64,000 nt of DNA from Utricularia gibba (taxonomy: Eukaryota; Plantae; Magnoliophyta). The notes beneath the pieces were generated by a model. The model was not told where the DNA came from. It saw only the letters and a program-made list of their open reading frames with translations, and searched no databases. Positions 1 through 64,000 of the stretch are shown piece by piece. Every line of letters starts with the position of its first letter. The first letter of the stretch is position 1. The stretch is taken from assembly GCA_002189035.1 (NCBI GenBank), contig NEEC01000017.1:558001-622000 (forward strand), given 5' to 3'. The translations under genes and the position numbers were made by a program.

Positions 1-3000
1 TACCTATGTTGGGAGAGGAACATCCCATCTCAAGACCGAGTGAGCACGATGCCGAAAAAATAACTAGCTTCGCCAAGATCTTTTATAGTGAATTTCATGT
101 GCAAGGCTTTCTTCAAAGCAGTAATATCGGATAAGGAGGAACCCACTATCAAAATATAATCAACGTATACCAATAATGCCATGAAGCCATCAGAGTTCCA
201 TCGCACAAAGATGCAAGCATCAGAGTTAGCCTGCGTGAAATTGAGAGTGCACAGGAACGTAGTGATCTCAACATTCCATTGGCGTGATGCCTGCTTAAGC
301 CCATATAAGGATTTTTTCAAGAGGCAAGCATCCCCTGGCTTGCGAGGAAGATCATCATGAGGTGTCATATAGACTTCCTCATCTAGTCTTCCATGGAGAA
401 ACGCATTATTCACATCGATTTGATGGAGAAGCCAGCCGTGCTTAGCGGTTAGGGCCAGTAAAATTCAAATGGTTGTTGCCTTGGGTACGGGTGCGAAGCT
501 GTCATGGAAATCCACACCTTCGACCTGTGTATACCCCTTAGCCACCAGATGAGCCTTATATCATTCTATCTGTCCATTCGGTAGGCTTTTGATCTTATAT
601 ACCCACTTGCACCCAATGGCACGTTTGTCTGCAGGAAGAGGGACAATATCCCAAGTGTGATTCTGGTCTAATGCTCGAAGTTCCTGCTGCATGGCATCGC
701 ACCAACAGGGATGGCGACGAGCCTCTTGGTAATTTCGTGGCTCTATCAAGATAGGAGGGTCATTGGGTTGAGACACGCCCACCTGATAAGTATAATAATC
801 TTTCATCTTGGTGGGTGGAAGACGGAGGCGGTCACTGCGGCGCAATTTAGCAATCTCAGAGGGCTGAATGTTGCTGTCCACCGGTGGAGCATTGTCCCCC
901 ATGGGGTCTACAATGACAGCTAGACGTGCCAATACTTCAGACCTTACATCGTGGAGGATGCTCTGAAAAGTTGGGCATATCACCGTCACAATCCATAACA
1001 TCAGATGATGACACCTCAACAGACACACTAGAAGGGACTCCAGATCCCCTGGTGTCAAGTTCATCCTCATCATTAATAACGTCTGCTTCTGGGAAAATTA
1101 GTGGCAACAGGACATCCAGAGAGTCTAGATCAACGAAGCCCTTGAGAGGATATACATTTTCAAAGAACTTGACATCCCGTGAGATGAAGATTTCTTTAGT
1201 GCACAAGTCATATAACTTGTACCCTTTGTGATCTATAGGGTACCCCAGGAACATACACTTGCGTGCTCGAGCTGCTAGTTTATCATTTTCAGCACTAAGG
1301 TTGACTGCGTATGCTAAGTAACCAAAGATACGCATGTGGTCATATTCTGGTGGTTTATTCATCAAAACTTCAAATGGAGTTCGCCAATTTAGCACCAAAG
1401 ATGGAAGCCTGTTTATGATATAAGTGGCGGTAAGAACCGCTTCACCCAAAAGATATTAGGGAGTCTAGCTTGGAACATAAGGGCCCGTGTGACTTCTAGT
1501 ATATGCTTGTGCTTCCGCTCTACTCGTGCATTCTGTTAGGGGCATTTTGTGCAAGAAAATTGATGGTGTATGCCTTTCTTAGCATATAGGTCACGAAACT
1601 GGTGACTCAAAAATTCGCCTCCTTTATTTGATCGGATATGTTTAGTAGTGTACCCAAACTAATTTTCAGCATACTTGAGGAAGGCTTCCAAATAAGCATC
1701 GACTCCTGACTTAACATTTAGCAAGTAGATCCATGTGGCTCTAGAGAAATCATCCGCAATTGTAAGAAAGTACCGAGTGTCTGTGATCGTTGCACATTTA
1801 TAGGGACCCCATAGATCATAATGCAAGAGATAATGGGAATGAGGAGCCCATGAGGTACTTATCGGTAGTGGAACCTTATGGAACTTGGCGAAATGGCAAA
1901 AATCGCAAGGAGTTCCGTTTAGACCACAAGAAAAATTCATATGTTTGGACTTGGAATCAGAAAAGTGCCTCAATCGACAATGCCAAAGCAATGAATCGTT
2001 CATGTTCTGAGTATCAGCAAAGAAGGATAATGCAGGGATCAAGTTATTCACCAAGTTGCTTTGCAGCGTACTTGAGTGGGCTTGTAAAGCTGCAAAGCTG
2101 CCAACCAGGTTTGAGAAGAAAGAGCGCCTATTAGTCACGTATAGGCCGTCCTGGACTCGTCCAACCGTCAATATCTTATGTGTGTCCCGGTCCTGCAATA
2201 GACAATGTTGGCTAGAGAAAATAACATTGATACCAGTGTCATCAGCTAATCTCTTGATAGAGATCAGATTATACTTGAAGTATGATACTAATAGAGTGTT
2301 TTTCAGCTGCAAAGTGTCAGTCAAGATAATGTTTCCAACCCCCTGGACAAGGACAACACACCCATTTGGCAAATTAACTTGCATCTGTACCACTGGTTTA
2401 AGCGAACTAAAGCATGATTTTGAGTATCCAATGTGCGTCGTCACTTTTGAGTCTATGATCCATTCCCAAGAGTGACATGTAATATCATTGCGGGTATCAC
2501 TCTATAGACAAAAATCTGCAAGCGCCATACCTGAGAAGGAAAAATTAGCCACTTACTGTCCGGTTGCTGGGTTTTGCTGTTGTTGACCACCTCCTTGGAA
2601 AAGCTTTCCTAGCTCTCGTTGAATTAATTGTATGGAGTCAAGATATGCCCCAGAGGTGTCGCTGTCACAGATGAAGACAGATTTTCATCTAGTGATGTTT
2701 CCACGCAATGAGCTGCTAGCTTATAGGACTCATAGTTCATGCCTTGTTTGGGAACTAAATTCCAAGAGTTCTGTGTGGCATCCTTTTGGGACTATTGACC
2801 AGATCTGCTTCCTTTCTTTCGCCACCATGGTGGTGGTTCTCTGATAGTAAAGCAGGTATCTTGCATGTGACCGGCTTTCTTAGAAATCGCACAGTAACAG
2901 TTATCCCTTTTTTGCCCTGACTTAAGGTTCATGTTGCTGTATGGCTGCGATGTTGAATTGTTGAACATAGCAGAGTTAGAGTGAATGTTCACGCCTTCTA

Positions 3001-3763
3001 ACCGCTGCTTGGCCATCCACTATTCAACATTTAGTAGTGCTGCATAAGCCTTCGAAACTAGCATAGAATCATCCATAGCAAGCAGTTGATTACGCGTCAC
3101 CTCATATTGATCATCAAGGCCAAATAGGAACTGGCTAAGCTTTGTTGCTGCGAAGAGTTTATCAATGCACACTGGCGTATGGCATTGGGTGCAGCAGACA
3201 TCTGGGAGAAGCACGTCCAAATCCTTCCATAGGCCACTCAATTTAGTGTAGTAATGAGCAATGCTCATATCCCCCTGCCTTAAGTTGTACAGGTCAAACT
3301 ACACTTGATAGAGCATAATGTTGTTAAGTTGACCATAGTGCACTTCAAGAGTTCGCCATAGCTCGCACATCCAGTGAAACTTGTTACAAGATCCTTAGAA
3401 AAAGAATTTAGTAGCCAGGACATTACCATGAAATCATTTGATTTCATAGCCACAGTTGTATGAAGGATCATTGGGAGGAGGTTTGAGGATATCTCCATAG
3501 ATCATTCCTAATTTGTTCTTGGCACCTAAAGCCAACCGTACACCACGACACCAATCGAAGTAATTCTGTGTTGTCAACAGATCGCTTACTAGTGAGGTGT
3601 TCGGGTGATTTGATCTGCTCAAATGCAGGGGATCGGCTCTGTCCATCTCAGAACCTGCAGTGAGAGGTCTGAACAGCGACGTATTGTCGTGATCCTGCGC
3701 AATCGGAAGCTGCTGGTAATGAATCAGTGGGAATTGCGGTTATGCTCCATGCTCACCGTACCA
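1..3763 (-). mobile_element. Ty1/copia retrotransposon internal region (degenerate gag-pol; runs off the left window edge)
   Basis: Minus-strand ORF pieces in copia order: gag N-terminus DPLHLSRSNHPNTSLVSDLLTTQNYFDWCRGVRLALGAKNKLG (3434-3646), decayed Zn knuckle CAISKKAGHMQDTC (~2860-2900), protease WIIDSKVTTHI (~2430-2465), GAG-pre-integrase LWHCRL, integrase YDLWGPY/DDFSRATWIYL, RT AIGCKWVYKIK and LLKKSLYGLKQASRQW/LLVYVDYIL. Several stops and frameshifts. Confidence 0.95.
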
Positions 3764-4038
3764 TGAACAAGATCTAGATCCCATAATTGAGGAATTGAAG
3801 TGGGAGAGCAGATATCCTAAGCGGAAGAATGCTTAGTTTTTCTTATTGAAGCTGAAGGTATGTACAGGGTTTTATACTGAAAGTATAGGCACGCGATCTG
3901 TACTCGTAAAACCGTCAAAACAAACTCTGTGTCAGAGCACGCCTGCTCTTGCATCCGCGGGAGTGCGCATCCCATGGTACTCAAGACGTTGCAAGTGGTC
4001 CTGCGGGGCATTTCCAGCATATTTCTTCTTAAGTAACA
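3764..4038 (-). repeat. Probable 5' LTR (275 bp) of the copia element at 1-3763
   Basis: On the minus strand it starts TGTTACTT and ends TTGTTCA, contains GTATAAAACCC, and is followed directly by PBS-like TGGTACGGTGAGC (3751-3763). The partner LTR is outside the window, so the boundaries are unconfirmed. Confidence 0.6.
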
Positions 4039-4058
4039 TACCTACCTACCTTGAGATG

Positions 4059-4942
4059 GAGTGGGAAGGCATTGAGGTCCAAATCGCGAAATAGGGAGGA
4101 GAGGCGATGCAGGACACGCAAAATAGGGACATGGGTCTGTAGCACAACGAATAATTTGGGTGGAGTTGCAGGATGGTGGAACATGCCGCCGTGAAAGTGA
4201 GATCAAAGTCGGGAAGAGAAGCGGATTATCGGTACATGAAGACATTTACATGAATGAAATCAATGAAGTGGGTCGTTTCTTGGGCGGAGGATGGATCTTC
4301 AGATCAGGAGATCGACATCTTTTCCACTGACGTCACACATCTACCTCGCCCACAGAAGTGCATTATTGAGGCTTGGTGCTTTTGGACAGACGTTAGGGAA
4401 GGATGGTTATGGAGGATGCTTCTTCACTTGTGGGTAGTCTGTCAGCAGCTGTATCCCATAGTCAAAGATACCAGAAACACGGCGGAGGATTTGCAGAATC
4501 ACAAGCATGCTGTTGTGATTTTAAAGCATCGGCGGCACCCCATCTCTTAAATGCTGGAAGATACAGATTCCCCTCCGTGTCTTCTCTCCTGGAAACCATT
4601 ACATGCTTATCATAGTAGTAAAGTAATTCTTAAAAATATAAAAAGCAATCAAAATTAATTTTATAAAAATATACTATTACATGCTTATCATAGTAGTAAA
4701 GTAATTCTTAAAAATTAATTCTTGTAGATTAGAATTTGATATAAGTTTTAAATACATAATCAATTCTATTGAGAATTTGAATGATTTCTAAACCTTGCTT
4801 ATACCGACAGTTTGCGATAGAGTGGGAAGGCATGAAGGTCCAAATCGCGAAACAAGGAGAAGAGACAATGCAGGACACGCAAAATAGGGATATGGGTCTG
4901 TAGCACAACGAACAATTTGGGTGGAGTTGCAGGATGGTGGAA
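4059..4942. repeat. Dispersed imperfect direct repeat of about 123 bp (4059-4181 and 4820-4942)
   Basis: GAGTGGGAAGGC...GGATGGTGGAA occurs twice with scattered mismatches; the downstream motif GTGAGATCAAA reappears near 5088 after extra sequence. Origin not identified. Confidence 0.75.
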
Positions 4943-5481
4943 AATGGTATTTTATGAATTTACTCATTTCACGTCTATCTCTCATATAGTAAATTTATTT
5001 TTTTTCAGATGGAGGAGACACTTTTTTCATACAATTAGATGATAGTGGTTATTTTTCAAAATCACTCGTTAAAAATATCACCCTAAGGTGAGATCAAACT
5101 TGGGAAAAGAATGAAATATTAGCATAAAGATAAATATTTTTTTGAAAATGTTTTTTATACACATGATTCCAAATACGAAATAATTATATTTGAGGAATTT
5201 ATTTCACGTAATTATTGGATTTTGAATTAATATATAATATATAACATTTAATTACATAATTGTTGTATTATTCTTTAGATTAGTGATTAATCGAAAGATT
5301 ACAAATTCAACTTTTATTTTCATAATACATATAAAAATTCAATAATACAAATTAGATATCTTATAATATTTAGAACAATATTTTGATGTTAAACACAGAA
5401 AACAATAAAATTATAATTAATTTCAAAAATACTCATTCAAAAAAAATGAGTTATTCTATAAAATAATTAACCCGTGGCCCC

Positions 5482-5679
5482 TTAAATGGGAACCGGGGCT
5501 CCTGAGGACCCCGCCGCTCTCTTCTCCGCGTTGCCCAACCAATCCTTGGCACACACCAGCGCTTCCACCGTCTCCGGCCGCAACGAGCACCGGTAGCCAT
5601 CCATTTCCTTGGGCACCGTGTCGAAAACAGATTCGGGAGGGACCGTGCAAACCGGGATGGACAGGATGTCCAGAGCCAT
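5482..5679 (-). pseudogene. hAT transposase C-terminal dimerisation-domain fragment
   Basis: MALDILSIPVCTVPPESVFDTVPKEMDGYRCSLRPETVEALVCAKDW resembles the hAT dimerisation motif (ILSIP.STV.SES.FS...YRSSL.PETVEAL.C..DW). It is a GC-rich island in AT-rich flanks; the flank at 5704-5770 resembles the interior of the hAT MITE at 22645-22710. Confidence 0.85.
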
Positions 5680-6640
5680 CTTGCATGTGACCGGCTTTCT
5701 CTGATATATGTATTATAATTATAATTATATTTAATTTTGAATAATTTAAATTCATTATATATATATTATTTAAAAACATGGACTATCATTAAGCAATGAA
5801 TGCTCTATTTTTTCCATAGAGATATAATATTTAATTCTTGTTTGAAGATTATTGTCCACATTTCTCTATCCTACTCAATAAAGTCCTTATTGTACTTTCC
5901 CATTTCATAAATAATTACACTTCTATGCCTCTATTTTCTCAACACACCTACTTAGCCTTTATTTAATGATAATAAATAATGAAAATCATTATAGCGTGAA
6001 AAAAACATCCTAAATTTTAGGTTTTTCCACTAACTCCTATCTTTTTATCTTTTCTATTAATCTTTCATATGTGGCACAAATTGTGATTAATTGCTAGAAT
6101 AAAATTCATATCATTTTTTGGACAAAAATAACTTCCTTATTTAAGGATTAGGTCTTAATGGACACAAATGTAAAATTAGATGCAAATTTTGGTTATTTAT
6201 AGTGAATTTAAAAATGCTACGTGCATTTCCAAATCAACATCTCAAAGGTGTGTTTGGTTGCAAATTGATGAGAAGGGATAGGGTAAATCTTGGTAAAAAG
6301 AGATATATTGAAGTAAAAATTATTTAAATCAATATATGAATGTTTCATAAAAATGTGAAAATGATGATTTTTTCATTATATTTTCGAGAAAATGATGAAA
6401 TCATCAAATTTTATTTCTATAATAATTTAAATTAGTACAATTATCTTCTTTTAAACATATGTTAGAGGATAATATCCTTTGGATGTGCCATTAATGACGT
6501 CATAAATCTTACTGTTGGAGGTAAGAATGAATCATAGGTACCTTTATTTTATAACAAACCGATAACGCCAAGAATTGTTATGATAACTTATTGCAAGCTA
6601 TGAAACAGTGAAAAATCCCTTGACTTGTCACCCGTGAGAC

Positions 6641-7625
6641 CTACCATCCGCCACCAGCAGCGCCGCCACCTGCGCCAAATCCTCCGCCGATGCCGTGTCC
6701 ATGACCACCGCCTCCACCACCGCCGCCTCCTCCGGCAACGATCCCACCTCCAAGATTTCCAGCGCCACCGAATCCGCCACCTGCCCCAAAGCCACCTCCG
6801 ATACCACCTCCAATTGCTCCTCCGCCGCCGCCACCTCCGGCAGCAACGATCCCACCGTGTCCAACAGACACACCGACGCCGCCACCTTTACCAAAACCAG
6901 CTCCATGGCCACCGATCGCGCCACCACCTCCGGCGCCACCTCCGGCAACGATGCTGCCGCCACCATGTCCATGACTTCCGGCGACTCCAAAGCCACCACC
7001 TTTCCCAATTCCTGCTCCATGGCCACCAATCGCGCCTCCTCCACCAGCACCACCCCGGCGGCGATGCTCCCGCCACCATGGCCATGACTTCCCGAGACAC
7101 CAAATCCACCACCCTTTCCCAATCCTATTCCATGACCCAAAGCGGCACCTCCTCCGGCGCCACCACCTGCGGCAATGCTTCCGCCACCGAGTCCATGACT
7201 CCCAACCGCACCGAATCCACCACCTTTTCCCAATCCTATTCCATGACCAATCGCGCCACCTCCTCCAGCGCCACCGCCCGCAGTGATGCTTCCACCACCA
7301 TGTCCATGACTTCCGGCGGCACCAAAACCACCACCTTTCCCGAACCCACCGCCAAGAATTCCGCCGCCTAGCCTCCACCACCTCCACCCGCAATCCGCCC
7401 ACCACCGCCCTTGATAGGCCCATGATCAGCAGGTACGGAAAAATGGGGTTTAATCTTGGGCACTCCCGGTCTAACAAAGCGACCGCCTATCAGCGGTCCA
7501 TGGATAGGCTTCCGGCCAAAGAAGCCTTTGCCGTATTCACGGCCGTCGTGAACATCTAGAGAAGATGCTGCAATCAAGTTTACAGCCAAGAGAAACAGCA
7601 CCAGAAGCTTCCTTGAAGAACCCAT
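6641..7625 (-). CDS. G1: secreted His/Lys-containing glycine-rich protein (about 328 aa after restoring two 1-bp deletions)
   Basis: Signal peptide MGSSRKLLVLFLLAVNLIAASS from ATG 7625; repeats of GKGGGFGVAGSHGHGGGSIVAGGG; frame breaks at ~7370 and ~7053; stop TAG 6641-6643; TATA-like CTATATA near 7693-7699. Confidence 0.75.
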
Positions 7626-8742
7626 TCTTCTTTCCGTATTGCCCACTTGCAGTTTGCAATCTGCATGGAAGTTTGATCCAAGGAAGCCATGAATATATAG
7701 CGATGCCAATGATGCACCGAGCTAGAGCATTAAAGCATCAACGTGTTGTCATCAAGGGCGGATGGGGCACCAAGTTGCCATAAATGATCTCTCTTGCGGC
7801 TACTAAAACCAGCTACTTCCCATCATTGAGATTGTTTTTAGTGGCATTTAAAACCCCCCACACCATATTCTATATCATTTACTGTCTTCATCTCGAGGTC
7901 AAACTTGGAACATTAATCTGTACTCCATCCCTCAAACTGGGAATAACTCAATAAATCCATCATACTTTTGGTATCACTAATCATGTTCTACTATATGATA
8001 TTGTCAATATCTGATTCTTACAATTTTGGCATTATTTCTTTTTAGAGTAAAATTACTCACTGAAGATTTGAATAGTACTTTTATTTAACCACGTTATCTC
8101 CATTCTTAATTAATGTGGTATATTGTCAAAGTTGGGGGTGTTCTAATCTAACAATGGCTTATGTTTGAGAGTCATGTTTTATTTGATGATATTGCCATTT
8201 GAATAAAATGATCATAATATTTCGTAATTCGTGTACGACTTTATATTGCTGGTTCACATATACTGCGTTAGATTTATTACTATTGGTGCTTAGATTTTTA
8301 TTTTGTAAAATTAGGGCCCTTTTTATTTGATGGATTGCCAATACGTGATGTTAATTAAATGGAATTGCTAGTAGAACATTCGACATCGGTATATTTATTT
8401 TTGGGTAATAAAGTATTTGTAGGAAGCTGTTGTCTGTTTCTAAATTCACACAATAAGTAATGATAAGTGTGATATTATTGGATGCTGCTAAGTCCATTAT
8501 TAGTATGTCACGTGCTATATTATTCGCCACGTGATTAGCAATTAAAGAAAACGCCCCTAATCGCCGCAATAATTATTCTTGCTATTAATTCCCACAATCC
8601 ACCGATGCCGACAGCGGGTTTCATGACAATGCGGTAAAAAAAATTCCGGCGAAAAATAAAAAAGAAATCTGCCTGGAATGTTTGAGATTTAAATTGATTA
8701 GAATTGATTATTGGGTTTGGGATTTTTTGCATCGTGGCATAT

Positions 8743-11400
8743 TGTTGGAATATGCGCTATATATTTATTTAAATATTAATTATGTAGTAATTTCAAATAA
8801 TATATTGGTATAAAAGTATGAATCATTGTAATAACGATTATTTTGTTTTCAAAGTTTTAAATATAGGGTGCTTTTTAAAATTTTCTCAAATCAGAAATTC
8901 TCATCTATCGAATCTTCAATTTTCAACTTTGTATCAGAGTCTTTTCTTGTTCCTCTTTGCCCATCCGTCCCCATCCCTGGGTTATTTCCCTCAAGTTGTC
9001 TTGATTTCTACCATCATGTAGAACCCTAGGGTTCCTCTTTGGAAAATTGACCCTGGGTAAATAGAAGTAGTGGATGGACTAGTTATTGCTAAAAAAATAT
9101 GGGTACATCAGTGACCATCAATTAGTTGAAGTAGATTATGGACATGATGGCAAAAATGCTTCAGATGCATATAGAAGAGATGAAAAACGCATCAGCAAAT
9201 CGGGCCATTGTTATGCATCAAGATGTGACACCAACGAGGGTGCAACTACTACCCTTGGAAGTAAAGCTTGAATTATATGCAATTACCTTAGCTCTCTTGC
9301 TAGGTTAGCCTAGGGCTTCATAAGAAAAACTTGGAGAAGTTTATTGATGGAGAAAATGGAGATGAACCACTTGATGAGAAAAGGGAAAGCCCCTTGGAAT
9401 GCAATCAATTCATCCATCACTATCATACTAGAATCCATCCCTTGAACAATCAATGTGTGGAAAACACTTGAAAGATGTATTATGGATCAAGTAATGTTAT
9501 TATGATGACTGAAGTGGAAGATAAAATTGATAGTTGCATATAAGGGGAACATTAAAAAAGGGAGTATGCCATTGCAATGAAGGGCATGTGGTCTTTATCT
9601 CGATCATTATGATCCACTTAAACTGGCCTACCCTGATGATATAGTTTTAGGCAAATCGTATATTGAACGAAGGAAAGTGATTAAATTCCTCAAGGAGTTG
9701 TATTCATACAGACAAGCATTCATTTATCATCTAAAAATGTTACTATCATTGTAATAAGTTATAGCAACATTGAAGCAAGAAGAAATTCGACATAAAGTCA
9801 TGATCAGTGGGAACTCTCCTCCAATGAGATTTGCTCTGATCATTCCAAAAAACCCTAAACCAAAAGAGAATGCTACAATTGTAGAAAGAAGAGATATTTG
9901 AGCTATGATTGTCCATTTCCTAATAATGCTACTAAATTCAAAGGAGGTAGAAGTATGGAGGTAGGAGATGTCAAAGTGCAAAAGTCTTAGTCAAACTCAT
10001 CTAGTCATTGAAGATATTCCTATAGGATACTCACATGCTGAAATGTTAAATGATTGGAAGAGTTGAGACAATTCAAAAAAAAAAAAAAAAATAGAATGAA
10101 TAAGCATAGAGTAAATATCACACATCTGAAAATCAAGAGATCTACAGAAGTTTTGTTGAATAGGCTAATACAGATTTGGGTAATAAAGAACAAACTTTCA
10201 GTTCAAATAGGTCTACTAAATATTTGATTGTAGATTCAAGTGTCTCAAGGCATGCGATTGGTGATCAATCAATATTTGACTCATATAACACTAACAAGAG
10301 TAAGCAGCAAAACTCAGAGCAAATGATTTATGAGATATCACAATCGCTTAATGTAAGTGGTGTAGTACATTGCACCCTTTTATTACTCTATCGACAATCT
10401 TATATGTGCATTAATTCTTTGTTAATTTGCTATCTGTTAGTGAGATAGTAGATGAACTAAATTGTGTTGTTATATTTGATCAAGATAAATGTTATTTCAA
10501 AGAAGAACATTGGAAGCATACTCGAGATTTGAATAAGACGTGATGATTTGTGGTTTCTAGACAAAGCAAGATTATGCTACAATACTATAGAGTAGGTCAC
10601 CTATCTTTTGTTAATATGACTCATTTGTATTTGAAGATGATATAAAAGGTAAATAAAAGCAAACTACTTAATGAGACATGCAAATCGAGTAAATATACAA
10701 GAACATATTATTCATATGTAGAAAATTTGAGTTGAAAACTTTTTTCATCTTGTACATTTAAGTGTTTGGGGGCCATATCCTATTATAGTTCATTATTTTT
10801 ATTGATTGTCATTCTTGAATGAAATGGGTTTATATGTTGAAAGAGAAGAATGAAAAGTTGAGAGGTTATCATGGATTAAGAGCCTTTATAAAGTCACAGT
10901 TTGGGACTAAGATTCAAATATTAAGAATTGATAACGGTATAGAATACTTGAATCAATACTTTGATAGTTATTTGTTTGGAGTAGGCTATATTCATCAAAT
11001 ATCATGTCAATAAACTTATCCTAAAAATGGTGTAACTGAATGCAAGAATATGCATCTTCTAGAGATTGTAAGGTCATGAATGATAAAAATGAATGTATCA
11101 AAATTCTTGTGTGTGAAAGTATTATGATAGGAACTTGATAAATAGGATACTATTTGGAGTATATAATAAAAAAAACTCCAACATAAATCTTGTTTGAAAC
11201 TAATACTGCTATAGTATTTCTATAAGTCTTTGGATGTGTATGCTTTATAAGAAATTATTAGCAATACTAAAATAATCTTAATCCTAGAATCCTGAGATAC
11301 ATCTTTATAGGATACTTCTCAAGGCCGAAAGACTATCGTTGCTACTCATCCATTGAAACAAAATTCTTCATAAGCATGGATGTCATATTATTTGAAAACA
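8743..11400 (+). mobile_element. Old Ty1/copia remnant with short 5' LTR (~8743-8927) and decayed PBS
   Basis: TGTTGGAA...TTTTCAAC termini, then TTGTATCAGAGT (decayed iMet PBS, 8929-8940); Zn knuckle ECYNCRKKRYLSYDC (~9866-9915); protease LIVDSSVSRHAIGDQSIF (~10205-10280); integrase VWGPYP, IQILRIDNGIEY, YIFIGY. No RT seen. Confidence 0.8.
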
Positions 11401-13431
11401 TGTATGTCAGACACCCTAGATCAGAAGTAATCTGAACTAATAGTTAGCAGTCCTACCGTACGAATTATTTATGAAATAATGGACAAATAAGATACATCCC
11501 TCGAAGGTGAAGTATTGAGGCCGTGATCAACAAAGTCATTATAGAATTGAACTTGATGAATGATAACACATATTTTTTTTAATATTTTTATAATATAAAA
11601 TTATCATGTTTTGTTATAATTTAGATCTTTTATGTGTGGCTTTTAATATTTTAATAATTTTTAGATTATTTACAATTTAATGTATAAAAATAGATTTCGT
11701 CCATGTTGTGATTACTAACATTTGGGTAAGTCTTCACAATAGATATTAGCAACAAATTGAATTTGAATTATATGCATCAAGTGAAGGTGGCATGTTCTGC
11801 AAGAGGGGATATAAAGGATTATCTTTATTGCCAACAATTAGTAGCTTCAAATCAGGAGTAATATGGAAGTCAAAAATAGTAAATGCTTTTAAAAATGAAA
11901 AGAGACAAAAAGACAGAAGATATTTTCAAGAGGAGATATTTTTTTTCAAACGTGAAGAGGAACTTCAACCAAAAGAAGTGAAGAAAGCAAGTTTGAGAAG
12001 AAGAACATCATTTATAGCACTTAATTGTAAAATCTAGTTTAGTCCTATTATTTTGAACACAGAACAAAAACTAATAGAGAATAAACTTAACTCTATTTTA
12101 TTATATATTTAAAATATTCAGTATTGTAGACTCTAGTTGTAACCATGATATTACTTTTTTTTTTAGTTTCAATATCTAAAGTTATGGTTTTAGCTTTCAA
12201 TGTGTGTGGTTAACTTGTAATAGATGCCATAAAATGTGATATGGTGGTGTGGGATTCAAATTTTCGCTTTGATCTACATTTTTACATGTTTGGTATCTGT
12301 TTTCGCATGCATTGGGAAGACTTAAGAGATAAAATAATTAGCAACATAAGTTACAAAATTGTGTTTTTATATTCCCTTCCAAAAAATAAAATGATTTTAT
12401 ATTATAATCCAAGACTCAAATTGTTCCAAAAAAATTAGAAATTTTGAAAAGCTTCAATTCCTTTTGAAGGACTCTATTCCATACTCTAAAAAATTTGAAT
12501 CACTTTTTTAAAGTTGGAACTATACCAGATAAAACTTTGGATATAAACAAAGGCCTGTATTTAAAGTTGAGACTAAACATATCATTTATAGGAACAATGT
12601 ACAACAATCAAGGTATTTTTATAAAATATGAAATTTTAGTGTTACATGACTATGGAGTTGGTGAGAAGTGACTGGATGCATAAGTTTAGATATTTTAAAA
12701 AATTCATTATTTAGTTTATATTTTATAATGAAATATGAATCCATCAATTTTTCTATTTGCATTATTAATGTTTCACACTAAAAAGAACATTATTCAAAAG
12801 ACATGACAATAAGTATAGATATTTTGATAATTTTATTAAAGAACATTATTCAAAAGATATGACAATAAGTATAGATATTTTGATAATTTTATTATAAATT
12901 CTATTACAAATAGTTTTCAAATAAATAATTAATTAATTTTAAATAAAACCTTATATCAAACTAATATTATTCTTAAAACATGGATTCAATCTAAAATTAA
13001 ATTTGATTCAATTATTTTAAAATTAAAGTGAAGAATAGGTTCAATTCTTTAATTTTATTTTTTAAAAATAATTTAAATTCGTTTTTTAAAAAAGGGATAC
13101 TACTCACATTTAATCCACAAATAAGTTAAAATATTTTATAAAGCGAGGTGTAAATGGAACACAACGTGCATTCAATGGATGGTGTTGGCGGCCCAATATG
13201 TCCGAAGCGTAAAAGCCCATAACGTGTGGCATGGCATTTTGAAGCAGTCCTTTGGACACGTAAAATTGTTGTAGAATGAAGTTGTGATGTGGGAAGCACG
13301 AAAACGTGGGTATTATTCTTTTTAGTAAAAAAAGCTTTTGGGTCACACCACACGTATAATATATGTTATAAACAGCTTGAAGCCAAGATTTGTTGGGTTG
13401 AGGCTCATCATGTAGGAGATGGCTTATGGAT

Positions 13432-14298
13432 TTAGAAGCCTCCACCGCCGGAGCCGGAGCCGACACCGACGCCTTGTCCGGAGCCGCCTCCCACACCTAT
13501 CCCTACACCGATCCCCACGCCGATGCCCACCCCGCCGCCACCAATTCCACGTCCAACTCCAAATCCGCCGCCTGTGCCTCCCCCGAAACCGGCTCCACCA
13601 CCAAACCCGCTTCCACTACCTCCACCTGCGCCTCCGCCTCCGCCTCCACCGCCGCCACCTCCTCCACCGGCTCCTCCGAAACCTCCACCGGCGCCGAATC
13701 CACTTCCAGAGCCTCCACCTCCGCCACCGCCACCACCACCTCCTCCTCCTCCTCCTCCACCTGCACCGCCGATACCTCCACCGGCACCAAATCCGCTTCC
13801 TTGTCCATATCCTCCTCCGGAACCTCCACCTCCACCGCCGCCACCTCCACCGCCTCCTCCTCCACCGCCTATGCCTCCTCCAGCTCCAAATCCGCTTCCT
13901 TGTCCATATCCTCCTCCACCACCGCCGCCACCACCACCACCTCCTCCTCCGCCGCCTATGCCTCCCCCAGCACCATATCCGCCTCCTTGTCCATATCCTC
14001 CTCGAGGACCTCCACCATCGTCACCATCCCATAGCCGCCCCGGGGGCCTCTATTGTAGCCGTCATCTCGTCCACCCCATCCTCCACGGTACCCACCCAAC
14101 GCCGCCGTCCACCCCAACCTCCACCGTAGCTACCCCAATGCCGCCGTCCGCCCCATCCCGGGCCACGATCATCCCAATCATCACCATCCTCCATTGATCA
14201 GGGCGTATCCCATCTCCCAAACTACAGACACTCAAAGTTAGCCCCACAATGAGAAGTAACGCCAGAGAGCAGATACGTCGCTGTGAGAAACAACCCAT
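13432..14298 (-). CDS. G2: secreted glycine-rich protein with Trp/Asp/Arg/Tyr-rich head (about 289 aa after restoring three 1-bp G deletions)
   Basis: Signal peptide MGCFSQRRICSLALLLIVGLTLSVCSLG; restored head DQWRDGDDWDDRGPGWGGRRHWGSYGGGWGGRRRWGGYRGG; GYGQGSGFG repeats; GVGIGVGIG tail; stop TAA 13432-13434; TATA near 14355. Confidence 0.75.
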
Positions 14299-15299
14299 GA
14301 TTGCTTCGCTTCGCTTCACTCACCACTGTATGCCACTCTGCTCCCATTGCAGAGAATTTATAGCTCATCATAGGAAAGACCCAGCCAATGACGCGTTTGA
14401 GTGGATGGGAAGTAGCATTTATTGCTGACGAACTCGAAATGCAGGGCAAAGTCAAAACGCTGCCCCACCCCTACAAAACTTCAACTCCTGCAGGACATTT
14501 AAAAAACACCAAATCAAATTAAATAATTGTTTCGAGTCGGAGACAACTCCACTGACAGCAGAATCCATCTTCTGTTAATCTTCTTACACCTCTCTGAGTT
14601 ACTACAAAAATGTCTAAAACGAAATAGGGAAAGGCCTTGTTTTGTTCATCTGATACTTCATTACTGAACAATCAATCGACAACCCACTCTGTCCCTAAAA
14701 AAAAAAAGAACTCAACAGTGTAACTATTTGATACTTGCTGACTTTCATTGGGCGTTGAAAAAGCCAGTTCAACATGTGCTGACCGGTTCAACAAGAACAA
14801 GTGATCAATCCATGAAATGACAGAGAGAGACATTACATTTATCCACAGCCACAACTCTCGACCTAATTGTTGCCCACTTGCCGTTCCTCTTGTAGTGTTT
14901 CAAACGGGTGAGCCCACACACACACCTTCCGATGGGATTAAGAGCCATCCTTATGGAAAAATAGAGAGAATTCAGAACTCATGGAGCTGTTTAGGGAGAA
15001 CTGGGAAGCATGAATCATTCTATTCTATTTGGAGATTCTGACAGGCGAAGTGATTATTCTAGCAGTGCAGTCTAATGCAAAACCGATGTCTCAAGAACTT
15101 TCAACCGTAGGCTATTCAATAGTTTCATTGATCCGCAGTGATTATCATCAGTTGGACACAGGATAAATATTTGTAGAGTGGGACAGCAAATACAGTTTAG
15201 CGCTAGGGCTTATAAATAACATATACCAACACTCTTTTCAATTTATGTGAAGCTTATTTTCGTGTGTAATAACATATGTTAATGCCCCATGAGTGCGTC

Positions 15300-17569
15300 A
15301 TTATGGTAATAAGATATATTATTATCCTAAATGGTCAAAAACACATTGGAGATGGCACAAATTGTGGCATAGATGCGATCTCTCCGGTAAGATGGCCGTA
15401 GAACCCTTTATTTCTACAAGAGCAATCGCCATTTCTTTCCAAAGGTGATATTTGATGTGGTTAAGTCTTTGAGGGTGATAAATTTGGACTTATTAATGGA
15501 ATTTGCACTTCATTTCGAGAGATGGGAGGGGTGAACCCAACCAAAGAAGAAAATCAGTCGACAAGGACGAATCAGTCGTCCCTCCGATGCCTACCAGATG
15601 GAATTTGCACTTCATTTCAATTCACACAGCAAGTGTAGTTTCAAGAGGAAAAAATAGAAGAGAAGACCCTAATACTTTTGGTGGAGACTGGAGATCCTCA
15701 AATCTTGCCTCCGGTCTGGTAAGGATCTGCAAATGAAGAACCTATAGTTATTGCTCTTCCATTTTTCGCATATCATCATTTGAATAATCATTTTTTAGCG
15801 AATAAGTCTTAATCCTTTCCACAGTCGTGTCTTGAAAATCACATGTAGGAATAGGATAACTTAGATCACTATGTAACTTTCCAGATTAGGGTTTATGATA
15901 TGGTTCAACTTACCAACACTTTATTTGTTTTTCGATGATGTGAAGCTTCTTATATTATTACCCAATGAGGAAAGTACACTGTTTGTTGCGATAAGCATCG
16001 TATCAATGTCCTCCGCCGCCACCTGACCCGCTGCCAACTCCGACACCCCGAGCACCACCACCTACGCCTACGCCAACTCCAACACCGACGCCCACTCCTA
16101 CTCCGATCCCATGTCCACCTCCACCGATCCCACCACCGGCACCGGCGCCGATTCCTCCGCCAGCTCCGAATCCGCCGCCACTACCTGCACCGGCACCGAA
16201 TCCACTGCCTTGCCCGAATCCCCCACCTGGGCCTCCACCACCGCTTCCACCTCCGCCACCTCCCCCGGCACCGAATCCCCCACCAGGGCCACCACTTCCG
16301 ACACCTGCACCAAACCCGCTGCCTTGGCCGAATCCTCCACCGGGGCCTCCGCCACCGCTTCCACTTCCGCCTCCTCCGCCGGCACCGAATCCGCCACCAG
16401 GGCCACCACTGCCAACACCTGCACCAAACCCGCTACCTTGACCGAATCCTCCACCCGGGCCTCCACCACCGCTTCCACCTCCGCCTCCTCCCCCGGCCCC
16501 GAATCCTCCACCAGGGCCACCGCTGCCTATTCCTGCACCGAATCCGCTACCTTGCCCGAATCCCCCTCTCGGACCCCCACCGCCGCCCCCACTTCCACCA
16601 CCACCACCAGCTCCAAAGCCACTCCCTGCCCTTCTCCCCCAGTCAGACTGTCCGAAACAGTTTGCACTCAAACTCAGTCCCAGAATTAGAAGGAGCCCCA
16701 GGGCAGATTGCCATCTTCTCGAGAAACCCATTTCCAAACACACTCACTCCACTCCGCTTGCCGATATGCCTCCAAAAGAGAGTTATTTATAGCCCACATC
16801 CGCGACGCAAAAAGATAAGGTAAAAATGGCTTTACTCTCTGGGAAGTAGCATTCAACGAGGCCACATTAGGGATAGTCAACCTGGCCTTCTCCACCAATC
16901 TGAACCCAAGACTCCAAACACAAGAAAAGAATGTGAACGCCGAGAAACTCAGATACAATACATAGATGTAGCGTATTAAATCATTGCCGACATTTTGCAT
17001 ACAACACTCAAGTTGACTTCGCCCACGAATATGTATAGTCAATTTGGCGACTGAATCAAGAAAACTGTCGTTAGTGCAATAAAATATAAAATATCAATAG
17101 GGACTTAAGAGTGTTTTAAAAACCAAATAGCAAATATATGGTACATTTTTTATCACCCCAAAACCCATAGGCATACCTACAATATCTATTAAAACAAATA
17201 AGCTCATATTAAAATTTAAATGTGAAATAATCAAGTATATAAAAATATTAATAATTGAATAAACTTATTTTTCTAATATAATTTATGTTTATTATGTATT
17301 TAAATTTTATATGTATTCGTTTGATTTATCGTATTCTGAATTTCAACAATATACTTAGGTGGATGTAAGCGTTGCGTATCGCACAACGTTCATTTTCAAT
17401 TAGCTTGGGCTAATGTGTGTGTATGACATTTTCTTTACTTCTTCCATGAAGTAAAACACACTTTCGTGTCTCGTAACTTGGTACCACACGTAACCGGTGA
17501 GGAATTCCGGAGGGCTGATTACTGGGCCTTGACGCATTACTCGCTTGAATACAGTTTGAAAGTGAGACG
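15300..17569. repeat. Segmental duplication copy 1 (2.27 kb, contains G3)
   Basis: Colinear with 25023-27396 from ATTATG(G/A)TAATAA to GTGAGACG, including gene, promoter and both flanks. Confidence 0.95.
16003..16731 (-). CDS. G3: intact secreted glycine-rich protein, 242 aa
   Basis: Open frame MGFSRRWQSALGLLLILGLSLSANCFG-QSDWGRR, four GQGSGFG units at 114-bp spacing, (GV)n tail, stop TGA; TATA (CTATAAATA) near 16781-16789. Confidence 0.92.
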   Translation of the reverse strand: MGFSRRWQSALGLLLILGLSLSANCFGQSDWGRRAGSGFGAGGGGGSGGGGGGPRGGFGQGSGFGAGIGSGGPGGGFGAGGGGGGGSGGGGPGGGFGQGSGFGAGVGSGGPGGGFGAGGGGGSGSGGGGPGGGFGQGSGFGAGVGSGGPGGGFGAGGGGGGGSGGGGPGGGFGQGSGFGAGAGSGGGFGAGGGIGAGAGGGIGGGGHGIGVGVGVGVGVGVGVGGGARGVGVGSGSGGGGGH

Positions 17570-17652
17570 TAAAAGTGATATCGAGGGATTTACGGGTATA
17601 TGAAGTTTGAAGAGCAAGGGCATGATGAGCATAAGAAATGTTATTTGTCACT

Positions 17653-18272
17653 TGTATTGAGTTTATGTTGCAGATTTGCACAAGAAGAAAGACTGCAAGT
17701 AGTAGGATATATGTATAAAACAGTTATGAGAGATTAAACCGAGTCAGCCATGGATAGTGTGATATGATGATTTCCCTTTTCACGTCAGGCTCACCATAAA
17801 AGCGATATTGAGGGATTTACGGGTATATGAAGTGTGAAGAGCAAGGGCGTGATGAGCATAAGAAATGTTATTTGTCACTTGTAAGTAACTTACATTCTTC
17901 AATGTACATGAGGTATATAGACTCAAAAAATTAGCCGTTACTAAATAGATAATGTATTCTTGCCGTTGTTACCATCATTTTTTTCTAATCCTCTTGCGCA
18001 TAGGTCGGTTGCTTGTTCAGACCTACAAGCTGAGTGAGCATGGACTTGGGTCATCTCCTTGTGTGCCGTCTCCTTAGTATTTGATCCATATTTGCTATAA
18101 GCCCATTTCATGGAATTAGGATCAAAGATGATGAGGCCCATGTCTTTGTTATGTCTTCTCTTTACTTTCTTAGCAGCAGAAGCGTTCCTACGTGATCCCC
18201 TAGAGTTCTCAGTTTCTGCATCAGCTTTATTCTCACACAATTCATTCTTCAATTCATCGTGATCAACCTTCA
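17653..18272 (-). repeat. 3' LTR (about 620 bp), with an extra 87-bp LTR fragment at 17570-17656 beyond its end
   Basis: Begins TGAAGG immediately after the PPT; aligns to 24447-25021 with about 11 mismatches in the first ~200 aligned bases (counted by eye). 17570-17656 duplicates 17798-17883. Confidence 0.85.
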
Positions 18273-18615
18273 TTCCTCCTTGAGGGTGAGGCTGAGGTAA
18301 AATCGCATACTCTGTAGGATTGTGACGTAACCCTAACAATTCCCTAATTTGGGAGAATTGCTTCGAAAATAGGATTTCGTGAGGATGTTTGCGACTTTCT
18401 TCTCTGATGGTAGATACTCTAGCTTGATGCATCCTTATTTGATATAATCTCTCAAAACATGATATTTGATTCTAATATGCTTGGTTTTACCAAACATTAC
18501 CGGATCCTATGTGATGCTTATAGCTCACTTGTTGTCAATCCTTAAGATGAGTGGTCTCTGTATTTTACTTTCAAGTTTTCACATAAGTCATTGAGCATGA
18601 TTAGCAGCGGAAGCT

Positions 18616-19821
18616 TGATGAACGTTAGAATGAGTTGCTAAATGTCGCAGTTTAGCACATTCAACGCATCAAAAGAAATTTATAAACCTAGTTATTCTAC
18701 TACACAAATCACATGAATTAATGTAGTGTGGCAAGTAAGGGTCGAATCCACAAGAAATAGTTGTAATTTCTTGAAGTTCATTGCATTTATTGAAAATAGG
18801 GGGTTTTCTGGGGTTTAGTTCTAACGTGGGTAAGATCTAAAATAACAATAACTGGAATAAACAAGTTGCAGGGGTGAAAAGGGATTAAAATTAAAGTGAA
18901 GGTAGAAAACATAAAATAAAAGTAATTTGGTTGGGTTTTACACCAGAGTCTGGCTCTTGTGTCACTCAAGAGAGCCCATAGGCTTAAACCTAGTTTTGGA
19001 ACGCTTAAAAACAGAGTAATAGTTTGCAGAAACAGAGCATGGTTCGCAGGAACAATAAAAGCGCGTTAAACTTAAAGGCAAACATGAAAAGCTTAATCAA
19101 GAACATGGTTAAACGTAGAAATAAGGTCTACAGAGGATTTATCGCTCACAATAAGGTGCAAGAACATAATAGAAAGCATGTAAACGTTGAAGGAAACAGC
19201 AGCTATTTGTCAACGAAATAGAAGTGCAGAAAATAAAAAATGAAGTGTCTAGCGGTTGCTCTCAGCTATAGATCTGCTGGAAATCAAGTTTCTAGGTGGA
19301 AAGATGGTGTAAACTCGTAGATCTAGAGGTCGCCGGAGAAATGAAGTTTCTCCTTGCTCCCGCTCGCTTCTGTTCGCTTTCTGTGCACTCTGCGTGCACA
19401 GTGTACCCCCGTTTCTCTCTCCCTTCCTTTTTCCCTTTTGGTGCTCAAACGTAAGGGCAGCTTGGTCTTTTACTCAGGCTTCTAGAATGGAGATCCCTTC
19501 TCCATATCTTATCTCTTCAGAAGGGCAGCTACTTTCGGCGGAAAGTGACTTTTGCACAGCTTTTCTGTCTCTTCTGACTTGTCAACGCAGAAAGTGCACT
19601 GCTACAGTACTAGCTCTTACCCTGGTAAGACTTAAAACATAGACTAGACAAAATATTAGAGTTTTCGGCTCAATTGTTGCCAATTGAGACTGTTTTCACA
19701 ATAAACATATCTCAACAGTCTAAATATGCAAAAGAAGACATTTTAGCACCCTAAGCAACATTTAACCCTACAAAACACACTTAAAAACATATATAAAAAC
19801 ACAATTAAAACGGTGTTATCA
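18616..19821 (-). mobile_element. Solo LTR (1206 bp), Gypsy/Athila-like, inserted in the copia RNase H
   Basis: Termini TGATGAAC...GTGTTATCA; perfect 5-bp TSD AAGCT at 18611-18615 and 19822-19826; RNase H rejoins across it (EAEYVAG/ASAANHAQ). The Athila call rests on the TGATAAC terminus and a GGGTCGAATCCAC motif and is inference. Confidence 0.9.
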
Positions 19822-22453
19822 AAGCTCCCGCAACATATTCGGCTTCAGGAGAGGATTGAGCCACTAAATCTTTTTTCCTGTTGTTCCAGCAAACGCTGCT
19901 GAACCTAAGGTAAATAGGTACCCGGTAGTGGATCTTAAATCCATTTCATCCCCTATGAAATCAGAATCTACAAACCTTTCGAGAATAGGGTTAGTATGCT
20001 TTTGAAAGTAAAGACCTAAAGATTTTGTGGAGTTCAAGTATCTGAAAATCTGTCTGGCGATTTTGAGATGCAGGGTGAGGGGTCTGTGCATGAAGCGAGA
20101 CAAGAACGTTACCACAAAGGTGATATCATGTCGGGTTGTCGTAAGATATCATAGGGCTCCAACGATTTTCTGATATTCATGCATATTTTCAGCATTAGCT
20201 TCATCAGTTTGGTCGTGAGACTTATTTGAATGTTCTTTCTTTGACAACAGATTTGCTTTGAGCTTCAGGTACAGTGTGAACGGAGTGGCTGCCTCACTGA
20301 CGTGCATCATGTCATATCTGGTGAGTATGTCTTCAGTGTATTTTTGTTGGCTGAGGAACATATAGTCTTTGGATTGTATGATTTCTAGACCAAGGATATA
20401 CTGTGCCAGACCCAAGTCTGATAGATCAAATCATTCTTTGAGTTTTAGCTTTTGCTCCAAAATCATGGTTTCATTGTCTCCTGTAAGTAGAATGTCATCC
20501 ACATAGAAAGTGACAATGATTCTGCCAATATTAGACTCAAGTATGTATAATGTAGTATCATTTTGCTGTGTTGATAGCCAAGTTGTGTGAAATATTCATC
20601 AATTGTGGCATACCATTCCTTAGGCACTTGTTTGGGACCATATAAGGCCTTTTGAAGTTTGAGTACCTTGTGATCTCCATTTTTCATAGTGAAGCCAGGA
20701 TGTGGGAGTACATAGACATCTTCCTTTAGGGTCCCGTTTAGGAAGGCGTTTTTTACATCCAAATGATATAAGTTCCATCCTTGGCTAGCGGCATATGCGA
20801 TGACTCACTTGATGGTGTCTAATTTGGCCACCGGTGAAGGTATCCCAATAGTCAAGTCCCTCCTTTTGGAGATACCCCTTCGCAACTAACCATGATTTTA
20901 GTTTATTCATAGTGCCATCAGGATTGAGTTTGATCCTATATACCCATTTGAGGCCAATAGGCTTGACGTGAGCAGGTTTGTCCACCACTATCCATACTTG
21001 ATGTTTTTCAATAGCAGTTAACTCATTTTCCATGGACTCTTTCCATGCAGGATTTCGCAAGGCTTCATAAGGGCCTAGAGGTTCATGCATGAGGATACCT
21101 CGATCATAAATTTCATGAAGGGAGTCATACCCTCTGACAAGTTCCTCATCTAGATTTTGATCGGGGTTGTTGGATTGGAAATGAGGTATGTAACTGTCTT
21201 TCCCTGTTTCAAGTGCAAAACTGATGTCTGGTTCAGAGTTGTTTGAAGAATGCCTTGATGGTGAATGATCTTGGATTCTCATTGAATGCGTATTATTCTC
21301 GTTTTCCTCCTGAGTAGTTGTATCTTTAGATTCATAACTAGTGCTGTCATTGATATCGTCAGAGGAATTTTGCAGAATCTCATTGAGAGAATTGAGGTTT
21401 GGCTCCTGCTAGTATAAGTGACTATCTCGTTGTAGAACCTCATGTGTTGCTGTGCCTCCAATATTATCTGCCTCGATATTATCTTCATGATTAGTGACAT
21501 CAGTATCATGTTGTGCCTCCAGGATGCCAAAGAAGTCTTGACCTATGGGAAATCTAGATATTTCATCTGGAAATAATAAGTTTATTTGTTGATGATATAT
21601 GGATGAAGAGGTCTCTAGTGTCTGTTGCTTGGTTTCCCAGTCAAAGAATCGAGAATCATCCACAACTACATCAATACTTCGTTGGGTGACAATCCGGTTG
21701 ATGGTAGGAACATATATCCTATATATTTGGGGTACTTTCAGAGTATCCCAAGAAAATTCCAATCTGTGAATGATTTTCTAGTTTAGTCCTTTGCTCCTTT
21801 GAGATGAATACATAGCTCAAGGATCCAAATACTTTCAAGTGTTCCAAATTCGGTGCACTACCATACCACATTTCATATGGGGTTTTTCCTCCAGGTACAC
21901 CTTTGGTAGGCAGGCGGTTGAGGAGAAAAATAAAAGTATGAACAGCTTCTCTCCAGAAGTGATGGGTAACTTATGATCTAGCATGAGGCATCGAGCCATG
22001 TTCATAATAGTTCGGTTTTTTCGTTCACTGATGCCATTCTGTTATGGAGTGTAGGGAACGTTGAAGCGATGCACAATACCATTCTCGGTGCAGAGGTTCT
22101 CTATATCCTTTGACTTGTATTCCTCACCATTGTCGGTATGAAGAGTAATAATCTTAATGTTGCTTTGAGTCTCTGCTAGCACCTTGAAGGTCTTGAAATA
22201 ATTCGTTGCTTTAGATTTATGTTTGAGGAAATAGGCCCAAGTGTACTTGGAAGAATCTTCTGTGAAAATGATATAGTACCTGTTTCCTCCTAGTGTGTTG
22301 ACACGCATAGGACCACAAATGTCGCTGGTGACCAGCTGAAGTTTTGCCTCTGATATTGCTGGTCTTCGTTTAAACAAACTCCTGCTCATTTTTCCTAGCA
22401 AGCAGGTGCTGCAAGGCTCAAAGCATGGGTGCAGTTCGGGTATGCCTGATATT

Positions 22454-23012
22454 TAGGGATGAAAGTTAAAGTCAAGCCCATGGACCGGCCCGGCCTGGCC
22501 CTAAAAAACATCGGGCTAGGGCCTATACATTAATGACCTGAAAGATTGTCGGGCTTTTTAGCCTGAAGCCCTAAGCCCTAAGGGCTGATTGGGCTTCAGG
22601 CCTTAAAGCCCGACGAGCCTAGGGTCAATTTAAAAATAGAATTTTTATATATAATAATTATAATTATTTTTAATTTTGAATAATTTAAATTCATTTTATA
22701 TATACTATTTTATTTTAAATATAAATAATTTGAATTAATAATTTATATAATAATTTTAAATTTTTTTCTATAAATTATTTAAATAATATTAAAATATATA
22801 TTAATGTTTACTATTTTTAAAAAAAATTTTATTGATTATATGGTAAGCCCGTGGGCCGGATAAGGCCAGCCCGACCCTATGAATAATCAGGCTAGGGCCA
22901 CGTTAATCTTATTTTTATGTGATCGGGCTTTAGCCTGACCCTAGCCCGAAACTTAGCGAGGCCCTCTGAAATAGGGTTGGCCTAGCCCGGCCTTACCCAA
23001 CTTTCATCTCTA
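22454..23012. mobile_element. Non-autonomous hAT element / MITE (559 bp) nested in the copia pre-integrase region
   Basis: 14-bp TIRs TAGGGATGAAAGTT / AACTTTCATCTCTA (1 mismatch); 8-bp TSD CTGATATT (22446-22453) / CTGATACT (23013-23020); GGGCC/GGCCC-rich subterminal repeats around an AT-rich core. Confidence 0.92.
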
Positions 23013-24446
23013 CTGATACTGTACCCTGAGATTTTGTTTTTACTACTGCAGTATCTGGAACTACAAAACTGAGTAGCTCGTTAGTGTGAAGACAATTAAC
23101 AGGAAAGAGTCGATTTACCATTTGAACTTTGAACACAAGGTTTTGATTGTGATCAATCAGCATGCAAGTACAGTCTTCCAGGTGTATCTTGTATCTTTTT
23201 TCGATGAATTGACTAGCACTTAATAGATTGTGTGATGCACCAGGGACATAGAAGACCTCAATGAGCTTGAGAAGGCACTAGTTAGTTTCAATACATACTG
23301 ACCCAATCCCATGAACAGAGATGGATGTTCCATCGGCAATAAGCAAGGTTTTCCCAGATATTGTTGTATAGGAAGTAAATATCAACAGTTCATTTGTTAG
23401 GTGGTTGCTGCAAGCACAATCCATAAGCCGGGTGACTTTATGCCTACGGTCTTTTATTTCTGTTAGTATAGATTTGCTGCATATCGAGTAGATAGGAATT
23501 TTTGGAGTCTTATTTGCGTCATCAATGGATACATCTTGTAGTTTGGCTAGAACGTTTTCAACGTTAGCAGTGGATGTATGAGAGTTCTTGCTTGGTTGAT
23601 TTTTCTTGGTAGGGCAGACTCTCCACATGACCTTTGGTGGAGCACAAGGTGCAATATGCTTATGGATTCCAATAGCAGCTGACCGGAGGATGATTCTTCT
23701 GAGCACAGTATGGGCAAGGTGAAAAGGCCCTTTTTTTCCTTCTTTGCATGTTGGAAGGTGGGAGCAGAATATGGTAGGTAACTTCCCTCATATCTTGGCA
23801 GGTTTGAGGTAAGTGTTGCCTTGAAAGCCTTGTCTTGAGCTTCTTCTTCGTTCCTGCTCTTTCTTCGGCTCTCCACATTTTTGAGATGGTTTAACAATTG
23901 CTGCAGAGTTAAGGTTTCGAGAAACCCAGTGGCATCGAGCGATTCGATTTCAGTGTCAAACTCTGTTGGGGCACTGTGGATGACATGTGCTTTTAACTTC
24001 TGTTCTTCATGGTTGTCGACAACTTCGCCTAACCGTTTTAACTTCTCCAGGTTTTTCAGAAGTTGCTCAGCACTGGATGCGACCTTGCCATCTCTAATCC
24101 GAAAGTTGTAAACTTGGTTCCACATGAGTTGAATTTCCCGCTTTCTGACTTCCTTTTTTTCTTCATATAAATCTTGTAGTGTTAACTAGGCTTCTTTTGA
24201 TGATTTTTTTGTGATGCATCGATAGGTATCACCCATGACAGTACACACTAACACTGCTGAAGTTTGGATTTCCTTCTCCAGATATGCATGTTCAACAGCA
24301 GCTTTTTCTTTGGTTGTGCCTTCGAAGTGAGGATTTGAAACTATGAAGTTCCGCAGTCCATGTAACCGTAGGTAAATCTCCATTTTAGGAGCCCAGATGT
24401 CGTACTCCTTTCCATCAAATATGGGTGGAGAGATGTTTGTAACCGA

Positions 24447-25021
24447 TGTATTTGAGTTCATGTTGCAGATCTTCACAAGAAGAAAGACTGCAAGCAGTAG
24501 GATATATGTATAAAACAGTTGTGAGAGATCAAACCGAGTCAGCCATGAATAGTGTGATATGATGCTTTCCCTTTTCATGTCGGGTTCACCATAAAAGCGA
24601 TATTGAGGGATTTACGGGTATATGAAGTGTGAAGAGCAAGGGCGTGATAAGCATAAGAAATGTTATTTGTCACTTGTAAGTAACTTACATTCTTCAATGT
24701 ACATGAGGTATTTATAGGCTCAAAAAATTAGCTGTTACTAAATAATGATGTATTCTAGCCATTGTTACCATCATTGTTTTATGATCCTCTTGCGCATAGG
24801 TCGGTTGCTTGTTCAGACCTACAAGCTAAGTGAGCATGGACTTGGGCATCTCCTTGCATGCCGTCTCCTTAGTATTTGATCCATATTTTCTCTAAGTCCA
24901 TTTCATGGAATTAGGATCAAAGATGATGAGGCCCATGTCTCTATTATGTCTTATCTTCACTTTCTTAGCAGTAGCAGCGTTCCTCGCGATCCCTTAGAGT
25001 TCTCGACTTCTACATCAGCTT
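24447..25021 (-). repeat. 5' LTR, missing its outer ~45 bp
   Basis: Homologous to 17653-18227; homology stops at 25021 where duplicated host sequence begins. Confidence 0.85.
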
Positions 25022-25022
25022 G

Positions 25023-27396
25023 ATTATGATAATAACATATATTATTATCCATAATAGTCAAAAACACATTGGAGATGTCACAAATTGTGGCATAGATCCG
25101 ATACCTCCGGAAAGATGGCAGTAGAAACCTTATTTTTTACTAGAGAAATCGCCATTTCTTTCCAAAGGTGATAGATGTTGTGGGAAAGTTTTTGAGGGTG
25201 ATAAAGTTGGCAACGTTGATGGAATTTGCACCAGCCATTTCGAGAGATAAGATGGGAGAGGTGAACCGAACCAAAGAAGGAAAAAAGATCAGTCAACGAA
25301 GGACGAACCAGTCGTCACTCCGATACCTACCAGATGGAATGATCAGGCAGATGCCTTCCGAGGCAAAACGTTGTTTTCAAGACCTTTTGTTATTTTCAGT
25401 TCACACAGCAAGTGTAGTTTCAAGATGAAGAAATAGAAGAGAATAGCCTTATACCTTTGGTAAAGACTGGAGATCCTCAAATCATGCCTCCGGGTCTGGA
25501 AAAGATCTGCAAATGAAGCAGCTATAGTTATTGCTCTTCCATCTTTCCGATATCATCATTTGAATAATCATTTTTTTAGCATATCAGTCGAATCCTTTCA
25601 ACAATCGTGTCTTGAAAATCTCATGCAGGAATAGAAAATCTTAGAACACTATGTAGCTTTCCAGATTCCGAGTTCAGGAGTAAATCTCATTATTATTCTT
25701 CTACTTATTTAACTTCATGTCTGTTTTATTCGACATAATACAGATTAGGGTTTATGATATGGTACAATTTATCAACACTTTTAATTGTTTCTCGATGATG
25801 TGAAGCTTCTTATATTATTACCCAATGAGGAAAGTACACTGTTTGTTGGAATAAAACATCGTATCAATGTCCTCCGCCACACCTGATCCGCTGCCAACTC
25901 CGACACCCCGAGCACCACCACCTACGCCTACGCCAACTCCGACACCGACGCCCACTCCTACTCCGATCCCATGTCCACCTCCACCGATCCCACCACCGCA
26001 CCGGCGCCGATTCCTCCGCCGGCTCCGAATCCGCCGCCACTACCTGCACCGGCACCGAATCCACTGCCTTGCCCGAATCCCCCACCTGGGCCTCCACCAC
26101 CGCTTCCACCTCCGCCACCTCCACCGGCACCGAATCCACCACCAGGGCCGCCACTGCCGACTCCTGCACCAAACCCGCTGCCTTGGCCGAATCCTCCACC
26201 GGGGCCTCCACCACCGCTTCCACCTCCGCCTCCTCCGCCGGCACCGAATCCGCCACCAGGGCCACCACTGCCAACACCTGCACCAAACCCGCTACCTTGA
26301 CCGAATCCTCCACCCGGGCCTCCACCACCGCTTCCACCTCCGCCTCCTCCCCCGGCCCCGAATCCTCCACCAGGGCCACCGCTGCCTATTCCTGCACCGA
26401 ATCCGCTACCTTGCCCGAATCCCCCTCTCGGACCCCCACCGCCCCCCACTTCCACCACCACCACCAGCTCCAAAGCCACTCCCTGCCCTTCTCCCCAGTC
26501 AGACTGTCCGAAACAGTTTGCACTCAAACTCAGTCCCAGAATTAGAAGGAGCCCCAGGGCAGATTGCCATCTTCTCGAGAAACCCATTTCCAAACACACT
26601 CACTCCACTCCGCTTGCCGATATGCCTCCAAAAGAGAGTTATTTATAGCCCACATCCGCGACGCAAAAAGATAAGGTAAAAATGGCTTTACTCTCTGGGA
26701 AGTAGCATTCAACGAGGCCACATTAGGATAGTCAACCTGGCCTTCTCCACCAATCTGAACCCAAGACTTCAAACACAAAAAAGAATGTGAATGCCGAGAA
26801 ACTCAGATACATACATATGTGTAGCGTATTAAATCATTGCCGACATTTTGTATACAACACTCAAGTTGACTTCGCCGCGGAATATGTATAGTCAATTTGG
26901 ACTATATAAAAAATTCGTTAGTGCAATAAATATAAAATATCAATAGGACTTAGAGTGTTTTAAAAAAACCAAATAGCAAACATATGGTACATTTTTTATC
27001 ACCCCGAAAACCCATCGTCATCCCTCCAATATCTATTAAAATAAATAATTTTATATTAAAATTTAAAAGTGAAATAATAAAATATACAAAAATTAATAAA
27101 TGATTAAATCTATTTTTCAATGATTCATATTTTTTGTGTTTTTAGATTTCATGTGTGTTCATTGGATGTATTACATCCTGAATTTTAACAATATACTCAG
27201 GGGTAGTTGGATGTAAACGTTGTGTATTGCACGATGTTCATTATTCAATTAGCTTAGGCTAATGAATGCGTATGACATCTTCTTTATTTCTTCCATGAAG
27301 TAAAACATACTTTCGTCTCTTATAACCCGATTCCGGAGGGCTGATTACCGGGGCCATGACGCATTCCACGCTTGAATAGAGTTTGGAAGTGAGACG
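25023..27396. repeat. Segmental duplication copy 2 (2.37 kb, contains G4)
   Basis: Colinear with 15300-17569; has an extra 79 bp bounded by CAGATT repeats (25662-25667 and 25741-25746). Confidence 0.95.
25864..26587 (-). CDS. G4: near-identical paralog of G3, 5 bp shorter through four small deletions (frameshifted as assembled)
   Basis: Same signal peptide; 724 nt versus 729 nt for G3; deletions at ~26495, ~26445 (2 bp), ~25998 and ~25878. Confidence 0.6.
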
Positions 27397-28383
27397 CGCA
27401 ATGGAACTCTTCGAGATGTAACAACTTCAAGACCCGGCATTGTTTTTTTATGAACACTGAAGAATCAACTCTAAACCTCAGTTGACTCGTTCCGACAGAG
27501 AGATAGATAGAGGCAGAGACAGAGCTGCCGACGCGAGGGTCCATCATTAGATGCATATAATTAAAAATAATATTTTTTGTAATAATTTTATGGGCTATAA
27601 TATACACTTATTTGATATTCTTGAATCCGTAAAATCTGAAAAGATTAAGAATAATGTAATAATTACACCTCATCAAGTCGAAACAAATTCAACTTGCAAA
27701 AACTCGAAAAAATTGGTTTCTATCAAAAATTGAACAAAAATGAAATATAGAAAAAATGAGTCGAATTGTACAATCATATAAGTCGAACAAAAATCGAAAC
27801 ACTTATAAGTGTCCATTATATTACAAGTCTATAGATTTTTCAAGAATATATTAATGGAACCAAAAGGAAGATGGCCTGAATTTTGTGTATGATAATGGAC
27901 AAATAGAGATTTGAAATGCATGGTCCAAAGGTTCACAAGTGTAAAATACTAAATTAATGAATATTATTTTTATTTTCTTAACAAAAAAGAGGAATAAATG
28001 CACATCGAATTGCAAGAAATTCAGCATGAATCTTTTTTTTATATTGAGTTAATTTAATTTCAACTTATTTGATAAACTATTGTAAAAAAAATAATTATGT
28101 AAATTTAATATTTTAGATTAAAAAAATTATCTTTTATAAAAATATTGAATTAAATCCAACATAATTATGAATCCATGTGACACGAAGGACAGATCCCCGA
28201 TTGTCATCCATGATGTCTCACTTATTTATTGGAGTTTATTAGGACACAAATGCACAATTATGATTGATTATGAAGTGGATTAATGACCAGCAAAAGGAAC
28301 TAATGATCACCAGCCTTTGTTTTTGAAATAAAGAGAAGCTTATTTGTTGCCTTTGTAAATAGCTCAAGTAAAGCAGAAATTTT

Positions 28384-29122
28384 TTACGGCGAGGCTGTGT
28401 CCAAGTTGCTGCCACCGGATCCACTGCCAAATCCAACGCCGGTAGCTCCTCCCGATCCCGCACCGATGCCTACGCCAACTCCGACACCAATTCCAACCCC
28501 GATTCCCCCGAAACCTCCGCCTACTCCCCCGCCGCCTCCGGCGCCGATGCCGCTACCAGAACCAGTACCTACTCCTGCACCGAATCCGCTGCCTTGTCCG
28601 AATCCTCCACCGGGGCCTCCGCCACCGCTTCCACTTCCACCTCCTCCGCCGGCGCCAAACCCTCCACCAGGACCACCACTGCCGATGCCACCACCGAAGC
28701 CGCTACCTTGTCCGAATCCTCCTCCTGGGCCTCCACCACCGCTTCCACCTCCACCTCCTCCGCCCGCGCCAAACCCTCCACCAGGACCACCACTGCCGAT
28801 GCCGCCCCGAATCCGCTTCCTTGCCCGAACCCTCCACCTGGACCCCACCGCCGCTTCCGCCTCCTCCTCCTCCACCGGCGCCAAATCCTCCACCGGGACC
28901 ACCACTACCCACACCTGCGCCAAATCCACTACCTTGTCCGAATCCCCCACCAGGGCCTCCGAATCCACCTCCACTTCCGCCACCACCGCCAGCTCCAAAG
29001 CCGCCGCCTCCCCTCCTTCCACCCCACCGTTCATCCCTCCAATCAGGCTGTCCAAAACAACTCACACTCAAGCTCAGCCCAAGCATTACAAGGAAGACCA
29101 AAGCTTTTCTTGAGAACCCCAT
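28384..29122 (-). CDS. G5: secreted glycine-rich protein (about 246 aa after restoring two 1-bp deletions)
   Basis: MGFSRKALVFLVMLGLSLSVSCFG-QPDWRDERWGGRR; breaks at ~28843 and ~28805 in G runs; (GV/GI)n tail; ends GSNLDTASP-stop. Confidence 0.72.
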
Positions 29123-30198
29123 ACTCAACTCACTCACTTCACTCTGCATGAGATTTTCCTGCAAAACCTACGTATTTATACTACGCACGGACAGCGAAAC
29201 GGACCAGGTCATCACACGGTACCCGGTCGGCCCCACTCCGAAAGTCATACTATCTTCTACCTCCAACTTTATAAATACAGTTCACAAAAGGAAGAATGTG
29301 AAATCAAGACTCCCTTTTGATCTACCTACCTAATTTTTATATTGAATTTAAAGAAAAAAAAAGAAGCAACCTTGATTATTTTTTTATTTAAAAAATTAAT
29401 GGAGGTGCCCAGTTTTGTATTATCGAAAATAGAAAATAAAATGACGCGGTCGTGGTGGACTTTTGATGGCCATTTTACACCAACTCACGACAACTATTTG
29501 GAACTTACATTTAAATAGATTAACTTGATTTGTTAATCACCCCCTTCCATTTCCACTTGAGGGTAATCCAATTTTGAAAAACTACTTGCGAGTAATCCAA
29601 TAGTCAATCGGAAATTGAAAGCAGCACACAACATATCATTTCAAATCTCATTCTGAACCGGTTCAATAATCCATGAATGTCCAGTCATCCCATGAAGGTT
29701 AGATCTACAAGAATGGTATGGAGATCCAGAGTTGATGGGCAATACCTTGCTTGAATCTTGCTTTCAATAAATTGGACTTGTGTATAACAGGTCATTTACA
29801 AATTTGGCCATCCTAATACTTTCTCACATAAATTACATTAAAAAAATATATACCATGGATGGTCAGATTTCCCACACATTAGTCGAAAGGTAGCCAGATT
29901 TCTAATACACCCGTGTATAACAAGCTACTAATACCAGAACATGGTATTTGGTTGGCAAGTGTAATAAATTATACAACATTTAATTCATGAATTTAAGCAA
30001 AAAAACTGATCTTTTTCCATCGTATTTCAAATACACTCAAATTATCTGTTTGTTGGGGAGGGTGGGGGGGGGGGTGATAAGGTGCGTAATTAAGATTAAT
30101 TAGGAGGTGGATTAGGGATGCAGAGAAGGAACTAATTATTTGCGTTTTCTTAGTACAGTAATACGAGAACATTTCGTCTCCCAAAGGGCAACATTGTA

Positions 30199-30871
30199 TT
30201 AACGCCCTCTGGTGCCGGATCCCCCGCCGACACCAACACCTACGCCGACTCCGACGCCAACCCCGACTCCGATTCCACGTCCGCCGCCACCGATTCCACC
30301 ACCACCTCCGTCGCCAGCACCGCTACTTCCTAGGCCGCCACCGAACCCGCTTCCTTGTCCGAAGCCTCCTCCGGGACCTCCACCACCGCTTCCACCCCGC
30401 CGCCTCCTCCGGCACCAATTCCTCCACCAGGGCCACTGCTACCTATGCCAGCTCCGAAACCGCTACCTTGCCCGAACCCCCCACCGGGCCTCCACCGCCG
30501 CTTCCACCTCCGCCTCCTCCACCGGCCCCGAATCCTCCACCCGGACCACTACTGCCCACACCGGCACCGAATCCGCTACCTTGTCCGAATCCTCCACCGG
30601 GGCCTCCGCCGCCACTTCCACCACCGCCTCCTCCCCCGGCGCCGAATCCTCCACCTGGACCTCCACTACCGATACCCGCACCGAATCCGCTGCCTTGCCC
30701 GAATCCCCCACCCGGGCCTCCGCCACCACTTCCACCTCCGCCTCCCCCTCCAGCACCAAACCCAACTCCTCTTCTCCCCCAATTAGGCTGTCCGAAACAA
30801 TTTGCAGCGAAGCTCAGCCCCAGAAGTAGAAGCAAGCACAATGTAGAATGCTCTTTTCGTGAGAACCCCAT
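30199..30871 (-). CDS. G6: secreted glycine-rich protein (about 224 aa after restoring two 1-bp deletions)
   Basis: MGFSRKEHSTLCLLLLLGLSFAANCFG-QPNWGRR; breaks at ~30487 and ~30395; (GV)n tail; stop TAA 30199-30201. Confidence 0.72.
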
Positions 30872-30986
30872 TTCCACAACTCCCTCACTTCAATTTTGCA
30901 TGCCAATATGCCTCGCAAGCTACGCATTTATAGTGCACCATCCACACTCCTAGATGATCAGGTCAACCCCGATCCGCCACAAAGCA

Positions 30987-30996
30987 GCATTAAATG
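30987..30996. promoter_or_regulatory. GCATTAAATG (HD-ZIP IV / L1-box-like site) upstream of G6, flanked by W-boxes
   Basis: 116 bp from the ATG; GGTCAA at 30961-30966 and AGTCAA at 31013-31018; TATA near 30926-30932. Function is inferred. Confidence 0.55.
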
Positions 30997-31029
30997 AGAG
31001 ACACACTCGTAAAGTCAAATTTATCTGCT

Positions 31030-31510
31030 TGGACACAAAACGCTTCAGCTGATTTCCCATTGCGAATGATGTGTGTGTGTTAGACAGAGTTCTCATTTCA
31101 TATCAATGTGAATCCAATGTTATGGTTGCGGTAAAACAGAGATTCCAAATCCAACTGCTGCTTGGGGAAAGATCAAATGATAACTTGTGTGGCATACAAG
31201 AGGCCGGTTCTGTTTTATTAATTTATTGAAGTGATATTACGAGAACCTATGTTTCAAAGAATAAATAATAGACTCATTTTCAAAATACATTTATATCAAA
31301 CTGATAACTGCCGTTCCCATTGCGAATTCAACTCACACATACAAATACGTGTGTGTGTGTGTGTTAAATACTTGCAGAGTTCTCATTTCATATCAATGTG
31401 ACTGGCTGATCCAATGGTTATGGTTGCGGTATAACAGAGATTCCAAATCCAACTGCTCAAAAACACACGAGCATTTCCAGGGAAAGATCAAATGATAACT
31501 TGTGTGCTAT
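31030..31510. repeat. Imperfect local duplication with about 290-bp period and (GT)n microsatellites
   Basis: CAGAGTTCTCATTTCATATCAATGTG...CCAACTGCT at 31085-31159 and 31375-31457. Confidence 0.75.
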
Positions 31511-32067
31511 AAAAGAGCTGGGAGTTTAAGGGCTTCTACACATATCTGCTCCAAAGAGTACCGAGGCTGGATTCATCTGCGGGTTCTTTCCCGGGATTCT
31601 CCACCCGCAGAAACCATGGCAATTACCTTATCAAATTATACAGCAAAGACAAGCAATGGATCATGATCATTTACACAAGTATACCTATCCCCACTTTCTC
31701 AAAAACAAAAAATTAATATTCAAGATGATAAAATTTGTTTACATATATATCACAGAATAATCAGATGATTCTGATGTATAAAGTATACTAGTGGATCGTA
31801 TGCTACTACAACTTAGTTATGCTACTTTTGCCTAATGGGGTGCAAAGTATGGATGATATATAAATCTGATTCCTATATATATATACACATTATATGAAAA
31901 TATTAGTCATTTTAAATATTAATTTTTTATCTTATTGGATGATTTATATTTAATATAAATTTTTGGTAGGAAATTTTAAATTAATTTAATAATATAAATT
32001 AAAAATAATTTAAGATAAATTTAAGTATCATTGACATGTTTCTCAAAAACAAGGGATTAGTGTGGAT

Positions 32068-34100
32068 CAATCTATCAAACCCATTTCAAATCAAAATCAG
32101 TAAACTTTCTTTTGGAGAACATTTTAGCAAAAATGGGATATGATATAAAAGAATTCAGAGCTTTTGATATAGAAACATAGGTAGTACATAACATGTATGT
32201 ATTGTAATGCCAAGCATCATATAAGTATAGGACATTGCAAATATCTATAGGCAGGATCCAAGATAAAATATTAACTATTCTCTAGTTAGTGATCAAGTAG
32301 CCCCCCCCCCCCCCCCCCCCATTGGGATGTATTACAATAGTGCCCATGTCTCTTGCAACCCCCTCTTTTACTCCTTTGTTTTGTACATTCCGTACGACTC
32401 TCGTCATCAACTTCACCACGATGCTTCATTAAAATGGATACGGCAAGTTTTCAGATTTAGGGGGTGTTTGGTATTATGGCATCAGACTGCATCCTTGGGC
32501 ATGTTAATCCAAAATTAGGGAGGTATACGCCATTAGCTAATTAATACAGTCATTAACGCTTAGCAGTGGTGCTTAATTAGACTGGCGAGTAATTATGAGG
32601 TAAATTAGGCCAGGGCCTTTGTTTGATCAAGAGAGGCATGCATGTGTATCTGTCTCTTCGGATACGTTGGCAAGTGTTCTTATCTTACCAAGTAATTACA
32701 GTGAACGCATGATTTTTCACCAGGGGGTGAATTTATGTAATAAGCCGGTGTTGCATCAACGTCCTCCTCCCCCACCACCCGATCCGCCGCCAACTCCAAC
32801 GCCTCGAGCAGCACCCGATCCCGCGCCGACGCCTACGCCAACTCCGATACCGACACCGACTCCTACTCCAAGTCCATGTCCGCCTCCAATTCCTCCGCCG
32901 AATCCGCCGCCGCCGCCGGCACCAATTCCACCACCACCGCCGCTTGAACCAACTCCAGCGCCGAATCCGCTACCATGCCCGAATCCTCCACCAGGGCCTG
33001 TGCCTCCACCACCGCTTCCACCTCCTCCCCCGGCTCCATTCCTCCACCAGGTCCACTGCTTCCTACACCTGCACCGAATCCGCTGCCTTGGCCGAATCCT
33101 CCGCCGGGGCCTCCTCCCCCACTTCCGCAATCTATCAAACGTAAACTTTCTTTTGGAGAACATTTTAGCAAAAATCAGAGCCCGTATGTATTGTAATGCC
33201 AAGCATCATATAAGTATAGGACATTGCAAATATCTATAGGCAGGATCCAAGATAAAATATTAACTATTCTCTAGTTAGTGATCAAATAGCCCCCCCCCCC
33301 CCCCCCCCATTGGGATGTATTACAATAGTGCCCATGTCTCTTGCAACCCCCTCTTTTACTCCTTTGTTTTGTACATTCCGTACGACTCTCGTCATCAACT
33401 TCCACGATGCTTCATTAAAATGGATACGGCAAGTTTTCAGATTTAGGGGGTGTTTGGTATTATGGCATCAGACTGCATCCTTGGGCATGTTAATCCAAAA
33501 TTAGGGAGGTATACGCCATTAGCTAATTAATACAGTCATTAACGCTTAGCAGTGGTGCTTAATTAGACTGGCGAGTAATTATGAGGTAAATTAGGCCAGG
33601 GCCTTTGTTTGATCAAGAGAGGCATGCATGTGTATCTGTCTCTTCGGATACGTTGGCAAGTGTTCTTATCTTACCAAGTAATTACAGTGAACGCATGATT
33701 TTTCACTTTATGTAATAAGCCGGTGTTGCATCAACGTCCTCCTCCCCCACCACCCGATCCGCCGCCAACTCCAACGCCTCGAGCAGCACCCGATCCCGCG
33801 CCGACGCCTACGCCAACTCCGATACCGACACCGACTCCTACTCCAAGTCCATGTCCGCCTCCAATTCCTCCGCCGAATCCGCCGCCGCCGCCGGCACCAA
33901 TTCCACCTTGAACCAACTCCAGCGCCGAATCCGCTACCATGCCCGAATCCTCCACCAGGGCCTGTGCCTCCACCACCGCTTCCACCTCCTCCCCCGGCTC
34001 CAATTCCTCCACCAGGTCCACTGCTTCCTACACCTGCACCGAATCCGCTGCCTTGGCCGAATCCTCCGCCGGGGCCTCCTCCCCCACTTCCGCCTCCGCC
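32068..34100. repeat. Tandem duplication of about 1.06 kb (3' flank plus C-terminal part of G8)
   Basis: CAATCTATCAAAC at 32068 and 33128; both copies carry the poly-C tract (20 and 19 C) and near-identical flank, differing by three small indels. Confidence 0.92.
32756..33127 (-). pseudogene. G7: 5'-truncated copy of G8 (C-terminal ~124 codons only)
   Basis: Gly repeats and (GV)n tail ending GGGR-stop; no signal peptide or promoter; abuts the duplicated flank at 33128. Confidence 0.85.
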
Positions 34101-34788
34101 TCCTCCCCGGCACCGATTCCTCCACCGGGACCACTGCTGCCTACACCAGCACCGAATCCGCTCCCTTGGCCAAATCCTCCACCGGGGCCTCCTCCCCCAC
34201 TTCCGCCTCCGCCTCCTCCACCGGCACCGATTCCCCCACCGGGACCACTGCTACCTACACCAGCACCGAATCCACTGCCCTGGCCGAATCCTCCGCCGGG
34301 CCTCCACCACCACTACCTCCTCCACCTCCTCCTCCGGCACCAATCCCTCCGCCAGGACCACCACTACCTACACCACCACCGAATCCACTACCTTGACCGA
34401 ACCCCCCACCCGGACCTCCGCCACCGCTGCCGCCTCCACCCCCTCCTCCGGCACCAATACCTCCACCGGGACCGCCCGCGCCAACACCGCCCCCAAATCC
34501 GCTTCCTTGCCCATATCCTCCTCGAGGGCCTCCTCCAAATCCACCCCCGGGATGATAGCCGCCTCGAGGACCTCCCCACCCCTGACCATAGCCACCAGGT
34601 CCTCCACGGTAGCCATAACCACCAGGTCCTCCACGGTAGCCACCGGGTCCTCCCCAACCTCCTCTTCTTCCACCCCATCTGTCACCGTCCCTCCAATCTC
34701 TCGGACCCCAGGCATCTCCGAGACAAGTTGCAGCAAAGCTCAGCCCCAGAATTAGAAGCAAACCGAAAGTAGAAAGCGAGAAACCCAT
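33731..34788 (-). CDS. G8: longest glycine-rich protein (about 356 aa restored) with Tyr/Arg/Trp-rich head; two 1-bp deletions and one 11-bp deletion as assembled
   Basis: MGFSLSTFGLLLILGLSFAATCLG-DAWGPRDWRDGDRWGGRRGGWGGPGGYRGGPGGYGYRGGPGGYG; breaks at ~34300, ~34105 and ~33908 (the 11 bp are present in G7). Confidence 0.65.
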
Positions 34789-34911
34789 TGCTGAAGTCGC
34801 TCACTTCACTCTGCATGCCACTACACCTCCAAACCGTGCGTATTTATACTGCACAGCTACACTTCCATAATGCAAAAGACCACGTCAATGGCGCGTTGCC
34901 GGTGGGAAGCG

Positions 34912-34921
34912 GCATTAAATG
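34912..34921. promoter_or_regulatory. GCATTAAATG site upstream of G8
   Basis: 124 bp from the ATG; ACGTCAA near 34882 and AGTCAA near 34956; TATA near 34842-34848. Confidence 0.55.
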
Positions 34922-36391
34922 TGTTTCTAGTTTTAAATGCCAGCCCAACACGGATAGTCAATCTTGAGGTGGCATCCCCCAACTCCAAAAGACAGCTGTT
35001 TCAAAAAAAAAAGGAAATGAAAGCTTAAATAATCTCCTATTCTTTTTAAAATCGGAAAAATAAGAAATGTGTACTGTATTATGATCCTGCGATTAGGCCA
35101 ACTTAATAATAAAAAAATACCAAAAGTCGGTTGGTGACGCTGAACTATTCTTCTGTGAAGAAAAGAGTCTGTCTTCTTTTTAAGGTTTCATTGCATAATT
35201 AATGAGCGTTGAAAAATGGTGTTGTCTCAACTGACAACGTCCACAACTGTTCCTCCCTCCAAAGTCCAAATTGAACTCACGGGAATATGAATAGAGATGT
35301 AGTCAACGCATTGCACATGCAATTGGATGACACTCATAAGTTCACATAAAACTTAAATACATAAAAAACGTAAATTATATTAAAAATTAATTACTAATAA
35401 TTTGGAATTTTTTTATATTTTTAATTATTTTAATTTTAAATCTCGATATAATATTATTTGTTTTGACATGAATATCACAAATTTATTCGACCATAATCAT
35501 GTATCTACAAGGCATATATATTACCCCTCACCCCTCCCCTCATATTGATACCTGGATTTTATAAAAATCTGATCACCTTGCAATCCATGTATAATTTGGT
35601 CATTCTTAATGTATAAAATAAAAATTGATAGCGGGTATATTTCTTAAGGACACCAAACATTGATTTAATTCAGTCCTAACCTTTTTGTTTATGTTGTAAT
35701 TCAGTCGTAAATAATTCAAACAACTATAACTTTTTAGTCTGTTGTTGTTAGAAAACGTTGCGAAACCATTTCCATCCATTATGTACGATCATCACTCACT
35801 TGGACTGAGTCAACTCACTGAAGTAGCAGTTGACTCTGTTGTCAATTTCACATCAGCACTGTTTTTTCTTTTTCTAGGTCCCAAACATAAAATTTTGCTG
35901 TCTTATTATTCTCCTTTTTAAGCCTCGTGTTTACGTTGAGATGAAAAAAATGAGAAAGTTGAACAATTTTTTTTTTATTATTATTGTCGGAAAGATTTAT
36001 AGCTGGCTGACATTTTTCGAAATTATAGATTTTTTTTTCTGATTATGATTTTTTATTTCTTTCTAAATATGAGGATAAATTACAAGGGAAAATTCCGTTG
36101 CTTTATTTTGCAGGGATGCGTGTATAAATCTTCAATTGCGCCCTTGCTTACTTCCTAACTTTAAAACATTGAAATTTAAAAAAAAGCCACTAAAAAATCG
36201 ATCACCTTTAGTGTTAATTTTTTGATTTAATGTGTGAGAAATAAATAAAAGTGTGTGAAAAAAATTACCATATTCAATTATTATTTTTTTATCCTATTGT
36301 GAAAGAGTGGGCACATTTATGGATGACCGGATAGCCATAGTTGAAAGGAACACATCTTGTTGCTTTATGGCAATTGCTGCATCACAATGTC

Positions 36392-36861
36392 TCAACCTGC
36401 AAGGCCTATACCGGCGCCGAATCCGCCGCCTTGACCAAATCCGCCTACCCGACCTCCGCCGCCACTTCCACCGCCACCTCCTCCTCCGGCACCAATTGAT
36501 CCGCCACCGATACCTACACCTGCACCGAACCCGCTACCTTGCCCGAATCCCCCACCCGGGCCTCCGCCACCACTTCCACCTCCTCCGCCACCCCTGCACC
36601 AATCCCTCCATGAGGACCACCACTGCCTATACCGGCACCAAAACCTCCACCAGGACCTCCACTACCTACACCACCACCGAATCCGCTGCCCTGTCCGAAT
36701 CCCCCACCGGGGCCTCCGAATCCTCCTCCACTTCCACCGCCACCACCGGCGCCAAAGCCACCTCCCGCCCTTCTCCCCCACTCAGACTGTCCATAACAAT
36801 TTGCACTGAAACTCAGGCCCAGAATTACAAGCAAACTCAAAGTAGAAAGCGAGAAACCCAT
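36392..36861 (-). CDS. G9: short secreted glycine-rich protein (about 156 aa after restoring one 1-bp deletion)
   Basis: MGFSLSTLSLLVILGLSFSANCYG-QSEWGRR; break at ~36592; ends GAGIGLAG-stop (TGA 36392-36394). Confidence 0.72.
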
Positions 36862-36984
36862 TCCTAAAGTCGCTCACTTCACTCGCATGCCGATGTTCCT
36901 ACGAGAGCAACGTACTTATAGGCTATAGCCCACGCCTACCACGCAAGAAGCTTTGGTCAATGGGGGGTTTCCCGTTAGCAAAGT

Positions 36985-36994
36985 GCATTAAATG
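36985..36994. promoter_or_regulatory. GCATTAAATG site upstream of G9, flanked by W-boxes
   Basis: 124 bp from the ATG; GGTCAA at 36955-36960 and AGTCAA near 37011-37016. Confidence 0.55.
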
Positions 36995-37995
36995 ACGGAA
37001 CACTAGGAGAGTCAACCATGTCTGCTACCGACCTGACAAGAGAAAAAACAATGTGAAAGAAGAGCTCAAACTCTGAACTGTGGAGGTGCCGATTCTTATC
37101 AGAAATAGTGCAGCATCTTGTATTCAATAATTGATTGATTACACCATATATTTCCTTGGCTCACACTCTCCTTTTTGTTTTAACGTGTTTGCAAGAAAAA
37201 TAGTACCTACAAAAAAAAATATGAGAAAACAATTACTCTTACCTAATTCAGGACAAGCCAGTATGAAATGGTTGCCACTAAGTCAACTGATGAAGTCACT
37301 GCCGACATGGAGGACCCTCGTCGACTTCGTCCACCAAAATGATTGTTAACATGGACCACAATTTTAGATTTGAAAAGTATGTTATTGTCTGCGTCTAAGG
37401 ATCTGGTCGGCGTGTCGGCTTCATGGGCGGGCTGCTTTATTCTGGTTGACGTTGTGCCGTGATCATCAAGTTTTTATGGGTACGTTGAAAGAGTGCTGAT
37501 CCAAGTGATCCAGACGTCGTAAATTGTTATCTGAAAACGAAGCTCAAAAAATATTAATATGGGGTAAGTGACCACTCTCGCGGAGTTTTAGGTAGAGAAA
37601 CACCCCGGCATAGAGATGCATGAGGCCTGATCCTGGTGATGGAAGGGTTTTCAAGATCAATGGATGTTTTTCTTTTGTGTTCTGTAGAGAAGACACGACA
37701 CCTGCAAACGTATCGGCGTGGTACCATTCATTTACTGTATGCACGAGGAAGCTGGCTAGTTATTTGATCAAGTAACTGCGTGCAGTCACATGTTTGTGAT
37801 CTGCATCATAGTTTTGATTTGCTGTGAAAATGGATAGACTCATGAACGGGTAGAGCGAACTCATTTCATAATCATCATTCTCATTTGTAAAGGGAAGCAA
37901 CAAATGGCATGGGATACAAAAGCTACAATTATGCTTTCGCAGTGATCTTGAATTGGATGGAGGAATTTACTTTTACTTCGACCAGAGTGCATGCT

Positions 37996-38555
37996 TCAGC
38001 CCGAACCGCCAATTCCCGCACCGAATCCACTACCTTGTCCGAACCCACCTGTAAAGCCTCCACCTCCGCTTCCACCACCGCCACCTCCTCCCGCACCGAT
38101 CGCACCACCAGGACCGCCGATGCCTACACCTGCACCAAATCCGCTACCTTGCCCAAACCCCCCTCCGGGACCTCCACCACCGCTTCCACCGCCGCCGCCT
38201 CCTCCAGCACCAATCCCACCACCTGGACCGCCGATCCCTACGCCACCACCGAATCCGCTACCTTGCCCAAACCCTCCTCCGGGACCCCCACCACCGCTTC
38301 CACCGCCGCCGCCTCCCCCGGCACCAAAACCTCCACCGGGACCACTACTGCCTACACCAGCACCGAATCCGCTGCCCTGTCCGAATCCCCCACCGGGGCC
38401 TCCGAATCCGCCTCCACTTCCACCACCACCACCAGCTCCAAAGCCACCCCCTGCCCTTCTCCCCCAATCAGACTGTCCAAAACAGTTTGCACTCAAACTC
38501 AGACCCAGAATTAGAAGAACCCCAGAGCAGATTGCCATCTCCTCGAGTAACCCAT
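37996..38555 (-). CDS. G10: type A glycine-rich protein (186 aa after restoring 1 bp in the signal-peptide codons)
   Basis: ATG GGT TAC TCG AGG AGA TGG as in G12 and G17; TTCCTTCTA reads TTCTTCTA at ~38517; the remainder is open to GIGGSG-stop. Confidence 0.72.
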
Positions 38556-38681
38556 TTCTCACACACCACACCTCACTCCTCCGTTGATGCCGATATGCCT
38601 CCCCAGGGCAATGTATTTATAGTGCACATCCACCATGCAACACATAGCAGGTCAACGAGAGAGTCCCCGCTGGGTTGTTGG

Positions 38682-38691
38682 GCATTAAATG
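38682..38691. promoter_or_regulatory. GCATTAAATG site upstream of G10, flanked by W-boxes
   Basis: 127 bp from the ATG; GGTCAA 38650-38655, AGTCAA 38707-38712, TATA ~38614-38620. Confidence 0.55.
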
Positions 38692-40622
38692 ACACTACAC
38701 TCTCAAAGTCAAGCAACTGCTCCGATCCCTCCCATTTCACATGGAAAAAATAGAATGTGAAAGCATGGAAAAGGAGACGCGATCGACATAAGTTTGTGGT
38801 GATTCTTGTGCATCAATTTGAATTCTTATGAACCAAATTTTTTTGATGAAAATAAATGTCCTAGAAGTATAAAAATGCGTACATAAATCTAAAAAATAGA
38901 GAAGTGTTAGGATTATACTTTTTAAATATTATATACAAAAGATTAAAGATGATCACTTTTTTAAGCAATATTGTATTTATTGGAAATATGGTGTGAGAGA
39001 CAAGGTGTTAAATCCCACATTGTTACTTGAAACTCATTTAAACTAGTTCATATAAGATGATATAGTTCTAAACTTCTCCGGTCTAAGAATGAGTTGGGAT
39101 TTATTTATTAAATCGCTTTGGGTTTGAGAAGAGCCCCCTGAAACCCAAAACATTGATTTCTGTAGACCCAGAACATGTGCTCGAAGATTCTCTTGAATCT
39201 TGGAGAATTGAAAAACCATTTAGGACATCGACATGTCTGAGGATTTCGTCATATATGATTCGTATAATCATGTTCAAATACACATGTATCTTTACGCTTT
39301 GCAATATTCAAAACGAAGCGAATATTGTATTCTGATGATTACATTTTCTCTTATTATACTGTATTATCTGAATGTCACTATTGATATGCACCAATTTATC
39401 ATAAAATGTCACATGCATAGTGTAATTCGTCATTAATGTTTTGTAATTTGCACACATTAATTATCTACAATAATTATTGTCAGTTCTAATTTGCAATAAA
39501 CTCAATTGCACCTATTTTCAAAGCCCACTTAGAATGATAGTATTCATTTTTTTTTTCAAGAACCATGTGGTATTTACAACTCAAATATGGGGATTCGGCA
39601 AATGTTCCAAATTCCTGCACGGGATATGTGAGTGCATGTAACAACTGACAAAGTGTATAAATTTGTAATTGTTGTTGATTTTTATAACTAAAAGTTTCTT
39701 TTAGATTCAGAATAATTGTGTCAATAGTTACTATTGTTTACACAAATGACATAATTTAAGTTGAATATATATGTAATCCATTCATTGATGAATAGAATTG
39801 TAGAGTCAATATTGTTTGTTGATGATGATATTGTTGATGCTTTTAATGGTCTGGTCAAAGATCATTGATTTTAATATATTGATGTAAAAACTAGTCATAA
39901 CTGAAAGAAGATGCGTAGCTCACAAACTAGAAGCCTTGTTTTAGATTGAAGATGCAAAAATGTGATATGTTGTTTTTTACTCAACATGAAGCATAAGAAT
40001 TATCTCATCACAATTTAACAATAACTTGTACTCATGTACATTATTTTATTTTGTCAGCACATATTAATATACCACTTTTTAATTAAATAAATAATAATTG
40101 CAACTATTTTCAGGAATCCATGCCATCCACTAATCTAACCAAATTTCCATCCTATGGGTTCCAATTCATACAAAGGGAATATCTGCCCCGTTAAGGAAAG
40201 ATCATGTGACTTATTACAAACGGAATGCTTTTCGAATGCCCAGGATCTTCCAAATTATGTTTGGTTCATCCCAAGACTGTTGATTAAAGGTGTATATTAT
40301 CAAAGAGGTTCAGGGTTTTTGAAATCAGTAAGTAAAGATGTGTTTGATATAAAGTTTTTAAAAAAATTGATAAATTGTATATTAAATAATAAAGATATAA
40401 GAAACACCTCCTTTTAAAATATCGAAAGAAAAAAAATGTTTTGTAAATAAAAATATTTATATTTAATTTGAAGGATAGAATAAGATAAACCATAAGCATA
40501 ACTACCTGAGCATCTTTCACAACTAAAGTGACTGAATTTGGCACAGTATACAACACAAACTTGCACATCAGAAACATAGTGTGTACGGCCATAACTTGAG
40601 CATCCTTCTCAACAAAGGTGAA

Positions 40623-41432
40623 TCAATTTGAACCCCCGATTCCGGCACCAAATCCACTGGCTTGCACAAATGTGCCTCGGAAGTCCCCACTTCCACTTCC
40701 ACCGCCGCCGCCTCCTCCGGCACCGATCGCACCACCAGGACCACCGATCCCTACTCCAGCACCAAACCCACTGCCTTGCCCAAATCCCCCACCAGGAAAT
40801 CCACCTCCACTTCCACCGCCGCCTCCTCCTCCGGCACCGATCGCACCACCAGGACCTCCTAGTCCAACACCTGCACCAAACCCGCTGCCTTGTCCAAATC
40901 CTCCCCCAGGGCCACCACCTCCACTTCCACCACCCCCACCTCCTCCGGCACCGATTCCACCACCTGGACCGCCGGTCCCAATACCAGCACCGAATCCGCT
41001 TCCCTGCCCGAACCCCCCACCGGGACCTCCACCTCCACTTCCACCACCCCCGCCTCCTCCGGCACCGATTCCACCACCTGGGCCGCCGGTCCCAATACCA
41101 GCACCGAATCCGCTTCCCTGCCCGAACCCCCCACCGGGACCTCCACCTCCACTTCCACCACCGCCACCTCCTCCAGCACCTATTCCACCTCCAGGACCAC
41201 CACTACCAATACCACCACCGAATCCGCTACCTTGCCCGAATCCCCCACCAGGGCCTCTGAACACCCCTCCACTTCCGCCACCGCCGGCAGCTCCAAAGCC
41301 ACTTCCTACCCTCCTTGTACCCCATCCGTAACCCCCCCTCCATTCAGATTGAGCAGAAGAAATTGCACTCCAGCTCAGCCCCAGAATTAGAAGCAAACCC
41401 AATGCAGAAATCCTTTTCTGTGAGAACCCCAT
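40623..41432 (-). CDS. G11: intact type B secreted glycine-rich protein, 269 aa
   Basis: MGFSQKRISALGLLLILGLSWSAISSA-QSEWRGGYGWGTRR; five GQGS units plus one degenerate unit; ends GIGGSN-stop; TATA CTATAAATATA near 41480-41490. Confidence 0.92.
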   Translation of the reverse strand: MGFSQKRISALGLLLILGLSWSAISSAQSEWRGGYGWGTRRVGSGFGAAGGGGSGGVFRGPGGGFGQGSGFGGGIGSGGPGGGIGAGGGGGGGSGGGGPGGGFGQGSGFGAGIGTGGPGGGIGAGGGGGGGSGGGGPGGGFGQGSGFGAGIGTGGPGGGIGAGGGGGGGSGGGGPGGGFGQGSGFGAGVGLGGPGGAIGAGGGGGGGSGGGFPGGGFGQGSGFGAGVGIGGPGGAIGAGGGGGGGSGSGDFRGTFVQASGFGAGIGGSN

Positions 41433-42235
41433 ATCAAAACTCACTTCACTTTGCATGGTCGATATTCCTCCAAGCGCCATATATTTATAGTCCACAGGCA
41501 CACTGGAATAGTCAATGACCTGGGAAAGAGCATTCAATGACACCACACCGCAATGTCAAACTTATCCGCAATCTTACAATTTTGACTTCTAAAGAAAATG
41601 AATGCCGACTTTGGGCTCTGTGAACCATTTGTATCATCAACTAATTTCTCATTGATATTCAATAAAGTGCCTTCCATTTCATCAAGTTATTCAAATTAAA
41701 CACTCAATATGTTAAGCATCGTGATGTTACTGGTTAGCAGAGCAGAAAAAATCTTCTCCCAAAAAATATTATAATCCCCACACGCATCAAATAGAAAAAT
41801 TCATTTTCTTATAAACTGACTAAAGAAGTTTTAAAAATGGCTTCACTCAAACGTCTATAAGTCTCATGAAATAACTTCGGAGGTTGTCTCCTAGCGGCCG
41901 TACCCCTACTGAGTTCAAACCAGAGAGTCAAGATTTCGTGTTCCAATGCTGACTCATGAATCAACTGCCGACATGTGCTACTTTGTCCGAGTTTCATACT
42001 TGGTCATTTGGTGAAGATTAGTTCACATGATGTCATCAAAACCCATATTATAATTATAGTTTACACTCAGTGGTTTCGAGTTTGAACCAACCGATTCATA
42101 TAAATTATAGTTCCATAATTGTAAAAATATCGATTCTTATTCGAAATTGGAATCTTGATGCTGAAATCTAGTTGGAACTGCAATCCCACGTTTTAGTTTG
42201 AGTCACGGTTCATATTCAAATTGACCCCAACACTA

Positions 42236-42500
42236 TCAAATATGATGTGTTTTATGAACTAAAACATCTTCACTTTTTAGGTAGCGGGCGGGCGGGAAGT
42301 GTGTGCAAAGTGCTTAGTCTAGTTCAAATATGATGTGTTTTATGAACTAAAACATCTTCACTTTTTAGGTAGCGGGCGGGCGGGAAGTGTGTGCAAAGTG
42401 CTTAGTCTAGTTCAAATATGATGTGTTTTATGAACTAAAACATCTTCACTTTTTAGGTAGCGGGCGGGCGGGAAGTGTGTGCAAAGTGCTTAGTCTAGTT
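42236..42500. repeat. Perfect tandem repeat, 3 x 88 bp
   Basis: Unit TCAAATATGATGTG...GGTAGCGGGCGGGCGGGAAGTG...CTAGT starts at 42236, 42324 and 42412. Confidence 0.95.
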
Positions 42501-43078
42501 GGGCTTAGCGGGTTTTCAAGGTTGTTCAGCAGTTACACGCACTGTGTGGCTTTGGGTGGCAACATGATGTGGTATTGTGGCTCAAGGAAGATAGTGTGAA
42601 TTATGTGTGGTTTCGATGGAGTGCTGGACTTCTTCCTTACTTATTGTTGGGGTTTTACCGGGTTAAAAGCTGTGTTTTACTTGTTTTGTTCATCAATCAT
42701 ATGTACCATAAAGTCCATAGAGTGCATAACAAATGTTTACACCAACACTTAATTTTAGTAGGGGAACTTAACACAGCATCAGTTTTTCAGGTTAACAACT
42801 GGTATTAGAGATAACTGTGAATAAAATACATGGTATGCCCAATTTTACTGTAAGGATCATTCATGTTCGTATATGTTAAAGATTGAAATTTTACATGATG
42901 GTGTATTTGGAAGCTTGATCGAAAATAAGAAAAGTAAAGAAAAACACACAGATTTTACGTGAAACCTCGAAGTGAAAGAAAACCACGGACAATGAAACCG
43001 TCCACTATACAAAAAAAGAAATTAATTTAGTTACAATACACACAGGAAACACAATGACACAAGAAAAAAGAAAAATAA

Positions 43079-43618
43079 TGTTGATGGGGGATAAATCAGT
43101 AGAGCGTAATCGACTTCTAAAAGGTAGTCAAAAGATATTCTAAGGGGATAATGCCAGTCGACAGACCGATATCTGTCAGATTTCTGATAGATATGGCCGT
43201 ATGGCACAATCTGAAAAGCGGCCGAATTACGATATAACAAGCGGGCGATATCTGAAAAGCGAGATCGTATAGCAAGTGCAGAAAGCAACCGATATTTGCA
43301 GACGTCAGGATTCGACTAGATTGAGCTCTTCTATAAATAGAATAAATCATTACGGAGAAAGGGTTGGACCCGAAGAACTCTTCAACTAGTACCATCTTCT
43401 CTACCACCTCCGTCTAGTGGAAATCTTTTTCGGCGATCTCCGATAGCTCCGTGGTTTTTCCGTTTTCTGGCGGTTTCCACGTAAATATCTTTGCTTACTC
43501 TTACCTCAATTGATCAAACCAAACCCATCGCAAAAAAACGCAACTAAGTGCGATATTCCTGACTACCCTTATCACCATAAAATCGGCTTCATCTTGAATA
43601 TCGATTTTATCCGTAACA
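43079..43618 (+). mobile_element. Probable solo LTR remnant (about 540 bp)
   Basis: TGTTGATG...CCGTAACA termini, CTATAAATAG near 43330, and a CCGTGGTTTTTCC...GGTTTCCACGTAAA motif common in copia LTRs; no TSD found. Confidence 0.5.
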
Positions 43619-46175
43619 GATGTAACTTTAAAATCCTTGAAATAAATGTCTTATATCTCTACTCATATCATGTTATGTAAGAGATACATTATGTATTGTT
43701 GTTGAGTTAAATTATAATGGCCCATCACTTGTCCCTCAAGCACTAAGGAATCCGATTCTAAAAGATTACATCTAAAAGTGATAGCAATTATTAACCTATA
43801 CATAGATAACAATCTCTCATATAGAATTAGTTCTGAAGTTTTTTGTGATGTATTTCAGTTCTATAGCTTTTGTTTCTATTGTCATGGCACCATGATTGCT
43901 GTAGAAAGTCTTATTATTGAAAGCGATATACCAATAATTCAAACCACGACTTTTGTTTTTTTTTCTTGTTGTTGGAAAACTTTGCCCAAGCATCCCCATG
44001 GATAAACTCACTGCCACTGAAAAAAAAAAACGCAGAGTCAACTCGAAGATGCAGCAGTTGACTCATGATGCCAACTTCGTATCAGTACCTACATGTCTTT
44101 TTTTTCTAGGTTTCAAACCTAATTATTGTGCTGTCTAATCATTGCCATTGAAAATAAAACTTTATTTTAATCTTTTTGTTAATTTTCCCTTTCAGAAACA
44201 AGATTTGCAAGTTGGCTGAAACATTTTATTGTTAAAATGATAAGTCTAATTTTCTTTTGCTTGATAAATATCAGGATAAATTATATGCGAAAATTGCGTT
44301 GCTTTGTTATTATATTACAGGGATGAGTGTAATAAGATCTTCAATTAATTACTTCCTAAATCAAAAGTATTTACGTGATTGAAAATTAAACAAAAATAAG
44401 GTTTTCTTAGTGGGACTGGCTCTTGTTTCATCACAACATCTCATCCTCCAAGATATATATGGGCACCAAATCTGCTGTATTCAAATTAAGGATTCAATGA
44501 GTTGGATGAATACGTATGAAATTCAAGTCTATAGAAAAAATTAATCATATTTGAAAAAAATTAAACTCAATCAATTACTAATTATTCATAATTTCTTATA
44601 TATTTCATCATATCACTTTAATGTTTCAATATGTATTTGTTTGCTCTGCCCCAAATGGAATTAATCTTGGTTCATTTAAAAAAAAAATTTTAGATTGTAA
44701 GTAGTGATTTGGTGATAAGTCGATCTAATTTTTGTTATATAAATTCAATGCACTTTCTTGTTTTTTTTATATTAGAGCAAATAAATGTATATCGAAAAAT
44801 AAAAATAATATGATTAAATATATTTGAGATTGTACACTATTATTAATAGATTGTACCTAATATTTTCATTTATAATCTATGCTATTGCTGTACTTAAGCT
44901 TCGCATATGTTCACTGAAGTTATTAAATCTTTAATTTCAATATGATATTAAAAGATTTGTCTTGCAATATGGTTGGGTGGCCGAAATGGGACTATGATTT
45001 TCAGTTAAAAAAAAATAAAAAAATAAACACAAAATAACATAATTGACACAAAAACATGAAATTCAGTTAATGGCCTATGCGGGAAATCCCAAGCACATAA
45101 CAGAATCCACGAAACCAGGATTGATGAGTTGCCCTCTTCCAATGGTTGTGGAGATTTTATTCCTTAACAACAATCTGATTTTCCAACGTAATCTTACAGC
45201 ATAGCATCAGCTTGTCCCACTCAAGCAGCTTCCCACTTGATTTGTACGGCTGGTATCCTTGAGACTCGTTGCAAAACCCCTGAACCCGATCAGCCTCAAT
45301 TGGGAGAAAACCCTCAGCCCTGATACTTGTTGCTACCGACAATTTGACAGGGAAAAAAACAATGTCAAAAGAGAGCTCATCGCTGAACTCTGGAGGCGCC
45401 GATTCTTATATTATCAGAAAGAGTGCAGCATCTTGTATTCAATAATTGATTAATTATACAATAAATTCCTTTGGGTCACACTCTTCATTTTGTTTTATTG
45501 TGTTTGGAAGCAAAATAATACCTACAAAAGTAAATGAGAAAATAATTACTCTTGGCTAATTCACTGCCGACGTCGAGGGCCCTCGTTGACTTCGTCCACC
45601 AAAATGATTGTCAACGTGGACCCCACTTGTAAACTTGAAAACTGCATGCTATTCTCTGCGTCGAAGGTTCTGGTCGGCAGGGGGTTTCTCCTGTTTCGGA
45701 TCAGCAAGTTTTTATGGGTACATTGAAAGCATGCTGATCCAAGTGATCCAGACGTTGTGAATTCTTATCTGAAAAAGAAGCTCAATTAATTTTAATATGG
45801 GGTAAGTGACGAATCTCGCGGAGTTTTAGATAGAGAAACACCCCGGTACAGAGATGCATGAGGCCTGATCCGGGTGATGGAAGGGTTTTCGAGATCAATG
45901 GATTTCTTTCGTTTGTGTGGTGCAATTCATTTACTGTATGCACGAGGAAGCTGGTTATTCATTTGATCAAGAAACCGCATGCAGTCACATCATTGCAACC
46001 AATCTGCATCATAGTTTTGATTTGCTGTGAAAATGGACAGCCTCTTAAAAGGTAGAGCGAACTTACTTCATAATTATCATTCTAATTTGTAAAGGTAGAT
46101 GCATGACATGCGATACGAAAGCTACAACTATGCGTTCGTAGTGAATGTGCTTTCACTTCGAGCAAAGCGTATGTT

Positions 46176-46849
46176 TCAACCCGAACCGCCAATTCCGGCC
46201 CCGAATCCACTACCTTGTCCGAACCCACCTCTAAAGCCTCCACCTCCACTTCCACCACCGCCGCCTCCTCCTGCACCGATCGCACCCCCACGACCGCCTA
46301 TGCCTACACCCGCGCCAAATCCGCTACCTTGCCCAAATCCTCCACCGGGACCTCCACCACCGCTTCCACCGCCACCGCCTCCTCCAGCACCGATCCCACC
46401 ACCTGGACCGCCGATGCCTACGCCACCACCGAATCCGCTACCTTGTCCAAATCCTCCTCCGGGACCTCCACCACCGCTTCCACCGCCGCCGCCTCCTCCG
46501 GCACCGATTCCACCACCTGGACCACCACTACCTATTCCACCACCGAATCCGCTACCTTGCCCAAACCCCCTCCGGGGCCTCCACCACCACTTCCTCCGCC
46601 GCCTCCTCCACCGGCACCGAAACCTCCACCGGGGCCACCACTTCCTATACCAGCACCGAATCCGCTGCCCTGTCCGAACCCCCCACCGGGGCCTCCGAAT
46701 CCACCTCCACTTCCACCACCACCACCAGCTCCAAAGCCACCTCCTGCCCTTCTTCCCCAATCAGACTGTCCAAAACAGTTTGCACTCAAACTCAGACCCA
46801 GAATTAGAAGGAACCCCAGAGCAGATTGCCATCTCCTCGAGTAACCCAT
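46176..46849 (-). CDS. G12: type A glycine-rich protein (224 aa after restoring one 1-bp deletion)
   Basis: MGYSRRWQSALGFLLILGLSLSANCFG-QSDWGRR; break in a G run at ~46568; one more 38-aa unit than the other A copies. Confidence 0.72.
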
Positions 46850-46975
46850 TTCTCAGACACCACACCTCACTCCTCTGTTGATGCCGATATGCCTCCCCAC
46901 GGCAATGTATTTATAGTGCGCATCTACCATGCAACACATAGCAGGTCAACGAGAGAGTCCTCGCTGGGTTGTTGG

Positions 46976-46985
46976 GCATTAAATG
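46976..46985. promoter_or_regulatory. GCATTAAATG site upstream of G12
   Basis: 127 bp from the ATG, same W-box spacing as G10. Confidence 0.55.
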
Positions 46986-48263
46986 GCACTACACTATCAA
47001 AGTCAAGCAACTGTTCCCATCCATTTTTCTCCTATTTCACATGGAAAAATAGAATGTGAAATGTGGACTCACTTCATCTCCCCAATCATCATATTGCTGA
47101 AATACTCTATTTTTTTTTTATCAAGCAAATGGAGTTGTCAAACTTTATACTATCGAAAGCAGGGAAAAGGGAAACGCGATCGATATGATTTTGTGGGGAT
47201 TCATATGCACCAATTATTGTCACTTCTAATTTGCAATAACGCCAATGGCAACTACTTTCAAAGCCGACGTATTACAAGAATATTTTAATGAAAATTTCAA
47301 GAATGGTGAGTTGTTTACAATTCCATTTGGCAATTTCGCCAAATTCCCAACAGGGGTATTACATGGCTCAGAAAGTTTATAAGTCTGTAATCAGTGTTGA
47401 TCCTTATAATTGTAAGTTTTTTCTTTCAAGTTTTGACTTATATGATTGCGTAATTCGATTTATTTCTCTAGAATTCATATTTTTGCGTTTTTTTTTTGAA
47501 AATTTCATATTAAGGATCTTAGAGTAGTGAAGCAGAAATTTCATAAATTTGTTTAATAAAACCAACAATAACAACAAACCTCTATCAAAGTTTTGGAAGG
47601 TATAACTAGATGTGAATATTATAAATACCTAAACTGTCACTTAATGAATAGGAGGGAGAGTATATGTTGGTTGATGATGATATTTTTTTATTTGTGTAAT
47701 GATGTAGCTCAAAATATTTGAATTTTAGGAAATCAGAATATGGTGACACAATAATTGCCAACCAAAAAATAAGAATGACGTTAAAAAATATTAGATTTAA
47801 TCAATTAATATTTATATATAATATATTATATAAGATTAGACATTTTTTGAGTTTTTTTAAGATATTTTTTTATGATGGTAGCTATTACTCGAATTATAAA
47901 ACGATTTAATTTTAATCGACTAAATTCAAGGTATGTTCTTTTTTTATGATTGTGTGTATTGATATAGTCATATATATATTTAATTTTTTAATCTAAAATT
48001 GTTTGCTTAAATAAATATTATAATTTGTAGTCGTATATATTATTTGGGTTTTATTGAACCATATTAACTTTAACTTTAGTAAATAAAAATGGAAGCTATT
48101 CATAAATGCATACACCAAAATTCGTATATCAGTATAAGTATCTCATCGTCCATGACTAGGAATCATGTAACAAAAAGAGAAAATGGCACATCAGAAGCAT
48201 AAAATGTAGGTTATAGTGTATGAACTGAAGCCAAACATGACCATCTTTCAGAACTAAAGTGAA

Positions 48264-48844
48264 TCAATTTGAACCCCCGATTCCGGCACCGAATCCGCTG
48301 ACTTGCACAAATGTGCCTCGAAAGTCCCCACCTCCACTTCCACTGCCGCCGCCTCCTCCGGCACCGATCGCACCACCAGGACCGCCTATCCCTACGCCAG
48401 CACCGAACCCACTGCCTTGTCCAAATCCCCCACCAGGAAATCCACCTCCGATTCCACCGCCGCCTCCTCCTCCGGCACCGATCGAACCACCAGGACCTCC
48501 GTTTCCAACACCTGCACCGAATCCACTTCCTTGCCCAAACCCCCCACCGAGACCTCCACCTCCACTCCCGCACCGCCGCCTCCTCCGACACCTATTCCTC
48601 CTCCTGGACCACCACTACCTATACCACCACCGAATCCGCTACCTTGGCCGAAGCCCCCACCAGGGCCACTGAACACGCCTCCACTTCCACCACCAGCAGC
48701 AGCTCCAAAGCCGCTTCCTACCCTCCTTGAACCCCATCCGTAGCCACCCCTCCACTCATATTGAGCAGAACAAATTGCACTCCAGCTCAGCCCCAGAATC
48801 AGAAGCAAACCCAATGCAGAAACCCTTTTCTGTGAGAACCCCAT
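48264..48844 (-). CDS. G13: type B glycine-rich protein (193 aa after restoring one 1-bp deletion)
   Basis: MGFSQKRVSALGLLLILGLSWSAICSA-QYEWRGGYGWGSRR; break at ~48570; 581 nt versus 582 nt for intact G18. Confidence 0.72.
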
Positions 48845-49335
48845 ATCAAAAGTCACTCACTTCACTCTGCATGTCGATATTCCTCCAAGCGCCATGTATT
48901 TATAGTCCACAGGCACACTCTAATGGTCAATGACACCACACTCGCAATGTCAAACTAATCGGCAATCTTACAATTTTGACTTCTAAAGAAAATGAATGCC
49001 GACTTTGGGCTCTGTGAACCATTTTTATCACCAATTCATTTCTCATTAATATCAGAAAAAGTTCCATGTATTTCATCTAATTCATCAAATTTAACAATCA
49101 ATAGGTTTAGTAAAGCAACAAAAAACTTGTCCGAAAAATATTCTATTCCCCAACAGGCCTCAAATAAAAAAATCATTTTTTCTTATATAAAAAAGTTTTA
49201 AAAATGGTCTCTCTCAAACGGACAATGTATATTACGTCATATGAAAATAACTTGGGAAGTTGTCTCCTTGGGGCCGTACCCATACCCAGTTCAAACCAGA
49301 GAGTCAAATTTCGTATTACAGGGCTGACAAAAAAT

Positions 49336-50432
49336 TGAAAGGATATGTAGCTCTCTAACTTGGAGCCTCTTTGGAGGAGATATGTAGCTCTCTAACTTGG
49401 AGCCTCTTCTAGTCACTGAACTATAACTGATATTATTGTATCTGTTTTTCTGAAAAGAAATCTACTCGTTACAGGTGTGATTCAGTACTTATAGAGTTTT
49501 TCCCAACGGCTATAAATGTTACCGTTGCACAAGTGGTGGAGGTTGGTTGCTCATGATCCCATGTATTGCGAGTTAGGCTGGGCTGGTTTGAGCCCCCCCC
49601 TGTGGCCTTTCCAAAGCTTAGGTGGGCCTTGTTTGTTCCGGTGGTCCATGGTTTTAGCTCATTTCAGCGGCCTTCTTGTTCCTCGAACCCTAGCCACATT
49701 CTTTCCCCTTCGTGAGACTCAGCGTGATGACTCTGGCCAATCACATCATCCTTCAACACTCCACCTTGATGGTTTGGCTCTGAGTTGCCTTCATATCGAT
49801 ATATGGAGCGGCTGTTCTTCAGACCCATCTTCTCCCTCAAATAGCAAAATTGTTTTGGGTACATCAGCTTCGTAAGCGGATCTGCTACCTGTTCGATCGA
49901 GGGTATGTACTCCACCTCAATCACCTTGCTCCTTACATAGCTGCGGAGTGCATGATATTTGATCGCTATGTGTTTATATCGACCGAAGTCCACTGGATTC
50001 TTTGCCATGCTGATAGTTGATTTGTTATCTATATTGAGCGGTATGGTTCTGTCCAGATCCATCTGTAAATCCTTGAGAATTTTCAGTAGCCAAGCAGCGT
50101 GGTTTGCTGCCGTTGCTGCCGCTATGTATTCCGCTTCTGCCGATGACTGGGCAACCACTTCTTGTTTTTTGCTGTTCCAAGCAAAAGCGGTTCCCCCAAG
50201 TAAGAAGATGTAACCAGATGTCGATTTGTAGTCGGTAGTGTCACCTGCAAAATCACTGTCCACAAAACACTTGATGTGTGGGTTAGAATTTTTCTTGTAA
50301 GCTAACCTGAGGTTTGCGGTGCATCTCACATAATTAAGTACTTTCTTTGCAGCTTCATAGTGGTTCTGGTGTGGGTTTCCCAGAAATCTGGAGAGTAGTC
50401 CAACCGGAAAAGCAATATTCGGTCTAGTTGAG
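49336..50432 (-). mobile_element. Ty1/copia 3' fragment: RT end, RNase H, PPT and 3' LTR (49336-49758)
   Basis: TRPNIAFPVGLLSRFLGNP, then CFVDSDFAGD...AQSSAEAEYIAA...NIDNKSTISMAKNPV..GRYKHI...QVADPLTK; PPT CAAGGTGGAG then TGTTGAAGG; the LTR ends CCTTTCA and holds a 29-bp internal duplication. Confidence 0.92.
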
Positions 50433-50737
50433 TGATGAACTGATCCTGATGAATCTGGTCAAACCCTCCGAGAGAGAGGAAATCGCACAGCAAGAGGATT
50501 GGGAAGATGGAAACAACGATGGGCCAGAAATCGAGTGATAACCATGCAGGCTGTACCAACAACCTACCGGGCTGGACTCGACAGACCCAATCACACTTGT
50601 GAGCGGCCCAAGATAGGGACTTCCAACGGCTACAAATATAACCGTTAGACCTGGGGTGCGACTCAGCACTTAAGTATAAATATGAACTAAAACCAGATGT
50701 AAAGCAGTAAATTTTGTGTGTCAAAAGGAACGTTACA
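50433..50737 (+). mobile_element. Possible unrelated LTR remnant truncating the copia fragment
   Basis: TGATGAAC...CGTTACA termini and TATAAATA near 50676; no TSD, no coding support. Confidence 0.35.
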
Positions 50738-51190
50738 ATATTTTCTCTCAACCTGTTGCTCCCCAAGCCTTTCAATGTCTAGCTTCAAGTTCGGAAGCTC
50801 AAAACCAAGCTAGGCTTCAAGTTCGGATGCTACAAAATCGTTTCCTCCTTTCAGAAGTCTATAGTGAGGAAGAAGAAGATGAAAGTAACATGAATCTGTT
50901 GAATAAAGACCTAATGAATTGTAAAGGAAAAAAGCTCCAAAATAAATAACGTACAAAGCAAAGAAATGAATCCCAAGACTAAATAATTATTCAAGTCCAT
51001 CATTTGATGTTGTCATATAAACCAAGAACGGTGTATGAGAAATCCTCAATGGTTGCACAACAACTAGTTTAATATCTCAGTCTATAAATTTTGCAAAGGG
51101 AAGGAAACATGCGACACATGACATGGGATACGAAAGCTACAATTATGCGTTCTTAGTGAATGCGCTTTCACTTCGACCAGAGCGCATGCT

Positions 51191-51748
51191 TCAACCCGAA
51201 CCGCCAATTCCCGCACCGAATCCACTACCTTGTCCGAAACCACCTGTAAGGCCTCCACCTCCACTTCCACCACCGCCGCCTCCTCCTGCACCGATCGCAC
51301 CACCAGCACCGCCGATGCCTACACCTGCACCAAATCCGCTACCTTGCCCGAATCCTCCTCCGGGACCCCACCACCGCTTCCACCCCGCCGCCTCCTCCAG
51401 CACCAAAACCTCCACCGGGACCACCACTACCGATACCACCACCGAATCCGCTACCTTGCCCAAACCCCCTCCGGGGCCTCCACCACCGCTTCCACCGCCG
51501 CCGCCTCCCCCGGCACCGAAATCTCCACCGGGACCACCACTACCTACACCACCACCGAATCCACTGCCCTGTCCGAATCCCCCACCGGGGCCTCCGAATC
51601 CACCTCCACTTCCACCACCACCACCAGCTCCGAAGCCACCTCCTGCCCTTCTCCCCCAGTCAGACTGTGCAAAACAGTTTGCGCTAAAACTCAGCCCCAG
51701 AATTAGAAGGAACCCCAGAGCCGATTGCCATCTCCTCGAGTAACTCAT
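51191..51748 (-). CDS. G14: type A glycine-rich protein; open as 185 aa only because three 1-bp deletions compensate
   Basis: MSYSRRWQSALGFLLILG; the middle reads off-frame (GLGKVADSVVV...GWKRWWG) and then returns to the Gly frame; 558 + 3 = 561 nt like the other A copies. Confidence 0.72.
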   Translation of the reverse strand: MSYSRRWQSALGFLLILGLSFSANCFAQSDWGRRAGGGFGAGGGGGSGGGFGGPGGGFGQGSGFGGGVGSGGPGGDFGAGGGGGGGSGGGGPGGGLGKVADSVVVSVVVVPVEVLVLEEAAGWKRWWGPGGGFGQGSGFGAGVGIGGAGGAIGAGGGGGGGSGGGGLTGGFGQGSGFGAGIGGSG

Positions 51749-53720
51749 TTCTCAGACACCTCACTCCTCTGTTGATGCCGATATGCCTGCCCACGGCAAT
51801 GTATTTATAGTGCACATCCACCATGCAACACATAGCATGTCAACGAGGGAGTCATCGTTGGGTAGATGAGAATTAAATGACACTACACTCTCAAAGTCAA
51901 GCCACTCTTCCTATCCCTCCCATTTCTCATGGAAAAATAAAATGTGAAAGCAGGGAAAAGGAGATGCGATCGACATAAGTTTGCGGTGATTCTTGAACAC
52001 CAATTTGGATTCTTATGGTTCAATTTTTTTGATAAAAACAAATGTCCTATAAGTATAAAATATGCGCATAAATGAAAAAAAAATAGGGAAATATAAAAGA
52101 TTAAAGATAATCACTTTTTAAGCAATATTTTCTCGTCAAACAGCATTCGTATAATCATGTGCAGATACACATATGTATCTTTACTCTTTGCAATATGCAA
52201 AAACGAAGTTAATATTGTATCTGATGATTACATTTTCTCGTATTATCTGAATATCAATATTGGTATGCGCCATTTTGTCATAAAATGTCACATACATAGT
52301 GTAATTCGTCATTAATATTTTGTAATTTGCACACATTAATTCATTAATCATCCATTATTGTTCAGGTCAGAAATCAGTTTTATGAAGATGGCCGATTTTG
52401 GGACTATAAAACCGGCTTATATGTATCCAATTCTCGAGTTGGGGTTTTAGGATGTCAAACGTTATTTCCAATTGATTATATACATATGCAATTACATTAT
52501 ACTTAAATATACTAATACTTTACTATCAAAAGTTGCATGAATTATTTTTGAAACCATATTAAAGAATGGCATAGAGACAATTTATGTTTTTGAAACCGTT
52601 TGGAAGAATGGTGTTCATAGACTCTTATACAAAAATGTCAATGAAAATCAAAATAGTTATAAAATTCATCTCCAATGTTGTACTGTCAGCTATTTTAAAT
52701 CATTGGAATGCGAAACGCTTCATACAAGCTGGATGTTCATCATTGAAATTACAACAAAAAGTGTAATTTATGAATTAATAGTGAATAGGATTGGGAGCAA
52801 ACAATGTGAACTAAACTAGTATGAATTAATCATTTATTCATTAAATACTTTAAGAAAATTGAATATGATAATTTTCATTTCACATTTTATAATTATAATT
52901 AGTTATAACTAGTTATTTTATCAAATTATATAGATAAATAATAGTATGATTAATTCACAAAATATTAATATATTTTTATTATCTCAAAACATCCCCATAA
53001 AATTAGTTACTATTGTTTTCATAAACAGTTTGGCAAAAAATTTTCCATTGTTTTTTAAAATGTTAAAATTAGTTTTCCATAATTAAATCTTAATTTTTAT
53101 GGTTTAATTTAATTTAATTAAACCACCACTCTAAATGGCAGCCGTGCACAATAGTTAACGATGAAATTTATGGTTTGATTATGGTAACTAATTTTGTCAT
53201 CTTGCAAAACAGTGGGGATGTATGGCGTTAATTTAATTTGTAGAACAATTTTTCCATATAATAAAACTATGAAAATTAAACATGTGTAATTTTTAAATAA
53301 TGAGGATCAAATATGCTCAGTATTTAAATAGTACAGATAAATTTAGCTGAATTTACAAAACATTAGTTACTAATTTTGTTCAATACATCAAACTTTGAAA
53401 ATTAATCATGTTTAATACGTCAAACAGTGTGAAACAATTGTTTATTCAGACTAAACATAAACATGTCATTTTAAACAAATAATGAAGATTAATTGTGTCA
53501 TTTTGGTAAACAATTAGGATTTTCGACACCCATGTCCCAATTTGATACACTTTCTCGTTAATTTTTCTATTTGCTCAATTTTGATAGAATAAAGATGATA
53601 AACCATACGCATACCTACTTGAGCATCTTTCACAGCTAAAGTGACTGAAGTTGGCACATCATGTAACACAAACAGAAAATGGCACATCGGAAACTTGAGC
53701 ATCTTCACAACTAAGGTGAA

Positions 53721-53940
53721 TCAATTTGAACACCCGATTCCGGCATCAAATCCACTCACTTGCACAAAGTCCCTATCTCCACCGCCGCCGCCTCCACCGG
53801 CACAGATCGCACCACCAGGACCGCCGATACCTACTCCAGCACGAAACCACTGCCTTGCCCAAATCCCCCACCAGGAAATCCACCTCCACTTCCACCGACG
53901 CCTCCTCCTCCAGCACAAATCGCACCACCAGGACCTCCTT
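53721..53940 (-). pseudogene. G15: decayed, 5'-truncated type B fragment
   Basis: C-terminal B-type sequence (FVQVSGFDAGIGCSN-stop) with indels and substitutions; joined at ~53940 to spacer homologous to 44425 onward. Confidence 0.85.
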
Positions 53941-54720
53941 GTGTTCATCACAATGCATCATCCTCGAAGACCTATACGGGTGCCGAATTCGCTGTCTTCA
54001 AATTAAGGATTCAAAGGGTTGGATAAACACATACGAAATTTAAAAGAAAATTTAATTACATTTGAAAAGATTAATCTCAATCAATTATTAATTATTCATA
54101 ATTTCTTATGTATTTTGTCATATCACTTTAATCTTCCAATATGAAATTGTTTTCTTTAATACTTGTCACTAAATTGAACTAATCATGGTTCATTTAAGGA
54201 TTTTTTTTTGTAATTGTAATTAGTGCTCTGCTAATAAATTAATTTTTATTATCTAAATCTAATTTATTTTCTTATTTTTATATTAAAAAAATAAATCTAT
54301 ATCAGAAAATTAAAGTAATATAATCAACTATATGTAAGATTATAAATCATTAGTAATCAATTGTACCTAATATTTTCAATTATGATTCATGTTATTATTA
54401 TACTTGAACTTTACATATGTTTAACGGAAAGATTGAATCTTTAATTTCAACATGATATTAAAGTATTTGTGTTATAGTATGATTGGGTGGCCAAGATGGT
54501 ACTATGATTTAAGTTTTGGTTAAAAAAAATAGACTCAAAAAATAACAGAAATGACACAAAAACAGGGAGCTAATGGCCTGTGCCAGAGATCCCAAGCACA
54601 TAACAGAATCCATGAAACCAGGGTTGACGAGTTGCCCTCTTCCAATGATTGTGGAGATTTCATTCCTTGATAACATTCTGATTTTCCTACGTCATCTTCC
54701 GGCGTAGCATCAGCTCGTTC

Positions 54721-55387
54721 TGTTGACAACTTGAACGATGTTGATGACTTGAGAAGCAGGAGGACTTTGTAGAATATTTTGGGAAAGCTTGTGAAACGTT
54801 GTTGATGATTTTTCGCATTAATTTCCAGGATGCAAGTGTAGGATCAAAAACTTCAAAGAACACCAAAAATTGCCAAAAAGCAAGAACACGTCTGATCTTG
54901 ATTAATTGTTTTTCTCTTCTTTTACTAACGCAATAAAGAACACACGGCAATTTTAACGTGGAAACCCTTACGGGAAAAACCACGGGTGAATCCTAACCAG
55001 GTCTAAGAAACTTCACTAAAGCAACGTCTGAGTACAAGAGTAATGCAGCTCTGACAATCAGCTTGAATATTCAAGCAAAACTGATACAATACCAGATTCA
55101 TAAAGGAACGAAAAACCTCAAAGAGAATTGGTTATCATCCTCTCTTCGATTCTATCAATATCTTAACATCATAGGGATAATCTGAGTAAGAAGAAAAATT
55201 GCTCCTGCCAATTTTCTTCTGAACTTTCTGGTATGTGCGTCTACTGCCCTAGCCAAAACTGCTTTTTTCTTCCTCTTTCTTTCAGTTATTTTCATAACCG
55301 TCGAAGCACAATCAATGTTCATTCTGATATTGGGCAGAGTCCATTTCAGCTGGATTATTGGGCTGTCTCCAGCCCACAGCAAGAACA
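54721..55387 (-). mobile_element. Probable solo LTR remnant (about 667 bp)
   Basis: Starts TGTTGAC exactly where homology with 45100-45210 stops; carries ACGTGGAAACCC...GGAAAAACCACGG; right end (AAGAACA) is tentative; no TSD. Confidence 0.5.
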
Positions 55388-56108
55388 GGTATTTGTAGTG
55401 AGTAAACTAGCAGTTGTCGTGTCGTTTTGTTTTAACGTGTTTGCAACCAACACAATACCTGCAAAAGTAAATGTGAAATGGTTGCCACAAAGTCAACTTT
55501 TTAAGTCAGTGCCGACGACGAGGACCCTCGTTGACTTCGTCCACCAAAATGACAGTCAACGTGGACCGCACTTGTAAACTTGAAAACTGCATGTTATTGT
55601 ATGAGTCGAAGGTTCTGGTCGGCGGGGGTTTTTTCTGTTTCTGATCATCAAGTTTTTATGGGTACATTGAAAGCGTGCTGATCCACACGTTATAAATTCT
55701 TATCTGAAAACGAAGCTCAAATAATTTTAATATGGGCGCAGAGATGCATGAGGCCTGATTCGGGTGATGGAAGGGTTTTCAAGATCAATGGATGTTTTTT
55801 GTTTATGTTCTGTAAAGAAGACACGACACAGACATATGGTGTGGTGCAATTCATTTACTGTATAGACGACGAAGCTGGTTATTTATTTGATCAAGAAACC
55901 GCATGCAGTCACACCATTGCAATCTGCATCTTAGTTTTGATTTGCTGTGAAAATGGACAGCTTCTTGAACGGGTAGAGCGAACTCACTTCATAATCATCA
56001 TTCTCATTTTATAAAGGGAAGCAAACAAGGGACACATGACGTGCGATACGAAAGCTACAACTATGCGTTCGTAGTGAATGTGCTTTCACTTCGAGCAAAG
56101 CGTATGTT

Positions 56109-56667
56109 TCAGCCCGAACCGCCAATTCCGGCCCCGAATCCACTACCTTGTCCGAAACCACCTGTAAAGCCTCCACCTCCACTTCCACCACCGCCGCCTC
56201 CTCCCGCACCGATCGCACCACCAGCACCGCCGATGCCTACACCTGCACCAAATCCGCTACCTTGTCCAAATCCTCCTCCGGGACCTCCACCACCGCTTCC
56301 ACCGCCGCCGCCTCCTCCGGCACCAATCCCACCACCTGGACCGCCGATCCCTACGCCACCACCGAATCCGCTACCTTGCCCAAACCCTCCTCCGGGACCC
56401 CCACCACCGCTTCCACCGCCGCCGCCTCCCCGGCACCGAAACCTCCACCGGGACCACCACTACCTATACCAGCACCGAATCCGCTGCCCTGTCCGAACCC
56501 CCCACCGGGGCCTCCGAATCCACCTCCACTTCCACCACCACCACCAGCTCCAAAGCCACCTCCTGCCCTTCTTCCCCAATCAGACTGTCCAAAACAGTTT
56601 GCACTCAAACTCAGACCCAGAATTAGAAGGAACCCAGAGCAGATTGCCATCTCCTCGAGTAACCCAT
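56109..56667 (-). CDS. G16: type A glycine-rich protein (186 aa after restoring two 1-bp deletions)
   Basis: ATG 56667; G-run deletions at ~56634 (signal peptide) and ~56428; 559 + 2 = 561 nt. Confidence 0.7.
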
Positions 56668-56793
56668 TTCTCAGACACCACACCTCACTCCTCTGTTGAT
56701 GCCGATATGCCTCCCCACGGCAATGTATTTATAGTGCGCATCTACCATGCAACACATAGCAGGTCAACGAGAGAGTCCTCGCTGGGTTGTTGG

Positions 56794-56803
56794 GCATTAA
56801 ATG
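56794..56803. promoter_or_regulatory. GCATTAAATG site upstream of G16
   Basis: 127 bp from the ATG, same module as G12. Confidence 0.55.
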
Positions 56804-58700
56804 GCACTACACTATCAAAGTCAAGCAACTGTTCCCATCCATTTTTCTCCTATTTCACATGGAAAAATAGAATGTGAAATGTGGACTCACTTCATCTCCC
56901 CAATCATCATATTGCTGAAATACTCTATTTTTTTTTTATCAAGCAAATGGAGTTGTCAAACTTTATACTATCGAAAGCAGGGAAAAGGGAAACGCGATCG
57001 ATATGATTTTGTGGGGATTCATATGCACCAATTATTGTCACTTCTAATTTGCAATAACGCCAATGGCAACTACTTTCAAAGCCGACTTAGAAAGATGGTT
57101 TTTTTAAAAAAAATTCAATAACGGTGTGTTGTTTACAACTCCATTTGAAAATTTTTCCAAATTCCCTACTGGAAGTATTACATGCGTCAGAAAGTATATA
57201 AGTTAGTCATCAGTGTTGATCCTTATAATCGTAAGTTTTTTCTTTAAGGTTTTGACTTCTATATGATTGTGTAATTCGATTCATTTCTCTACAATTCATA
57301 TTTCTGCTTATTTTTTATTTCTTTTTTTTATAAAAATTATATTAAGGATCTTAGAGTAGTGAAGCAGAAAATTTCAAAAATTTGGTTTGAAAGCCCACAA
57401 ACCTCTATCAAAGTTTTGGAAAGTATAACTAGATATGAATATGTAAACTATCACTTAATGAATAGGAGAGTGAGTATATGTTGTTAGTTGGTGATGATAT
57501 TTTTTCATTTGTCTAATGATGTTGCTCAAAATATTTGAATTTTAGAAAATGAGAATATGGTGATAGAAGAATTTCCAACTAAAAATCTGTTACACTCGAA
57601 TAATTATATATAATCTGTAATATAAGATTAGAACTTTTTTGAGTTCTCATTAGTATTAGAAAAAGTACCATGTATTTCATCAAATTATTCAAATTGAACA
57701 ATCAATAGGTTTAGCAAAGCAACAAAAATCTTCTCCGAAAAATATTTTATTCCCCAACGGACCTCAAATAAAAAAAAATCATTTTTTCTTACATAAAAAA
57801 GTATTAAAAATGGTCTCTCTCAAACGGACAACGTCTATTAAGTCATATGAAAATAACTTGGGAAGTTGTCTCCTTGGGGCCGTACCCATGCCCAGTTCAA
57901 ACCAGAGAATCAAAATTTCGTATTCCATGGCAGACAAAAAAAACGACACGAGTGTGACTTTGAGGTGGATACAAATTTGACTGATGCAATCAACTGCCGA
58001 CATGTTCTGCTTTGTCCAAGTTTCATACTTTGGTCAATTGGTGAAGATTAGTTCCCTTCATGTAATCAAACCCCAAATTCTAGGCTGGTGGAACCAATTT
58101 AGACGCAGTGGTTTCTATTTGGAACCAACCCATTCATAGGAATTACAATCCGATCGTTATTAGAGATTAGAAATTTGATTTGATGAGCAAGGTTCTAGCT
58201 TCCTTCTAGTGTGAGGAGTGATTGAAAACAAAGTGCATTTGATTATCTTGGTTGGAAGTAGTGTGAACTGGGTAAGTTATGGGGCCCAACAATTGCCATC
58301 CATGGAAGGTGATCCCACAGCTAGAGAAACACAGGCTCATTCAAGTGATGGAAGGGTTTCCAAGATCAATGGATGTTTTTCTTTTCTGTTCTGTTGAGAA
58401 GGCACGACAGACACAAACGTATGAGTGTGGTGCCATTCATTTACTGTATGCACGAGGAAGCTGGCTAGTTATTTGATCAAGTAACTGCATGCAGTCACAT
58501 CATTGCAAGCAAACTGCATCATAGTTTTGATTTGCTGTGAAAATGGAGAGCCTCTTGAAAGGGGTGAGAGCAAACTCACTTCATAATTATCATTCTCATT
58601 TGTAAGCGGTAGGAAAACATGCGACACATGACGTGCGATACGAAAGCTACAACTATGCGTTCGTAGTGAATGTGCTTTCACTTCGAGCAAAGCGTATGTT

Positions 58701-59260
58701 TCAGCCCGAACCGCCAATTCCGGCCCCGAATCCACTACCTTGTCCGAAACCACCTGTAAAGCCTCCACCTCCACTTCCACCACCGCCGCCTCCTCCCGCA
58801 CCGATCGCACCACCAGCACCGCCGATGCCTACACCTGCACCAAATCCGCTACCTTGTCCAAACCCTCCTCCGGGACCCCCACCACCGCTTCCACCCCACC
58901 GCCTCCTCCGGCACCAAAACCTCCACCGGGACCACCACTACCGATACCACCACCGAATCCGCTACCTTGCCCAAACCCCCCTCCTGGACCCCCACCACCG
59001 CTTCCACCGCCGCCCCCTCCCCCGGCACCGAAACCTCCACCGGGACCACCGCTACCTACACCAGCACCGAATCCGCTGCCCTGTCCGAATCCCCCACCGG
59101 GGCCTCCGAATCCACCTCCACTTCCACCACCACCACCAGCTCCAAAGCCACCTCCTGCCCTTCTCCCCCAATCAGACTGTCCAAAACAGTTTGCACTCAA
59201 ACTCAGCCCCAGAATTAGAAGGAACCCCAGAGCAGATTGCCATCTCGTCGAGTAACCCAT
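58701..59260 (-). CDS. G17: type A glycine-rich protein (186 aa after restoring one 1-bp deletion)
   Basis: MGYSTRWQSALGFLLILG; break in a G run at ~58897; 560 + 1 = 561 nt. Confidence 0.72.
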
Positions 59261-59382
59261 TTCTCAGACACCCCACCTCACTCTGTTGATGCCGATATGC
59301 CTCCCCACGGCAATGTATTTATAGTGCACATCTACCATGCAAACATGACAGGTCAACGAGAGAGTCCTCCCTGGGTAGATGG

Positions 59383-59392
59383 GCATTAAATG
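59383..59392. promoter_or_regulatory. GCATTAAATG site upstream of G17
   Basis: 123 bp from the ATG; GGTCAA at 59351-59356 and AGTCAA near 59408. Confidence 0.55.
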
Positions 59393-60781
59393 ACACTACA
59401 CTCTCAAAGTCAAGCAACTGTTCCCATCCATTTTTCTCCCATTTCACATGGAAAAATAGAATGTGAAATGTGGACTCACTTCATCTCCCCAATCATCATA
59501 CTGCTGAAATACTCTAATTCATTTTTTTTTATCAATCAAATGGAGTTGTCAAATTTTATACTATCGAAAGCATGGAGAAGGAAACGCGACCGACATGATT
59601 TTGTGGGGATTCTTATGCACCATTTTTTCTTTTTTCTTTTTTTTTGCAGATATCTTATATATATAAATATAAGTCATAAAAAAATCTCATCTACCACTTA
59701 ATGAATAGGAGATAGAGTATATGTTGTTTTTTGATGATGATATTGTTGATTTTTCGAAAATGGGAACATGTTGATACAATAAAGTAGTGATAATTTGATA
59801 GCGTGTAGTTATGTATATTATTTTAATTAATGCTTAATAAATTATAATTGAATATATTCTTATTAAAAAAATACTACATTATAAAATAAAAGTAGAATTG
59901 TCAATTATATAAAAGATTATGGTTTACTATTAGTTGATTGAATTTAATCTTTTTTAATATGATTTATATTTTTGTATATTTAAACTTCACGTGTACTAGA
60001 CCGACTCATCGAATCCTTAATTTCAAATTAATATTAGAGTATTTGCCTTGCAGTATAGCTCATGCAGTCAAGATGGATTTGTGCTTGTCTAATTTCTAAT
60101 TAAAAAAAGAACAAGAATATGTATTGGACTTAGAGTGGGTATTAAAATAAATTTAATCGATTTATTACCTGAGTATTATTTACAATTATACAAAAAAACA
60201 AGTATTAACCAAATCAAAGATTAATTCGACTTAAGAGTGGGTATTAGAATGAACACCATCATATCGAAATATGAAAATATAATAATCAATTATATAAAAA
60301 TTATATATCATTAGTAATTAATTAAGTTTAATTTTTTTTAATGTGATCCATATTTCTTGTATATTTGGCTTCATATTTTCTCATTCAATATATCATATCC
60401 TTAATTTCAACAATTCTAACGTATATTTATGCATCAGAATCCCTGTGTTTGTGAACTCAAATCGTGTCAAGTTTGGATCCAATGAATACCAATTACAATA
60501 AATATCTCTCCCCGTAGGGAAGGATCAATGATTTATTACAGATGAAACGCTTTTTTATATGTCGTAGATGGGCACAAATTATGTTTAGTTAATCTCAATA
60601 CTGTTCTATTTTGTGTTGTACGGCAAATGATAGATGAAGTTGCATAAAACTCTTGGGCAATTCTTAGGCGTAGAACAGGCTCATCGTCCATGACTAGGGA
60701 TCATTAACACAAGCAAAATGGCGCATCACAAACATACAGTGTGCATTACATGGTATGACCATCTTTCGCGACTAAAGTGAC

Positions 60782-61363
60782 TCAATTTGAACCCTCGATT
60801 CCGGCACCGAATCCACTGACCTGAACAAATGTGCCTCGGAAGTCACCACCTCCACTTCCACCGCCGCCGCCTCCTCCGGCACCGATCGCACCACCAGGAC
60901 CGCCGATACCTACGCCAGCACCAAACCCACTGCCTTGTCCAAATCCCCCAACAGGAAATCCACCTCCGATTCCACCGCCGCCTCCTCCTCCGGCACCGAT
61001 CGCACCACCAGGACCTCCGCTTCCAACACCTGCACCGAATCCGCTTCCTTGCCCGAACCCCCACCCGAGACCTCCACCTCCACTCCCGCCACCGCCGCCT
61101 CCTCCGGCACCTATTCCTCCTCCTGGACCACCACTACCGATACCACCACCGAATCCGCTGCCCTGGCCGAATCCCCCACCAGGGCCACTGAACACGCCTC
61201 CACTTCCACCAGCAGCAGCAGCTCCAAAGCCGCTTCCTACCCTCCTTGAACCCCATCCGTAACCCCCTCTCCACTCATATTGAGCAGAACAAATCACACT
61301 CCAACTCAGCCCCAGAATTAGAAGCAAACCCAATGCAGAAACCCTTTTCGGTGAGAACCCCAT
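60782..61363 (-). CDS. G18: intact type B secreted glycine-rich protein, 193 aa
   Basis: MGFSPKRVSALGLLLILGLSWSVICSA-QYEWRGGYGWGSRR; open to GIEGSN-stop. Confidence 0.9.
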   Translation of the reverse strand: MGFSPKRVSALGLLLILGLSWSVICSAQYEWRGGYGWGSRRVGSGFGAAAAGGSGGVFSGPGGGFGQGSGFGGGIGSGGPGGGIGAGGGGGGGSGGGGLGWGFGQGSGFGAGVGSGGPGGAIGAGGGGGGGIGGGFPVGGFGQGSGFGAGVGIGGPGGAIGAGGGGGGGSGGGDFRGTFVQVSGFGAGIEGSN

Positions 61364-61509
61364 ATCAAAAGTCACTCACTTCACTCCGCATGTCGATATT
61401 CCTCCAAGCGCCATGTATTTATACTCCACTGGCACACTCGAATGGTCAATGACATGGTACCCGCCGGGAAAGGGCATCCAATGACACCACACCCGCAATG
61501 TCAGACTAA

Positions 61510-62199
61510 GAAAAAATTAGTGAAATACATCTTTATGTATTTTTTATTTGCAAAATACATCCTTTTGTATTGAGTTAGTAAAATACATCATTTTACATTA
61601 ATTGCATCGGTCGACACTCGCCGCTGATCTCCGCCTTGTAATACTGAATCAAATCTCGGAGTTGGCTCACTTTCGTGAAGTAATGCACACCGTAGACTTC
61701 GACTGACGGGTGCCTCTACGGCCCCCAAAGTTGAGAGAACTCCAGAGGAACATTTCGTGGGTCATCCCAAAAACCAATAGATTGCACGGCGGCGGGCGTC
61801 GCCGGAGAACTTCGGCGGTGTACCTCACTTCCGAAGCAGACATACGGCTACTGACAGCGGTGAAATTCTACGACGCATAGTATAAAAGGGCATGGGCAAC
61901 AGATCCAGGAAGCGACGAATCATCTCGTATGACGGACGTCGCAGGTCTGGCTTAAACATAAAGCCTGGCCGAAGAAGATGATAACCTTCAGCACCGCGTG
62001 GTGCTAGGCGGCAATGGTGGGGCCAGATTTCTGGACCGGCGGGTGAATGACGATGAACTTGGCGGACTTCATTCCAAATGCGACGGAGTCAACAGCAATC
62101 GCAGTCGATTTAGTAAAATTATGTATTTTACTAACTTAATACAAGAAGATGTATTTTGCAAACAAAAAATGCAAAAAGATGTATATCACCAACTCAGCC
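61510..62199. mobile_element. Pack-MULE (690 bp) in the G18 proximal promoter
   Basis: About 85-bp imperfect TIRs (TTAGTGAAATACATCTTT...AGTTAGTAAAATACAT versus the reverse complement of 62110-62193); 10-bp TSD GTCAGACTAA at 61500-61509 and 62200-62209; absent at the same site upstream of G11 and G13; GC-rich captured interior. Confidence 0.92.
61602..62072 (-). pseudogene. IRX15-like: Captured 5' fragment of an IRX15/IRX15-like (DUF579) gene
   Basis: Manual translation: MKSAKFIVIHPPVQKSG ... LPGSVAHALLYYAS*NFTAVSSRMSASEVRYTAEVLRRRPPPCNLLVFGMTHEMFLWSSLNFGGR [deletion] HPSVEVYGVHYFTKVSQLRDLIQYYKAEISGECRPMQ. This matches the IRX15 motifs as I recall them (ALLHYAS, PPCNLLVFGLTHETLLW, HPEID..DVQYTTK, ECRPVQ). 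Two in-frame stops. Confidence 0.88.
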
Positions 62200-64000
62200 G
62201 TCAGACTAATCCGCAGTCTTGCAATTTTCACCTCTAAAGAAAGTCAATGCCGACTTTGGGTCTCTCAACCATTTTAATCATCAACTAATTTCTCATTAAT
62301 ATCTGATAAACTACCATCTAATTCATCAAATTGTACAATCAATAAGTTTAGAAAAGCAACAAAAATCTTCTCCGAAAAATAGTCTACTCCCCAACAAACC
62401 TCAAATAAAAAAAAAATCATTTTTTCTTATATAAACAAGTTTTTAAAAATGGTCTCTCTCAAACGGACAACGCTTACAAGGGTTTTTTTAGTTGGTTGAA
62501 TTAGATTTTCTTATACTTAAATTATCTGGATTTGTCTAAACCCAAACATATAGGTGTAAAAATATCCATACTACCTTTATGTAAATATATACCCATATAT
62601 AAGCATATTATATGAGTATAATTATACAAAATAACTTTCATATCAAACAAGCCCTAAGTCTCATGAAAATAACTGGATGTTGTCTAATCGTGTGTACCCT
62701 TGGGGGCCGTACCCGTACTGAGTTCAAACCAGAGAGTCAAAATTTCGTGTTCTAGCGTTGACAAAAAATGCCATGAGTGTAGCTTGGTCAACTGAGACAA
62801 GAGAAAGAGTTGACATATCCTACTTTGTCCAAGTTTCATACTTGCTCCAATGGTGAACATTAGTTCATATCATCCAATCAAACCCCAAAGAATAGGTTGT
62901 GGGACCAGTTTGATTTGGAGCCAATCGATTCATAGGAATTACACTTCTATCGTTGTTATCATTTTGATTATGATTCAAAATTGAAGTCCTGATGTTGCAA
63001 AACGAATTCTCATTGTTTTGTGTTGAATCCATTATAAAATGAGTCCATCCATTATATTATGAAAATTTAAAATAATTACCTAAATTTCATTTCTTTTATT
63101 ATTTTTTTTATAAAAATTATTAAATCAAACAAAAAATCATGTATTAGAATCAGATCGAATCTAATGCAGGGTTTTAAAATAATGTACATATTTATCTTGG
63201 GGATTGAGCAAAATATTCTACTATACAAAAGCGGCTTTTTAAATACCAAATTTTTCAGAAGCATTTGATCAATACTTTATTTTTTTTATTTGTTAAGCAC
63301 TTTTTATTTAAATGAGAGAAAAATAAAAAAATACATTAATTTGATATGATGAATGTAAGTGAGAACGTAAGTTGTAGTCGATAAGTTCGACTACAAATAT
63401 TACTTCTGGATCAAAAATCGTAAAAGTGAGGATGAATTTTATATAAAGAATAAAAGAATATATAAAAAAACGAAGAAAATGCCTAAAAGTTGAGTTTAAA
63501 ATTATCTGAGGGATACAGAAATTTTATAGATGAGTTTTATGAGAGAATGTGGTATATAGCGGTTACCAGTGGTGGTTAACTTTTTTTTTTTTAATTTGTT
63601 TAATATTTTGATTATATCTAATTGCTAGTGTGTTTTTTTAATTATTATTTTTAATATTATTAAATGATTAGTACATATTAACCATGCCCCACATCCATAT
63701 GTTGTTATTAAGGGTATGGGTTGGCTCCAACTCATGCTCTTATTTTTTTTCTACCTATCATATATGTATGGGTTATCCTTCCATAACCTATGCTCTTATA
63801 ATCTTATTAAAGTCATGATTAATCATAATTAACATTCATAAGTTATTTTTTATTTATCTTAAATAGGATTATGGTAAAATAGGTTATATCATTAATTATT
63901 TATAATATTAAATAAATTTAATAATTATTTACATGTACAAAATATTTATACAGTTAATTATATTAAAATATATTATAATTTCTGGAAAAATTATATTTTT

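Follow-up and report, generated by a model that had tools for sequence, protein, structure and literature searches.

A single-orientation array of intronless genes for predicted secreted glycine-rich proteins in Utricularia gibba

Bean GRP1.8-type wall proteins contain tyrosine (Tyr), and a Tyr-based insolubilisation has been proposed for GRP1.8. Among animal elastomers, spider flagelliform silk carries GPGGX motifs, and abductin a GGFGGMGGGX repeat. The Pfam family GRP (PF07172), with stress-induced GRPs and nodulins 16 and 24, groups small secreted Gly-rich proteins that frequently occur in tandem. In the scheme of Mangeon et al. 2010 (via PMC5852109), glycine-rich proteins (GRPs) of class I are composed of (GGX)n and those of class V of mixed GGX and GXGX motifs, class V being a description and not a homology group.

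The window analysed here, a stretch of 64,000 nucleotides of the Utricularia gibba genome, carries 18 Gly-rich loci between positions 6641 and 61363, all of them on the minus strand, comprising 16 full-length and two partial copies (G7 and G15), in agreement with the 18-locus, single-orientation cluster described by the first-pass annotation. The locus is a true head-to-tail family of predicted secreted-GRP genes that was amplified locally: each of the 16 full-length genes begins with an ATG, encodes a canonical signal peptide and then Gly-rich repeats, and reaches its stop codon with no intron, as had been proposed for these paralogs.

Signal peptides were assessed by rules (n-, h- and c-region and the -3/-1 positions) and not by SignalP or another trained predictor; on this basis all 16 full-length genes encode the three regions and a -3/-1 cleavage site. 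The n-region contains one or two basic residues in 14 of the 16 genes, the h-region has a Kyte-Doolittle mean of 2.3-3.6 across nine residues, the -3/-1 residues are small, and cleavage is predicted after residue 23-28, the cleavable peptide typically having about 24-27 residues. The LGLS-type signal peptide, previously thought to be common to all copies, is present in 14 genes, while G2 carries a variant (IVGLTLS) and G1 an unrelated signal peptide. The signal peptide is followed by a head, either short and of the QSDWGRR type or longer and rich in Trp, Tyr and Arg, and by three to seven copies of a 38-residue repeat unit composed of GPGGGFGQGSGFGAGVGSG plus GPGGGFGAGGGGGGGSGGG (period 114 nt, half period 57 nt), with a (GV)n tail in the left-hand genes. 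The predicted mature proteins have a length of 131-325 residues. Gly makes up 54-66% of them in G2-G18 and 52% in G1, and Phe accounts for 6-8% in G3-G18; Cys is absent from all of them, Tyr is almost absent (0% in most copies), and they are nearly uncharged and slightly basic overall, most having two to five basic residues. Such chains would be flexible and disordered, without covalent cross-links, and we infer that they are secreted and function in the wall or apoplast. How the protein might be anchored in the wall is not obvious, since Tyr, Cys and Lys are lacking.

The array had been assigned to the class I cell-wall GRPs, an assignment that calls for revision. Like class I (bean GRP1.8, petunia GRP1), it combines a signal peptide with a repetitive, very Gly-rich mature protein, but where class I is (GGX)n, half of each array unit is GXGX (GFGQGSGFGAGVGSG), alongside GGX and poly-G, and (GV)n forms the tail. 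The array proteins have Phe rather than Tyr as their aromatic residue, unlike bean GRP1.8, and because Tyr is at 0% in most copies the insolubilisation proposed for GRP1.8 cannot apply here. The absence of Cys from every predicted mature protein also speaks against class II, which is marked by a Cys-rich C-terminal domain. Descriptive class V appears to fit the repeat better than class I: the signal peptide precedes a region with over 60% Gly that combines GGX (GGP, GGS, GGG) and GXGX motifs, a mixture seen in all of G2-G18 and in G1 as well, the regular 38-residue unit and the 16+2 copies being particular to the U. gibba locus.

The array also resembles PF07172 in encoding small secreted Gly-rich proteins in tandem, but constitutes a separate family by the absence of an HMM match: Pfam, including PF07172, returned no match at E values up to 1 for G1 and G8 (N-terminal ORFs), G3, G10, G11 and G18. 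A whole-protein word/HMMER search with G3 as query gave nothing significant among 8000 scored proteins, a composition correction probably masking Gly-rich matches, and searches with the signal peptide plus head (residues 1-44 of G3; residues 1-62 of the B-type) were blank at E values up to 10. An exact-sequence look-up of six array ORFs in a protein collection found no match, nor did exact-pattern scans of metagenome contigs with signal-peptide DNA and the back-translated GFGQGSGFGAG motif. A profile of 11 signal-peptide plus head segments had no credible match among 1.84 billion representatives; its sole match (E value 1.8e-4) was rejected as spurious, being a different sort of repetitive protein, rich in Cys, Ser and Leu, that aligns in eight separate pieces and covers no more than positions 10-26 of the profile's 48. 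The clusters lying nearest in a protein atlas (score 0.91) come from Streptophyta and bear the name "glycine-rich cell wall structural protein 1-like", a match that is weak because of its low recognition value (1526), and the best score for the G1 head (0.75) was uninformative. Nothing relevant was found in the literature on the repeat motif, on Utricularia glycine-rich proteins or on tandem GRPs of U. gibba. No close relatives of the signal peptide and head were thus detected in very large protein libraries that seem to lack U. gibba's own proteins, which agrees with, but falls short of proving, the lineage-specific family suggested earlier.

At the left end of the array, G1 (6641-7625) has a signal peptide of its own (MGSSRKLL...), a head of 60 residues that is not Gly-rich, two frame breaks, and repeat units of 37-38 residues that contain His/Lys and have a 111-nt period. 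G2 (13432-14298) combines the signal peptide MGCFSQRR...IVGLTLS with a head rich in Trp, Arg, Asp and Tyr, in which three frame breaks are located, 29-residue repeats and a (GV/GI)n tail. G3 (16003-16731) is uninterrupted, its 242 codons including four repeats of 38 residues and a (GV)n tail; its near-twin G4 (25864-26587) differs from it by four deletions (1, 2, 1 and 1 nt). The two are separated by a Ty1-copia LTR retrotransposon (17653-25025, minus strand) with 580-bp LTRs that are 92% identical and pieces of gag, integrase and RT, in line with the transposon debris reported between the genes; the check for other host genes in the region consisted solely of ORF-by-ORF Pfam scans. G5 (28384-29122; (GV/GI)n tail) and G6 (30199-30871; (GV)n tail) have two frame breaks each. 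Frame switches scored in G5 at 29047 and 29025 were discarded as artefacts of frame tracking, the original ORF reading through the head. G8 (33731-34788) is the longest gene (~352 codons), with a Tyr/Trp/Arg-rich head as in G2, a (GV)n tail, two one-base breaks and one larger deletion. G7 (32756-33138) is truly partial, having only the 3' half without ATG, signal peptide or promoter, and arose when 989 bp comprising the 3' half of G8 and its flank were duplicated in tandem (32195-33128 versus 33184-34093, 97%).

The short G9 (36392-36861; 156 codons) has one frame break. Among the A-type genes, G10 (37996-38555) has lost one base within the part coding for the signal peptide, and an out-of-frame ATG (MAICSG...) leaves its ORF open as far as the stop; G12 (46176-46849) has one break, at which a run of six Gs reads as five; G14 (51191-51748), starting with ATG AGT, has three one-base losses; G16 (56109-56667) has two, one of them within the signal-peptide part; and G17 (58701-59260) has one break. 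The B-type genes are G11 (40623-41432; 269 codons, five 38-residue repeats) and G18 (60782-61363; 193 codons), both uninterrupted, G13 (48264-48844), with one break, and the remnant G15 (53763-53938), truly partial with ~60 codons and its 5' part missing.

Read on the plus strand, the loci would encode proline-rich proteins (PPPPAPNPPPGP...): every locus is covered by long Pro-rich ORFs, and the Gly frame shares its wobble positions with the antisense Pro frame, so that substitutions fit either and dN/dS alone does not fix the strand. These ORFs, however, have non-homologous GTG, TTG or ATG starts and no signal peptide, and they stop within DNA encoding the minus-strand head, whereas on the minus strand every locus presents an in-frame ATG with a signal peptide, a TATA box ~60 nt upstream and a stop conserved within its subfamily. 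The proline-rich reading was rejected on the grounds of its start codons, the missing signal peptide and this minus-strand gene anatomy, and we regard it as exceedingly improbable.

For the minus-strand GRP genes, the assembled sequence is uninterrupted from the family ATG only in G3, G11 and G18 (3/16), and the remaining 13 full-length genes carry ~26 frame breaks that the first-pass annotation missed. In nearly all of them a single base is missing from a short run of G or C, and they recur at GGGG, GGGGG and CCC runs in which in-frame paralogues have one more base. This could mean that the array is mostly a graveyard, in which the breaks are real and coding capacity is left to G3, G11 and G18 alone (and perhaps to G10, via its alternative ATG): the assembled sequence breaks the frame in 13 of the 16 full-length genes, two further copies (G7 and G15) are real fragments, and slippage in homopolymers is also the commonest indel in nature. 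Yet not one of the ~26 events is a single-base insertion; several missing bases fall within tracts of zero substitutions between paralogues (three in G3/G4, one in G12/G16); G12 and G14 share a break that is at odds with the tree and follows the allele of the six-G run; and dN/dS of the broken A-type pairs (0.06-0.13) is not above that of the intact pair G11/G18 (0.19). A mostly dead array therefore seems unlikely. Because single-base insertions are lacking, the losses are of one base in G/C runs and partly in substitution-free tracts, and dN/dS is alike in both kinds of copies, most breaks are probably assembly errors and not marks of pseudogenes; natural slippage also favours homopolymers, so some of them may be real.

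Over 17 pairs, broken and unbroken copies alike, dN/dS was 0.06-0.22 with pS up to 0.64, values obtained from a protein-guided repeat alignment, which biases dN downward. They point to purifying selection on the reading frame, including that of copies broken as assembled. Identity between copies is distributed unevenly. G3 and G4 show zero substitutions over 16878-16379 compared with 78-88% identity in the flanks, and G12 and G16 are 100% identical over 47186-46687 compared with 80-93% in theirs, a pattern indicating that gene conversion homogenises the promoter and the 5' coding sequence. The divergence gradient from left to right noted in the first-pass annotation is consequently only approximate: it is not monotonic, gene conversion blurs the order, and the left-side pair G3/G4 (98% identical over -200 to +96) groups with the right-hand A-type copies. 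The array would have grown by tandem duplication of 1-2.5-kb units, between which retrotransposons entered later, with repeat number shifting by 114-nt steps; gene conversion keeps the copies alike in their promoter and 5' coding sequence, while the coding frame is maintained by purifying selection.

A promoter of ~170 bp is common to 14-15 genes; it comprises a TATA box, a pair of TTGAC cores and an HD-Zip IV site that is nearly perfect, and its conserved blocks are surrounded by diverged sequence. The TATA box is found at -57 to -66 in 14 of the 16 genes, the exceptions being TATAAGT in G9 and TATATAT at -74 in G1; the distal TTGAC core is present in 13 genes and the proximal one in 11. The palindrome CATTTAATG, of the HD-Zip IV type (consensus GCATT(A/T)AATGC; PMC3645734), occurs in seven genes, with near variants elsewhere in the array. 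As an example, the core promoter of G3 (16732-16980, minus strand) has TATAAAT at -60 and TTGACT at -149, to which other copies add CATTTAATG at -125 to -136 and TTGACC at -83 to -100; the G3 and G4 promoters are 96-100% identical (100% from about 16878), compared with 78-88% farther out. The shared promoter reported earlier can thus be upheld for G2-G18, while it is doubtful for G1. The conserved combination of TATA box, TTGAC cores and HD-Zip IV palindrome suggests that the copies should be co-regulated, and co-regulated copies would let the array amplify dosage in a single cell type or condition. The array would then supply a high-dosage, co-regulated secreted wall or apoplast protein, close to the "high-dosage structural secretion system" that had been put forward as inference. 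For the explanation as a whole (amplified secreted-GRP genes, co-regulated, subject to gene conversion and purifying selection, with frame breaks that are mostly assembly errors) we estimate a probability of roughly 65%.

Defence genes typically form fast-turnover tandem arrays, and the products could instead be secreted defence or antimicrobial Gly-rich polypeptides, WRKY-induced and not structural wall components. Two TTGAC footprints (the W-box core) are kept in most array promoters, the mature proteins are slightly basic, would stay soluble and have no cross-linking residues, and antibacterial and antifungal activity has been reported for GRPs (PMC5852109). A five-base core is, however, weak evidence of WRKY control, and the mature proteins, long and nearly uncharged with mostly two to five basic residues over 131-325, are not strongly cationic or amphipathic, unlike known Gly-rich antimicrobial peptides. 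A defence role is possible but appears the less likely one, and a wall or apoplast protein remains our preferred reading.

The suction traps of the bladderwort U. gibba store and release elastic energy through their walls and door. The array proteins share with flagelliform silk and abductin the motifs GPGGG(F/I)G and GGFG, Phe as main aromatic residue and repeats without cross-linking residues, a resemblance of composition and motif without homology. Given the Tyr-free, Cys-free, Phe-spaced, elastomer-like motifs and the epidermis-type HD-Zip IV site, the array might supply trap or gland cells with an elastic wall protein at amplified dosage, an idea that we consider a long shot. If it were true, a plant elastomer would have evolved independently of the animal ones.

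Secreted GRP clusters are familiar in plants, and the array itself is unsurprising; its size is considerable given how compact the genome is, and its signal peptide and head have no detectable relatives. An annotation that leaves the one-base losses uncorrected would wrongly present 13 of the 16 full-length genes as pseudogenes or as coding for truncated proteins. Clear concerted evolution together with a footprinted promoter makes the locus a tidy case for the maintenance of dosage arrays of repetitive secreted proteins, and both the footprints in the promoter and a repeat rich in Phe but free of Tyr provide concrete hypotheses on expression and material properties for a carnivorous plant.

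Eighteen glycine-rich protein (GRP) loci, numbered G1 to G18 from left to right and all on the minus strand, were recovered identically between positions 6641 and 61363 by ORF listing, a search of the translations for the LGLS signal-peptide motif, a BLAST comparison of one locus with the whole window, and tracking of Gly-rich frames. The single-orientation cluster of 18 loci described in the first-pass annotation is thus a real and well defined array. Sixteen genes (G1-G6, G8-G14 and G16-G18) are full-length in frame-tolerant models begun at each ATG, and in all 16 the ATG is followed by a hydrophobic leader, then by Gly-rich repeats and finally by a stop; these models leave neither space nor need for an intron, in agreement with the intronless structure first proposed. 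The two partial minus-strand loci are G7, which consists of the 3' half of G8 plus flank and derives from a 989-bp tandem duplication (32195-33128 versus 33184-34093, 97% identity), and G15, a remnant of approximately 60 codons. The signal peptide of the LGLS type, initially assigned to all loci, is present in 14 genes, while G2 carries a variant and G1 an unrelated leader.

An unbroken frame between the family ATG and the stop is found only in G3, G11 and G18, and approximately 26 frame breaks are spread over the other 13 full-length genes. The break types were read by aligning the A-type genes (G10, G12, G14, G16 and G17) directly with one another, and G3 with G4. All breaks in these alignments are deletions (11 of one base and one of two bases), the majority located in runs of G or C that have one more base in the in-frame paralogues, and no single-base insertion was found at any break examined in the array. 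The break contexts GGCGGGGTGGAAGC, GGTGGGGTCC, GCCGGGGAGG, GGAGGGGGTTTGGG and GGCCCGG recur across genes. The broken copies could be regarded as real pseudogenes, but three bases are missing in G4 along a stretch without a single substitution relative to G3 (16878-16379), and the sole difference between G12 and G16 over 47186-46687 is a base missing in the signal-peptide part of G16. In addition, the break common to G12 and G14 contradicts the tree, in which G12 is sister to G16, and tracks a six-G-run allele, while dN/dS is equally low in broken and intact copies. Based on this deletion-only bias, the bases missing from zero-substitution tracts, the tree-discordant break and the low dN/dS, most breaks are probably assembly errors; the larger deletion near 33911 in G8 may be genuine. 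G10 (38513-38555) and G16 (56629-56667) each show a one-base loss in the signal-peptide part, at a different place in each, which puts an internal out-of-frame ATG (MAICSG...) in frame with the remaining gene. G10 as assembled thus remains open, with a leader that is shorter and carries no charge; in both genes the new frame is probably accidental, produced by errors in the assembly.

The leaders have a strong h-region, small residues at -3/-1 and an n-region that holds one or two basic residues except in G8 and G9, where it has none. Their alignment suggests cleavage ahead of a conserved Gln or Asp (e.g. ANCFG|QSDW, AICSA|QYEW). The predicted mature proteins comprise 131-325 residues, with 54-66% Gly in G2-G18 (52% in G1) and 6-8% Phe in G3-G18. 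They contain no Cys and almost no Tyr (0.3-3.1%, confined to G1, G2, G8 and the B-type genes G11, G13 and G18), and most have 2-5 basic residues, rising to 15 at most in G1, G2 and G8. Tandem Repeats Finder detected a period of 114 nt (38 residues), with a half period of 57 nt, in 13 of the G3-G18 loci. The G1 repeat (6917-7341) has a nearby period of 111 nt with units of 37-38 residues, while that of G2 (13733-14005), with a period of 87 nt and 29-residue units, does not keep the 38-residue period; both are nevertheless tied to the other loci by the core G[FYI]G[QK]G[SG]GFG, found repeatedly across the modelled loci. Since all four third bases occur among the Gly codons (GGT 752, GGA 696, GGC 404, GGG 203), the repeats are held at the protein level and form no simple DNA satellite. 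An 88-bp unit in three 100% identical tandem copies was observed in the G11-G12 spacer (42236-42500). As wobble positions of the Gly frame coincide with those of an antisense Pro-rich frame, the case for the minus strand is made by features conserved solely there, namely the ATG, the signal peptide, the TATA box and the stop.

The first-pass placement among class I GRPs was not retained, as a signal peptide combined with a mixed GGX/GXGX pattern defines class V in the descriptive scheme (PMC5852109); class II is ruled out by the lack of Cys. The six array proteins scanned matched neither the Pfam GRP family (PF07172) nor any other Pfam model at E up to 1, and the closest protein-atlas clusters were plant "glycine-rich cell wall structural protein 1-like" (score 0.91, recognition low). 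Protein-library searches with the signal peptide and head (the non-repeat part preceding the repeats) found no relative, and whole-protein and exact-sequence look-ups gave no match. Not even self-matches were returned, so the libraries seem to lack the source plant's proteome, and these results argue only weakly for a lineage-specific family. A literature search for GRPs in Utricularia found no paper.

Pairwise identity over -200 to +96 and a maximum-likelihood tree group the A-type genes (89-100% identity), the B-type genes (84-95%) and the G3/G4 pair (98%), which is sister to the A-type; G5, G6, G8 and G9 are intermediate (57-71% to others), and G2 (~50%) and G1 (~45%) are outliers. The proposed left-to-right gradient of divergence accordingly survives as a rough excess on the left, to which G3/G4 do not conform. 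Identity forms sharp-edged plateaus across promoter and 5' coding sequence and drops to 78-93% in the flanking DNA, which shows gene conversion. Duplication units measure 0.7-2.4 kb, and 17 gene pairs gave pS up to 0.64 with pN <= 0.13. The G3 and G4 units are separated by a minus-strand Ty1-copia LTR retrotransposon (17653-25025; 580-bp LTRs, 92% identical). Its pieces of gag, beta-barrel, integrase and RT are spread over several broken frames, and its LTR divergence resembles that of the G3/G4 flanks. Another Ty1-copia remnant (RT, SH3-like, beta-barrel and a gag-pre-integrase piece) occupies the left edge (30-2444), and an ORF between G13 and G14 (49664-50329) on visual inspection resembles the RNase H region of a copia element, without a Pfam match.

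Alignment of the upstream regions revealed common elements embedded in otherwise diverged sequence (positions relative to the ATG): TATAAAT at -57 to -66 in 14 of 16 genes (TATAAGT in G9; TATATAT at -74 in G1), a proximal TTGAC(C) at -83 to -100 in 11 genes, CATTTAATG at -125 to -136 in seven genes with near variants in others, and a distal TTGAC(T) at -109 to -173 in 13 genes. WRKY factors bind TTGAC as the core of the W-box. Between TATA and ATG, G2-G18 have a conserved 5' leader in common, and G2 has the same element layout as the rest; the shared promoter noted earlier thus extends to G2-G18, while G1 shows faint resemblance only. The G18 promoter resembles the others only as far upstream as about -140, and its distal TTGAC reads TCTGAC; an element with 80-nt terminal inverted repeats (89% complementary) lies at 61517-62192, ~154 bp upstream of the G18 start codon, and carries a fragment that matches Pfam IRX15/IRX15L/GXM (E 3.9e-11), consistent with a Pack-MULE. 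These promoter elements are footprints with a putative regulatory role. TCATTTAATGC agrees at 10 of 11 positions with GCATT(A/T)AATGC, the preferred site of HD-Zip IV factors and one associated with epidermal L1 expression (PMC3645734).

This HD-Zip IV-like site offers a hint that expression may be epidermal or in gland cells. Most likely, the array is co-regulated and would yield, in bulk, a secreted Gly-rich protein that is flexible and not cross-linked, putatively destined for the apoplast or wall of one particular cell type; the main rival is that the proteins are putative defence or antimicrobial agents. An elastic-wall role in traps is a speculative reading. The chief gain lies in the corrected gene models, the evidence for gene conversion and the promoter footprints.
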